Source: Stegostoma tigrinum | Lineage: Eukaryota | Assembly (NCBI RefSeq): GCF_030684315.1 | Contig: NC_081387.1 | Location: 20,270,678-20,334,677, forward strand | Direction: 5' to 3' | DNA: 64,000 nt | In this document: in pieces, positions 1 to 64,000 of the stretch | Position numbering within the stretch: the first letter of the stretch is position 1 | Layout of the letters: every line of letters starts with the position of its first letter | Notes under the pieces: model-generated | Database searches by the model: none | Seen by the model: only the letters and a program-made list of their open reading frames with translations | Told to the model about the DNA's origin: nothing | Made by a program: the position numbers and the translations under genes

Positions 1-827
1 TTCAACACAGGAAACAGGTCACAGCTTACAGGACAGGTCACAACATGTTTTGGCTGCAGTTTTAAACTAGGTCAGAGCTTAAAATAGCTTGATCACAGTA
101 TCCATCATGCTTGACTGTAGCTCTTGCAGTCTCGTAGCCATTTCTGTTGTTGGCCCTCTGACCATACAACTTTCTTTGTTCCAAAGAAAATGACCTCAGC
201 TTCCCTCCAGCCTCTCTTCATAGATGTACTGCTTCCACTGCAATGACTTCCTGTAGAGCGCTAACCAGAATTGCACATAAATACTCCAGCTTTTCCATAA
301 CCGAAGTTCTCTATATTTCCAATTTGACATGCATACTTTTTAATTGTACACAATCCACCCACCTTTATGAACACATGCACGAGTATCCAAGTTCGCTCTG
401 TTACTCTGAGCCTGCAGTGGCTGGGTCAGCAGTGTTTGTGCAGGGCCTTACTGCTGATGGCAGAAAAGGCGGATTCTGCTGCATCTACATTTGTATTTTC
501 AGCTCAGTAACTTTTTTTTTTGCTTTGATTGTCCTGTGGCTTCCTCCCAATGCCCTCCTGAGGGACACTAGTGCGCCGAGCATCTCCATCCCTGCTCCAT
601 CTCGGCTGGTGGCAGTTGAGCCAGGACCGCATTGGTCAACCAACGGCCAGGAGCCAATGTCCAGCCTTGGAAGATACGCGGATCACACGCAATGTGACTG
701 TCTCCAGTTCAGAGGCTGCAGACACTGAACTGACAGTGATGGTTTTGGGGGGAAAGCAGCACATTGCAAGTACCCTGGGGATGATGTCAGATGGCGGCAA
801 CTGGAGAAGCATAAAAAGTGAGTCTTC

Positions 828-854
828 AGAGAGAGAGAGAGAGAGAGAGAGAGA
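828..854. repeat. (GA)n microsatellite
   Basis: Direct observation. Confidence 0.95.
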
Positions 855-1019
855 TGAACTTTAAAGCTGTTTCAGTTTTAGTAATATTAACTTATTCAGT
901 GTTTTACCATTTATATATTTTATTTGGCAATTTATTCTGGAATCCAAGATGGCACCAGAACATGGTGACATTATTCATTTTTCCCTGTGCCTAGACTCAA
1001 GTGACAATATTAAATAAAT

Positions 1020-1600
1020 CTTAAGCCCAACCAGTATCAAGCCACTTATTGAATTCTCCCTTGTTTTGTTTCTTCTTCCAAAGTGCACCAGCTCACATAT
1101 ATCAGGGTTAAATCCCATTTGCCACTGATCTCACCAATCGTTTTACATTCTCCTGTAACCTAACAACTTCCTCTTCACTGTCAACCACCTAACCAATCTT
1201 TGTGTCATTGAAAACATATTTATCATGCCCTCTGTATTCTCATCTACTTCATTTATGAATATTGCAAACAATACAATACCTAGCACTGATCCCTGTGATA
1301 CACTGTAGTGCAGAGATGTCCAACCACCTAAGCAGCTCCCTACCAGCTTGTACAGTCTTCTGTCACTAGACCAATTTTGGATCTAACTTGCCAGGTTACC
1401 TGCATTCCATGATCTTGTAGCTTCCTTATCAATTTTCCATATGAGATCTTGTCAAGGGCCTTGCCAAAATCCATGTAAATGACGTTAACTGCCTTAACAT
1501 CATCCAAACACTTATTCACCCCGTTGAAGAATACCACCAGATTTTTCAGGTATGATCTCCCTCTAAGAAAACCATCTTGATTGTACTGGATCTCACCTTA
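1020..1600 (-). mobile_element. CR1 RT fragment
   Basis: KAVNVIYMDFGKALDKISYGKLIRKL. Confidence 0.85.
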
Positions 1601-3239
1601 CCACCTTCCTGGAGTCTTCATTTGGAGGCAACTTTCTGCATTCTTATATTCGATATTTGGTGTGCTTGCCTTGCCTATTTGCTTGTTCAAAAATTCCATT
1701 CCAAAATAACATCAAACTTGTTTTAAGTCTGAACAAATCTCCTAATTTTTATGTGACCATAAGCATTGGAAATAGGAGTTGGGTCCTCAGCCCATAAAAC
1801 CTGTTCCTCCATTCAATAAGACAATGGATGACCTGATTTCTCCACGTGAATACGTACCAACAAATAACCTTTCATGGCATTATTATCTATAATCAAATTA
1901 ACTTAACTATGAGAATAGTAATCCATAAACTTAACTAAAGTTCTGAGCACCCAGGTTCAAATTTTGTGGCATCAGACGATGGAATTTGCATTCAATAAAG
2001 AATCTGGCATTCTGGTCCAAATGATGAACATGAAACCATTGCCAGTCAGGGAAACCACATTTGGTTCACTAATGTCCTTTTTCGAAGGGAATCTGTCAGC
2101 CTTACCTGGCCTGACCTACATCTGACTCCAGACTCACTGAAATGTGGTTGATTCTTAACTGCCCTCTGGGCAATTAGGAATGGACAATTAATGTTGGCCC
2201 AAACAGAGTGAATAGAAAAAGCCCTTTCACCATCTTTTGAGGAAGAAAATTATAAAGATACTCTAAAATAAAAATAACCTTCTCATCTCTCTGCCTTTAA
2301 TGGGAGATCCCTTATTTCAATCAGTTATCCATATTTTTAGATTCTCCAAGAACACAAAACATCCTTTCAGCATGCATTTTGACAAGATCCTTCAAGATGC
2401 TATATGTTGGAAAAGTCACGTCTTACTCTTCAAAGCTCTGCTGTGTACAAGCTTGGCCTGGCCAAACTTACCTCATAAAAAAAACGGTGTATTCCAAGTA
2501 TTGGTCTAGAAAACTTTAAACCACTTCCAGTGCATTTACATCAGATCACTGCGAAGTGATGATGCATTCTTCTGAGTTACTGCTGTCAATGATGCTACAG
2601 TATGTAAGGTACTTAACATTTTCTATCATAAGCTTAGATTTTGCTTCGGCTGTCTAATGTCTTCTTTGTAATTCACTTCTCTGTCAATTGTGGTCATACG
2701 ATTTGATTTTACTGATTTCGACTTGCAGTAACACTTACCCTCACGTTGCTTTATATTTATTTCATTGTGAAAAATCTGTGTCATCCATGTAAAGGGTGAT
2801 AATTCTTCGACTTATTATGTCAGTTCCAATACTAGCCAACTTTCCATTCCTATGGATTGTTCACTGGTACTTGGATGGAAGTTTGGCTGAATTTCCATTT
2901 ATACTCTATCCTGATTTTCTGATTATCTGCTGCCAATCATGGTCTCAAATCTAAATGCACCTCTAAGAAATTAACGCTGAAATGTGAACAGAATGGCACT
3001 TTGACTTTTTGAAAATCTATTGAATATTTATTTCCAACTACTTGCAGCTCTCAGCATAGTTATCATTATACCTAATGGTGCAAAATAAGACCAGGGCTTT
3101 ATGTTGATATTCCATACCAAAGATATTTTGTGAGGCCATTAATTAGTAAGTGGGTAAGCCCACTTGTGTCTATAGCATGCCAGTGCAATAAATCAATAGT
3201 GTATCTGTCTGATGTAAAGACAACAAGAATAGGACCATT

Positions 3240-3720
3240 TTGAACAGTTCAACTGTCATCTGCAAGATCCCTTGCAGAGACTGTGAGAAACACTACATCG
3301 GATAAACAGGAAGGAAACTAACAACAAGAATACATGAACACCGACTGGCTACAAAAAGACACGGCCAATACTCACTCATCTCAATCCACATGGACAAGGA
3401 GAACCATGACTTCAACTGGGACAACACCAAGATCCTGGGACAAGCTACACAGAGACAGGTACAAAAAATTCTAGAAGCATGGCACTCCACGAAACATGCT
3501 ATTAATAAACACATTGAACTCGATGCCATATACATTTGACTATGTAGGAAACCCGGAAGTGAGACAATCCATCTCAACAGGCCCCAGAGTTTAAAAACCA
3601 GGTGGGAAAACACACCGATGCTTCATCGGATGCTGCACTGAGGATGTTAGCAAGCACAGTAACGAACGTCTGTGAAACAATAAACCGGCTGGGTGAGGCA
3701 ACTAACCTCAACAACCTCAG
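3240..3720 (+). mobile_element. Penelope-like 3' fragment (GIY-YIG + pLTR)
   Basis: KIPCRDCEKHYIG*TGRKLTTRIHEH...; decayed hammerhead core at about 3638-3672. Confidence 0.85.
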
Positions 3721-5092
3721 TTAAACTGAATACACTGGTCGAATTGCTGCAACAAATAGACAATTTGAGATTGAAAATAGGTTGTGTCTATTACCAATCT
3801 CCACGATAAACAGTTAGATTCAGGAACATACTACTGCCAAATAGAAAGATTTGCCTTTGGAATGACAACTAAGCCAGGTGCAATACCAACTGTGAAAGGT
3901 AGGGTTACTTAAGATTTGTCCATTATACAGTGCTGTCCATTGATCGCTTTGCCTTGACGTATGAAGTTGACATAGTGCACTATTTCCAAGGATTGAAATA
4001 CTATCAGGCGCATTTAGGCAAATGCTGTGTTCAGATATAATTCACTGCCAGTCAGATATTTTTATTTAATGAACTACAATTTATGTCTTTTTTCTATAGC
4101 TTATTTAGCAATAGTGATTATTACATTAATGTGTTTATTGGTATAAAATCTGGAAACATTCACAGTTGCATGTATCCATTTAGAAATACTCCAATCTCCA
4201 ATTAACAATATGGATTGTAGTCAAAATCTCTACAATTGTACGTGCTTGGATAATGCTACGTTTGTCAGAAGTATATCATGGCAGAGAGTCAAAAATAGAA
4301 AATATACCACACATAAAGTAATCATTTATAATGCAATTTCCCGTGTGAATAGAACTAAATTGAACATGTTCATATTGTAAACATATACAAACGTTAGTGA
4401 AAACCGAAACCAATTGAAACAGAAATTGCTGGAGAAATTCTGGCAGCATCTGAGGAGAGAAAACAGAGTTAACATTTCGAGTCCTGTGACTCTTCTGTTT
4501 TTATTCGATTAATTTCTCCAGCACCTAGTTTTTCTTTTGTCAGATTGTCCTGCTGCTTACTCTAAAATGTTTTCCAGTTGCTGAGGGACAGGACTCTTCT
4601 TTTTCATGGTTTTGGTTGTATTTAGATGCATTAATTTCAAAGTATCTGGGAAAACAGAAACCAGTTCAAAAATGCGTTTTGTTTCTTGTTTTCTCCATGA
4701 TATCTTATTTGGTTTCGTGTTTTTCTTTCAGCTAGAGCCGACGTGCATTCTGCCATTAATACCCAATCTGGATGGCTTCTCCCTTATCATTACCACTCTT
4801 TCCTTTCGACCTATAACACCTTTGATAATTAATTACCTTTACTTTTTTCCCTGGCCTTCTGTTTTTCACCATCCCTCTCCTTTTCAACAGCGGAAATCAT
4901 TTCCACTTCTCTTCAGTCATGAAGAAGACCCATATTTGTCTGAATGTTAAACCAGTTTCTCTCACTTCACATGCTGATGGATCTGTTAAGTTTCTACAGT
5001 ATCTTTTGCGTCTACATATCGGTTTTCTACCATCTCCAATATTTTGCTTTTTCACTACTTTGAGAGTATTGAAACTAAACTCTTCTGGGCAG

Positions 5093-5402
5093 CTACTTTA
5101 CAGCAGAAAAAAGTTCAAAGCATTTCAATCACCACCTTCCAAGAGAGATAGCCTTCTGCTTTGCACTTACAACACATCCAAAGCACAGCTCTTTGGAGCA
5201 TTTTCATAGTACAAAATGTAAAATATGCAAAGGAAGAGCCTGCAATATATTCAGGCCAAAGTATTGAGGTGAATGGTGCATCTTTCGACTTTTCCGCCAT
5301 ATTTATTAAGCTGAATGGCAATGACTCAGGGATATGTTACTACGAGATGTAGTTTATTTTTGGAAAAAAAAACTGGATAAGGAACAGTATCGACAGTTAA
5401 AC
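5093..5402 (+). pseudogene. Decayed NKp30-like V exon, paralogue of gene B
   Basis: KFKAFQSP...LLCTYNTSKAQLFGAFS*YK, then after a frameshift ...IYSGQSIEV...NDSGICYYEM*FIFG...G*GTVSTVK. Matches gene B (FLCTYNSPHDQLVGAFSWHK...DDSGMYYC...GPGTRLTVK). Trp codon mutated to TAG (5207-5209), further stops and frameshifts, donor GT lost. Confidence 0.85.
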
Positions 5403-8400
5403 ATAAACTGATAAGGGGTGGGGGAGAAGGACGAGTAGGAAAGAGTAAGGAACATTTAAATGTATATGGGAGCCCCAAAATCTGAAAGAAATGGGTAACA
5501 GAATCTCTTTTGTCAGAGACACTTCGGTCTCCTTTGGCATTAGAAAATGTGAAATGATTTAAATTCTTCAAATTAATGCCATATGAAGTGCACCAACGAA
5601 CATTACAAGCTACCGATTGAGGGAGAAAATGTAGCTTACATCTGGACAGGGACGGAGGAAATGACAGCTGGAAATGCGGTTGGCCAAAAGTTGTGTTTTA
5701 ACAGGAGAAATAACGTTATAAGTGCAGAAATCTTTCGAAAAGAAATTAGTAAAACACTGGTGAGGGCAACCGAAAGGTGACTTAATACTGTGTCGAATGT
5801 GGGTTGTGCGTTGGGTGTGGTAGGTGTAGAGGAAAGGAGATTCTGGGTAATGGTTGGGTGACGATGTGGAGCAAGAGTGTGAAAATGTACTATTAAATAA
5901 TAGACAGATTTGAAGATGGGCGAGGGGTAGTGAAGTTTATATTTGGGACTTTAGCAAAGTGAGAGACAACGCAAGACAATAGAAGGCTTTCCCAAACAGT
6001 GACGGTTAAAATTGGAGTGTAGCAATGCAGCAATATACTTGATTCAAAATGTGCTTTTATGCTTAATTCTCCGATTCGATTTACTGTTGAGTTACAATTC
6101 ATGTTAATATTCCAACAAAGGACATTGCAATTTGCAGGACCACATTAACAATCAGTGTTAAAGTCACTGGTTTAGCAAACCGGAGACCATGTCTTACGCT
6201 ATAGAGTCTTAGGTCAAGTTTATTTTCAAGTTATTATAAAGAATCTGAAATTGACAGCTGGTTTCATTTGTAGTAATTATACAGTGTGGTGAGAACTCAG
6301 CTAGTTCATAGATCTTGTATGGGCAACAAAACAGTGTCTATAGTCAATATGACTAGACGCACAGCAAGTTGTTGACTCTTGACCACCTTCTCAAATATCC
6401 CATTAAGCCATGCAAAGGCAGTAAGGGGCCAGCTTTACTGACTAAAAAAATATTTTGAGCTTGCATAAGGTTGTTCTTTCCTATTTAACTAACAAAGAAT
6501 TTGAAGCTGATCTATGGAAATTTTGAACGAGTGTTACTTTACTAAGTAACATATAACATATAAAACTCCGACTTTTTTACAGTCCAGCGAAGTCCCCTTT
6601 TGTAATTTCCCATGCCTTAGCAAGTTTATTTGTGGAACATAGTTAGGGGAAAAGAACGTAAGTGATGTTTTGCATAACTTGGGGAGCCCGGTCAGTATTT
6701 CTCTGAAGCACAAGGAAAGAATTTCTGAACCTTAAATTCGAAACCTATACGAGTAAGATAGCAGGTTATCTCAATGCACAGAATCCCTGAACATATTTAA
6801 CTGGGGACTTGGTCCCAGATGTTTATGTTTTAAAAATTCTTTCACAGATGCGTCTGTCATTGGCAGAGCCAACGCTTTTTGTTTTGCCTATGCATGGCTG
6901 GGCTAGTAATGGTGTGAATGTGAGGAGCAACCTTCTTCAACCGCTTCAGTGTTTTTGATGCAAATGCACCCACGATGTTTCCAAGACGTTGACACAGCGA
7001 CAGTTAAAGGAATGACGATAACACAGTGTGGAGCTGGAGGAATACAGCAGACCAGACAGCATCGGAGGAGCCGGAAAGCTGACGTTTCGAGTCGAGACCC
7101 TTCTTCAGAAATGGGGGAAGGGAAGGGGATCTTTCTGGAGGCAGGAGGGTAATTTCTTCAAAGTTTGGTAACCTTGAAGGTGAAGGAACGACGATGTATT
7201 TCCAAGTCAAGATCTTGTGTGAACCTACAGGTGACGGTTTTCCCTTTCTCATGCATCCGCTAGAGTTGTTAAGATTATTGAAAGCGACGCGTGACGCTTG
7301 TTTCGGGTCAATATGCGATCGGTTGCTTCGTTCTTGCTGTTTAGAGTACAGGCCTGCGTACCTACTGAAACGTAGAACAACAAACCATAGTGACAGTCCA
7401 ATCGAAATTGCAATCTCATATTATTTGCAAGAAAGCTTCAGTGGTGCAAGGAGTTTCAAAATAATGGTGAAATGCTCAATTTAGACGGCTACTGAATCAG
7501 AAAGCCACCATGTCAAGCGGAGATTGCAATCAATCGTGCTTCGATTACAGTAAAAGTTGTGTACTGATTCTTCAGTAAAGCATCCAAAATTGGTAATTAG
7601 GTTCAGAAGGTTTTCCTTCTGCCGCCCATGTAACGTTAATGCGAGACTCTTGGAACGTCCAATCCCAATTCTCGTTCTCAGGCGGGCTCTCGGCCCAAGA
7701 GCAGCCGAGTGCAAAATTGCTCACAAACGTTCTGACAGTTACTTTCTTCTGTTAGTCTTCGGTGGTACGTGACCAGTCTAGAGATCACTTGGCAACGTCG
7801 GTGCATTGTTCTTTCAAACTGCGATGAGATTTCCATTGCAAACGTATGTGCTACGCGGATAGTTTCAGTTTGAAACGTGTTTGCACAACGTTGTTGCAAT
7901 TGTGTGCGGGCACCCATATCCAGCCATTTCTCTCTGTCCCAACCTACCCCGACTTTTCCCAATTAGAACACTAATAAGCATTCCGCCCAGTCGCATTGTA
8001 GCAACGCTACAAGTCACTTTTATGAGCTGTAGCCAGGGAGCAGACTGCAGCTGTGGAAATCCTAGTCTGAATCGTTTTATGTTAAATGTAGATGATGTGG
8101 CATACGTGATTTTATATGAATATTGTGACAAGTGGAGCTTTGCCTTCCACCAGCTGCATAGCCTGGACTTTGAGTCGGGAAGGCACTCAATGTCGCAGAG
8201 GAGGTTGCAGTTGCCACGTTTCCAATTTAAGCTTCAAATATGTAAGCGAAGATGTGAACTTTTCACTCAATTAGCCTTTTTACGGAGATAAATGAGCTGC
8301 AGATGCTGGAGAATCCGACATAACAAGGTGTAGAGCTGGATGAACACAGCAGGCCAATTACTGGTATGTTGTTGCAAAGATTTGTAGATAGAGCGAAGAG

Positions 8401-11400
8401 AGAACGTCTTACCTCACATCCTGTAACACCAAGTGACATGGCTTCCTTTCCCTCCTCCTTTGGACCTCCTGTCAGCGCGTTCTGATTAACGCTTTGACGT
8501 CTGCGAAGATTTTAAACTCCTTTGTAAGAAGCTGTAAATTTGCCAACCCTATTTTCCTTTTTTATCACAAAGTCGTCAAACTCAAAAACATAAAATAATG
8601 AGGACCTGCATCTTCTTAGAACCATTAGGTCCACGAGGAGACATCCCCATCGTAATGCCTCGTCAATTTGGAGTTATTTCTTTTCAACATATAAAAATGT
8701 ATTTTGGGATTAAATCTAATGTCTATTGTATGCTTAAAAATCTTCAAATTTGTGTAATAAACAAATACAGATTATTACATTTTTGTTCATTTGTTATTAA
8801 ACTTCTGCTTTATTGTTATTGAAAACCCTGCAGTATTGCCTTCTTGCGTTTCAGATGTGACGGCCAATAATAACTTCGAATGGAATCATAACAAGAGGTT
8901 TTTAAATTTTTGCCGTTCGGTCAATTTATAATGCAGTCACAGCAATTTCAAATGACAGTTTATATTGTCAGTAATTTCTCAGAATTTGCACCAAGTTATA
9001 TTTCCCGAGGGACAGAACCAGGCCATTTGACCAAACTGAGAAGTGGTGGAATGTGAATTCAATAAAAATCTGGAACTAAGAGTCTGATAACGACCATGAA
9101 TCCATTGTCAGTGGTCGGCAAACCCCATGTGGTTCAGCAACGTCCTTTAGGGAAGGAAACTGCCATCCTAACCTGACCTGGCCTACGTGTGAATTCAGAC
9201 CCACATAAGTATGATTGACTTTTAACTGCCCTCTCGGCAATTAGGGATGAGAAGTAAATGCTGGCCGAGCGAGAGGCTCCCACATCCCATGAATGAATAA
9301 AGAAAAGAAAACTGCTCCAAGTCAGTAGTTTTCTTTCGACTCCAAAGTCTTTGGCCTCAGAAGTATAACTCTGCTTTTACTCCCCATAAATGCTACAATA
9401 CGTGTGGAATTTTTCTAGCATCTTCAGTTTTCATTTTTTAAAAAAAAAATCCAGATTTCATGGTATTTTCCTTTTATATGATCCACGATAATGTTTATCC
9501 TCCACAGCAGCCTCCTCCCAGATCATAACATCTCACCCCATCAGCCTTATTTCCTCTCTCATGTTCCATCCAGCTTCCTCTTGAATGCACTTATGTTAGT
9601 TGTCACAGCTATTTCATGTGTTAACTAGTTCCTCCGAGTAATAACCACTCTGCAGAAAACAATTTTCCCGAGTTCTTGTCGGAATTAATTATTGACGTTA
9701 ATTTATGTCCTTTATCCAGTTAAGGGTGTCCAAAAGTAGAAACAATTACTACACACCTAACTGTCGACTTCTTTTACTATTTTACTATCGTCTATCAGGT
9801 AACATTTCAATCCCAGCCTTATCAGGAAACATTTATTCAGACAAAGTGTCGTAGAAATCTTGAATGCTCTCCCTCTGCGTTTGGTGCCCATCTGAATATT
9901 TCAACCTGAATATAATTGTACTGTATTGCAGCAAAATTAGATAATTATAGAACCGAGATAACAACGAAATGTAGATTTGTATCACGGAAAATGAATTCTT
10001 AATTGGTTATATTTTATCCACTTTCTCTCACGCCACAGAAATCTTTAGAAGTAAAGATCCGTGAAAAAGAAATGGAAACCTCTAAAACATAGGTACTCAA
10101 GACATCTGATAACAATTCCACATAAAAAAAAACCATAAGGCAAATGAAACAGTATCAAAAATAATTCCAAAGAAAATCGTGGAGAAAGAAAGCATCACTT
10201 CTGGCATTCGACCAGAGCTTAAAAAATGACAAGGATCTCCAGTGGACAAGACAGGTGGCAATAGAAAGAGGCATCAATCGAAATACAGCCGAATGATGGC
10301 TGTCAAAGACCCATTGCTAGGGAGCTACAGAGACATGTGAGAATAGAGTAAGACAGACAAAAATGATGAACTACAGCAAATGGTCTTCTGGAGCTGGTGG
10401 CATTCTGGCAATGTCCCTGGATCAGTAATCGAGAATTTCCAGGCAAAAGATGTGGGACGACGTGTTCAAACTCTACCACGGCAAATAGTCAATTTTGATT
10501 TCTAAAAAACAAATCTGGTTCACTTATGTCCTTTGGAAAAGGAAACCGGACAGCATTGTCAGGTCTGGTCTGCATATGACTCCAAAAGCACAGTGATGGA
10601 TTTGTAACTGACTTCTAAGCAAATACAAGTTAGCCAAGAAATTCTGGCCTAGCCAGCGATGCCAATACTCGATGAACAAAGAAAATCAACGACAGTAAAA
10701 CCAAGGTTTTTTTTGCTATTTTTGGCATTAAGAATCGAGGATCAATGGCAGGGAGGCAAGTGTGGGATAGACTAAAGACAGAAATTGCATTTTGTGGAAG
10801 ATAGAAGGCCAGAAATTCAGAAATGAAAAGTGGAGCACCCGTGTGTACAAAGACATTGTGAGTGTTTGAATAGTCGATGAAGCAAGTCGAGGCAGTGGAA
10901 AGTGACAGCTCTGAGGTGGAAGGGAGTGCAATGATTACGTGAACAGCAGTGTACGGCGATGAATAGTTGTCAAAATATGATACGTTATAAGGATGCTGTG
11001 AAGAACATTTTTGATTCGCTTTTCCATCTGATGTGACATGAGATGCTATGCCAGCTATTATACAGGTGATTGTTATTCAAGACCAGTAAACAGTGCATGT
11101 TGACGCTACTACTTAACATTTTAAACTAATCACATAAATTATCAGTGCATTGATTCCTGACAAAGCAGAATATTGGCTCATTTGGTAAGACCTATAAAAG
11201 TAAAACTAAAATACAAATCAAAGTGACATTAGGAAGTTTACTCTTTAGATAACCAGTAAAACATTCAGGGGAAAAAAGGGATTCTCTATTCAAATATTTT
11301 TAGTTTTCGAACTGTGAAATAAGCCTTAATATATGCCTAATAACTGCTTTAGCAATGGTCGTTTTTTTCATGATTTAATCCTGGATCCTTCAGCGTTTAG

Positions 11401-11494
11401 ATGTTGAATAAATTCCATAAAGTCTTTTTTTTCCCACTCTTTTGCCCTAATTTTCTCTCAATTCCACTATTTTCCCCTGTCTGTTTTATTTTCT

Positions 11495-13390
11495 GTACCA
11501 GTTTTAGAATTCACAGGTGCAAAAGGAGGCCATTTGGCCTTTCCACTCTACACTGGCTCATCAAAAGCATATCATGTCTTAGAGACATTCTTATGTTTTC
11601 TTACATCTCCACTCTCCTGCACATGTTTAATTAATCATCTGTCTTGAAAGCTGCAATCGAATTTGCTCCAACCACACATACAGGCAGTATGTTCTAGACC
11701 AGAACCATTCATTTTGTGTCTTTTCCTTCCATCATATTTTCTTCTTTCACAACTGACTGCAAATGTGTGCCTCTCAGCCTTGACCCATTTGCAAGTAGAA
11801 ACAATTTTTCTCTATCTACTCCATACAGATGCCTCATGATTTTGAAAACTTCTGCCAATCTACTCCCCGTCTTCTTTCTCAGAATCACATCCTTATTCTG
11901 GTACTCGTTGCCACTATTAATAAAACCGAAGATGAGGTTTGCTTTACCAACTGCTCTCTCCAACTGTTCTGCTACTTTCATTGATCTATGCACATGTCCA
12001 ACCAGGTTACTCTGGCCCTCTTCCCTGGTTACAATTTTACTGCAAATGTTATTTTCTCTGCCCGTGTTTTTCTTGCAAAATGACCTCATAGTATTTTGCA
12101 TGAATTTTAATAGCCAGCTATCCACCAAGCCATGAAAATCTATGTCATTGTGACGTTCTATGCTGTTCTCCTCACAGTTTACACAGCTTTCAAGTTCTAA
12201 GTAGGTGGAAAATGTTGAAATTGTCCTCTGCAGTGCAAGATGCATTACATTACTATATATTAGCGAAAAGAAAAATGTAACCTAATAATGAGGGTTGGGA
12301 AAAGCTACCCTGCTCCAAACCAAAGTATATTAATTGATGAGAGATAATAGGTTGACAATTGCTTTCTTTTCTTGTCACTCAGCACGTGTGTTAACATTAC
12401 TACTATCCCTTTTGTTCATGAGCGATAATGTTTTCACCAGCTTTTTGTTTGTGTCTGATAATGTGTAAAAAGCCTTCTGGACACCCATGTGTATGACACC
12501 AACAGCATTATCCTCATTATCTCATTCTGTTATCTATTCTTTAGAAAAAAGCGCTGTTGTTAATTAAACGTGATTTCCCTTTAAAAATCAATTCTGATTC
12601 TTCCTATGCAACCCTTCTTTCTATTTTTATTCAGACTAATTGCTTCTCGGAGCTTTGCCACTACTGAATTTAAACTGACTGGTCTGCAATTGCTGGACTT
12701 TCAACTTATAACATTTTTCAATTGTCATGACCTCTGCAGGCAGAATATACCATCTTGCTCAAGAAAGATGCAAAGTTTTCATCTACCACATTAGATATGC
12801 CTCGACTTCCTGTGCAAATCCTCCATTTTGTCCCTGATTGGCCCTACTCCTGCTTTTACTATCCCTTCACTAATTATGCATCTACAGAAGATTTTTGCAT
12901 TCCACACATATAGTTTGCCAATCTTTTCTCATATTTCACCCGTATATCTCTTCCGTGACTTTCACACCCCTTCTGCATCTTTTGTATTCCTCTTAATTCT
13001 CACTTGTATTTGTTTCCTACACACATTTTCGTCTTTATTTAAATTTCCATCTTCTTTGTCTTTCAAAAAGTTCAGAATTGTTTGTCCTTTCTTTCTTGAT
13101 TCGTGGAATATTCCTTAAAAGTATCCAAACCAATTCTTATTTGAAGCGAGACAATTTCTCAGTCACAGTTCTCTTTTTTCCTGCCAAGCCTTTATGTCAA
13201 TCTATCCAGCCCATTATGTTCTTGCCCCATTGAAGTCATCTTTCTCTTATATTAGTTTGTTCATTCACAGTCTAAACCTTCATTATAAGCTATACAATCT
13301 AGTGATCATTGTCTCCTAAATGTTCCCTCATTGACCCTCGGTCTGCTCCAACCACCTCATTTCCAATAATCAGATCCAACAGTGCATCAT
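11495..13390 (-). mobile_element. Old CR1 fragments
   Basis: KANLIFGFINSG, EVFKIMR..GVDREKLF and decayed RT-like sequence. Confidence 0.7.
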
Positions 13391-16300
13391 TTCTTGGAGA
13401 TTGTTAGGACTGCAGATGCTGGATTCTAGAGTCTGGAGAAGGACTGCAAGTCAGACAGCAGCCGAGGACCAAGGAAGTCAACGTTTTGGGCTGAAATCTG
13501 ACGAAACATTTAGCTTCCAGCATCTGTCGTCCTTAATTTCTCGAAGTCATTGAAAACCATAGAATGAAGTCTCTTCTAAGGATGTCCACCTTGAAGAGCT
13601 TTTCCTCCTCCTTCCAAAGAGAGCTCAGTGAGTCTCTTTCCCACCGCACCCCTCCCCCAACTCGCGTTATCTCCCCTGTCCATGCCTGACGAACAGTTTC
13701 GACCTGAAACGTTGACCTCCCTGCTCCTTAGATACTGTCTGACCTGCTGTGCTTTTCCAGACCAACATTTAGTGCATCATTTCTTGTTGGACTGAGCACA
13801 AACTGGTTTACGAAGTTCTTCTGAACACAGTCGAGGAATATTTGCTACTTGTTGCCCCTTACATTAATAATCCTTGTCTAAATTTGGATAATCAAAGTCC
13901 CCCAGAATAGCTACTCTATAATACTTGCATGTCTCAACAAATTTCCTGAGGATGTTTTCCTTGACAGCCTTCTCATTCGTTGATGGTCTATAGACTAAAT
14001 TGAATAATATAATTGCACCCTTTTTGTTCATTAAAAACAATATTCAATCATTGAATGTTGGCATTATAAGCATTTATTCTCCATCGCTTAATTGTCCTTC
14101 TATAGAGCTAATGGTTTTCCTAGGCTGTTTCAGAGGCAGTTAACCATCACCCACATTGCTGTGGATTTAGAGTCACAGGAGGTTAGACCAGGTAAGGATA
14201 GTAGCTTTCCTTCCCGAAAGCACCCAGTGAACCAGATGGGTCTTGCTTTGGCAATTGACAATGGATTACTGGTCATTACTAGACTTTTAATTGCAGTTTT
14301 TAAAATTGAACTTAAATTCAAATTGCTATGTTGAGGTTTGAACCTGAAACCCAAACAACATGGCTTTTAGTTTTATGGATTGTGAGTCGTGATACTTCTA
14401 GTTGGCCAATGTCTCCCCAGTGTACACGTTCGTAAACTAAGTCAGTTGTTGACCAGAGATTCTAAGATATTTTCTTTCTCCAGTACAGCAAGCATTCCTT
14501 AATAAATACTGCCTTTCTTCTTTTCATACCTTTTCTGAATACATTGTGGCAAGTTTTATAAAACACATAGATTGCCCATCTTTTAGCCAAGTATCTGTTA
14601 TTGCCACGTAATAATTGTGCATTGTAATCTGAATCTTTGACTTTCCAACCTCATTACCGATATAGTGTGCATTCACATTGAAGCCCAGAAACCATAATTG
14701 AGCATTAATTACTTATTGTCTTATTCTGAATTCACAATTTAATCTGTATTCCGAAGCATATTGTAAAGCCCGGTATTCTTCCCTAATGCTTTTTTTAAAA
14801 TTCCTATCCGCATACCAAATTGGCAACTGCAAATGATGTTGCACGAATTCAGTGCACTCTGATGTGGTGCAACCTGTCTTTGTTGTATACATACCATCGT
14901 CCCCAGAGCTAATCTCTGTTTCCCTGGAATCTGAAATCTTCCCTTCTGCACGATTATGGCAGCCCGCTTACTTATTTTCTACTTACAGTACTTCCTAGTT
15001 TTTGGGTGCATCCTCGTTAACACATTCCTGTTTCCATCCAAATAATTAGTACCAACGTCGAACACGACCTTTTGTCTGTTCACGCTTCCTGGATGAAATT
15101 CCCTGCATTCACTTTATAAAAGGTACCATCAAGGAGACAGCTTTCATCCTGGAGACATTTCTACGGCCATAGAAATGTTTGGTCCATTGAGTAGTGGATT
15201 GCTCCTCCATTCTTCTTCCCACCCTCCCAAGTTCCTCCTCTCCCCCACTCCCCTCTACAGGTGACCTGCTGGTCGTTCCACAAACTGCCTCTGATTGCGT
15301 TCCTGAGTCGAACAAGTGACGTAATCAGCTTCCAAATCGAGGAAAGGAAACAAATTGCCGACGTGACACCAAGGCAGTGATGCGCTCCCTGCACGTTTCT
15401 CCTGAATTTCTCGTCAGTCATCCATCTCCGTTCTACCTCTATGTGCCTGATCATTTAACCACTCTTTTAAAAGATTATGAGGGGAAAGCGGAGGCTTCGC
15501 TGGATGCTTCGGGGATAATTATGAGAATGGAACCTCCAGCCCCGTCATACAGACTGGGGATTGTGTTTTTGTTTCATTATCAAAGGGGTTCGACTGCTCC
15601 CCGTCCGTTACATAGTGGTTTGATAACTGAGCTCCTTTCTAGTGTAAACAATGCCTCCTACAGGCAGGAGATTTCAGATTATTGAGAGAACTGCCACTCT
15701 CAGGCAACTGTCTGTTTAACTAAGTTATCTTTACGCATCTAGAGGCTGTTATTTTTAGGTCAGGTTCTGGTTTTTACGATAAAAGTGAACTGAGAAAAAT
15801 TTACCATTTCAGTCCCCTCTTTGAGCCAAATTTCTAGATCTATCCTCCGCTGTGTCATTCAAGCTAACTGTCACTCGTTGTTGTCATGGTCCCTTACTAT
15901 ACTAAACATGATAGTTTCCTATCTCGCTATATGTACTACTGTGCATAGTTTTAATCATTTTTTAAAAGAAGGATATAATAATGTTGGAAACTGTTCAATG
16001 AAGAATAATTGGATACATATCTGAAATGACCATGTTATCTCATGAGGAAAGTTTCCTTGTCTTTTATCCGATGGAGTTTTGAACACTAAGTAGTGACTTG
16101 ATTGAAACTTCCATGACCCTAAGGGACCTTGACAGGGCAGACGTGTAGAGAACGCTTCGTCTTAAGGGAGAAGCTGGGACTAGGCATCCCCTGTAGAAAT
16201 CAGCATTGCTCACTTAAAACATAGTTGAAGTTTTTTTTTCTCTACTATGAGACTTTCCATGTTCCTCTTCAGAGATCTGAGGAAGAAAAATTCTTGAGTG

Positions 16301-17182
16301 TTTTCAAGGCAGTGATCGATAGATTTTTGTTAACGAAGGGGTAGAAAGTTGTCTGTGGTGAAACGAAGCGTGGATTTCAGTTACAATGAGATCAGACATG
16401 AACTTATTGAATGACAGAGAAATCTCGAGGACCCGAGTGTCCTCCACCTGCTCCTAATTCCTATGTACATGTGTACGTTTTGATTATGTTTCAGTTCCTT
16501 TGAGTCTCAGAAAATGATTGTTCGGTTTGACTGATTAAGCAGATGCACATCTAATTTCCCTGCTTACAGTGGTCCAGTGATGTGTGCTGCACTGAAAACC
16601 ACATAATGTGGACTTATTTTAAGGGGCTCTGCTGGATATGATTATTTACATGTTACCAGCAGAGGCAGTATGAAACAATTCCCAACATATCTTGAACAAT
16701 AAACTGAATTTTAGACCTTTCGAATTCGATGGTTTGCAAACTCCTGTGCAAAGCTCTAAGATGCCCGTAAACGAGGGCAAATGCAATTCTATTTAACAGC
16801 GCCGGGCTCCACAATCTCTACATTTTAATTCAAGTTTAAGCAGTGACATTCAATATTTTCAAAAACTTTTTTTAAACAAATTATCAACGTAGCTGAAGTC
16901 TAAGTATTCAGGTGAAGGCGCAATATTACTCTAAATCGATTACAATGAGCTTCCGCCACCACACCCGCCACCCCTCCCCCCCCCCCCCCCCCACCCACAG
17001 AGCTAACAGCGTTGAGGGGATATAATTGACTTTGAAATACTTAATTTCTGATTTTTACATTTTGTACAAGGGCTTATTATGTATATTAGTTCATTAAGTC
17101 ACTGGGGGGAAATATGTCCAGTTGAAAAATATCCAGTCAGTTAAGTTCATAGAACAAATTGATCGATTTGTAAGTAAAAGGG

Positions 17183-17585
17183 AAAATCACCATAACCGCA
17201 CAGGACTGTTCTCTCATTAGAGAGAATTGCCTAGTGGTAAGTTTAACATGAGGGTCTTCATGCATCAGGCGAGAGATGAGGTTGAGAAGGCGGGACATTC
17301 GCGGGTACCTTGGCCATTGAACTCATTGACACAATTACTGCCACGCTGCGCAGTGAAGCTAATCGTTCAGTATTCTGCTGTCTTAGTTGGCTGGATGGCG
17401 GATTTGAGATGCAGACTGACTTCACAGCGTTATGCAATTCTCATACAGGCCGAGGTCACCATAATGGTCTAGGCTTTCCCGGCCATACCCGTTGCCTGAG
17501 GCGTAATTACCGCCAAGTTAAACTCACCACTGATCATCTCTCTCAAATTCAGGAGCGTGACTTTGGTGACGATTCTATTGCAATG
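17183..17585. mobile_element. Head-to-head pair of a third SINE family
   Basis: gagagaattgcctagtggtaagtttaacatgaggg...caggcgag (17221-17272) is the approximate reverse complement of ttgcctgaggcg...gttaaactcaccactgatcatctctctc (17492-17544). Confidence 0.55.
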
Positions 17586-20287
17586 GTTAAAAACCCACAC
17601 TCAAATACACAGTGAAATCTGTTTCTATAATCGACCTGAAAGTACAACATGAAATGATTATTCATTTTGCACTGACCAGACTTCCCCAGAAACTAGTTTT
17701 ACATCCCTTTTAACATCTATTTGAAACTAATTCAAGTAAAGCAAAACTGTTGAGGGGATCTTTCATTTGTGCAGGTCAAAATCGACATTGTAAAACGCCA
17801 TCTGTAACAGCGATTTGCTCTTAACTATTTAAGAACTTTACATGGGAAGTCATAGGATATAGTGTACTGAGTCCTGCAATATTTTTGTGTTGCCACATAA
17901 CATGATTTACAAATAAGTCTCGGGTGCAGTATTTTGAAATAGCCCATGTATTGGTTGAAAAACAAGTTCAATGAGCAATGCTAGCAAACGGAAAGATAAT
18001 AGCAGGATAATAAGTTTGGTCTATGATTGCTGCATTTCTGTCTACTTCTTCATCGACAATTTGCACAATAAATGCTGAAGAGGGGTGCTAAAGTATTTTT
18101 GTTTTTTCAATTGGCTAAGCTGATTGACAAATGTATTGTTTGTCCAATCTGTTATTTGGCCTAACGTGAGAAAATTATCATTCACAGACACAGAGGCATG
18201 GTTTAAGATACGCAGCTCTGCTTCGAAGGATTAATTTAATATCATTTCAGCTTTTAATATTTACAGCTGCCAATGAAACTAGTTAAAGTGCAAAAAAGTG
18301 TTACTCATCGATCAAAAAGAAAACATTTATCAAAGTAATTTAGCAGCATCTTAATTGCAGCCATGAATTGATGATCTGTATATTCATAGATAGGGAATTA
18401 GTTTAATAAGCCGTCTGAATTGTAATGACTATCACATATTCGCAGAAGATTTCTTGTAGTATATCAGATAACCTTCTTGCTGTCGTGAGAAATAAGGAAC
18501 AGGGAAGTGCTCATATTGCTGTAAAGGTGCTCAAATGCAGCCATCAGTCATAGTTACAAAGGAGGTTGAAATAAGTGAGGAACTTGGTAAACATTTAATC
18601 AGTCGGCAAGTGATACTAAGCAAACCGATGTAGTTCCGTGTTGATGTTTTCGGGATCTGATGGAATTCATGCGAGCATTTTAAAAGAGTTGGACAATGGC
18701 GTGGTAGATGCGTTGGTTTTAACTCCAAATTCGTTAGATTTTGGAAAATTGATGGAGGTGGTGTCTTTTATTAATTTTAAGATGGAAGCAGGTAGAATCC
18801 TGTTAGGCAAGACATCAAAAGCTCTCAAGAATATTCAGGAATGGGCATTTAGTATTCGGAGCAGCAATGGTTTGAATGTCGGAGCAGTCTTGAAAACCGA
18901 ATGGCCTACTTCCTCTCTTAATTGTTACGTTGTTATGTTCATATTCTAGGCTCAGCACGGCAAAACAATAATAAGTAAGACTTTTTTGTACAATAACTTC
19001 GTGTTAAGGCATTGCAAAAGAAAGCAAATTCGCAGCATTGTCCACATCCCAGGAGCAAATTCAAACGTTATTAGAAAGTAATGTGCAACTGAGATGTCAC
19101 TGATTCTGCACTTTTTGGTGATCACTTCGCTCTTTCTTTCAAATTAAACACTAAGGTAGTTTCCTTCGAAACCGCAGAGTTTGAGCCTTTACAGTAGCAG
19201 TTGCCACTAATACTGATCACTTAAAGAACAATATATGTCTTCAAATTCTCTACAGATACAATATTATAATATGGCCCAAGTAAATGTCAGCATCTATATT
19301 TTGCTGAGTATCAACGTACTTTACGATTGCGTATATTTTGCACTATGGCCAAAACTGGACGATGAGAATCCCGTTAAATGTAATAGCTTAGATCATAAAA
19401 CATAGTGGAAATCTATAAAGTAATTACTGTAAAACATGTAGTTACTTTCGACGGTGCTATTGAGTCTTAACTACTGGATAGCTAGACAGGGACTTTGCTT
19501 TTGTCTTGTTCCTGACATCTGAATTTCTGATTTTCACCGCGAAGGCTCAAAGTGGAGAAACATTTCAAAGCCCAGCTTCAACAGTCTAGAACGAGCAAAG
19601 AACGAAGAGGGACAATAAAAATACAAAACACTGGAACGTTTCTCACTGAAGCAAACTCCGTCATTGTGTTACGCAATAGAACCGCAGTTCGAAATCCAGA
19701 GATACAGACAGAGCGCTTGGTAAATTGCATTAGACAAATTTCTATCAAATGTCCTGGAAGGATACAAAATATTAGCCAAGCACTAACACTGATAAATGTT
19801 TGACTTGTGCGTTTAGGGAGGCTTTTCTGGTATTCGTGCCATTGATGTTACATGCCACTTGTCACCACCCATCCAGCTCCTAACTTTCCTTGGTGTAAAA
19901 CTGGACAAAACTGAATAGCACGTGTTTTTTTCCCACTAGGCAATAGATCAAACTTAAAATGAGTATGTGGGGCATGGCAGAATAAACATACCCGCATTTT
20001 TCAATGAGCTGGTTTAATTACTTCAAGAACACAAAGTGCTATATTTTAATGGTAACAGACATAAAGGTGCACAGAGGAAACGATAACACAGTATAAATTG
20101 TGTTAGTACATGCTATGTTTTTGTTCCCATTTGATAATTAGAATTGTTTCATTCATAATTTGATCTTATAGTACAAATGTCAAAAAACCATATGGTACAC
20201 CAATCGATGAAGTTTCACCATTACTCGTGGGATATTCGATGGTTGGATCAACTCTTCTCCCTCTGCAGCAGATCCAATTTGAAATCC

Positions 20288-20415
20288 TCAAGACTCACTG
20301 AAATATGCGAGAGAAATTGTGATAATGATGCAGGCAGAAAACACAGCAAGTTTCAGTGTAATCAGAATCATCTGCCAAAGCAGAGACCTTCTGCTGCTGA
20401 CGAGTGGCTGTCTGC
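20288..20415 (-). CDS. Gene B stalk/transmembrane exon with intramembrane Lys
   Basis: Acceptor tttgttttccatag; in phase 1 it encodes RQPLVSSRRSLLWQMILITLKLAVFSACIIITISLAYF. An internal donor A|gtgagt at 20298 is an alternative to read-through SES*. Confidence 0.85.
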
Positions 20416-21647
20416 CTATGGAAAACAAAAAAAAATCAAATTCAGCACTTATTTTCCAAGTTTCATTGTTACAATTCAATGCAATGCTCACTCAGCTTGA
20501 CACCAATATCCTTACACATTCCATTATTCATTGGTCTTAAGCCCTCACATTTACTTTCGCTCTTGGCTATCAATAATGGATATTTCTCCAGCTCCAGACC
20601 CCCAGCGTCCCCCGGCCCCCACTACCAGCACTACTAGTCTCTTCTGGTGCGTTGGTAGAGTTTCTATCTTTTGGCTGAAAGAACTAGATTCAATGCCTAC
20701 CTGTCCCAGATGTGTGTCATGACATGTTCAAGTAAGTTAATTAAAGTCACTATAATGGCATTAGAAGTATATTTTTGTGGCATTTATCATTGAATATGTC
20801 GGCTGAGCTCCTGTTGCATTTTGTATAAAGCAGTTGCGTGCCTCATACCTTGCAAGTTTTCATTCACCTGTTTGAAGTCATGATGTGTAACAGTAAATTA
20901 TTCCATGAAATACAACAGTTTGCAAGGCAGCCACCCCATATATTGAGCTGAACTGAAAGCGTTTTCTGAAGTGAGATATGGGCCACGACAACAATTAATT
21001 CTCTTTGTCTATCTATCTGGATATCTAACTCATCCAGCTCGAAATCTATCAGGTCTTCCTAATTTTAGACCCATCATGCATTCGTCCAACACATTCATTA
21101 TTGCTCTCATTCCCTTCGAGTAAACTTACATTTAACTGTTAACCTTGTTCCTGGTCCAAACTCCTCCTCAAAGGACAATATTACCTGACAGTAATACATG
21201 CCCGAATCATCTTGTTTCAGATTCGTAATCGTGATGGAAGCATTTCGATTGGTTCTGAAAGAGAGCCTGTCTACCTGGATTATCCTACCCAAGAATTTTT
21301 CAGACTTATTGGCTACTTTGGTATCTACTGTTCCATTTTTAATGTCTTTGTGCCACGAGAAAGCTCCAACCAGTTGATCATGAGGTGAATTATAAGTGCA
21401 GAGAAAGTGAGCTGTTTCTCCCTCTGTAGCTTCAATGTAGAGAGGTTCTTGATGCACTTGGAATTTACTTGCGTCTGTGGCTGTAAGGTAAATTTCAATA
21501 GCTAAGATGTGGTATTATTTTTTATTTTATCATATGCTTCTGCAGCTACTTAAATTTGCTCTTCCATACAGTAACTACATGTAGAAAGAAAATGAACAAC
21601 TCACTCAACAATAGTATCGAAGCCCAGAGTAGTCTAATGGGGTTCAT
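20288..21647 (-). CDS. NCR3: Gene B: NKp30/NCR3-like activating-type single-V receptor. Exons 21647-21605 (leader), 21480-21130 (V), 20415-20288 (stalk/TM); 173 aa if the TM exon reads through to its TGA
   Basis: Phase-1 GT-AG joins give MNPIRLLWASILLLTTDASKFQVHQEP...FLCTYN...GAFSWHK...DDSGMYYCQVILSFEEEFGPGTRLTVKCRQPLVSSRRSLLWQMILITLKLAVFSACIIITISLAYFSES*. The V domain aligns by eye with human NKp30, and the TM has a basic residue as NKp30 does. Family-level call; one-to-one orthology not proven. Confidence 0.8.
21130..21480 (-). CDS. Gene B Ig V-set exon with germline-joined J-like strand
   Basis: Canonical C..W..DSGxYYC and FGPGTRLTV; acceptor ttacag, donor T|gtaagt; 351 nt, phase 1-1. Confidence 0.95.
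21605..21647 (-). CDS. Gene B leader exon (MNPIRLLWASILLL)
   Basis: ATG at 21647, hydrophobic core, strong donor A|gtgagt, phase 1, 124-nt intron to the V exon acceptor (ccttacag). Confidence 0.85.
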
Positions 21648-22019
21648 TGCTTCTCAGTGATCTAGAAATTACAAAAGTATTTTGAAAATCCTACATTCAA
21701 ATCGTGATATTTAATGGGAAATTCAAAGAACAGTGTTGAAAAAATAAAGCTCTCCAATGATACCGACATACTTCCTATCTCTACATTGACACCTTCTTAT
21801 GTTCTTAAGAGCACCTTGATACCAAACCAGTAAAATTCCCTTACGTTCCTAATTCTGAAGAAGTTTGTCAGCATGTTAAGTATCCTACTAGCAAGAATGT
21901 TAAAACTTGTTTCATATGCAGAATACAACCATGTTTGCTCCTGTGATTGTTTAATTTGAAACTAAGGTTTTAGAAGGAATCTCCGAGGAATACGTTCAAT
22001 AAAACAATCATGATGAACC

Positions 22020-22318
22020 CATGGTTCCGTGGTTAGCACTGCTGCCTCGCCGCATCAGGAATCCAGGTTTGACTCCACCCCAGGGCGACTGTCTGTGTGC
22101 AGTTTTCACATTCTCCCCAAGCGTATGTGGGTTTCCTCTGGGTGCCCTGTTTTCCTCTCACAGTCCAAAGATCCACAGTGCAGGTTAGGTGGATTAGCTG
22201 TGGGAAATGCAGGCTTACAGGGAAGGGTAAGGGGAGATGAGTCTGGTTGGGGTGCACTTTGGAGCATTGGTGTGTGTATGTTGGACTGAATAGCCTGTTT
22301 CTACACTATAGAGATTCT
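22020..22318 (+). mobile_element. HE1-type (V-SINE) tRNA-derived SINE
   Basis: gtggttagcactgctgcctc...ctgtctgtgtg.agtt...gtgggtttcctc...cagtccaaagat; CR1-like tail. Confidence 0.85.
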
Positions 22319-22663
22319 GTTCTAAATAATTAAACCACTGCAGTTAATGGTTCATCATTCTAATAAGTAGGTTTGTAATAATTTGCTGAAGTGGCAAATA
22401 ACTAATTAAGTGTACATGCTCAATTGCATTTAGAAGCAGTTCAATGAATCAAGTGTTTCGATTGGGTACTAGAAAGAAGACGAACAATGATTTTCTCCCT
22501 TAAAGTGCCACTGTATAAAATCATAGATAACAGAAGGAGGTCAGTTAGCCAATGGAGCATGGCCTATTCCTACCATCAATTTTACTCCTCAGCTACAGTA
22601 TAAACTACTCTCACAGTTACCTAAACCATGGTTTAACCTGAACCAAAATATCCTTTGATATCA

Positions 22664-22823
22664 GAGATAATGGGAACTGCAGATGCTGGAGAATTCCAAG
22701 ATAATAAAATGTGAGGCTGGATGAACACAGCAGGTCTGATGAAGGGTCTAGGCCCGAAACGTCAGCTTTTGTGCTCCTGAGATGCTGCTTGGCCTGCTGT
22801 GTTCATCCAGCCTCACATTTTAT
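22664..22823. mobile_element. 160-bp Penelope pLTR-derived hairpin insertion with 15-bp target-site duplication
   Basis: tatcctttgatatca at 22649-22663 and 22824-22838; 35-bp perfect inverted repeat 22700-22734 / 22793-22827. Confidence 0.9.
22736..22766 (+). ncRNA. Minimal type I hammerhead ribozyme motif (Penelope-associated)
   Basis: CTGATGA - stem II (gggtc tag gccc) - GAAAC GTC; PLE pLTRs are known to carry minimal hammerheads. Activity untested. Confidence 0.7.
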
Positions 22824-25800
22824 TATCCTTTGATATCATTTACTACATTTTCATGTTAGGTGCCATCAAGGGTTGTTTGAGAGACCAGATGAAGACAAAG
22901 ACCTCACCTATGTTTTTTTAAAAATAACTTTGATATCATTGTTTAGAAAGCAAAAGTTGAGGTTTATTTCGAAGGAGTTCAAAAGATGCTCACTCAATTC
23001 ATCCCTGGGATGAAGGTATTGTTTTATGATGACGCATAGAAGTGGCTATGCCTATACCCAATGGAAATTGGAAGAATGGGAAGTCATATTATCAAAATAT
23101 GTAAGGCTTGTTGGGACCGAATAGGGTGACTAATTGGGAGGATACCACTTGTGGAGGACTTTAATAATAGGGCACATGGTTTACAGTTAAGAGGTTTCCT
23201 TATTCCTTTAGGTAATGAAGACATTGCTATCCGGGTCAATATTTATTTACCACTCTTAATTGCCATTGAGAAGATGGTTGTCTTCTTGAACTGCTGCATC
23301 CCTAGGAGATTCACAAGTCTGCTAGAGATTGAGTTCCCAGATTTTAACCAAGCAACAGTGAAAGAACAGCAATTTAGTTCCAAGTCAAGATAGTGTGTGA
23401 ATTGGAGGGGAAATAATGGCTACCCATGTATCTACTTCCATTGTCTAACTCAGCATAAAGGCATCAGGGTTTGGAAGGTGCTATTGAAGGAGCCTAGGTG
23501 ACTGACTACAGTGCATCTGGTAGAGGGCAAAGACATCTGCCACTATGCACTGATAGTGAACAAAGTGTGAGTTCAAAGTTCTGAGGAAGGGTCGCCAGGT
23601 CCGAAACATTAACACTGCTTTTTCTTCACAGATGCTACCAGGCCTACTGAGCTTTTCCAGCAACTTCTCTTTTTGTACGTTCAAGGTAGTGGATGAGTGT
23701 ATCAATCAATTGGGCTTTATCTAAAATGCTGGGGAACATATTCTCTCGCAAACTTGTTCAGAGTGGAATAATTTTCCCTGGAATGCAATGGGTACTTAGA
23801 TTTATTCAAGGTTGAAGTAGTAGATTTTTAGTCAAAGGTTATAATGTGCTCACAGAAAAGTGGAAGCCAGACTTCAACAAGATCAGCCATGATGCTAAAG
23901 ATGCTTCTGCTCCTAAGGCTACTGCTCCTATGTCCCTCTAATAGAACTACTCATCAGCCTGTTCGTCACTCCTTTTGCCTCAGATTATTCAGAAAGTTTG
24001 ATCAGGCGTGGTATTTCATTTCTGAACCAAAGTTGACTCTATTAAATAATTAGGAATGTATAACTGATCCTCACACTTGCCACTGATAATTGCTTCTATT
24101 ATCTTATTTAGAATGAATGAATAGTTGATGCATAATTAATGTATAGGCTCCTCCCCTGTGCCCACCACCGCCCACCTAACGATTTTCAGTCCTTTGTCGA
24201 TTTTCTGCTTCCACACTTGCAGCACTCATTTACGAAAGAATACATTTTCTCTCTGTGGATTTTCCTAAGTCTACTTAGCCCATCTAGAACGCCTATTGCA
24301 TACGTAATAAAATTTATTTTTATGTTTGAGGTAACTTTCCCTGGAGTGAATTTGCCACTCTGAAAATAAATGAAATAATATTGAAATATCCACTGGGATA
24401 TTGCATAATAATTTTTTCACCTATTGTTTCCGTAGAACATGATTTGTTTTAAAATGGATATGTTTCTTATAACGTTCATTTATCATGCAGTTTAATGTTT
24501 AAAAATACATTAACTTAATAATAGGAATTCCCGCCTAAGCAAACTTTTACCAGACTAACTCAACTGAACATAACTCACCACACTTACTTACATTTTGAAA
24601 AGTCGGAAGTAGAATAGGTAACTTTCTGCCTCAATTGTTTTCACTTATACCAACCATATCAGTTGAGATTTGAGACATGTAAATAATTACTGAACGATCA
24701 CGAACAAAATGGAATCCAACGCTGCAAAGGTATTAATAACATATAACTTCAATGGATACCTTGTCCGGAATGTTCTGTTTTCACTCCTCCGTTCTCTCTG
24801 CGTCCATTCCACCTTTGAACTATTACAGTGCAATTGTTGCCTTTGGATCACTTTCAAACCAATCACCTTCAGTGGAGTCAAATCAAAAGCTACAGAAAGT
24901 GGATGCAGTAGTCCTACAGGGAAATGTGAATCGCCTTTGTCAGTTGTTTGTAGAGCTGCAGGTTGTGGAGGCTGGGAGAAGCTTAGAAATGACTAGAACA
25001 ACATGAAATGTGGATCTGCATTTCGTGAAAACTAGCATGCAAATTATTCAACTGACAAATCATTGACGGGAATCTCTGACCTGAGAGTATGTATCACGAT
25101 GGGGAAGTTCCATATTTTGTTAAAGTACTGTGGTTAACTTTAAAAAGCTGGTTTTATTATTTAAAGAAAGATGTGTCTCCAGTTATGGGGAATGCGGTGG
25201 GCAAAGACGAGTCTAATATTTCCCCACACTGACAATGTGTACAAGTGCTAAAGGAAAATTGGTTTAAGTGCTTTCACATCTTTTGACACTAACTGGTATT
25301 AAAGCCCACTGTATTCGCTGCTGACAATGTAGTCTCCTCCATATTGGGGGAATGAGTGCAGAATGGAAGACCACATTGTAGAGCACATAGGTCCTGCCTG
25401 CTTCCAGTTCAGCACATCACCGTGTTCCCTGGCCATCATCTCCGTCTCGGACTTGTTGCGGTGCTCCAGCAAAGCTCAGCACAATCTGGAAGAAAAGCAC
25501 CCCATTTTCAGATTGCAACCTTCAGGATTCCTCATCAAGTTCAATAACTTTATTGTCTAAGCACTTTCTCCCACGTCCTTATCCCAACACCACACACCAT
25601 AACGTACGATTACATGGGCTGCTACCACAAACAATCTACTGTCATCTACTAATGGTTCCCATTAGCAGCTAGTCATTCTCCCAAGTTGACCTTCACCCAT
25701 TCCTTTGGCTGTCCAACCATCTTCTCTCTTCGTATCTCTACTTATTATCTACTCTTTTCCCGTTGCCCACTCTTTCCTTAGCACATATACCTACCTGCAT

Positions 25801-26621
25801 TTGCTGGTGTAATGGAGGCTACACATCAACCAATTCTCTGATATTAAAATGAGGTGTGAGGTGGATAAGCTGCTTTGATAATGTTAGGAGATGTGGTGGT
25901 GAAGTATGGTCTACTGGATTTGGGTGGGAGGGTGCGGAGTGGTGGGAGCTGCAGTGAACATTAATAATGAGCTCTTATCCCATGATTGGAGCTGGGGGTT
26001 TTAAATTCACTTTACAAATTTGGAATTGCAGAAATCTAACAATTATGTCCGTTGCACTGTATCAGTTGCACAGCAAAACTGATATGGTCCCCTAACAGTT
26101 GCAGCAAGATAGTTAATTCTTCAGTGTCCTCAGTAAAGGTTCATCAAGTGCAACCAGTGCTGGCCTTGTCCAAATCCCATAAAAGGATAATGAAGGTCAA
26201 TCTTTGAAATTGTGCTGAATTCTTTTTTGGTTCATCTGAACTAACTGATGGTGCTTCATTCCGAAGATGGCACATTTAACATTGCATCATACTGCAGCAT
26301 GAGCATCAGACAAGATTATATTCTCCAGTTGCTGGAGTGGAACTTTGACTCACAAACTTGTGATGCTGTAGAGCGATGACTGTGGACTGAGGCAGCACAA
26401 TAATTGTAGCGCAATTTGAATATAGGCAAATATCCATTTCTGAAGTTAAGAATGAGGCAAGTGAAAGTGAAGCATTCTATTGCTGGCAACAGGGGTGTTT
26501 TCTGAACTGGAAGGCTTGCAATTGGCCGTTCTTTCCAGACACATATATTTTAAAAGGCAGTAAAACAGTGGCAAAGAATAACACTAAATTTGTAGATTGG
26601 CAGAGTATTAAAATCCAGCAA

Positions 26622-26975
26622 TGTAAGGCAATGACCTATTGATATTATCGCAGGACGGTCAATCCAGAGACCCAGGTAATGTTCTGGGGACCCTGATTCG
26701 AATCCTTGCAAAATAGATTGTGGCATTTGAATGCAATAAAACACCTGGAATTAAGAGTACGATGATGACTATGAAACTGTTGTTGATTGTCTGAAAAATC
26801 CATTTGGTTCACTAACGGGCTTGAGGTAAGGAAGCTGCCGTCCTTAACTGGTCTGGCCTAGATGTGACTCCAGATCCACAGCAATGTGGCTGACTCTTAA
26901 CTGCCTTCTGGGCAATTAGGAAGAGGCAATAAATGTTGGTGAGGCCAATAACATTCTCATCCCATGAATGAATTT
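26622..26975 (+). mobile_element. Second tRNA-derived SINE family (other copies about 1945-2220 +, 9044-9305 +, 10415-10680 +, 14128-14345 -)
   Basis: Shared ggttcactaa..tcc...ctggtctggcc...gtgactccaga.ccacagcaatgtgg.tgactcttaactgcc core and tRNA B-box-like head. Confidence 0.8.
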
Positions 26976-27354
26976 TTAAAAAATGACAAAATAGCGAAAG
27001 TAGAAATTACAAGATATGCAAAAATAAGTTTATGTATAATGGCCAGAAGTTAAAGGCTGAGAAGGGAGGAATGATATAAACATATGAAATAGGAGAAGAG
27101 GTAGGTCACTGGGCCTCTCAAGCCTTTTCCACCATTCAATAAGACTTTTCTGATTACTCCACATCTCCATATAATCCATAAACATTCATTCCTTTGCTGA
27201 GCAACATCTGTTTTAAAGATAGTCAAAATCGCTGTTCATTGACAATGAAAGGCAAACGATCGAAAGACCCTGTGTGACAAAATGAATTTTCCTTATCTTT
27301 GTCTTAAGTGAGCGACCTCTCTTTTCTGTAAACGACAATTTCTGATTTTAGACC

Positions 27355-27666
27355 CATAGAATCTCTTTAGTGCAGAAGTGGCCATTTGGCCCATCGAATC
27401 AGCACCAATCTTCGGAGGTGTATCGCACCTAATCTGATCTAACCCCCACTCTGTCTTCAAAACATATCATTCACCATGGCTTTCCCACTTAACCTGCACA
27501 TCCTTAGGCACTATTGGTAATTCGGCATGCCCCATCCACCTAATACACTTTTAGATTATAGGAGGAAACTAGAGTACCCGTAGGACTTTCACGCAGAAAT
27601 GGGGAGAAATTTTTAAAAAGAGGTCGCTGATGCTGTGAAGTTAGCAGTGCTAACCACTCAGCCGCC
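27355..27666 (-). mobile_element. HE1-type SINE
   Basis: Reverse-complement similarity to 22020-22318. Confidence 0.75.
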
Positions 27667-28279
27667 GATTGGCTTTAGATCGTATCACAGCTGTTTTAAA
27701 TGCACCCTGTCAGGATCCATCATTATATGTTTTAACCAAGTTGCCCCTTACTCTTCTAAGCCCATTGGATACAAGCCTTGACTTCCCAAATTTTCCTCGT
27801 AAGACAACCAACTCAGTTCAAGTATTAGTATAAGAACCCTTCTCTGCACTGTTTTCACCACGCCTGCATCAATCCTTACAATTCTGTGTACAATACTCCG
27901 GATATGGTTTCATTAATGTCTTGTGAAACTGAAATATAATCTCCTTTCTTCTGCATTTAACTGCCCTTGTAATAGAAATGTTACGCTCTTCCTGAACTTC
28001 CTAATTATGACAATGGGGAACCAGGAAATCGCAGATATCTTTAAAAAAGTCATGAAATGTTTTTAAGCTAAAACATCTTTTTAAGAAAGAGATTCGTTGA
28101 CTCGTGAGTAAGGAATGTAATTCATATCAGTAGAGAAAACATAATGGAAAAAGAACCAATAATCTCGTGAAATCTTCGAATTCTGAAAGAGGTCAAAATA
28201 AGAGATAAAATGGTTTTGACCTTCCAAAATTCCATTATTTCTGTAACGATTATACTGAATAGGAAGAGGGTAAATGCAA

Positions 28280-29190
28280 GATCATAATTCAAGAAAGGAG
28301 AAAGAGATAAAATGTGGACTGACACCAGCTATTGGTTTAATAATTATTATTAAGGAGTGGTTAACAATATCTTTGTCAAAATAAATCAGTTGGTGTTGGC
28401 ATGTATCTTATGGAAATTAAATCTTACCTGGTCATTTTCTTAGCTATTTTGTGAAGACACTACCAATAGCGTAAATAAAGGGACATTAGTCAGTGAGAGA
28501 AACTGCAAATTTCCAAAGCTCATTCCATAAAGCACAGCGTATAAATCTATTACACAGTTTAAATGTTCATGGGGTGGGAGGCACGTATTTATGTAAGCAA
28601 GGGTAGGTTAATGGGCGGGTAGTACAAAACAGGCAGAAATGCGACATATTCTGACAGCAACGTTCTATTAGAGCAGAGCATCAATGTCAGTATGAGGGCT
28701 TTTGGAATTTTCAGTCCAAAATAAATGACTTAGATGAAGAGACGGAAAGAAATAGCTTTCTGATGTTAAAGATAATTGGGAATCCAAGTTGCAAGGAAGA
28801 AGCAAAGAGATGAGACGACATAAGAAAGTGCCTTGTGGATAAGTGACAGTCTGTAGATTATTTAGAAACTATTTAATGAAAGGACAGCATGCATGGTCGG
28901 TAAATTTATTGATTACGCAAAGATAGGGGAGCTGGTAATTTGTCAAGAAGAGATAAAGAGCCTGCAAAGGGAATTGCAGTGGACAATAATTTGACAGATG
29001 CAACACAATGTTAGGAAACATGATTTTTTAATCTGACAAAAGAGGCAATTACTTAAATGAAGAGATTGCAAGAATATTTGGGTGCCCTGGTACACAAGTC
29101 ACATAACTTGGCATGCAAGTACAACAATAGATTACAGAAGGAAATTGAATATTATTACAAGGTTATTACAAGAATATAGAATTTGAAAAT
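28280..29190 (+). mobile_element. Highly decayed CR1 RT fragment(s)
   Basis: Residual similarity to CR1 RT 3' half (SKFxxxxKIG-like, lgvlvh-like segments). Confidence 0.5.
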
Positions 29191-29609
29191 ATGTAGTTTT
29201 TTTTAAAATAAAGCCATAGACAAGTACTCCAAGATCTCCCAGCTCTTCTGTTCCTCTGAGCTTCTGATAGTCTTGCTGTTCATCATGCTCCTCATTAAAT
29301 TAGACACCTGACTATTTACTTTTAGGGGCTATCTGTTAGGCAATGATTTTATCTCTGTAGCTGTGGGTGCTGAAGGAGTTTATTCATTTTGGTGACGAAT
29401 GATATGGCTGAAAAATTGCTTCCAACGTTAAAACTATATGAAAAATATGGAATACTGAGGTTATAGAGTGTGTTTATAAGGGGCGAGGGAGAGACATATT
29501 CTTGTGACATGAGTTGGCCCATAGTGTTGAGTAATAAATGTCTGCAGTGATATACATTTACAAACATTAACACTGTTACCTGTTAACTCCCAAAAATTAC
29601 GTAGCCAAA

Positions 29610-29895
29610 TGATTATGCTCCTGTCCAACCTCTTCCAAAAGATGCAGGAGCTTGAAAGCATTTGCCAACAGGTTTAAGGCCAGCTTCTTCCTTGCTGTTA
29701 TTAGACTGCTCAATGGGCCTTTCTAATTTCAAATAATGTTGATATTGTTACTGTTCATTTTGCTTTGCAACTGGAACCTTGTTCTTTCTGAGCACCCTTT
29801 AATCTGTTTGTACTTGTTTGCTATGACTGCCTGTACTGTTCACAAAACAAAACTTTGCATTGTACTTAGGTGCATGCGACAATGACAAATCAAAT
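29610..29895 (+). mobile_element. Rex1/Babar LINE 3' end
   Basis: Encodes RCRSLKAFANRFKASFFLAVIRLLN, followed by a ...catgcgacaatgacaaatcaaat tail. Confidence 0.75.
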
Positions 29896-30656
29896 TATCC
29901 CTCATCTTAGTCGCTTCAAATTAAACAAAGTTAATGTAAGCACAGCTTATTACTATACACTTTTTCTTCTTACAGCAGTTGTCTCTTTGCCTTCCACTGT
30001 TGACTGATGAGAAAGTAATAATATAGGAGGATGTTAATTCACCTTATTCAACTTGTTGAATCTGGCTTTATAAAGTGGAAATGAGTGAAACAGAGACCTC
30101 TGGCATGATGTTGCCATCATGTTACCCAAAATCACGCGGCGCATTTCTTTGTCATGTGAGGCTGAGCAGAGTCAAATTATATTAAAGTAATTCTAAATTA
30201 ACTTCAATTAAGCAGAATTATACAATGTTAGATTAATCAACGAACATAATCTGATTATGTGATTATATCTAAATTATTCATAAAATGTTTATGCTGCCTC
30301 TTATTCCTAAACCCTCCAGACTGATACACATGGAAGGTGTACATGATTCACCACGGAAGTAAACTAAGTATGCTTACACAAAGTCCGACAAACCCACGAT
30401 TGCTTCCATCTACAAGGATTAAAGGGAAACAGATATATAAGAACACCTCCACCTGCAAGTTTCCTTGCAGACACTCATCATCTTGATTTAGAAATGTAAT
30501 ATCAGCTGGAAGGACATCACCATTCCAACCTACTCCAGCAGTGCCCAGTATTCCAAGTTTCAGCCAATTCGCTTCACTCCACATTTTAATCAGTAAATGG
30601 TTGGAGGTGCTAAATACATTGTTGGTTTTATTTTCTATCGAAGTAGCACTACAAAT

Positions 30657-30957
30657 CATAGAACCCCTACAGCGCAGAAAGAGACCACTCTGCCCGCCGA
30701 GTCTGCACTGACCCTCTGAAACGCATCCCACACAGACCCCGAACCTTGTTCCTGAATCCCGCCTTTATGATGCCTAGTCCATTTAGCCCACACATCCCTG
30801 GACATTGCAGTTTCGTGTTGCCAGTCTACCTAATCTGCAGATCTATGGACTGTAGGAGGAAACCTGAAACCTACGCAGTAACGTGGAGAACTGACAGTCA
30901 CTCGCGGCTGCAATCGAACCCTGATCCCTAAGGCAGCAGTGCCGACTACTGTGCCAA
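30657..30957 (-). mobile_element. HE1-type SINE
   Basis: Reverse-complement similarity to 22020-22318. Confidence 0.75.
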
Positions 30958-31666
30958 CTTTCATCGAGACTTTGCCTCATGAAATAAGTGCGCTGTCCGA
31001 TGATGATATATTGTTTATCTTTGTCTCCACATCCCAGGCATTTAGAAGAGTGGGGCGAAAATGCGTGCGATGCTGAGGTGTTTTAGTCCCATGTCGGACA
31101 GCCTATCTGCACAATCAAGAACTAGGGACACCGCTGTCAGTTAAGGGTTAAAGTTGAGAAATCATTAGACGAACATTCTTAATTCAATATGTTGCGAATA
31201 TATAGAATGTTCTACACCAGGGGGCGCTGGATGCCACCGTAAAAGTATTCAGCGCAACAAAAAAAAAATCAATAGATCATTAGAGATAACTAAGTGCGGA
31301 GCTGGATGAACACAGCAGCATATAGATCATTAAACCTCGATTTGGGTATTCATGGCGAACCAGAAATTGTTGAACACTATTTTTTACGCTTAATGTTAAA
31401 CCTGGGCCACTTGTATTCGTCCTTTCAAGAGGAAGGGACGTCGCATGCAAAGACACCACGAATTGCACACCCCTCATTGTACTTGCACTGAGTGGTTTGC
31501 TGGGCCATCTTAGCAACTAAGATTCAAATTATTGCAGCCGCAGGTCGTCTGGAGGAACTAAGGATGACTGACAACCCTGTCGAAAATGTTAGTGGATCAG
31601 ATAACACTTTAAAATAATCATGGCAGTTTCATGGCATACCAGGGCAGCTTACAATTCCAGAGCAGT

Positions 31667-31672
31667 TTTATT
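31667..31672 (-). promoter_or_regulatory. Candidate polyadenylation signal for gene A
   Basis: AATAAA on the - strand about 470 nt after the stop codon. Confidence 0.35.
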
Positions 31673-32144
31673 AGTTAAGTTTAACACGGCAAGTGTGAGA
31701 TAGAAACACTTTCCCATCGAACACTAGTTCATTCGCCTAATTCTTGCGCTAGAAATTAGAAGGAATATACTTAATTGAAAGCATCACGACAAAAGAAGAT
31801 AAATAGGACAAATGTAACAGACAGAACATCAAGAGAATGACATTTCACGTCGCTGTCTGATTCTTGCAACTTGTTCAGGTGAAATTATTGGAACAACTTG
31901 AAGCGCTCATGTCACTAAAATGTTGTCATATTTTGCTTTCGCATTGAATAATTAAGGTTTGCCATAAGAGCATTTACTGTCAATGAATCTGCGTATAAAA
32001 CAAACAAGCACTTACAATAACATTTGCGCTTACGAAGAGCGGGAAGTTGAATAATCCGTTAGACGCTACACTCATCCCTAAACTTGGCTTAAATTGCCTG
32101 TGCTTCACCCGTTAGAAAATGCAAGCTCCAGTTCGGCACAAACT

Positions 32145-32429
32145 CTACAAGCACACTGCTGCATACACGATCTGCTCGCCCTTCGTTCCGGCTGTCGGTG
32201 GGGTACTGAACCGAACCCCAGCCTCGCTCTGACCCTGTTGTGGTGAGGCCGAGTACACTATCGACACTTCATTACTTTTTGGAATTGGCGCCGACCCTCT
32301 CTTTGCTGGGTTTTCTGTCTGCGCGCTCAACCACTTTGTCTCGCTCACAGCCTGATCTGGATGACGGTGGATGTTTGAGCGGCTGATATTCAACTTCGTA
32401 TAAATTGTGGCATTGGACAAGTCTTCATC
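32145..32429 (-). CDS. Gene A terminal cytoplasmic exon with ITSM/ITIM-like motifs
   Basis: ttttcag acceptor, phase 0: DEDLSNATIYTKL...SIVYSAS...EQIVYAAVCL*. Confidence 0.85.
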   Translation of the reverse strand, partial: DEDLSNATIYTKLNISRSNIHRHPDQAVSETKWLSAQTENPAKRGSAPIPKSNEVSIVYSASPQQGQSEAGVRFSTPPTAGTKGEQIVYAAVCL

Positions 32430-35400
32430 CTGAAAATAACCAGATCATTTGTTACAATATTTGTAAATAACGGACGGCAGATTCTCTAGGTGAGAAAATA
32501 TATAACTAGCTACTACAATAGTGCTGATATATTTCCTAGCCTTTTGCTGTGGGTTTCGAATAAATGCTTTCTTCTTCGTTATTGTATTGGGCATCTTGCA
32601 CTTCACGACCCATAACACCGCGCAAACTGGACAGAATTATACCAGTGTTTGTGAAATATCTGCTTTGATATTATATACCACCGTGTCATGTGCTAAAAAA
32701 ATTTCCCTGACCTTATGCAACTGCAAAGGATTTTTTTCTCGGCTGTCGCTGGTAACATTTTTAAAGCATTTTTACATCAGAAACAACCCTCCGTTTTCGA
32801 TGTCACAACAGCCAGTGGGTAATGGAAATTTTGCATTCGTTGCGGGAATGAGCAAAAAATTGACCATGAACCCACTTGCTTTGCATTCCGGGCGCAAGAT
32901 GGGAGTTTCATCTCACAAACGATTACAGGAAAGATAGACTGACAATGAGTTTGCGCACTACTCGCTCACACTCTAGACCTGTACTTGGTCTAAGTCCACA
33001 GCACTCAAGTGACAAAGCCAACAGAGTTTCCACTTTAATCACTTCAAAGCAATCATGGCCTGTGCGCACTGTCGGGAGGCACTGTCATTTAGTAACAACT
33101 GAAGATAAAATGGTGAAGCAGAGCATGAGACGTTAACGTAGAGCATTGAACAGTACCGCTCGGGAAGAGGCCCTTCAGACCACAATGTTGAGCCGAACAT
33201 GACGCCAAATTAAACTAATCCCATCTGCCTGCCTTGGTCTATGTCGCTTCATTTCTTGCATATCCATATGCTTATCTAAAAGTCCCTTAAACGCGCCGAT
33301 CGTGTCTGCCTCCACCACCACCCCGACAACGCTTTCCAGGCTCTTAACATTTTCTGTGTTAGAAAAAAAAACTTGCCCTTCACATATACTTTGAACTTTC
33401 GCCTTCTCACTTTACGAGCATGCTCCTTAGTATTAGATATTTCAACTTTGGGTAAAAGATTCTGACTGTCAACCCTACATATGAATCCCTTAATTTTATA
33501 GACTTCAATTAAGTCGCCCTTCAGCGCCCGCCACACCCCCCCCCCCCCCCGTTCTCGAGAAATTAACCCGGGTTTTCCTAGCCTCTCCTTATAGCTCATA
33601 CCCTCTAATCCAGGCAGCATCCTGGTAAACCTCTTCTGCACCCTCTCCCAAAGCCTCGGCATCCTTCCTGTAATGTAGCAACCAGAATTGAACGCAGTAC
33701 TTCAAGTGTGGCCCAACTAAAGCCTTTGAAAGAAGCAAAAGACATCCTGACTCCGGCACTCAATTAATCGACCACTAAAGGCCTGCATGCCACATGCCTT
33801 CCTTACCACCCCGTTTACTTGCTTGGCCATTTTCAGGGGTCGAGTAATCGAATTCGCGTGACGCAATGTACAATTTTAAAAAAAACTAGCTTGCAGTGAT
33901 GTCTCTAGTGTAAGGAAAGTTTGTAAGAATAAAAACAAAATGATCAGCAGCTGAATGCAAGGAGCAAGAGTCTTTTCTTCCGAAGGTATTAAAAAAATTG
34001 AGAGCAGGGATATTGGGCAGTCTCTAGCGGTTCGGAAGCAGAATTTATAAGAGCGATGCGTGGCTGGATGCACTCTAGATTTCATATCTAGAAACGTTGG
34101 GACGCCGGAGACAGTGGTCAGCTTGTCTTGTTAATAAGAAGTCGCAATGGATTTGTGCTAGAAAGTAAAATTACTACCTTCCTCTAGGATAAGGACAATA
34201 GAAACATAGGATCGTAGAATCCCCACATGGAAGCAGGTCTTTCGGCAAATCGAGCCTGCACCGACCTTCCCAACAGCGTCCCACCCCACGCAGACCCACC
34301 CCACTATATGCCTGCAGCCCGCATTTCCAATGCTCGATTCACATAGCCTGCAAATCCCTGGACACTTTGGGCAACGTAGCGCGGCCAATATACCTAACCG
34401 GCACAGTTTTGGATGTGGGAGGAAACCGGGCCACCAGGAGGAAATCTTCGCAGACAAACCAGATTTCCATTCTCCAGGCTTCGGTTATATTAAGCATTCC
34501 AGGATAAAATTTCACTTGTAGCCCGGCTTCGACGTTAGTGTTTCTCATTTTCATCTTCATCTGATCTGCTCACCGAACCCCCCCCCCCCCCCCCCCACCA
34601 CATACCCCGCCATCCCATCCTCACCCCCATAGAAAACGTGACACCAGTACAAACATTTGGATACAAACTGCCGACTCATTTAGTCACCATTTTGCCTGTA
34701 GAATAAACTGCACTTCAAATTGACATATCTTGCTGAATACTTGCTTCCTGCTCATATTCAAAGCTTGGAGTCAAGCACTTAATATTCCTTATTATTACTT
34801 GCCATCCTCATCTTTTGTAGCATAATGATCACGTATAATGTGAAACTTTCCCCTCATAAGCCTTTCTCAAAGATCATCACCTAAAATTGCCATCAATCTG
34901 AGTACAAAGCAAAAGCCTTAATGGGAATGGAGTACATACCTCATTTGCAACTTGGTCTCCAGTTCCGTTATCTATAAAAGTTATTTTTAATTGGTTAGAT
35001 ACCTTAAAGCAGGAACAAAATTAACAATTGCATAAATGCAGTGCTACCATCAAGGCATTAGGAAGAAAGATCTAGAACTTCTGCATTTCTTTACATGTTG
35101 ACTGCAGCAGTTCGAGAGGCAGCTTAACACCTCCTTCTGGGGGCACCTAGAGATAGTCAATAAATACTGGCCCAGCTACTGACATCTGAGGCCCACCCGT
35201 GAATAAATTGAAAAAAAAATCTTGGAGTTTGAATGTCAAAAAAGTGGCTCATGAGTGCTGGTCTCTTTAGTGAAGTATTTTCCTTTAAAAAAGAGACAAA
35301 GCTTACAAGAGGCTCTTCTGGAATAGTGATTGCCTAGCACTGTGATATCTTGAAAAGTGTCCATTTACAGAAGACATCTTCAAATGCACGGGGGTGGATA

Positions 35401-38400
35401 AATCCCGGAGACCAGATCAGATATATCCTAAAATCTTGTGGGAAGCTATGGTTGGGCAGTTTGCTGAGATATTTCATAGACTCCCCACAGGGCCGAAATA
35501 GGCCACTTGGCCCAACAGGTCCATACTGACTCTCTAAGGAACATCCCTCCCATACTCCATCCCCTAACCTATCACTGTAATCTTGTAGTTCCCCTAGCTG
35601 CTGCACTTAACCTGCACAATACAGGCAATTTAGCACAGTCAGCCCACCTAACCTGCATATCTTTGGACTGTGGGAGGAATCCGGAGCACACAGAGGAAAC
35701 CCACACGGACACAGAGAGAGTGTGCAAACGCCATGTAGATAGTTACCCGAGCTTGGAATTGAATCTGGGTCCCTGGTGCTGTAAGGCACAAGTGCTATAT
35801 ACTGAGCCATCATGCCACTCCTTAATATTACGCCATTCATAGCCAGAGTTGAGGTGCCATAAGACTGGAGGTTGGCGAATGTGTTGCCATTATTTAAGAA
35901 AGGTGGTAAGGAGAAACTAGGGAACTATAGACTGGTGATCCTGACATGAATGGTGGGCAAGTTGTTCGAGGGTACTCTGAGGGACAGCAATTACATGTAT
36001 TTGAAAAGGCAAGGATTGATTAGGTACTGTATAGTCAAAATGGCTTTCAGCACGAGAATTTATCGTTCACGAGCTTGATTGAGGCTTTTGAAGAAGTGAT
36101 GAAGAAGACTGATGTAGCCAAGGCAGTGGGCGTTGTCTATATGGACTTTAGACAAGGTGTTTGAAAAGGTTTGCATGGTAGACTAGTTAACTAGGTTAGA
36201 TCACGCGGAATCTGGGGGATCTAGCCATTTGGATACAAAATTGGCTCGAAGGTAGGAGGCAAAGGTGAGTGGTGGAAGATTGCTTTCCAGACTGGAGGCA
36301 AGTGACCAGTGGTCTGCCAGATAGGTCAGTGCAGGATCCATTACTTATTGCCATTTGTACTTGATTATGATTTAGATTTGATCATAGGAGGTATACTTAG
36401 TAAATTTGCAGTTGACACCAAAATAGGCAGGGTAGTCGACAGCGAAGAAGACTACCTCAGAGTACAATGGGACCTTGATCAGCTGAGTTGATGAGTGGTG
36501 ATTAAAATTTAATGTAGATTAATTTTAAGTTCTGCAGTTTGGTAGGACAAATCACGGAAGGACTTACATACTTAATGATAAGGTCATGGGGGGTGTTGCT
36601 GAAGAGACCTTGGTTGCAGGCATATTGTTCCTTGAAAGTAGAGTTGTAGGTCGCTAGAATAATGAGAGGGTATTTGGTATGCTTGCCTTTATTGGTCAGT
36701 ACATTGAATACACTGAGGGGTCATGTTGCGGCTGCACAGAATATTGGTTCAGCCACTTTCGGAACATTGTGTTCTGGTCTCCCTGTTTAGGAAAGATATT
36801 GCTAAACTTGAAAGCATTCAGAAAATGTTTACAAAAATATTGCCAGATTTGGAAGATTTGAGCATTTGGGAGAAGGTTAGGGGCTATTTTCACTGGAGTG
36901 TCAGAAGCTGAGGGGTGACCTTATAGAGGTTTATAAAATTATAATTCCAAAACTAGAAGGCATAAGATTAAGGTAATAAGGAAAAAAAACTTAAAAGAGG
37001 CCTAAAGGGTGATGTTTTCTTACAGAGGATGGTGCATGCATTGAATGAACTGCCAGAGGAAGAGATGGAGTCTGGTACAATTGCAACAATTAAAAGTTAC
37101 CTGGGTGGGATACATGTACAGGAAAGATTTAGAGGGTTATGGGGTCAATGCTGGCAAATGGAACTGGATTAATTTAGGACATCTGGTTGGCATGGACGAG
37201 TTGGGCAAAAGGATCTGTCTCCATCCTATTTATCTCTGTGACTCTATGACCCTGTGATAGTACTCAGAATGCAAGTGGCAGTAGAATCCTGTGGTTGCCA
37301 ATGGAAAGTTGTTTATACTGTGGTAATTTATAGTAGACGAGTAAACATTAAAGCCAATAGATTCTTTTCAGCCCAAAATAATGAAGGATTGATTTTGGTT
37401 TAGAAAACCCCAAGTTTGATATTATTTAGGGCAGTCCCAAAGGCAGCTGACTACATTCAGGAACAATTATTATTTGCCTCATAGAAAGGAAATGTTCAGA
37501 GCAGTTCGGGGAAATTGTTATTCAGCCAAGTTTATGCTGTGTAGCTTTCGAATCAGAAGCATACAGTTAGGAATCTGCATGGTATTGGAAACAGAAAGTC
37601 TAACATCTCAGTATCATGGGTATTCATGTAAGAAGATTTTCACAGTTCATAGAAAAGAAATTAGGGAGAATCAATTAAGCATAAATACTTGCAATATTGA
37701 ACTTATTCCTCGAGATTTGATTCTCTTAACAATGTCAGCAAACACATGAAAGTGCTGTCTTGTTGTGTTTTGTCTTTTTTAAAGAAGGTTTTTTGGGCAT
37801 TTGGTTATTTTGGTTTTCATTTTTGTTCTTCTTATTTAGTTTGCAATAAACGTTTTTGTTAAATAGGGTCTGCAGTCTCATGCGACTAATTTCAGTGACT
37901 GACTACGATTTTAATTAAAGTATAAAGATAAACATATGATCTATCAATCCAAGTTTTGTTCCAGCATCTTATTTGTCCAGTAATATCATCAGCCGGACTC
38001 ATGAAAACTTCAAGAATAAATGTTTCAGTATTTTAATTCCTTTTGTTTCGGGAATAATGGTACTTAGCCTATTGGGGCAACATGATGGTACAGTGGTTAG
38101 CACTGCTACCTCACATCACCAGGGACCCCGGGTTTAAGGTGAGCCTTGGGTGATTGCCTGTGTGGAGTTTCTTCCCGTGTCTGCATGGATTTCCTCCTAC
38201 AGTTTGAAGATGTGCAGGCTAAGTGAATTGTTACGCTAAATTGCCCTGTTGTGTGCAAGGATGCATAGGCTAGGTGGATTAGCCATGATAAATGTGGACT
38301 GACAGGGATAGGGTGGGGAAATTGGTCTAGGTGGAATATTATTTGGCAGGCTGGTGCAGACTCGATAGATCAAAGGGAGTCTATCTGCACTATAGAAATT

Positions 38401-41400
38401 CAACGAATCTTGCCTATTATTGTTTATTATCATGCAAGGTGGTAGGAGTAAAAGTGTGAGATAACCTCTAATGAAAAATATTTAAAACTAGAAGGCAATA
38501 ATGAAACTTACCAACTTTGAAGTTGAGCATTTAAATACACTTTCAATATTCTACAATTTGAGCAATGATGCTTTTACTTTATGATACTTTACGAACATGG
38601 CACAAAAATGAGGAATGAATAGATGATGTAGTAATAATTTTTTGCATTTTTGTCTTTCTGATACATGGATAAGCATTATAATTTCCTAAAATCTTGGCTT
38701 TTACTATTCCTTTCTAGGGCTCTCCCCCTTGCTTTCCTTTCAAAAGTCTATGCTCGTCAACAAATAATTTGGCTAATTACGCCAACAGTTCAGAGAAAGT
38801 TTGAAAGTATGATCCCCAAAATATGCAGGTATACAAATCACCTCAAGCTGGATATCTTCTCTCTTGAGAAAAGAAGGTTGATACATAACCTGATTGGATT
38901 CTATTAAATTATGAAGGCTTTGTTACAATAGATACAGGGGAAATTTTCCTCTTACGGGCAATAGCTTAGATAGAAGCCACCAATACAAGATCACTATCAA
39001 GTATTTCCATGGGAAATTGAGAAGAAACTTCTTCCCATAAACTATGACGAGAACGTGAACTCATTACTACAGTATGAAGAGACTAACAGAGCCATAATTA
39101 AAAGTTAACTGAAATTCACATAAGGACATATAAATAGTTTACTAGATTTATTAGTTGAGACGATAATAGGGAGAGGGCCAAGAAGAGTAGAAACACTGTG
39201 CCGCAACTCATTCTACATTATTTTGTATTTGAATTCAGTAATTACCTGGAGGTCTGCTACTGTGCAGTGTAGAAATTATTTTGATTAAGATTATAGCGAA
39301 CAGCACCAGGACCACCACTGAAAATATCAGAAGATTGGTGTTCCACTGAATTGGAGATTGTGTTTCTTCAGAATCGATGTGAGCTGCAAATAGAGGAGAG
39401 AAAAACTATTTGTTTTGTTATGCCTTTGCATGTCTCTTTGTGCTTTTGTTAGTGGCTATATATTGGTTTCATGCTTAATTTAAAAGCAGCAAATAAGTAG
39501 CAATGTTGCAGTATGGTGCAGTGAGGTACTTAGTTGTTGAGCAGTAGAGCAAATAAAACTATTTCTCTTTTTATAACCCTCTTATAAGCTCCTCTGTGCT
39601 TTTCATTGCTGTTATTCTTAGTCATATGTTTTAGTTAAGGTAAACAAGACCGTTACAAAGATCATTTGTACAAAATAAGCACAAATAATATCAGCAGGCA
39701 AAGCCACAATAAAGAGTCAGTTGGGTGACTGCAAGCCTGTAGATGCCAGCAGACGTGGTTTAGTGGACGTTGGGGTAGAAGGTAGAGGAGGAGCAGGTGT
39801 GGATTGTAGCTACTGGGGGAAATGAAGTGTTGTACACTGTTCTGTGTATCTCTTCCTTTATCTGACTTGTAATCTATTTCAGAACAAAATGCTCATCATA
39901 TAAACTGCTTACATTCCATTAATTTGAACTTCTTAGGAAAGCTATATTGGTTAAAAATGGATTCAAAAATGCTGCTAATCTGAATTTAACATACAATAAT
40001 TCATTCTAAATTAAATATCAATAACTATGTACCACCCATCCTCCGCTCGATTAAATGATCAATTAGACTCAGACAAATTTATAATTAATTTACCCACTCA
40101 GCTTAGGGCATCCTTATGCTACTTTGTGAAGATGATCGAGATAGCTGACGGTGTTGAAGCCGTCTTAAGTTGCAAAACATGTAGAACAAACCAGTTATTA
40201 TTCAAATGTGATTATAACAACCAGCACCAGGACCACCATTGAAAAGACAAGCAGATTTGGAGATGGCGTTTCTCCAGAATCAATATGAGCTGAAAATATG
40301 GGGGAGAAAAACCATCCATTTCATTATGTCTTTCCTTTTCTCTTTGTGTTTTTAGTGGTTGCTATATTGGTTTCACACTTCATTTAAAAGCTGCAAATGA
40401 GTAACAAAGTTGCAGTACAACATTGCAGAGCACCTGGACAGTGAGTGGATGAAACGGAAAAAAACTAAGTATTTTTTCATCATCCTCATCTGTGATTTTC
40501 ATTGCTGTTGTTGTTAGTCATATATTTCAATTAAGATAAACAAGGATATATAGAAGATCATTTGTACAAAATAAGCAAGAGTATGATCAGCCAACAAAGC
40601 CACAATAAAGAGTCAGTTGGGTGATTGCAAGCTTGTGGATACCAGTAGAGGTGGTGGACGTTGACATGGAGAAGGGGAGGAACAGGTGTAGATTGTAGTA
40701 ACCGGGGAGGTGAAATGTTGGACACTGTTCTGTGTATCACTCCTTTCTCTCAGGTAATTTATTTTAGAATAAAAATTCTTCTCAAATAATAACTTATTTT
40801 CTGTCAATTTAATCTTCTCAGCAATGCCATACAGCTTCAAAATGGATTTAAAAATGCTGCAGATCTGAATCTAATCCATAATTATTCATCATAAATTAAA
40901 TATCAGTAACTATGCACTACCCATCCGCCACCTGATTCAGTAATCAATTAGAATAAGACAGTTTTGCAACTAGTTTACCCACTGAAACTTAGAACCTCTT
41001 CATGCTACTTTGCAAAGATAATACCAATATATGACGGCATTGAAGCTATCATAAATTGCATATCATGTAGAAGAAACTAGCCAGCTATTAGTCAATTATG
41101 ATTGCATGTGTGATGGCTAAAGCAAGTGAATTTCTTTAAAAGAAACAGTTTCCTGGAAAGAAAATGGAAAAGAAAGGATATTTTGATCTGATGATCCCTT
41201 CTTTATAATTGTCTAATCACAGGACAATAGTTGCCAAATGTGTACCGATGCAATTCAAACATATTATGCAATTCAGTTCAAATAAAATAAAGGATCCTGC
41301 TTCTGCTAGGTTTTCATCAGGTCATTCGCTATTCTGACTACTATTGTCAAGGTGCTGCACCAACACTAGCATTTATTGCCAAGTTAGGATGCAAGGGTGG

Positions 41401-44400
41401 AATTGAACTTGGGTTCCTAGTGCTGTGAAGCAGCAGTGTTAGCCACTGCACCACTGCATATAGCATTTAGCCCTTTCTCTGTCAGGTGCTATCTAGCTGT
41501 CACATGTATGTTTCAAAATTATTCACTTTGCTTGTTCCACATTGCATCAGGCTTCAGATTCTCACAATTCCCTGAGTAAAGAATTTGCACTGTTCCAGCA
41601 GAATCAGTTAGAGTGAAATTCCATTTGTTTAAAATGTAATTATCCATTAACCATCAGCAAAGGTACAAATTTCAAAAGTGTAGATTAATATTCTGTGACT
41701 TAATTTTGAAATATCATTGCCACTGTGTAGAATAATATACTCTGCGGTTTCTCTGAAAGTAATCCTGATACAGGTCAGTGAACTCCAAGTACACAAAAAT
41801 GTTTATCTCTGGGGCTAAGTGTTTCAGTCTAATTTGTGATAACATGCTTCAGTTATTGATTGATTGATTCTCAGTCATGAATTTGAATCTAATCAAACTA
41901 ATTCCTTCAAGTTATGAATTGCACATCTGCAGTGAACAATTCCATTACTTGTGAGTTTCATGCACTCATCGCATTAGTTTGGTTGCACAAAAAAAACCCT
42001 CTAGAGAGTGCCGATGGATCAGTTCAAAAATTTGATGTTTCGCAACACAATCGTAAGTTTTCATGACGTAAAAAAATCTCATAGATAATCAAGAGATAAT
42101 TCCAAAAATTCGCGCACTCTGTGGTCGAAGAACTCAGCGTATCTGTGCAAAGGACAAAGCTGTTGCATTTTCAATCATCTGCAGACAAGTACAGTCAATT
42201 TTCCTTCTCGGCTGTTTCCAGAACACTGTATCATTGAGGATTCCAGTGCTAAACCAATTCAATTCACTGCACGTCATGCAACCAGGAGCTAACTGCACCG
42301 GACATGGCCACAAAAGACCCAAATCTGTTAACCAGTTCTGTCTTTAGCTATTTAGTTCAGCTACATCATTGATATATAATTAACAAACATAACATGACTC
42401 TTTCATGAGAAAAGTAAAACTCAATCCAGCCAATTACTGCCCACCAGACTTGCCCCAAATATCAAAGAAGTAATGGGGGTTTCCTCAGCAGTTTATAAAA
42501 TAACAAGTGATCCATAATAACCGATGACATTTTTGCTTTCCGTCAGGGCTAACCTTTTCTTGAGCTGTTAACACTTTGCACTCAAATTGACAGTGCTAAA
42601 CACGAGCGGGAAGGAGAGACGTGCTGCCATGTGATGAAATACTCTACATTTGCCCCAGTGACATGCAAGAAATTCAAACTTTTCCAAAATAAACTAGCTT
42701 TATTTTTGGAATCCCTTCCCAGCACCTTCAATATTCAGTAGCAGCAATCTATAAGTTGCACTGCAAGGACTCATCATGTTTTCTTTGACTGCATTACTCA
42801 AATTTAGGATTTCTATTAACTGGGCTGTGTGACATCAACACAAGCTGTGTGTCGGCCTCCAGACCATCACCATTCTGATGAAACCTAAATAAGGGTAAGA
42901 TGGGGAGCTGAAATAAAAACAGAAAGGGCTAGACAAAATCAAGCTTCTCACCGAAGCACCAGAGAGCAAAACAAAGTTAACGTTTGAAGTTCAATATACC
43001 TTCTCTTTGGGTCTCTTTCTGACTTGGCAAAGCTTTTCCCTTTTTTCATTGCTGCTGGGCAACTTTCTGAGCCTTTCTCCTTTCCAGAGCTTACAAGAAC
43101 TGAAACCACACCACATTCTGGCACTCCTATCATGTTCTAATGGTTTCATAGAGGCAACAAGTCATATTAGCATACCTCCATATGAATTATCAGCAGCAGA
43201 ATACCACATTTCTTCTGAAGGTTACTCTGCCAGTCAGTAATATTATATTTGATTTTATTACTTTGACCATTCATCTGCTTGCTTATCAAAAATCTATCTA
43301 AATTTCATTTAAAGCACTCAAAAACTTTTCTTTGAAAGTCTTCCAACATGCTTTGAGGAAAGAAGATCCAAAGACTCTGGCATTTTGAGAATGAAAACAA
43401 CCTTACCTCTGCTATTAAAATTTCTGCTACCTAAATGGGAGTAAATTTCTGCTAGTTGACATACAACAGCTGAAGTTGTTGTACTTTTTTCTTTTTTCCA
43501 TAAATCATTTCAACTGTTATCTTTAATCAATGCATGCACGATTCTCCTAGCCAAGGATATTTCCATTCAAAATTCCATTTTGAGTGTAAAGACAGAAAAG
43601 TTGGAAATGTTTTTAACCAAGGAATTGTCAATGTTTCAGGCGCAATTTTACTCACTGTTGGCATAAATTGGACAGTGACCTAGGGCAGCTTTGGAAAACT
43701 TATTTTCCATTTTGATTTCGAAGGCAACGGGCTTGTTTAAAATATCTCTGTAGAATGTATTCTCGAGGTTTCATTCTAATTGCTGATCATTATCCAATGG
43801 TTTTGCCAGAAATGATTGTCTTTTCACTTACAAGATGCCTGAGCTATTCAGTTTCACCTTTAGGAATGCGTTGGAAGTAATCTTAAACCCAGAAGGCAAG
43901 CTGAACCCTTCACAACGTCACTGATCTAATCACTTCTGTAAATACCAACACAACATCTGCCTCTTGCGATGAGCAGGTCACGATTACAATTGTTCTGTAT
44001 ACTAAAAGGATCAGGCGTGATTGGAGAATTTAACATAGCTGAACAGTCACATGAATAAATTCAGAAGTCATGTTGACTTTTCGCTCCAACAGAATTCAGC
44101 GAGATGAGGCAGATGAAATTTAGCTCAGAGAACAGTGGACTGGGAGGGAGAATAAGGCATTCTGAGATAGAAGTGGTGCAGAAATATAACGATCATGTGT
44201 GGATATTGTTGAAGTTGGTATGGGAGATTTAGAAAGTGGGTTAAAAGACACTGAAAGTATGAGTCCTATAAAGAAAGGCAAGGCGTACAGAAACATGCAA
44301 AGTATGGGGGATATTTCTAAAACTCTATTTCAGACTTACTTGCGTTGTTACACAATATTTTGGGCCGTACAATATTAAAAAGATATGGTGACTCGATAGA

Positions 44401-47400
44401 GCGTACGGCACAATTTATAGAAATGTCTCCAGATTCAAGATTTTTCAGTTACCTGGATAGATTGCAGAAAGTATGCTTATTCTTTTTTAGAGAGCGAAAA
44501 GTTTAACAACTGATTAGATGGAAGTGGCCAAAATTACTAAGCGTTTAGAGGAGTAGATAGATGAAGTACTCCCAACTACTGTTGGGCCTGAACTTGTGGG
44601 AACAAATTGAATGTGAGCACAAATGACCACCAGGACAAGAAGCACAGAAAAATGAACACTGGTGAGGATCTGAAATGCACTACCTGAGAGTGTTATTGTG
44701 ATGGATATGATCGGGAAAGCCTGAACCCTTCCAAAGAACTGGATAAGTAGCTAAATTTTTTTTTAAAAGTATGGCTACAAGATAAAGGTCAGGGAATGGG
44801 AGTCGAAGAGTTGCCCTTGCAACGAACCGTCACGTGCACAATAAGCTCTTACTGACTTGTGTTACAATTCATTGGAAATAGTTCCTACTACTCTGAAGCG
44901 AGAGCAAAATTGGATGTGGTGCAATAACAGCATTGATTCAGATATTGTCAGTTTATCTATTTTGCAGGAAACATCCAGGCGGGAATAAAGATGAATTTTA
45001 ACTAAGGTTTGAATAGAATATTGAACATAGAACTGCACAGCACAGGAATGGGCCCTTTAGCCCACAATGTTGCGACGAACATGATGCAAAATTAAACTAA
45101 TCCCTTCGACCGCCCTTGGACCCAATCCCTCCATTTCTTGCATAGTCATGTGCTTTTCTAAAAGATGTTTAAACGACCCTATCATGTCAGCCTTCACCAC
45201 CATCCTGGCAGTTCATTCCACACTCCTCCTGGTCTGTGTTAAAAAAATTCCACTCACGTCTCATTTGAACAATCCCCCCCCCCCCCCCCCCCCCCCACCC
45301 ACCCTCACCTTAAATGCATGCCCCTTAGTTTTAGATATTTCAATTCTGGGACGAAAAGATTCTGACTGTCAACCGTTTCTATGTATCTCGTAACTTTATA
45401 AAATTCTATCAAGTCTCCCCTCAGACACCACCGAACCAGGGAAAACAACACAAGTTTTTTCATCCTCCCCTTTTGGTTCATACACTCTAATTCAGGCAGC
45501 ATCCTGGTAAGTGTCTTCTGCACCCTCTTAAAAGCCTCTATTACTTTCCTGTAATGTGGCGATCAGAAATGAATGCAGTACCCTAAGTATGGCCTAACCG
45601 AAGTCTTATAAAGCTGCAACATGACATTCTGATTCTTGTATTCAATTCCCCGACTACGAAACTCAAGTCTGCAGTATGCCTTCTTTACCACCTTATCTAT
45701 CTGTGTGGCTACTTTCAGAGAGCTATTGACTGGAACCACAAGATCCCTCTGAACATCAATGCTGTTCAATGCCCAACCATTAACTGTATACTTTTCCTTA
45801 AAATCTGATCTCCCAAAATGCAGCATCTCACACTTTCAAGGCTTAAAGTCCATTTGCCATTGCTCCGCCAATATCTGTAACTGATCTACATCCCGCTGTA
45901 TTCTTTGACAACCTTCTGCATTATCCACAACCCCACTGATCTTTGTACGACCTATGAACTTATTATTTTGCCCATCTATATTTTCATCCTATATATATAT
46001 ATAAAACAGCAGAAGTCCCAGGGCAGATCATTGTGGAAATGGGCAAGCTATTCTGAATCTGCATTGCCAAGTTACCTTTGATCCCAGACATCTTGATCCC
46101 TGTATGAGCCTATCATGAGGGACCTTGTCGAAAGCCTTACTAAAATCTGTGTTGGCAACATCCACTGCTCTACCCTCAGCGGTCACCCTTGTCACCTCCT
46201 CTAGAAATTCAATCAAGTTAGTAAGACATGACTTGCCCTGCTGACTGTCCCTAATTAGGCCATGCTTTGTCAAATGTGTGGAAATCCTAAACCTAAGAAT
46301 TCTCTTCACTAGATCCCTAACCACTGAAGTGAGACTCACTGATCTTTAGTTTCCTGCATTTTCCCTATTCCCTTTCTTGAATAGAAGAACAACTTGCCAA
46401 TCCCCAGGACCTCTCCAGTGGCTAATGAGGATGCAAAGGTCTTGGTGAAGGTCCCAACAATTTCCTGTCTTGCTTATCTCAATAACTTGGCACCCCTGGA
46501 GAGTTATCCACCGGAAGGCACTTCAAGAGACCCAACACTTCTTTCTTGATCTCAAAATTAGTATGTTCCACACAAATCTTACTATCCTCCATATCCTTCT
46601 CCTGGGTGACACAAAGTACTCATTTAGAATCTTACCCACATCTTCTGCCTTGAACAATAAGTTCCTTCTGTTATCTTTGAGTAGTCCTCCGTTTTTAATG
46701 TATAGAATGACTTGAGATTCTCTTTAACCCTCTTCTTGCCCTCCTAATTCCCTGCTTGAGCTCTTTCTTGCTATCTTTATATTTCTCATTGACCTTGTCC
46801 GATCTTGGCTTCCAAAAAATTACCTATGCTTCTTTTCTTTTCTCTTTGACTACATTCATTGCCTCCCTCGTTGCCCAAGGTCTCCTCACCTTGCCATTCT
46901 TCTCCTTCCATCTTACTGGAAAAAGCTGAGGCCTCATCAGCTGGTCTTTGAACAGTTCCCATATGTCAAATGTGAACTGTCCCAATAGCAGCTCCTCCTA
47001 ATTAACAACTGCTAGCATCCTACTGATGCAATTTGCCATCCCCCAATTCAGAATGATCCCACAAGGTCCTGATTTATCCTCATTCATAGCTATCTTTAAA
47101 CTTAAAGAGTTGTGGCCACTGCTTCCAAAATGCTCTCTCACTGGAAGGTCAGTCACTTGGCCAGGCTCATTAGACCGTACAAGATCCAGGAGGCCTCCCA
47201 TCTCCAAATGGGCTGTCTATATACCGTTCCAAGAAACTTTCTTGGATGCATTTGACAGTTTCTGCCCTGTCCAAGCCTCTTACTCAAATGGAGTCCCTGT
47301 CAATATTAGTAAAGTTAAAATCACCCACTATGACAACTCTGTCTTTAAAGCATCTTCCCATAATCTGCCTGCACATTTGTTCCTCAATGACTCGTCAGCA

Positions 47401-50400
47401 GTTGTGGGGACATAGCGATGGCACCCATCTTATTTTGGAGCTCCACCAATATTGGTTCAATGAACGAGCTCTCCAGCATGTCCTCTCTGAGTGCAGACTT
47501 AACATTCTTCCTGATTAGTAATGAGCCGCCTTCGCCTCTTTTACATTCTTCTTTAGTTGGTCTAAAACAACAAAACCCTGGCACATTGAGCAGCCAATCC
47601 TGTCCTTCTTTCAACCAATTCATTTAAATGGCCTCAACAACATAGTTCCATGTATTGATCCAGGCTCGAACCTTGGAGGCAATAAGGACGGTAGATGACG
47701 GAAGCCAGTGTCAATAGATGTAAAGCTGGAAAGGCACTGCAGGTCAGACACCATCCAAGGAATAGAAAACTTAACAATCTGGGCTGAAACCCTTTGTCAG
47801 GACTGGCGACGGGGTGGGGAGCCCAGAAGTAAATAGAGGGAAGTGTCTGGTCTGGGCGAAGGTTAGGTGGGATGGTAATAGTTGGGCACAGGTAGGAGGT
47901 TATTATGATTAGTCAGTTTGAAGAGTGGAGTGGATAGGTGAGTAGGAAAATAGGCAGGTGAGGTTAGGTCAGGGAAGCGAGAGGGCTGGACATGGGGCTG
48001 GGAATGGATGGTTTTTGAGGCTGGTGAAGTCAGCATTGAGGCCATTGGGCAATAAGCTCCAAAGGTGAAATATCAGATGTTTTCCTCCAGCATACAATTG
48101 TGCTCACTCTGACAGTGGAGTAGGCCAAGGATGGGCATGTCACCAGGTAAGTGGGAGGGGGAATTAAAATGGATGGTAACGGGAAGGTTAGATTGGTTGG
48201 TGTTGACAGTGCACAGATGCTCCATGAACTGGTCCGCGAGCCTGCGTCTGGTTTCCCCAATACAGATGAGACCACTTTGGGGGCAATGGATACGTTAGAT
48301 CAGGTTGGAAGAAGTGCAGGTGAATCTCTGCTAGATCTGGAAGAATTGTTTGGGACCTTGTACGGAGATGAGAGGGCAAGTGTACAGGCAGGTGTTGCAT
48401 CTTTTGCATTTGGCAGGGAAAGGTACCGGGTGTGGTCGAGAATTTGGTAGGAGTGGGTGTAGAGCTGACGAGAGAGTTCTGGAGTGAACAGTCCCTGTGG
48501 AAAGTGACAAGGATGGGGAAGGAAATATATTTTTGGTGGTGGGGTCTGCTTGTAGGTGGCAGATGCTGAATTGGACTCAGAGGTTGATGGGGGGGTATGT
48601 GAAGACTAAGGGGACTCTATCCTTGTTGTTGGGGAGAGGGGTTTGAGGGTAGAAGGGCAAGAAAGGGCGGAGGTATGGTTGATGACATCCTTAATTACAG
48701 AAGATGGTAAATACTGGATCCTAATGTAGGTTAATATCTGGGATGCCCTGGAGTAAAATGCCCCATCCTGGGAGCAGATGCTGCAGAGGCAGAGGAATTG
48801 AGAGTATAGGATAACATTTATGCAGAAGGGCAGGTGAGAGATGGTGTACTCGAGGTAGTTGGGCGAGTCAGTGGATTTGAAATGGGTGTCATTGGTGAGT
48901 CAGTTTCCAGAGATGCAGATAGAGAGGTCCCGGAAATGGATGGAGGTGTCAGAAATGATCCAGATGATTTTGAGGGCAGTGTGCAAGGTATTGATGAAGT
49001 GGATGATCTGCTTGAGCTCTTTGTGGGACCAGGAGGCAGTACTGAAGTAGTCATTAGTATAACAGAGAAAGAAGTGAAGGATGGTTCTGGTGTAGGTGTG
49101 GCAGAGGGACTGTTCCGTGAATCCTACAAAGAGGCAGGCATACCTCAGGCCCTTGCAGTTAACCATGGTTTGTAGGAATTGAGAGGAATCAAAGGAGAAA
49201 TTGTTGTGAGTGAGGACCAGTTCAGCTAAGTGAATGAGAGTGCCAGTGGAGAGCAGGAAGTAGAGGGTCTTTAGACCCTCCATATGGGGAATACAGGTGT
49301 AAAGGTGCTGTATGTCCATGGTGAACATGAGATGCTGAGGGCCAGGCAATTGAAAGTTTCGGAAAAGATGGAGGGCGTGGCTTCTGTTACAAATGTAGGT
49401 AGGAAGTTCCTGGACTAAAAGGTAAATAACAGAGTCGCGGTAGGAGATGAGCTGAGTGGGGCAGGTGCAGGCAGAGAGAATGGGTTGACCGGGGCATTTG
49501 GTTTTATGACTTTTGTTTAGAAAAGAAGCTGTTTCTGATCCTGTTTGGGCATGTAGTACTCCCTCATCAGCTTTGCACACCCCACCAACTTCTCCACCAC
49601 ACCAGGTACCTTTCCCTGCAAACGCAAGAGGTCCAATACCTGCCCCTTCTTATCTCTGTCGAAGTACGCATACAATTCTTTTAGATCCAGCAGAGATTCA
49701 CCTGCACTTCGTCTAAACTGACCTAGTGTATCCATTGCTCCCAATGCGATCTCCTCGATATTGGGGAGACCAAACATTGACTTGGGAGCCAACTTACAGA
49801 GTATCTATGCTCTGCACACACCAACCAATCCCATCTTCTGATTCCCGTCCATTTTAATTCCCCCTCCCACTCTCCTGGAAACAAGTCCATCCCTGGCCTC
49901 CTCTACCGTCAGAGTGAAGCCAAATGTAAACTGGAGGAACAACACGCGATATTTCGTTTTGGGAGCTTACAGCCCAGAGGCCTCAATATTGACTCCACCA
50001 GCTTCAAAATGTCTCCATCCCCAGCCCTATCCTCTGTCCAGCCCTCCCCTTCCTCCACACATCCCTGACCTGGCCTAACCTGCCTGTCCTCCTATTCACC
50101 TATCCTCTCAGCCCTTCCCAGTGACCAGTCACAATAACCTCCTCCTTGCGTCCACCCATCAACATCCCACCTACCCTTCTCCCAGCCCTAACTCCTCCAT
50201 TTATTTACTTCTGGGCTCCCCTCCCCCTCGGTCCGAATCGTTGACTTTCCTGCTCCTCGGATTCTGACTGACCTGCCGTGCTTTTTAAGCCTCACATTAA
50301 TTGACTCAGGCTCTACGTTCAACTGCCGTCCTCCTTGCGTTGAAATGAACACAGCTCAGTCCATTAGTACCGTCGCGTTCATGTACCTGTCTCTGCCTGC

Positions 50401-51292
50401 TCTTTCTTTCTGATTTACTGGTTCCACTATGTACCTTCTTCTCATTCCCTGCACTTGCTGACCTGCTGCTTTGGCTCCCAGCCCCCTGCCACTCGAGTTT
50501 AAACCCTTCCAAGTAGCACCACCGCACCTCCCCGAGAGGCTACTGGCTCCCCTCTGGTTTAGCTGCAACCCATCCCTCTTCTACAGATTACGACCGTCCC
50601 GGAAGAGGTCCCAATGATCCAAAGGACGTGAAGCCTTCGCCCCTGCACCAGCTCCTGAGGCACGCATTCATCTACCTATTTCTTGCCTCAATAGCACCTA
50701 ACCCAGAGATTACTGCCCTCGAGGTCCTGCTTTTCAGCCCCTCTCCTAAATCCCTGTACTCGCTCCGCAGCGCCTCATCCCTCTTTCTACCTATGTGGTT
50801 GGTACCAGTGTGCGCCACGACCTCTGGCTGTTCAAGCTTCCCAGTTTCCATTTATATATATTTTGGGGAGGTGATGGTTGGGGGACGGAGGGTGGTGAGA
50901 GAGTGGATCAATCTACAAAGTGAGAGTGATAAACGTACCATTTACTGTGACTCTTATGCCTTCTCCAGTCCCGCTCCCACCACGGATAACATGGACCTCG
51001 CAGTAATACGTTCCTGTATCGTTCAGTTTCGTCTCGGTTATTGATATCGACGCTATTTTCAATTCGAGGAAGGACGATGCATCGGTGTGCAGGACGCGGC
51101 CGAAATATCCTGCGCAATTGTTGCAAACTTCAGAAGTCTTATAATCTTTGTACCACATGTAGGAACCTATCAGTTTGCTTTTTGAATGGGTGGTATCCAC
51201 ACTAAAATTGCAGTGTAGATTCAACGTGTCACCCTTGGTAACGTTAATCGAGACCGGAGTTTGGTTGACTGTGACTCTGGAGTCAGTGATTC
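32145..51292 (-). CDS. Gene A: NKp30-family single-V receptor with long tyrosine-motif (ITSM/ITIM-like) tail, inhibitory-type. Exons 51292-50939, 39383-39246, 34971-34940, 32429-32145; leader not resolved
   Basis: The four exons join in frame (phases 1,1,0) with GT-AG sites, giving about 269 aa plus leader: V, AHIDSEETQSPIQWNTN, TM LLIFSVVVLVLFAIILIKIISTL, tail with TIYTKL, IVYSAS, IVYAAV. Additional small exons in the long introns cannot be excluded. Confidence 0.75.
33140..33840 (-). mobile_element. CR1/HER1 3' fragment
   Basis: ERVQKRFTRMLPGLEGMSYKERL...LKGDLIEVYKI. Confidence 0.9.
34198..34455 (-). mobile_element. HE1-type SINE, 5'-truncated
   Basis: Reverse-complement similarity to the HE1 core and tail. 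Confidence 0.75.
34940..34971 (-). CDS. Gene A short cytoplasmic exon (DNGTGDQVANE)
   Basis: cttttatag acceptor, GAG|gtatgt donor; its 32 nt convert phase 1 to phase 0, exactly as needed to join the TM exon to the last exon. Confidence 0.7.
35340..37257 (+). mobile_element. CR1 RT-to-3' fragment, interrupted by a SINE at about 35476-35817
   Basis: LSKFAVDTKIG.VVDSEED, GDLIEVYKI, 3' tail ctgtgactctatgac. Confidence 0.88.
35476..35817 (-). mobile_element. HE1-type SINE inserted in CR1
   Basis: cctgcatatctttggactgtgggaggaatccggagcac...gaaacccac core. Confidence 0.85.
38076..38395 (+). mobile_element. HE1-type SINE
   Basis: cagtggttagcactgctacctcac...agggacccc head and HE1 core. Confidence 0.85.
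39246..39383 (-). CDS. Gene A stalk/transmembrane exon
   Basis: Acceptor ctctcctctatttgcag, donor CAG|gtaatt, 138 nt, phase 1-1, encodes a long hydrophobic helix. Confidence 0.85.
39289..41103. repeat. Diverged tandem duplication, units about 39289-40209 and 40210-41103
   Basis: Colinear similarity throughout (e.g. cagcaccaggaccacca, atcatttgtacaaaataagca, cacaataaagagtcagttgggtga, aaaatggatt.aaaaatgctgc); gatt at all three boundaries. Confidence 0.9.
40198..40289 (-). CDS. Gene A duplicated truncated TM exon; candidate alternative terminal exon with GPI-signal-like C-terminus
   Basis: Intact acceptor (atattttcag), phase 1, open frame AHIDSGETPSPNLLVFSMVVLVLVVIITFE*; paralogous to exon 39383-39246. 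Confidence 0.55.
44100..44830 (+). mobile_element. Decayed CR1 3' fragment
   Basis: Residual CR1 3' coding and tail sequence (tgaaatgcactacctgagagtg). Confidence 0.55.
45020..50840 (-). mobile_element. Near full-length degenerate CR1/HER1 LINE (ORF1 remnant, APE, RT, 3' end), split by the Penelope insertion
   Basis: KSCLTNLIEF, DFSKAFDKVPH, LQLYKTSVRPYL, HFGSSGHNSL, CVHFNAR and ORF1-like VVAHTGTN. Confidence 0.9.
47668..50306 (-). mobile_element. Degenerate Penelope-like element (RT on -, inverted 3' copy about 49510-50306 on +) inserted in a CR1
   Basis: ORF 48900-49580 RT motifs (FTMDIQHLYTCIPH, YACLFVG); caggctc duplicated at 47661-47667 and 50307-50313. Confidence 0.85.
50939..51292 (-). 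CDS. Gene A Ig V-set exon (NKp30-like)
   Basis: LNLHCNFS...IGSYMWYKD...ASISI...DTGTYYCEVHVIRGGSGTGEGIRVTV resembles human NKp30 YVCRVEVLGLGVGTGNGTRLVV; acceptor ttttacag, donor G|gtacgt; 354 nt, phase 1-1. Confidence 0.93.
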
Positions 51293-51874
51293 CTGTAAAA
51301 ACAAGGACTTCAAGGATAATCACGCCGTTCTACATTGTGTGCCTTTCAGTAGCTGCAGATAGTCTCAAACATAAAATATTCTTCTCTGAATATTTACGGT
51401 TTATGAAGACAAGAGCAGTTTGCCAATGATAAATTACAAATTTCGCGCTACGCCATCCAATGCTTCGATCATTATCCGCGCGCTTTAATCTTCTGCAGAC
51501 ATTGCCCGAACTACTGACAGTATCCACTATTTTCTACCTTTCGTTCAGATTTACACTCCATCGGACACTTTGTTTTCTGCCTTCACTCTGCTCCATAAAG
51601 ATACCGGGAAATGGGGTTCTAACTGCCCTGATTTGTGACACTGAGCAGTTTCCCCTTCATAGACAAACCAGCGGCTGAGCTAAAACAATTAAAGTTCCTG
51701 CTCGGAAAATATAAGTTCTTCCACCTTGCTGTCCGCAAAAGTGTGCATATTGCGCTTTGGTCCGAATTATCTTTTGCATTTATTTTGCGGATTGGCTTAA
51801 CGATGTGGCACTGGAGCAGAAAAATGGCGGTAAATTAAAATCTAAAGTAATTAAAATCGGACAGTTCTTAGATT

Positions 51875-52105
51875 TAAGATAACAAGGCGTGGAGCTTGGT
51901 GAACACAGCAGGCCGAGCAGAATTTTAGGAGAAGGAAAGCTGATGTTTCCGGCCTAGACCCTTCTTCGGAAGGGTTTTCTGAAGAAGGGTCTAGGCCCGA
52001 AACGTCAGCTTTCCTGCTCCTCTGATGCTGCGTGGAATGCTGTGTTCATTCAGCTCTACACCTTGCTATCTCAGATTCTCCAGCACTGCAGTTCCTACTA
52101 TTTCT
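51875..52105. mobile_element. Palindromic Penelope pLTR pair with two back-to-back hammerhead motifs
   Basis: Arms about 51877-51970 and 51977-52072 are imperfect reverse complements; ctgaagaagggtctaggcccgaaacgtc on +, decayed copy on -. Confidence 0.85.
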
Positions 52106-53264
52106 GAAACGTTTTTGGGTTTGGAGGGCAATCGCAATTCTACTTTGTGCTCGGACCAATGAGTTGAAAGTGTACCCAGGACGGTTAAGGGTCAAATTAT
52201 CATTTAATTAAATTTTCCTGCTCGAGGAGAGGGGCAGTTTGAAGTGCTGTCTCAATGGGAAATATAAATACAAGCAACTCGACAGTTAACTTTTCAATCA
52301 TTAAAATGGTCGGCTATTTTGCAGTTGAGGCGCAATTCATTTTCAGTTACCAGAAGACAACCACTTAATATAGATGAGGGAGTTTATGGGGACCTAGTAC
52401 TTTGCATCTCTTGAATGTCATCCCTGTTTCCACTATTCATAGGGTGATGGAGCTAGCCATGAGTCTGGGAAACCATTCCAAATTCTTGGCAATACAATGC
52501 ACGTCTTTTTAAAACCAACCTTACCTGAGGGTCACCGAGGACTTAAGTGCATTACTAACGAGGCCCATCTCGACTTCCACTAGGACAGAACGTGAAAGGC
52601 TTTTTGAGACCTAATACCACATGAAGCAACCTGGGCTGTAACTCGATGTTCCATTCACGAACTTGAACGCAAGTGATGCAGTTCTCGGAACTTTCCGATT
52701 CTGTTGTCTATTTGAAGCATATGGACAGGTTTGCTTGGGGATTTTCTTTTATCAGCGATTAATATTAGCCATACCTAATGGTATTTATATAGTGTCTTTA
52801 TATTAAGAAACATCAAGCGTGGCGTCAAAGTAGGCTCAGATTAATTGCTGAAGAATCGATCCGCCAATTGAGTAGCTGTATAATTTCTCTCAGTGTCGGT
52901 ACAATTCATTGTGGAAACAAATTAATATGTCTGCAGCACTTTGCAGTACGGTATGAAGGATTTGCTTTATACGTGTGTTTGCATGTGCAGGTTTATAGAT
53001 GCCTGCAAAACAGCACACATGTTCTGTGTGCGTGTGTGGATGTGTGGGAATCTGTTCATTCACAAAAAAATACCGTGGTTGTGGATTACTTACTCGGGTA
53101 CAACAGCAAGAGCCAAATAATTCGGTTCGACAACATGGTCCCGCGGCTGTCTGCCGATTACAGAAGAGTTTCTTTTAAGATCGGTTTTTAGAAGCAATCC
53201 ATTCTGCACTGTCAAAAATCATGATGAGTCTACACATTATCTTGTATTATCTTTATCTTATTAC

Positions 53265-53320
53265 CATCGTGGAAGAAGGGAACATAGAAAGATAAGAATC
53301 CCACATAAACATCGCACCAT
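53265..53320 (-). other. Candidate leader exon of gene A (MVRCLCGILIFLCSLLPR), out of phase by one base
   Basis: Signal-peptide-like ORF ending at donor TG|gtaata about 2 kb upstream of the V exon, but its 56 nt (phase 2) do not fit the phase-1 V acceptor. Confidence 0.3.
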
Positions 53321-55169
53321 TCTGACTACTGGAGATCTAACACGATACTTTTGAAGTTGGAATGTGGAAATTGAATGAACTCTTGGTAAACAAAGGACTG
53401 GAGTTTTGCCTGGGATGGATGCGGGGTGGGGTGAGATGGTGTTGAACGGAGTGATGAGATCAAACACGATTTCATGGAATGGTGCAAACCAGCTCGAGGG
53501 TTCTACTGGTCGACTCCTGTTTCTGATTCACATGTTCGTAGAAGCCGCGGATGAAAATGCTTACATAGCAAGGTCGCACAAGAAGCGCTAAGGATCGACT
53601 TTCTTTTCCCGCCGCTGAAGGGAGAATAATTTCCTTGGGAAACCGTGAGCTCCAAATTTTCTGTCCGTCCGATGTGGACGGCTATGTGCGCCTGAGAAGG
53701 CGGACGGAGTTCCCACTGAACATTTAATCTGAACGATGCCACCTCGGAGAGCGCAAAATCCCTTGTTACGGGTATCTAACTGTCAGTGTGGATATCAGTG
53801 ATTACGTTTTGGATCGACACTTGGAGCTTCATCCTTCCAACTCAGAGCTGTGGGTGCAAGTAATTGAGACGTGGCTAACAGAGCCGTAGAAATTTGAAGA
53901 TTTTACACCACGCTTACAACAGGCTCTCGGCCCATTGTGACCGCTCGTTCACATCCAAGAATAAACCGCCGTAGTTAAAATTTCAAATAGTGATAATGCA
54001 CATGTTTTGCTGAGATATGATGGAACACTCGTGCATAGGACCTTTCAAAGGAGAGAATGTCTCTGCTAGGTCGAAATACCCGCTATATTGCTCACAGATA
54101 GAATAAAACAGTACCTTCTGATGGCAACTCTGCAAGGAAACTTCTGTCGATGTCAAAGTAGAATATTGAACACTCAGTGATGTAAGTGTCACTGGCTACT
54201 TTGCACATCATTTCCGGTTACCATTATTGCCATGTTTAGGAAATGTTCCTGTGTCTTCTTGGACAAGTTCGCGTTGAATCAGACAATATAATAAATGAAC
54301 AAAAACGAAGTTGCTGGAAAAGCTCAACGGGCCTGGCAGCATCTGTGAAGGAGAAAACAGAGTTAACGCTTCGGGTCCGGTGACCCTTCGTCAGAACAGA
54401 AATATAATGGATGAACGGAGGTTCCGGGATGCCAACACAAATGAATAGCGTCCGTGTTCTTGGTCATCGCTTAGATCACGCGATGTCTATTGAAATTTGC
54501 TCATTATCATTTCTGACACAATTTAAGAAAATCTATATGAGCCTATTTAATTTCGAGTCGTGGGCAATGTTCAGACTTGCGGAGAAATGTAATGCCCCAG
54601 TGCGGTATACACACCTTGTACCGCCGGCCTGATTTTGTGAGTTTTCGAAGATGATGAAACGGATGATATTCAGGTCAGCTATAAGATGAGGTCAAAAATC
54701 ACACGACGCCAGGTTATTTGAAAACATTATCCTTCGGAGCCTTGCTCTTTCAGTTGATAGTGAGAGAGGTGGCATCAGACACAGATTTTATAAGTGAAAG
54801 ATCAAAGGATCATATAACTGATGCAATTGTATTGAACCAACCCAGGATGTCTGTTAAATCTTTAATCAGTTAGAAAATAAAGCAGGTTTCAATAAATTAA
54901 TGTGTAAACCCCAGAAATTCTTTCAAGTCACTGCCCCGTGATAACTAAAGGTTTTATGAGTACGCCAGAGGTGACATCCCAGATCACACAATGCATTTCA
55001 GGTTTGAAGCTTTGTTTAGAATCTGGATGCGTTTTAACTTGGAGTCAGACTTTTATTTCCAAAGTAGGAATTTATAACATGCCAAATTGACTGCCCACAA
55101 GATGTATGTTTTTTGAACAAAATAGAATGTATCTGCAATTACGAAACTGCAAATGCAAATTCAACACAG

Positions 55170-58100
55170 ACGCTTGAGTAGACTTGTAGCCCAGGTCGCG
55201 GATGCTGTAGTTGGTTCTCTCGCCGAGCTGGGTCGTTAGTTCGCAAGGCGTTTCATTACCCTGCTGGGTAACATTATCAGTGCAGCCTCCGGGGAAGCTC
55301 TGTTACGTGATCCCGCCTAATATTTAAACTCAGGGGGTCCACTGGAATTGGTTACGTCATTTCCGCTTTTTTTTCTCAGTGGTGTATATGGGGGGTCTAA
55401 TTCTGCGTGTTTATTGTTGGCCCTCTCGGTGGAGAGCCAAGCCTCCAGCAATCCCCGTGCTTGACTCTATTTGGCCTGTCCTAGGATCCTGATATTGTCC
55501 CAATCAAACTGATGGTTCTCCTTATCCGTGTGAATGGAAACGAGTGAGTACTGGTCATGTCTTTTTGTTGCTTGTTGGTGTTCTTGTATTCTTGTGGCCA
55601 GTTTCCATCCTGTCTGTCCATTATAATGTTTGTGGCAGTCTTTGCATGGGATCTTGTAAATGGTTCTGTCTATCGTGGGTAAGGGGGTAAGAAGAAGACC
55701 TCTACCAACTATTTAAGGACAAGGGATACTCCAACAGCTGGGTCCTACCACGCCTATCACATAAACAGCAACAGGAAGATATAGTAAGTCCTGACACACC
55801 TGTCACATTACCATACACCAAGAACATATCTGAACTGACCACAAGACTCCTATGACCATTGGGCATCAGAGTGGCACACAAACCTACACAAACCCCATGC
55901 CAACTGCTAACTGGAAACAAAAGACTTCTACTCAGTATGGACAGAACCAACGTGATATACAAGATCCCATGCAAACACTGCGACAAACATTACATTTGAG
56001 AGACAGGAAGGAAACTGGCCACAAAAATGCAAGAACACCAACTAGCGACGAAAAGACATGACTGGTACTCAGAGATAATGGGAACTGCAGATGCTGGAGA
56101 ATCCAAGATAACAAAGTGTGGAGCTGGATGAACACAGCAGGCCAAGCAGCATCTTAGGAGCACAAAAGTTGACGATTCGGACCTCGACCCTTCATCAGAG
56201 AGGGGGAAAGGGAGACGATTCTGAAATAAATAGGGAGAGAGGGGGAGGCGAACTGAAGATGGATAGAGGAGAAGATAAGTGGAGATGAGAGTATAGATGG
56301 GGAGGTAGGGAGGGGTTAGGTCTGTGCGGGGAGGATGGACAGGTCAAAGGGGCGGGATGAGGTTAGTAGGTAGGAAATGGAGGTGCGGTTTGAGGTGGGA
56401 GGAGGGGATAGGTGAGAGGGAGGTGGGGACGAGCTGGGCTGGTTTTGGGATGCAGTGGGGGGAGGGGAGATTTTGAAGCTCGTAAAATCCACATTGACAG
56501 CATTGGGCTGCAGGATTCCCAAGCGGAATATGAGTTGCCCGGGTGGCATCATTAGGGCACTGCAGCAGGCCCAGGATGGACATGTCGTCTAAGGAATGGG
56601 AGGGGGAATGGGCCCAAGCTATGCCTGCCTCTTTGTAGGTTACAGTGAACAGTACCTCTTCCACAACTACACTGGCCCTAAACCCCACCTCTTCCTCCGT
56701 TACATTGATGACTGTATCGGCGCCACCTCGTGCTCCCAAGAGGAGCTTGAACAGTTCATCCACTTTACCAACACATTCCACCCCAACCTCAAGTTCACCT
56801 GGATCATCTCCAACACATCCCTCACCTTCCTGGACCTCTCTGTCTCCATCACTGGCAACCACCTAGAAACCAATGTCCATTTCAAGCCCACCGACTCCCA
56901 CAGCTACCTAGAATACACCCGCTCTCAACTACCTTCCTGCAAAAATTCCATCGTCTATTCCCAATTCCTCTACCCCGGCTGCATCTGCTCCAGGATGAGG
57001 CATTCTACTCCCATATATCCCAGATGTTCTCATTCTTCCAGGACTGCATGTACCCCCCCCCCCCCCGGGGTGGTCAAGTATACCCTCAAATGTGTCTCCC
57101 GGACTTCCTGCACCTCATCCCTCACACCCCACCCTCGCAATAACTGCCACAAAAGAATCCCCTTCGTTCTCACATACCACCCCACCAACCTCCGGATACA
57201 ATGTATCATCCTCCGACACTTCTGCCATCTACAATCCGACCCCACCACCCAAGACATTTTTCCATCCCCACCCTTGTCTGCCTTCCGGAGAGACCACTGT
57301 CTCCACGACTCCCTTGTTCGCTCCACACTCCCCTCCAACCCAAACACACCCAGCACTTTCCCCTGCAACTGCAGGAAGTGCTACACTTGCCCCCACACCT
57401 CCTCCCTCACCCCCATCCCAGGCCCCAAGATGACTTTCCACATCAAGCAGATGTTCACCTGCACATCTGCCAATGTGGTATACTGCACTTGCTGTACCCG
57501 TTGTGGCTTTCTCTACATTGGGGAAATCAAGCGGAGGCTTGGGGACAACTTTGCAGAACACCTCCGCTCGGTTTGCAACAAACAACTGCGCTTCCCAGTC
57601 GCGAACCATTTCAACTCCCCCTCCCATTCCTTAGATGGCACGTCCATCCTGGGCCTCCTGCAGTGCCACAATGATGCCACCCGAAGATTTCAGGAACAGC
57701 AACTCATATTCCGCTTGGAAACCCTGCAACCCAATGGTAACAATGTGGATTTCATCAGCTTTAAATCTCCCCTCCACCCACTGCATCCCAAAACCAGCCC
57801 AGCTTGTCCCTGCCTCCCTAACCTATTCCTATTCTCGCCTATCCCCTCCTCCCACCTCAAGCCACATCTCCATTTCCTACCAACTAACCTCATTCCGCCC
57901 CCTTGACCTATCCATCCTCCCCGGGCTGACCTATCCCGTCCCTACCTCCCCACCCATACTCTCCTCTCCACCTATCTTCTCCTCTATCCATGAACACCGC
58001 AGGCCAAGCAGCATCTCAGGAGCACAAAAGCTGACGTTTCGGGCATAGACCCTTCATCAGAGAGGGCCGAAGAGATTACAAGAGAGTTGCAGTGGGAGAG

Positions 58101-58865
58101 GGATTCCCTGAGGTTGGTCCGGAGGGAGGAGGGTAACGTCTTCAAGTTAGGCATCCCCGAAAGAGGCTTCGCAGTGAGGTTAAAATTGTGATCAGAGATA
58201 ATCAGATGATGAAGGTTCTAGGTGAAGGGTCTAGCCCCGAAACATCAGCTTGTGTGGTCCTGAGCTGCTGCTTGGCCTGCTGTGTTCATCCAGTTTCACA
58301 CTTTGTTATCTTGGATTCTCCAGCATCTGCAGTTCCCATTATCTCCTCTCATCTATCCATCTTCGGTCTGCCTCCCCCTGTCTCCCTATTTATTTCAGAA
58401 TACTACCCCCATCCCCCTTTTCTGATGAAGGGTCTAGGCCTAAAACGTCAGCTTTTGTGCTCCTAAGATGCTGCTTGGCCTGCTATGTTCATCCAGCTTC
58501 ACACTTTATGACCTGTACTCACCTGTTTCCATTCACACGGATAAGAAGAACCACCAGTTTGATTCGGCCAACATCAGGATCCTCGGACAGGTCAAACAAA
58601 GGCCAGCACGGGATTTTCTGGAGTCCTGGTTCTCTACCAAGAGGGCCAACAATAAACTCATAAAATTAGACCCTATGTATACATCGCTGCGAAGAAAAAC
58701 TGGAAATGAGGTGACCGATTCCAACGGACCCCAAAGTTTGAATACCAGGCGGGAAAACACAACACTTCATCGGAGGCTGCACTGATGATGTTACCCAGCA
58801 GAGTAATGAAACATCTGCAAACTAACGAACCAGCTCGGCGAGCCAACGAAGCACATCACCCCACA
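55170..58865 (+). mobile_element. Second Penelope-like family: inverted 3' copy 55170-55690 (-), direct copy 55700-56071 resuming at 58508-58865
   Basis: GIY-YIG remnant (NVIYKIPC..C..HYI.ETGRKL) and pLTR homologous to 3240-3720; interrupted by the element at 56072-58507. Confidence 0.85.
56072..58507 (+). mobile_element. Penelope-like element (RT + GIY-YIG) with inverted 5' pLTR and rearranged 3' pLTRs
   Basis: ORF 56596-57906 has MGPSYACLF, FLRYIDD and VVYC..C..CGFLYIGE.KRRL; 56072-56600 is an inverted copy of its 3' end; hammerhead cores in the pLTRs. Confidence 0.92.
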
Positions 58866-58873
58866 CATTTGCA

Positions 58874-59047
58874 AGTGTGTGTGCGTGCGTGTGTGTGTGT
58901 GTGTGTGCATGCGCACGTGCGCGAGCATACATGCGTGCGCCTGTGTGTGGAGGACAGAGAGAAAGACCGTGTGTGAGAGAGAGGAAGAGAGTGTGTATGT
59001 TTGTAAGGCAGAGAGAGAGCGTGTGTGAGGAAGAGGGAGACAGAGAG
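58874..59047. repeat. (GT)n/(GC) alternating tract followed by GA/GT low-complexity sequence
   Basis: Direct observation. Confidence 0.9.
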
Positions 59048-59844
59048 TGGCACCTCCACATCATGGCTGTAGGATGAACCACTCTTCCGCTCTCTTGTGT
59101 TCTGCATATCAACTGAAGTTTAACTTTCATCCATCCGAGTGTATTAGTTCTTGGGCCGTAGATTTTTTTTTGAAATGCAAATCGGCTGCCTGCTTTCATT
59201 CCGACCCATCTGCAATACATGTGAAAATTGAGCCTGTTTAGAAGCAGGCTGAACAATGTGTCATCCCCCGTCCACCCTTGACACCATGTTGTACATTTTC
59301 TTTACGGTCGAGTCTTATGTTTTATTTTCTGATGTCCGAAAATTTCTACACTAAGGTGACATGTTAAAGTGCGCGATCCACGGTATTACGACAAAAAGAT
59401 AACGTTTCTTGGAAATGTCTTCCTCATCTCGTTGGAAACAGAGATACTATGACAAGTAGAAACAATTTTGATGTTTAAATTAAATCAAGCAGTAATCAGA
59501 TGATTCTTCACTTATCCTTTCAATTCCGCTTGCCTTCCTTCGCCTTCTCTTTCTCCTGTCCGAAAGTGGAGATGAAAGCTATTTTGCACATCCCTCTCTT
59601 TTAGATTTAAATTCATTTGATATTCTCATTTGTACCTAGGCACAGTGAAAAGTGGATAACGTCGCCAAGTTCCACCGCCATCTGGAATTACGGAATGAAC
59701 TGCTGAATAAATTGTATAAATAGTTAAAAACCGAGTAAATTAATAGTTAATTAGTATTACTAAATCTGAAATAACTCCCAAAGATCATCTTTCCCTCTCC
59801 GTAAACTTCAGTCTCTCAAATCCTCCAGTCGCCGCACTCCTACA

Positions 59845-60245
59845 TCTTCCTCGGGGTCACAGCGTCATACAACACGGAAACAGATCCTTCGTTCCAACAG
59901 GTCCATGCCGACCATAATCTCAAACTGAACTAGACCCACCTGCCTGCGCCAGGCTCATACCCCTCCAAACATTTCTTATTCATGTCCTTATCTAAAGGCC
60001 TTTTAAACATTGTCACTGTACCCCTTCCATCACTTCCTTTGGAAATTCATTTCACACATTCTGTGAACCAAAGATGCCCCTCATGTCGTTTTCTCATAAC
60101 GACATTTTCTAATAAGAATCTTTCGCCTCTCCCTTAAAAATATATGCCCTAGTCTTGAACCCCCCCCCCCCCCCCACCAACTTATCTATACCCCTCATGA
60201 TTTTAGAAATCTCTATAATGTCGCGTGTCAACCTCCTCCGTTGCA
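59845..60245 (-). mobile_element. CR1/HER1 3' fragment
   Basis: RRLTRDIIEISKIMRGIDK and HER1-like tail. Confidence 0.75.
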
Positions 60246-60647
60246 GGGCGCAGGTATTGCGCTCCTTTTCTGCCGCCACAGACCCAGTCGTTTCCGCTTC
60301 GCCCCCTCCGAGTTGGGGACGGTCACAATGCGCGGGTCCCTCACCTCCTCCGACGCTGGACATCGACCGACTCTGAGCAAACAGACGGGATCCTGGCGCC
60401 AGGAGAGAAATACCCGGGGTCCCGGCATGCTGTGGGAGGGCATCAGCAGGAGGCCTCAGGGTAGCCAAAGCAAAAAAGAAACAAAGTTACCGGGCTGGAA
60501 AATCAACGGAGAGGCGGTGTGGATGCGGCAGAGCCAGCCGCATGAGCCATGAGCTAGCGAGTTTTGAGAAGATTTGTAGCTCAGGTTGAGGTTCTGGATG
60601 TGAGTTTGCTCGCTGAGCTGGAAGCCTAGTTTTCAGACGTTTCGTCA

Positions 60648-63600
60648 CTTTTTTTTATTTGAAAAAATATACTTTATTCATAAGATGTACAAAAAATAAA
60701 ACATATTTATACACCTACCCAGTCAGGCAAGCCGCTCCGGGTTACCCAGGGGCTACATACACCAACTAAAGGTAAAAACAAACAAAGAAGAAAAAAAAAC
60801 AAAGCAAAGAAAATAGCCCGGCAGTCGTCTCCCTGCACAGTCCACGTTGACCCCTGACCAGTTGGGGAAGGCGCCAGGTGGGCCCAGTTACCAGATAGGG
60901 CCCTTTTTTCCATTCTGGACGAGGGGTTTCATACCGTGGTCTTTCCCCACCGCGCCTTGGCGGCGGCTGCCCCAAGCTTTAGCACATAGTCCTGGACCTT
61001 GGAGTGCGCCAGTCTGCAACACTCGGTCGGGGTCAGTTCTTTCAGCTGGCAGACCAGCAAGTTGCGGGCAGACCAAAGAGCGTCTTTCACCGCATTGATG
61101 GTCCTCCAGGCGCAGTTGATGTTGGTCTCGGTGTGCGTCCCCGGAAACAGCCCGGAGAGCACGGAGTCCCGCGTCACGGAGCTGCTCGGGACGAACCTCA
61201 ACAAATACCACTGCATCCCCCTCCAGACCTCCCGCGCATAGGCACACTCCAGAAGGAGGTGATCAACAGTCTCGTCTCCCCCGCAGCCACCTCGAGGGCA
61301 GCGTGCGGTGGTGCAGAGATTCCGGGCATGCATAAAGGATCTCACTGGCAGAGCCCCTCTCACCGCCAGCCAAGCAATGTCCTTGTGCTTGTTTGAAAGT
61401 TCTGGCGATGAGGCATCCTGCCAAACGACTTTGGCAGTCTGCGTGGGGAACCACACGATGGGATCCACCCTCTCCCTTTCCCGAAGGGTCTTCAGGATAC
61501 TACGTGCTGACCACTGCCTGACGGCCTTGTGGTCAAAGGTGTTTCCCTTCAAAAATTTCTCCACGAAGGACAGGTGGTATGGGACGGTCCAACTACTCGG
61601 AGCGTTCCGCGGCAACGAGGCCAGGCCCATCCTTCGCAACACCGGGGACAGGGAGAACCTCAGTAAGTAGTGACACTTGGTGTTTGCATACTGAGGATCT
61701 ACGCACAGCTTGATGCAGCCGCACACAAAGGTAGCCGTCAGGGCGAGGGTGGCGTTCGGTACGCCCTTTCCCCCATTTTCCAGGTCTTCGTACATGGTGT
61801 CCCTGCGGATCCGGACCATCCTCGACCCCCAAATGAAGTGGAAGATGGCTCGGGTGACCGCAGCGGCGCAGGTCTGGGGAATAGGCCAGGCCTGCACCAC
61901 ATACAACAGTACCGAAAGCCCCTCGCACCTGACAACCAGGTTCTTACCCACGATGGAGACAGACCGGAGCGTCCACCTGCCCAGCTTCTGCTTCAGTTTG
62001 GTGATACACTCCTCCCAAGTCTTAGTGCACGCCCCAGCTCCACCAAACCAAATACCCAGCACCTTCAGGTAGTCTGTCCTGACAGTGAAGGGGATGAAGG
62101 AGCGGTCGTCCCAGTTCCCGAAGAACATGGCCTCGCTCTTACCCCTATTGACTTTGGCTCCCGAGGCCAGTTCAAACTGGCCGCAGATGTCCAACAGCCT
62201 ACTCACCGACCGACAATTGGTGCAGAAGACGGCAACGTCGTCCATGTACAGGGATGTCTTGACCTGAAGGCCTCCGCTGCCTGGGATAGTCACGCCCTTC
62301 AGGCTCACGTCCTTCCTGATGGATGCGGCGAAGGGCTCCACACAGCACACTAACAAGGCAGGAGAGAGTGGGCAGCCCTGCCTGACTCCAGATCTGACGG
62401 GAAAACTGTCCGATTCCCACCCGTTGATTGAGACTGTGCTAATGATGTTGGTGTAGAGCAGCCGGATCCAATTGCGGATGCCCTCCCCAAACCCCAATTT
62501 GAAGAGGACGTCCCTCATGTAAGCATGAGAGACCCTGTCGAAGGCCTTCTCCTGGTCCAGGCTGACGAGGCAGGTGTCCACCCGCCTGTCCTACACGTAG
62601 GCGATCGTATCCCTGATGAGCGCGAGGCTCTCAGCGATCTTCCTGCCCGGCACAGCACAGGTTTGGTCAGGGTGAATCACCGACTCCAGGACAGACCTGA
62701 CCCGGTTGTCTATGACCTTGGCCAGGATTTTGTAGTCCACGTTCAATAGTGAAATGGGACGCCAATTCTTAATTTCTTCCCTCTCCTCCTTCCTCTTGTA
62801 AATGAGGGTGATGATGCCCTTCCTCATGGACTTGCACATTTCCCCTGCCCGAAGCGCACTATCGTACACCTCCAGCAGGTCCTGGCCGACCAGGTCCCAC
62901 AGAGTGGAATACAGCTCGACTGGTAAGCCGTCGCTCCCGTGAGTCTTATTCCTCTCCAAGGGCTTGAGGGCTCTGGTCAGCTCGTCCAGGGATATTGGCC
63001 AGTCCAGCCACTCCCTCGTGCCGTCATCTAAGACCTCCATGATAGATGACAGGAATGACTCGGAGGCCATGCTGTCCGTGGGCTTCGTGTCGTACAGTCT
63101 GGCATAGAAGGGTCAGCTGATCCTCGAAATGTCGGGCCAAGACGACGTCACCGAGCCGTCGTCCTCCTTCAGCTGGCTAAGCACAGAGCTCTCTTTGTGC
63201 ACCTTCTGAAGGATGAAACGCGAGCACGTCTCGTCCTGCTCCATGGAGCAGACCCTGGACCGGAAGATTATCCTGGAGGCGTCCGTGGTGAAGAGCGAGG
63301 CTTACTGGCCCCTCACCTCACGGAGGTCCTCCGTGACATCGACCCCCATCAACTGCAGAAGGAGCAGGTTCTGCACCCTTTTCTGGAGTCGTGACAGCTT
63401 TCCCTGCCTCTCTCTCACCTTCCAATCACCCTTGAAGACGAAGAACTTCTTGATGTTCTCCTTCACTGTCTCCTACCAGTTGCCCGGAGACTCAAAGAGG
63501 GATTTCATGGTTCTCCAACCGGCGCACTCCCTCTTAAGCTCCTCGACGTTCTCTGGGGTCAACAGAGTTGTGTTGAGCTTCCACGTTCCCATGCCGGCTG

Positions 63601-64000
63601 GCTGGTCATCCTGTAAGTGACAGTTGGCCAGCAGGAGGCAGTGGTCAGAAAAGAACAACGGCTCGACGCCGGTGGACCTGACCGAGAACGCCTGTGACAC
63701 AAACAGGAAGTCTATCCTTGAGCGAATAGACCCGTCTGGCCGTGACCAGGTGTATCTCCGCTGCGCTCCGTCTGCAGGGGTGCTGAAGACGTCGAGCAGC
63801 TTGGCGTCCTTCACCGTGCCCATCAGGAATCTGGATGTGATGTCCAGTTGACTGTGCCCACCCGCTGTCCCCACGCCGGATCTTCCATCTGCATCGATGA
63901 TGCAGTTGAAGCCGCTGCAGGACGGCCAATCGCTGACTCCGTACCGCTGGGGCGTACACGTTGATCAGCCTCGGGGGAGCGTTCCTGTAGGTGACGTCAG
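60648..64000 (-). mobile_element. Tx1-clade (L1-group) non-LTR retrotransposon, ORF2 plus 3'UTR/polyA, runs off the window end
   Basis: APE motifs (YTWSR..SRIDFLF..FSDH), RT motifs (LDQEKAFDRV, GVRQGCPLSP, YMDD), C-terminal CPRGGC..ETVDHLLLEC; a few stops/frameshifts; AATAAA and A-tail at about 60648-60678; GC/CpG-rich. Confidence 0.92.

Follow-up and report, generated by a model that had tools for sequence, protein, structure and literature searches.

Two single-V genes on the minus strand

The minus strand of the window (the whole 64-kb stretch of DNA analysed) carries two neighbouring, intact genes, A and B, each encoding a single V domain and separated by 10.5 kb. Gene A comprises five coding exons running from 53136 to 32145 (minus strand; 852 nt of coding sequence, 283 amino acids) and gene B three, from 21647 to 20288 (minus strand; 522 nt, 173 amino acids). 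All six introns are of the GT..AG type, the exon phases are compatible and the frames are open. The window contains no runs of N and no other genes, the remainder being retroelement debris. The exon joins are predicted, from splice signals and from the mostly predicted proteins of other species, and homology searches of the spliced models were carried out exon by exon. The sequencing runs matching this DNA, four from a single study, are judged to be genomic: they contain 98% of a mostly intronic stretch, and none is recorded as RNA. An initial annotation of this DNA had described two tandem, same-strand single-V genes, and that description holds: both V-set exons are present on the minus strand with canonical splice sites and matching phases. 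The two genes are considered more than chance assemblies, since the arrangement of their parts recurs in orthologous proteins of other species.

Exon 1 of gene A (53094..53136, minus strand) supplies the start codon and the signal peptide MLSNRIIWLLLLYP, ends in phase 1 at the donor CCGA/GTAAGT and is 71% identical to residues 1-14 of the Chiloscyllium protein XP_043533738.1 (tblastn). This leader exon had been overlooked, the gene having been taken to end at 51292; the V, TM and tail exons proposed at the same time are retained here. The V-set domain, of VJ type, is encoded by exon 2 (50939..51292, minus strand; phase 1 in and out; Pfam V-set E = 4.6e-10), which ends GTGEGIRVTVN. Its identity is 68% to Chiloscyllium LOC122541177 and 56% to the Heterodontus protein XP_067865303.1, for which the name NCR3-like is automatic. 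Exon 3 (39246..39383, minus strand; phase 1 in and out) encodes a stalk and the uncharged TM segment AHIDSEETQSPIQWNTNLLIFSVVVLVLFAIILIKIISTLHSSRPP, with 79% identity to residues 133-180 of XP_043533738.1.

Between the TM and tail exons, which the initial annotation had joined directly, lies a 32-nt cytoplasmic mini-exon (exon 4; 34940..34971, minus strand), encoding D-NGTGDQVANE and bounded as TTATAG/AT...GAG/GTATGT. It was recovered through a tblastn match to NGTREQVANE of XP_043533738.1. The direct join fails on phase: the donor at 39246 is in phase 1 and the acceptor at 32429 in phase 0, so that the mini-exon, which passes from phase 1 to 0, is required for an in-frame tail. Its eleven residues correspond to DKRTGTQVVSK in Heterodontus, and ray homologues also have a counterpart. 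Exon 5 (32145..32429, minus strand) encodes the cytoplasmic tail and the stop codon and is 58% identical to residues 202-294 of XP_043533738.1. The complete Chiloscyllium and Heterodontus proteins (XP_043533738.1, 294 amino acids, and XP_067865303.1, 280 amino acids) follow the order V, TM, mini-exon, tail seen in gene A. Protein searches for a nurse-shark counterpart of gene A yielded none (the V-A exon gave no match in its length band and XP_043533738.1 matched only itself).

The tail of about 110 residues had been credited with three tyrosine motifs, and all three are located in exon 5 on the minus strand: TIYTKL (32408-32391), IVYSAS (32261-32244) and the ITIM IVYAAV (32171-32154). The last of these meets the ITIM consensus [SIVL]xYxx[IVL]. 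A single match of this kind in a 110-residue tail is expected by chance in roughly 1 case in 5, by our estimate, and the assignment therefore rests on conservation among orthologues. The tail is conserved into three ray genera, and a C-terminal (I/V/T)xYAxV is kept in Chiloscyllium, Heterodontus, Hemitrygon, Hypanus and Narcine; at the position of IVYAAV, five other elasmobranch proteins read IVYATV, TVYAAV, FVYAAV, VVYGAV and VTYAVV. Gene A would then be a receptor of inhibitory type, consisting of a signal peptide, a germline-joined VJ domain, a stalk, an uncharged TM segment and the long tail, in which the phosphorylated IVYAAV and the membrane-proximal TxYxxL may recruit SH2 phosphatases.

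Gene B is more compact. Exon 1 (21605..21647, minus strand) contains the start codon and the signal peptide MNPIRLLWASILLL, with the donor TTGA/GTGAGT in phase 1, and matches residues 1-15 of nurse-shark NCR3 QTT61904.1 at 73% identity. Exon 2 (21130..21480, minus strand; phase 1 in and out) encodes a VJ-type V-set domain ending FGPGTRLTVK (Pfam V-set E = 1.4e-17), with 89% identity to QTT61904.1 and 82% to Chiloscyllium XP_043533736.1. Exon 3 (20288..20415, minus strand), 89% identical to residues 133-170 of QTT61904.1, encodes a stalk and a TM segment containing Lys, and reads ...WQMILITLKLAVFSACIIITISLAYFSES followed by the stop codon. The combination of a TM Lys with almost no tail, noted from the outset, is borne out by the AAA codon at 20353-20351 and by the three residues SES that precede the stop. 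All 7 homologues compared from sharks and rays have this Lys.

A near-consensus donor, TTCA/GTGAGT at 20299/20298, overlaps the final codons of gene B, and it raises the alternative that the TM exon is joined there to at least one further cytoplasmic exon downstream, in which case the signalling character of the product would be uncertain. The deposited nurse-shark protein stops exactly at ...AYF, where the donor-like site falls in gene B, and ray homologues sharing the lysine TM have tails of 15-25 amino acids or longer. An analogy is offered by human NCR3, in which exon 3 is joined to exon 4; the cytoplasmic part of the human receptor has an exon to itself and is subject to alternative splicing (PMC6514059). 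Against a tailed product, the Chiloscyllium RefSeq protein, represented by two transcript accessions, finishes at the equivalent read-through stop (...YFCES), ATTAAA signals lie 240-270 nt past the stop of gene B, and a search of the 20 kb downstream for an ITAM, an ITIM or a homologous tail exon gave nothing credible, only chance-like candidates. We regard a tailed gene B as unlikely. In the preferred, essentially tail-less model the Lys is placed in the outer third of the predicted TM segment, and since it is combined with virtually no tail, gene B would signal only through an adaptor with an acidic TM segment and an ITAM, of the FcRgamma, CD3zeta or DAP12 kind.

The Chiloscyllium orthologue of gene B bears the RefSeq symbol for CD79b. 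This identity was considered and rejected for want of an ITAM: the predicted protein ends 3 residues past the TM segment, and the 20 kb downstream show no credible ITAM-coding frame. The symbol looks like a mislabel.

Placement in the NKp30/NCR3 family

In each of the two genes, one phase-1 exon encodes the single V-set domain together with its germline-joined, J-like G-x-G-T motif. Among proteins of solved structure, NKp30 is the best match to V-A by sequence (7e-9, compared with 8e-5 for the next), and in profile comparisons it scores 8e-17 against 3e-13 for the next single domain. For V-B, NKp30 is again the best single-domain match in the profile comparison, by a small margin (2e-8 against 3e-7). 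These rankings are among single domains, multi-V antibody chains outscoring NKp30 by adding up their domains. In a tree built from homologues retrieved with V-A only, and composed without TCR, Ig, CD28 or NITR outgroups, A and B fall in the half that also contains hamster NCR3. The proposal that both genes are built on the NKp30 scaffold is upheld to this extent: both belong to the NKp30/NCR3-like V family, with NKp30 as the closest solved single domain. The family's basic TM residue and short tail are seen in the sequence of gene B and not in gene A, which has an uncharged TM core and the ITIM tail.

The novelty implied by the initial annotation is not sustained. The nurse-shark NCR3 family is already deposited (MT914154-61), V-B being 89% identical to one member, and RefSeq holds ITIM-tailed 'NCR3-like' proteins from several sharks, rays and a newt. 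Genes A and B are further members of the published shark NCR3 family.

Separate V lineages, pairing and turnover

The two neighbours are wired in opposite ways, A with an ITIM tail and B with a TM Lys, and it had been suggested that they constitute a paired receptor system on the NKp30 scaffold, sharing a B7H6-like ligand and delivering opposite signals in the manner of KIR2DL/2DS or paired NITRs. Several observations are in keeping with such a system: the genes are adjacent on one strand with opposite signalling architectures, both V domains are NKp30-like, and both orthologues occur on one Chiloscyllium contig under the consecutive RefSeq numbers XP_043533736/7/8, from which their adjacency in that species is inferred. 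The V domains themselves, however, argue otherwise. V-A and V-B are 36% identical, so that V-A is no closer to V-B than to hamster NKp30 (35%; the figure for V-B and hamster NKp30 is 28%). In trees of homologues found with V-A only, V-A and V-B occupy different, well-supported clades, each with its own orthologues in other species. The standard that the family itself sets for a pair is higher: other members include closer activating and inhibitory proteins, among them XP_072892294.1 and XP_072920858.1 of Hemitrygon, which are 64% identical. We therefore consider a true paired system improbable: its adjacency and opposite motifs stand, while recognition of a shared ligand does not fit V domains from separate, old lineages. 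With only 36% identity between these domains, A and B most likely see different ligands, to judge from sequence.

The surroundings of the genes bear marks of duplication and decay. Intron 2 of gene A contains a truncated copy of the gene's own TM exon (40207..40293, minus strand), which reads AHIDSGETPSPNLLVFSMVVLVLVVIITFE followed by a stop, and has an intact acceptor and no tail. The copy lies within a 0.9-kb tandem duplication (39348-40213 / 40254-41103; self-blastn identity 75% over 883 bp). On the plus strand, tblastn located the 3' half of an NCR3-like V exon (3725..3909), a pseudogene fragment whose upstream half is absent in frame, and a B-like V exon pseudogene (5108..5401) with stop codons and frameshifts. 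The V pseudogenes and the half-duplicated TM exon therefore point to gene turnover.

Such decay could extend to the genes themselves, A and/or B being silent relics or the scattered exons of gene A remaining unjoined in vivo. The exons of gene A are spread over 21 kb, with introns of 12 kb, 4.3 kb and 2.5 kb; these introns hold reverse-transcriptase debris as well as the duplicated TM exon, a potential splicing competitor, and pseudogenised V exons lie in the vicinity of both genes. Set against this, every frame of A and B is open, every splice site is canonical with compatible phases, the exon order is conserved in the Chiloscyllium and Heterodontus proteins, and even rays have the 32-nt mini-exon with its size and sequence conserved. 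Neutral sequence would lose these features, and we accordingly hold the relic reading to be very improbable.

The locus as a whole is probably best explained, on the sequence evidence, as part of an elasmobranch NCR3 (NKp30)-family cluster under birth-and-death evolution, in which A would be of inhibitory type and B adaptor-dependent, the two forming no matched pair. The window would represent one section of that cluster, with A and B as intact members of two old, divergent V lineages.

The lysine-TM and ITIM-tail modules are each found on several V lineages in sharks and rays, and a single clade uniting all lysine-TM forms was rejected (p-AU 1.7e-5, for a group picked for the AU test after the first tree had been seen). 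A bolder proposal, which we put forward tentatively and consider rather doubtful, is that the lysine-TM cassette and the cassette of mini-exon plus ITIM tail are ancient, each conserved separately from the other, and have repeatedly been swapped among divergent V lineages, gene A additionally yielding a tail-less, signalling-dead isoform by way of the copied exon at 40293-40207. If this were true, cassette swapping would let each species assemble activating and inhibitory receptor sets of its own.

Comparison with known receptor systems

Very few NK-cell receptors can be followed from humans back to sharks, and NKp30, which in mammals is activating only, is one of them. The exon-level view presented here indicates that a shark keeps an ITIM-tailed family member of putatively inhibitory type beside a lysine-TM member, and that sharks and rays alike conserve the inhibitory tail module together with its mini-exon. 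The two genes also offer concrete constructs for work on shark adaptors, phosphatases and B7H6-like ligands. The general picture is unchanged: for both cartilaginous fish and amphibians, NCR3 families of several genes that include the two types of wiring had previously been described or annotated.

Mammalian NKp30 resembles A and B in having a single VJ-like V domain, and no solved single domain is closer to them in sequence. Mammalian NKp30 and gene B both carry a basic residue in the outer part of the TM segment, Arg in the former and Lys in the latter. Gene A, with its uncharged TM segment and ITIM tail, differs from the mammalian receptor, which is encoded by one gene and is activating only. 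Linkage of NKp30 to the MHC has been reported for sharks.

A close relative of gene B is nurse-shark NCR3 QTT61904.1, which likewise has a VJ-type single V domain and a lysine TM, the V and TM exons each being 89% identical. The nurse-shark NCR3 family reportedly forms a set of highly divergent subtypes, a divergence that fits the 36% identity of A and B. The accessions of that family, MT914154-MT914161, are cited in PMC12227049.

Like A and B, several 'NCR3-like' RefSeq proteins of sharks, rays and newts (Carcharodon XP_041068169.1, Hemitrygon XP_072920818.1 and XP_072920858.1, and Lissotriton XP_078502137.1) belong to a multigene NKp30-like V family with ITIMs in some members and a basic TM residue in others, and the XMIV genes are reported to share this arrangement. 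The latter are said to be MHC-linked V-type IgSF genes of Xenopus, the amphibian NKp30-like counterpart. All of these represent other species and other lineages. The tail module of gene A is conserved across elasmobranchs.

Broader parallels exist with KIR2DL/2DS, LILRB/LILRA, SIRP, CD300 and teleost NITR, which are also clustered IgSF genes in which members with an ITIM tail are found with short-tailed members having a basic TM residue. In classical pairs of this kind the ectodomains are near-identical; with their V domains only 36% identical, A and B lack this defining feature. What the cluster of A and B does have in common with all of these systems is a history of duplication, decay and module exchange.

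Exon structure of genes A and B

The window is free of N runs. Apart from a pair of decayed plus-strand V exons, everything genic in it lies on the minus strand at 20.3-53.1 kb; tblastn using all retrieved homologues as queries found no additional intact family exons in it. Two V-set exons, both phase 1, were located by ORF listing and six-frame reading: that of the ITIM-tailed receptor, gene A (51292-50939, minus strand; Pfam V-set 4.6e-10) and that of the receptor with a lysine in its transmembrane (TM) segment, gene B (21480-21130, minus strand; 1.4e-17). At the end of each stands a J-like motif joined in the germline (A, GTGEGIRVTVN; B, FGPGTRLTVK). All four gene A introns have GT..AG boundaries. 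The initial annotation of two same-strand single-V genes is borne out. Public sequencing runs containing the window DNA are genomic only. Introns and flanks are packed with retroelement debris (60929-63070 and 45305-46339, both minus strand; 55219-58842; repeats 33141-33750/45023-45632 and, inverted, 47807-48480/49555-50230), among it a 550-aa ORF that contains RVT_1 and zf-RVT domains, smaller pieces of reverse transcriptase, and several direct or inverted repeat copies at 75-90% identity.

The V exon of gene A was searched against 1.84 billion representative proteins, the informative matches being Chiloscyllium XP_043533738.1 (294 aa, V 68% identical) and Heterodontus XP_067865303.1 (280 aa, 56% identical, named NCR3-like). 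With the former as query, tblastn recovered all five parts of gene A on the minus strand: a leader exon (53136-53094), the V exon, a TM exon (39383-39246, 79% identical), a 32-nt mini-exon (34971-34940, TTATAG|AT AAC GGA ... GAG|GTATGT) and a tail exon from 32429 (58% identical), giving a predicted CDS of 852 nt (283 aa). The V, TM and tail exons of the initially proposed chain are retained. A direct splice from 39246 to 32429, as in that chain, is impossible, since the TM exon ends in phase 1 (donor CCAG|GTAATT) whereas the tail exon starts in phase 0 (CAG|GAT GAA); the intervening mini-exon leads from phase 1 to 0. XP_043533738.1 carries 12 additional residues (LCITEASRLKNL) past the mini-exon peptide, absent from the window, Heterodontus and rays and probably reflecting another donor choice or a model artefact.

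Gene B comprises a leader exon (21647-21605, minus strand; MNPIRLLWASILLL; donor TTGA|GTGAGT), the V exon and, 3' of it, a stalk/TM exon (20415-20288, minus strand) reading C-RQPLVSSRRSLLWQMILITLKLAVFSACIIITISLAYFSES and then a stop, for a predicted CDS of 522 nt (173 aa). The nurse-shark protein QTT61904.1 (170 aa; 'natural cytotoxicity triggering receptor 3') shares 89% identity with the gene B V exon and, over its residues 133-170, again 89% with the TM exon. V-exon identity to Chiloscyllium plagiosum XP_043533736.1, a protein of 173 aa, is 82%, and that protein terminates ...YFCES at a position equal to the gene B end. As first described, a TM lysine (codon 20353-20351) is combined with a near-absent tail, the stop lying in the TM exon. 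Continuation into a further exon is nevertheless possible, because a splice donor close to consensus, TTCA|GTGAGT, lies within the last codons TTC AGT GAG TCT TGA (20288-20302, minus strand), and it is exactly at the F codon (...AYF) that the nurse-shark entry stops; against this, no convincing ITAM or ITIM and no homologous tail exon was found in the 20 kb downstream, and ATTAAA signals occur 240-270 nt past the stop. Judged from its protein end, the Chiloscyllium counterpart would retain GTGAGT too. Its RefSeq symbol (XP_043533736.1/XP_043533737.1), cd79b, looks wrong, since this protein lacks an ITAM and stops just past the lysine TM.

Family placement and gene turnover

NKp30 (NCR3) is the best solved single domain for both V lineages, in keeping with the scaffold originally suggested. 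For the gene A V domain alone it is the top PDB match at 7e-9, the runner-up scoring four orders of magnitude worse, and the A-lineage profile scores it at 8e-17 versus 3e-13 for the next single domain. With the B-lineage profile it is the top single-domain chain (2e-8 versus 3e-7), multi-V antibody constructs outscoring it through summed domains; the canonical FGPGT motif of B draws in light chains. A 94-row V tree places both genes in the hamster-NCR3 half. In a tree of 26 rows with the mammalian NCR3 clade as root, A groups with Chiloscyllium and Heterodontus orthologues and a ray clade (95/96), and B, on a long branch, with nurse-shark and Chiloscyllium relatives (97/99). Both trees were built without outgroups from other V families; they show that A and B belong to one retrieved family, as separate lineages within it, and do not imply exclusion of other V families.

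Both plus-strand V exons, the 3' half of an NCR3-like exon (3725-3909) and a B-like exon with stops and frameshifts (5108-5401), are decayed and best match a two-V protein; they attest to birth and death of genes in the cluster. Such turnover is also visible in a 0.9-kb tandem duplication (39348-40213 versus 40254-41103, 75% identity), which left a truncated minus-strand copy of the gene A TM exon (40207-40293). In this copy the phase-1 acceptor is intact, 5 codons are deleted and an in-frame stop follows directly past the helix, after ...VVLVLVVIITFE. Used as an alternative last exon, this copy would yield a tail-less form of gene A devoid of the ITIM.

Signalling modules and their distribution

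All three tyrosine motifs initially reported in the gene A tail exon are present on the minus strand at 32408-32154: an ITSM-like TIYTKL (32408-32391), a degenerate IVYSAS (32261-32244) and, six residues from the end, a canonical ITIM, IVYAAV (32171-32154). Alignment of A-lineage proteins from Chiloscyllium, Heterodontus and the rays Hemitrygon, Hypanus and Narcine shows retention of the mini-exon peptide D-x-x-T-G-x-Q-V-x-x and of the terminal (I/V/T)xYAxV. The membrane-proximal YxxL(N) is also retained, but Heterodontus has lost its Tyr, and the middle motif is degenerate, so that the terminal ITIM is the constrained element of the tail. Once phosphorylated at this ITIM and at TxYxxL, the tail would bring in SH2 phosphatases or adaptors, damping activation.

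The lysine TM, RSLxWQ..(L/V)KLxxF, is common to gene B and its nurse-shark and Chiloscyllium relatives. A TM of this type (RSLRWQLLEIGVKLVIF; compare 20291-20413, minus strand) is also found on ray proteins with an A-lineage V (Hemitrygon XP_072920818.1 and XP_072892294.1; Rhinoraja XP_078271940.1), a combination suggesting that V lineages have exchanged their signalling modules. The lysine is invariant throughout. Lying in the outer third of the helix, the gene B lysine may be likened to the NKp30 TM arginine, which needs CD3zeta or FcRgamma (PMC6514059); gene B would likewise require an acidic-TM ITAM adaptor to reach the surface and signal.

Placement of all lysine-TM forms in one clade, a group picked after inspection of a first tree, is rejected by the V tree (lnL difference 48, p-AU 1.7e-5). 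The distribution of signalling modules thus does not follow V lineage. This mismatch is compatible with exchange of modules as well as with repeated loss, as in other receptor families that evolve by birth and death.

Comparison with known receptors

The two V domains are 36% identical, a distance equal to that between V-A and hamster NKp30 (35%), and they fall in separate clades of the 26-row tree. Classical paired receptors are defined by near-identical ectodomains, a feature that A and B therefore lack, and their initial interpretation as a paired-receptor system is not supported. Closer to such a pair are a lysine-TM and an ITIM member in Hemitrygon, which form sister clades with V domains 64% identical.

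In Xenopus, MHC-linked V genes that carry ITIMs have been known since 2006, and Kinlein et al. in 2021 reportedly described eight highly divergent, MHC-linked NCR3 subtypes in nurse shark. ITIM-tailed 'NCR3-like' proteins are already in RefSeq for Carcharodon, Heterodontus, Hemitrygon and a newt. Nurse-shark 'NCR3 genes' MT914154-914161 have been cited (PMC12227049), and PMC10751288 regards NCR3 as a non-rearranging VJ gene linked to the MHC. Given the nurse-shark, RefSeq and Xenopus precedents, genes A and B are two new members of a known family, soundly improved in annotation, rather than a new kind of system.

What the first reader, a model, noticed from the sequence alone, without database searches (positions are those of the whole stretch)
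39246..41103. Tandem duplication turned half a TM exon into a GPI-signal-like terminal exon (candidate decoy isoform)
Seen: the ~0.9 kb duplication breaks inside the TM exon, leaving an upstream copy with an intact phase-1 acceptor and open frame AHIDSGETPSPNLLVFSMVVLVLVVIITFE*. Over 26 aligned codons I count 13 substitutions, 7 of them synonymous. All TM changes stay hydrophobic, the only indel is an in-frame 15 nt (between ccaat repeats), and E>G creates a small-residue D-S-G site, followed by a 6-aa spacer and 17-aa hydrophobic end. Established: this layout fits GPI signals, and GPI-linked CEACAMs arose from TM-exon truncation. Inference: gene A can switch between a signalling inhibitory receptor and a tailless/GPI, sheddable decoy. 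Caveat: I saw no canonical AATAAA immediately downstream.
Basis: partly seen in the sequence, partly recalled or inferred. Interest (0 to 1): 0.8.

Follow-up and report, generated by a model that had tools for sequence, protein, structure and literature searches.

The report
Half-exon duplicate in shark NKp30-like gene
An old 0.9 kb tandem duplication left a second, truncated copy of the membrane-anchor exon inside a shark immune-receptor gene; it could in principle encode a tailless or lipid-anchored form, but nothing found here shows that it is used, and it looks like a drifting leftover.

Summary
On the minus strand a ~0.9 kb tandem duplication (units about 41091-40210 and 40209-39289) copies the end of a 10.6 kb intron plus the first ~95 nt of the transmembrane (TM) exon. 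The gene is NKp30/NCR3-like and has an ITIM tail. The upstream copy (40289-40198) keeps an AG acceptor, phase 1 and the stated open frame. I count the same 13 substitutions (7 synonymous) and the same in-frame 15-nt deletion.

The decoy-isoform interpretation is neither supported nor refuted.
- The stop and the hydrophobic end came with the duplication junction, so they did not need to evolve.
- The exon part is not significantly better conserved than the intron part (p=0.08; 0.20 after filtering).
- A neutral copy would often stay open: about 0.64-0.79 for no stop, times about 0.75 for keeping frame.
- Pairwise dN/dS of 0.26 is explained by the genuine exon. Four of the six amino-acid changes and the deletion fall on the copy.
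- There is no AATAAA or ATTAAA in the 814 nt after its stop. The real last exon has one 473 nt after its stop.
- No RNA run was found, and no short relative appeared in one length-limited protein search.

In favour: E>G and the deletion both move the copy towards a GPI signal. Most likely it is a largely unused pseudo-exon. The species name (zebra shark) comes only from other notes of this scan.

The parts
40198..40289 (-). Upstream half-copy of the TM exon (pseudo-exon or candidate alternative coding end). Phase-1 start, 29 full codons, then stop TAA at 40200-40198.
   Evidence: sequence and translation; tblastn to the genuine exon.
40290..40311 (-). Acceptor AG (40291-40290) and polypyrimidine tract of the half-copy, 18 of 20 pyrimidines.
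   Evidence: The genuine acceptor scores the same count.
40210..41091 (-). Duplication unit 1: the intron segment plus the first part of the TM exon.
39289..40209 (-). Duplication unit 2: the same intron segment plus the first part of the genuine TM exon. The junction has AATC microhomology at about 40213-40210.
39246..39383 (-). Genuine TM exon (AHIDSEETQSPIQWNTNLLIFSVVVLVLFAIILIKIISTLHSSRPP), phase 1 to phase 1.
   Evidence: 80% identical to the same part of P0002.
50939..51292 (-). IgV (VJ-type) exon of the gene, 354 nt, phase 1 to phase 1.
   Evidence: Pfam V-set E 2.7e-10; best solved relative NCR3/NKp30, E 7.7e-9.
53094..53136 (-). Leader exon (MLSNRIIWLLLLYP plus one base), donor GT.
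34940..34971 (-). Small cytoplasmic exon (NGTGDQVANE), AG and GT.
32145..32429 (-). Last coding exon, with TIYTKL (ITSM-like) and IVYAAV (ITIM) and stop TAG.
31667..31672 (-). Canonical AATAAA, 473 nt after the genuine stop. Serves as a positive control for poly(A) signals in this gene.
39908..39916 (-). Donor-like site AAT|GTAAGC (last exon base 39913). With the 40289 acceptor it would define a 377-nt cassette carrying the stop.
   Evidence: It matches 7 of 9 consensus positions, the same crude count I get by hand for the V exon's own donor.
40078..40083 (-). TATAAA, a weak poly(A)-signal variant about 115 nt after the half-copy's stop, followed by a T/G-rich run.
   Evidence: One of 12 weak-variant hexamer hits after the stop (13 listed, one of them overlapping the stop), so it may be chance.

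Best explanation
A microhomology-mediated tandem duplication of about 0.9 kb copied the 3' end of the long V-to-TM intron together with the first ~95 nt of the TM exon of an NKp30/NCR3-like, ITIM-bearing receptor gene. The upstream copy is a half exon. It inherited the acceptor, the reading frame and the hydrophobic segment. It acquired its stop codon at once from the intron sequence that the junction placed behind it.

Since then it has drifted at about the neutral rate. It has no donor of its own and no canonical poly(A) signal. With an intron this long, I infer that the splicing machinery mostly skips it. Where its acceptor is used, the result would be a transcript with an early stop rather than a dedicated isoform.

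Shown: the anatomy, the origin of the stop, the lack of a selection signal and the lack of a canonical poly(A) signal. Inferred: that it is mostly skipped.
For: Duplication and junction:
- Both the junction and the upstream intron boundary read a TAA at the same place after ...ATC. The intron copy reads ATC ATA ATT GAC TAA and the junction reads ATC ACA TTT GAA TAA. The frame was therefore closed at birth.

Conservation:
- The exon part has 13 mismatches in 80 positions. The intron part has 203 in 788, Fisher p=0.077.
- With poorly aligned intron blocks removed, the intron figure is 161 in 700, p=0.20.
- K2P distance is 0.186 for the exon part and 0.326 for the intron. Synonymous dS of 0.41 is close to the intron value, so there is no recent gene conversion.

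Chance of staying open:
- In simulation, 64-79% of neutral copies keep 32 codons free of stops.
- About 75% keep the frame at the intron's indel rate.

dN/dS:
- Pairwise dN/dS is 0.26 (p=0.036).
- Polarised with the two shark relatives P0002 and P0006, four of the six amino-acid changes (E>G, I>V, V>M, A>V) and the 5-codon deletion fall on the copy. Two (P>Q, V>F) fall on the genuine exon.

Missing signals of use:
- There are 0 AATAAA/ATTAAA in the 814 nt after the copy's stop. The real 3' end has AATAAA 473 nt after its stop.
- No RNA run was listed.
- No protein of 64-205 aa related to the V exon exists in the 5.8-billion-protein collection.
- The closest relative's 90% cluster holds one 294-aa protein only.
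Against: - The acceptor is as good as the genuine one (18 of 20 pyrimidines each) and is met first by the polymerase.
- Two of the copy's derived changes are exactly those that favour a GPI signal. E>G makes the third residue of D-S-G small. The 15-nt deletion shortens the spacer from 11 to 6 residues.
- A donor-like site at 39913 and a TATAAA at 40083 could allow processing.
- Zero canonical poly(A) signals is itself not unusual: 15% of shuffles have none.
- My RNA search was weak. A holder needed a twentieth of the words of a 9.9 kb stretch.
- The statistics have little power with 13 differences. Moderate constraint on the copy cannot be excluded.
Confidence: 0.62

Rival explanations
1. The half exon is a used alternative coding end. 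The V exon splices to 40289, translation stops at 40200-40198, and the product is a single-IgV protein with no tail. That protein is either GPI-anchored (cleavage at the Asp of D-S-G) or held by a 17-residue hydrophobic end. It would act as a non-signalling or sheddable decoy for the ITIM receptor.
For: - Intact acceptor, phase and frame.
- A leader exon is present.
- The D-S-G site, a 6-residue spacer (ETPSPN), 17 hydrophobic residues and one terminal Glu fit the textbook GPI-signal layout. That layout is recalled, not computed.
- By outgroup polarisation, E>G and the 5-codon deletion are derived in the copy, and both move it towards that layout.
- GPI-linked CEACAMs arose repeatedly by stops in TM exons of ITIM-type ancestors (PMC2832619, passages read).
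- A protein-coding stop does not strictly need its own poly(A) site if the 39913 donor makes it a cassette.
Against: - No transcript evidence of any kind.
- No canonical poly(A) signal.
- A cassette form would carry an early stop upstream of later junctions and would be expected to be degraded (inference from the general rule of nonsense-mediated decay).
- No selection signal specific to the copy.
- The candidate cleavage site lies only four residues after the V domain's last strand, which may hinder processing. GPI-anchored single-V proteins with very short stalks do exist (recalled).
- No GPI predictor was run.
Confidence: 0.14
2. The half exon is used, but unproductively. Its acceptor pairs with the 39913 donor (a 377-nt cassette) or with the genuine TM donor (a 1,044-nt exon), which puts a premature stop into the mRNA. 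This lowers the output of the receptor, either as noise or as regulated 'poison exon' splicing.
For: - The acceptor is as good as the genuine one.
- The donor-like AAT|GTAAGC at 39913 matches 7 of 9 consensus positions, the same crude count I get by hand for the V exon's donor.
- The stop lies far upstream of at least two later exon junctions.
- No poly(A) signal ends the transcript there.
Against: - No RNA evidence.
- Exons of 377 or 1,044 nt are long for exon definition (general knowledge).
- The consensus count is crude, and no splice-site scoring model was available.
Confidence: 0.2

Closest known systems
GPI-linked CEACAMs of primates and swine (CEACAM5-8 type)
   Same: An Ig-superfamily receptor lineage with an ITIM/ITSM tail in which a truncated TM exon (a stop shortly after the hydrophobic segment, plus small indels) became a GPI-attachment signal. 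This happened several times independently (PMC2832619, passages read).
   Different: In CEACAMs the change happened in the TM exon of a separate duplicated gene and is backed by ESTs and protein work. Here it is an extra half exon inside one gene, made by an intragenic tandem duplication, with no transcript, predictor or protein evidence.
Tandem exon duplication giving alternative (mutually exclusive) exons
   Same: An exon and its flanking intron duplicated in tandem within a gene, and the copies diverged (PMC9013439 and PMC9741552, search listing and abstract starts only).
   Different: Those events copy whole exons with both splice sites, and the two exons substitute for each other. Here the copy lacks the 3' half and the donor, so it can only end the reading frame.
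Human NKp30/NCR3 and its splice isoforms
   Same: A single IgV receptor. NCR3 is the best solved-structure match of the V exon. NCR3 isoforms a to c differ in their tails by alternative splicing and differ in signalling (PMC6514059, passages read).
   Different: Human NKp30 signals through a TM arginine and ITAM adaptors (PMC6514059). This shark gene has no charged TM residue and carries its own ITIM and ITSM-like tail. No tailless or GPI form of NKp30 appeared in the passages I read.
Receptors made in both TM and GPI forms by alternative splicing (CD58/LFA-3, NCAM) or by paralogs (FcgRIIIA/B)
   Same: One ectodomain delivered either with a signalling or TM tail or with a lipid anchor.
   Different: Those forms are shown at the protein level. 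Here only the DNA layout exists.

Membership tests
GPI-attachment signal (C-terminal propeptide) | N-terminal secretory leader on the same protein | tested here: inconclusive
   The leader exon reads MLSNRIIWLLLLYP and matches the start of P0002. No signal-peptide predictor was run.
GPI-attachment signal (C-terminal propeptide) | Small residues at the cleavage site and two residues after it | tested here: met
   D-S-G at codons 40281-40273. The rule itself is recalled. The genuine exon has D-S-E.
GPI-attachment signal (C-terminal propeptide) | Polar spacer of about 5-10 residues, then a hydrophobic stretch of about 12-20 residues running to the C-terminus | tested here: met
   ETPSPN (6 residues), then LLVFSMVVLVLVVIITF (17 residues), then E and stop. 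The rule is recalled.
GPI-attachment signal (C-terminal propeptide) | Positive call by a trained predictor (NetGPI, PredGPI, big-PI); release by PI-PLC | not testable with these tools
   No predictor is installed.
Alternative last exon | Usable acceptor and in-frame stop | tested here: met
   AG at 40291-40290, 18 of 20 pyrimidines, stop at 40200-40198.
Alternative last exon | Poly(A) signal downstream of the stop | tested here: not met
   0 AATAAA/ATTAAA in 814 nt, only weak variants such as TATAAA at 40083. The genuine last exon has AATAAA 473 nt after its stop.
Alternative last exon | Transcripts that use it | not testable with these tools
   The run search listed 4 runs, none on record as RNA. 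Read laying showed DNA contigs only.
NKp30/NCR3-like non-rearranging VJ receptor | Single V-set domain with a J-like G strand, closest to NCR3 | tested here: met
   Pfam V-set. The top four solved relatives are all NCR3, E about 8e-9. The G strand reads GTGEGIRVTV. The relative P0006 is named 'natural cytotoxicity triggering receptor 3-like' by NCBI.
NKp30/NCR3-like non-rearranging VJ receptor | Charged TM residue for ITAM adaptors, as in human NKp30 | tested here: not met
   There is no Arg, Lys, Asp or Glu inside LLIFSVVVLVLFAIILI. The tail has IVYAAV and TIYTKL instead. It is an inhibitory-type relative, not an NKp30 equivalent.
Tandem-duplicated substitutable exon | A complete exon copy with its own donor | tested here: not met
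   Homology ends at ATAATC (40210). The copy has no counterpart of the 39246 donor.

The most novel reading that the evidence does not exclude
A single intragenic half-exon duplication created, in one step, a ready-made alternative coding end in a shark NKp30-like inhibitory receptor. That end carries an acceptor, a hydrophobic segment and an immediate stop. Two later changes (E>G and a 5-codon deletion) tuned it into a GPI signal. One gene would then make both an ITIM-signalling receptor and a lipid-anchored, sheddable decoy with the same binding domain. This would be a within-gene version of what CEACAMs and paired receptors achieve with separate genes.
Probability: 0.12. Interest if true: 0.6.

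Novelty: new member of a known kind. Interest (0 to 1): 0.25.

Why it matters
If the half exon were used, it would show a very short evolutionary route from a signalling immune receptor to a tailless or lipid-anchored decoy inside one gene. It would do so in the oldest jawed-vertebrate lineage and in a family (NKp30/B7-H6) of interest for the origin of antigen receptors. As things stand it is mainly a clean example of how a partial-exon duplication can leave an open, well-signalled pseudo-exon that looks functional. That is a caution for isoform prediction from sequence alone. Zebra-shark RNA-seq from several tissues is described in PMC10620051 (passages read), so the question can be settled cheaply.

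Tried and rejected
Searches and tests that led nowhere:
- Short annotated isoforms. The search for homologous proteins with the V exon (candidates 64-205 aa) gave nothing. With P0002 it returned only P0002 itself. The collection seems to lack this gene's own product, so this is weak negative evidence.
- A local outgroup. No third copy of the TM exon or of the 0.9 kb unit exists in the window. The neighbouring VJ gene (V exon 21107-21457) has no similar TM exon. Polarisation therefore rests on two protein relatives only, and synonymous changes could not be polarised.
The other locus tools cover viruses, metagenomes and prokaryotes only, so I did not use them.
- RNA. The single run search returned DNA-like runs only. 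I chose a 9.9 kb stretch so as to include the 3' exon. In hindsight this raised the bar for a small RNA, because a holder needs a twentieth of the words.
- GPI-like relatives. Of 150 representative relatives, 5 end within 6 residues of a hydrophobic segment. At least two of the five have a charged residue inside that segment: P0045 has Lys and P0061 has Arg. They look like activating-type or truncated models, so none is clear support. None of the 150 ends like the half exon.
- Assembly artefact. Rejected: the copies differ by about 25%, and run contigs span both.
- Recent gene conversion. Rejected: dS of 0.41 is about equal to the intron K of 0.33.
- Papers not held: PMC4594805 and PMC3709836. 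What I say about shark NKp30 in those papers is recall only. I asked for no supplementary files. Supplemental Table 6 of PMC10620051, which lists the tissues, may bear on which RNA-seq sets to use.
- Dating. K of about 0.33 suggests an age of the order of 10^8 years if shark neutral rates are near 1e-9 per site per year. That rate is recalled and uncertain.

Full report
What is there

The feature lies on the minus strand, inside a gene that I mapped with the closest relative found. That relative is P0002, a 294-aa protein that NCBI calls an uncharacterized protein of Chiloscyllium plagiosum. The exons are:
- leader, 53136-53094;
- one IgV exon, 51292-50939;
- a transmembrane (TM) exon, 39383-39246;
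- a 32-nt cytoplasmic exon, 34971-34940;
- a last coding exon, 32429-32145.

All have AG and GT where needed, and they join in frame. The V exon is a Pfam V-set domain. Its four best solved relatives are all human NCR3/NKp30, at E about 8e-9. A second shark relative, P0006, is named 'natural cytotoxicity triggering receptor 3-like'. The TM segment has no charged residue. Other notes of this scan call the genome zebra shark. I did not verify that.

The duplication

Eight direct-repeat blocks, 885-921 nt apart and 74-87% identical, tile 39289-41080. The alignment and BLASTN (E 4e-155 and 8e-158, with no third copy in the window) show two tandem units. Each consists of about 810 nt of intron plus the first part of the TM exon. 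Contigs of four DNA runs (two samples, one study, perhaps the assembly's own source) cover 38900-41400. Three runs do so in one piece and the fourth in three overlapping pieces, with one base difference at 40161. The structure is therefore in the DNA.

Homology ends inside the exon at ...ATAATC. The junction and the upstream boundary of unit 1 share AATC, a microhomology typical of such duplications. Behind the junction the sequence continues with the start of the repeated intron segment. In both copies of that segment a TAA stands at the same distance: ATC ATA ATT GAC TAA upstream and ATC ACA TTT GAA TAA at the junction. The half exon was therefore born with an acceptor, the frame, the hydrophobic run and an almost immediate stop. 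None of these had to evolve.

All are confirmed.
- The half exon is 40289-40198 and reads (A)HIDSGETPSPNLLVFSMVVLVLVVIITFE*.
- There are 13 mismatches in 80 aligned positions and one 15-nt gap.
- Seven differences are synonymous and six are not.
- The gap lies between two CCAAT copies.

Is the copy under selection?

I found no sign specific to it.
- The exon part is 83.8% identical and the intron part 74.2% (Fisher p=0.077). With badly aligned intron blocks left out, the intron is 77% identical (p=0.20).
- Pairwise dN/dS is 0.26 (p=0.036). One of the two branches is the working TM exon, so a value below 1 is expected.
- Using P0002 and P0006 as outgroups at the protein level, four of the six replacements and the 5-codon deletion fall on the copy. 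Two fall on the genuine exon. That is the pattern of relaxed constraint on the copy. With so few changes it proves little either way.
- In simulation, 64-79% of neutral copies keep the 32 codons free of stops at 8-16% substitutions per site. The intron's indel rate predicts that about 75% keep the frame. An open frame is therefore unremarkable.
- The conservative nature of the TM changes follows largely from the genetic code. Three of the four changed TM codons differ only at first or third positions of NTN codons.

The copy's acceptor is as pyrimidine-rich as the genuine one, 18 of 20 each. Both derived changes outside the hydrophobic run go in the direction of a GPI signal. E>G gives D-S-G, and the deletion shortens the spacer from 11 to 6 residues. 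The CEACAM precedent is real: GPI-linked CEACAMs arose repeatedly by stops and small indels in TM exons of ITIM-type ancestors (PMC2832619, passages read). The GPI layout rules that I applied are recalled, not computed.

Points against use

No AATAAA or ATTAAA lies in the 814 nt between the copy's stop and the genuine TM exon. Shuffles give a mean of 1.84, and 15% have none, so this is only mildly unusual. The genuine last exon has AATAAA 473 nt after its stop. Only weak variants occur, for example TATAAA at 40083. The copy has no donor of its own. The only donor-like site is AAT|GTAAGC, ending at 39913. With it, or with the genuine TM donor, use of the 40289 acceptor would give a 377-nt or 1,044-nt exon with an early stop. 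By the general rule of nonsense-mediated decay (inference), that predicts an unstable message rather than a dedicated isoform.

Evidence I could not get

The one run search listed four runs, none on record as RNA. The V exon found no protein of 64-205 aa in the large collection. P0002 found only itself. The collection seems not to hold this gene's product, and no short relative of the bamboo-shark gene is annotated there. Among 150 representative relatives, none ends like the half exon.

Verdict

My estimates are:
- about 0.62 for a mostly skipped, drifting pseudo-exon;
- about 0.20 for some unproductive use;
- about 0.14 for a functional tailless or GPI isoform.

Zebra-shark RNA-seq from several tissues is described in PMC10620051 (passages read) and would settle the matter.

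Comparison with what is known

Switching between TM and GPI forms, and GPI signals born from truncated TM exons, are established (PMC2832619). Tandem exon duplication as a source of alternative exons is also established (PMC9013439 and PMC9741552, listing and abstract starts only). Human NCR3 has tail isoforms that differ in signalling (PMC6514059, passages read). A half-exon duplication giving an alternative coding end within one receptor gene would be a new instance of these known kinds, not a new kind. My searches for shark NKp30 literature turned up nothing on such an isoform. The two most relevant papers were not held.

Noticed in passing
window 21107-21457 (-): A second VJ-type IgV exon, ending in FGPGTRLTVK (Pfam V-set, E 1.3e-17). 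It is about 35% identical to P0002 in its V domain. It belongs to a neighbouring NKp30-family gene, and its TM exon is unrelated to the one studied here.
   Followed up: partly
window 40161: Contigs of all four DNA runs read T where the window has C on the + strand. This is a fixed difference or an assembly base error, 37 nt after the half exon's stop.
   Followed up: no
window 39908-39916 (-): A donor-like AAT|GTAAGC is present only in unit 2. The homologous place in unit 1 reads AAAATAAGT. It could turn the half exon into a 377-nt cassette.
   Followed up: partly
window 32430-34939 (-): P0002 has 12 residues (LCITEASRLKNL) between the small cytoplasmic exon and the last exon. I found no match for them in the window. 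The window's exons join in frame without them, so one micro-exon may be missing or lost.
   Followed up: partly
window 41390-41450 (-): A tRNA-like stretch just upstream of unit 1 looks like a tRNA-derived SINE. It was not run through any tool.
   Followed up: no
window 56596-57906 (+), 60929-62581 (-), 48900-49580 (-), 62591-63070 (-): Long ORFs with a reverse-transcriptase-like look, probably LINE or other retroelement remnants, upstream of the gene's leader and in the V-to-TM intron. Not searched.
   Followed up: no
window 58850-59110: A CA/TG-rich low-complexity run gives mirror ORFs full of C, V, H and T on both strands.
   Followed up: no
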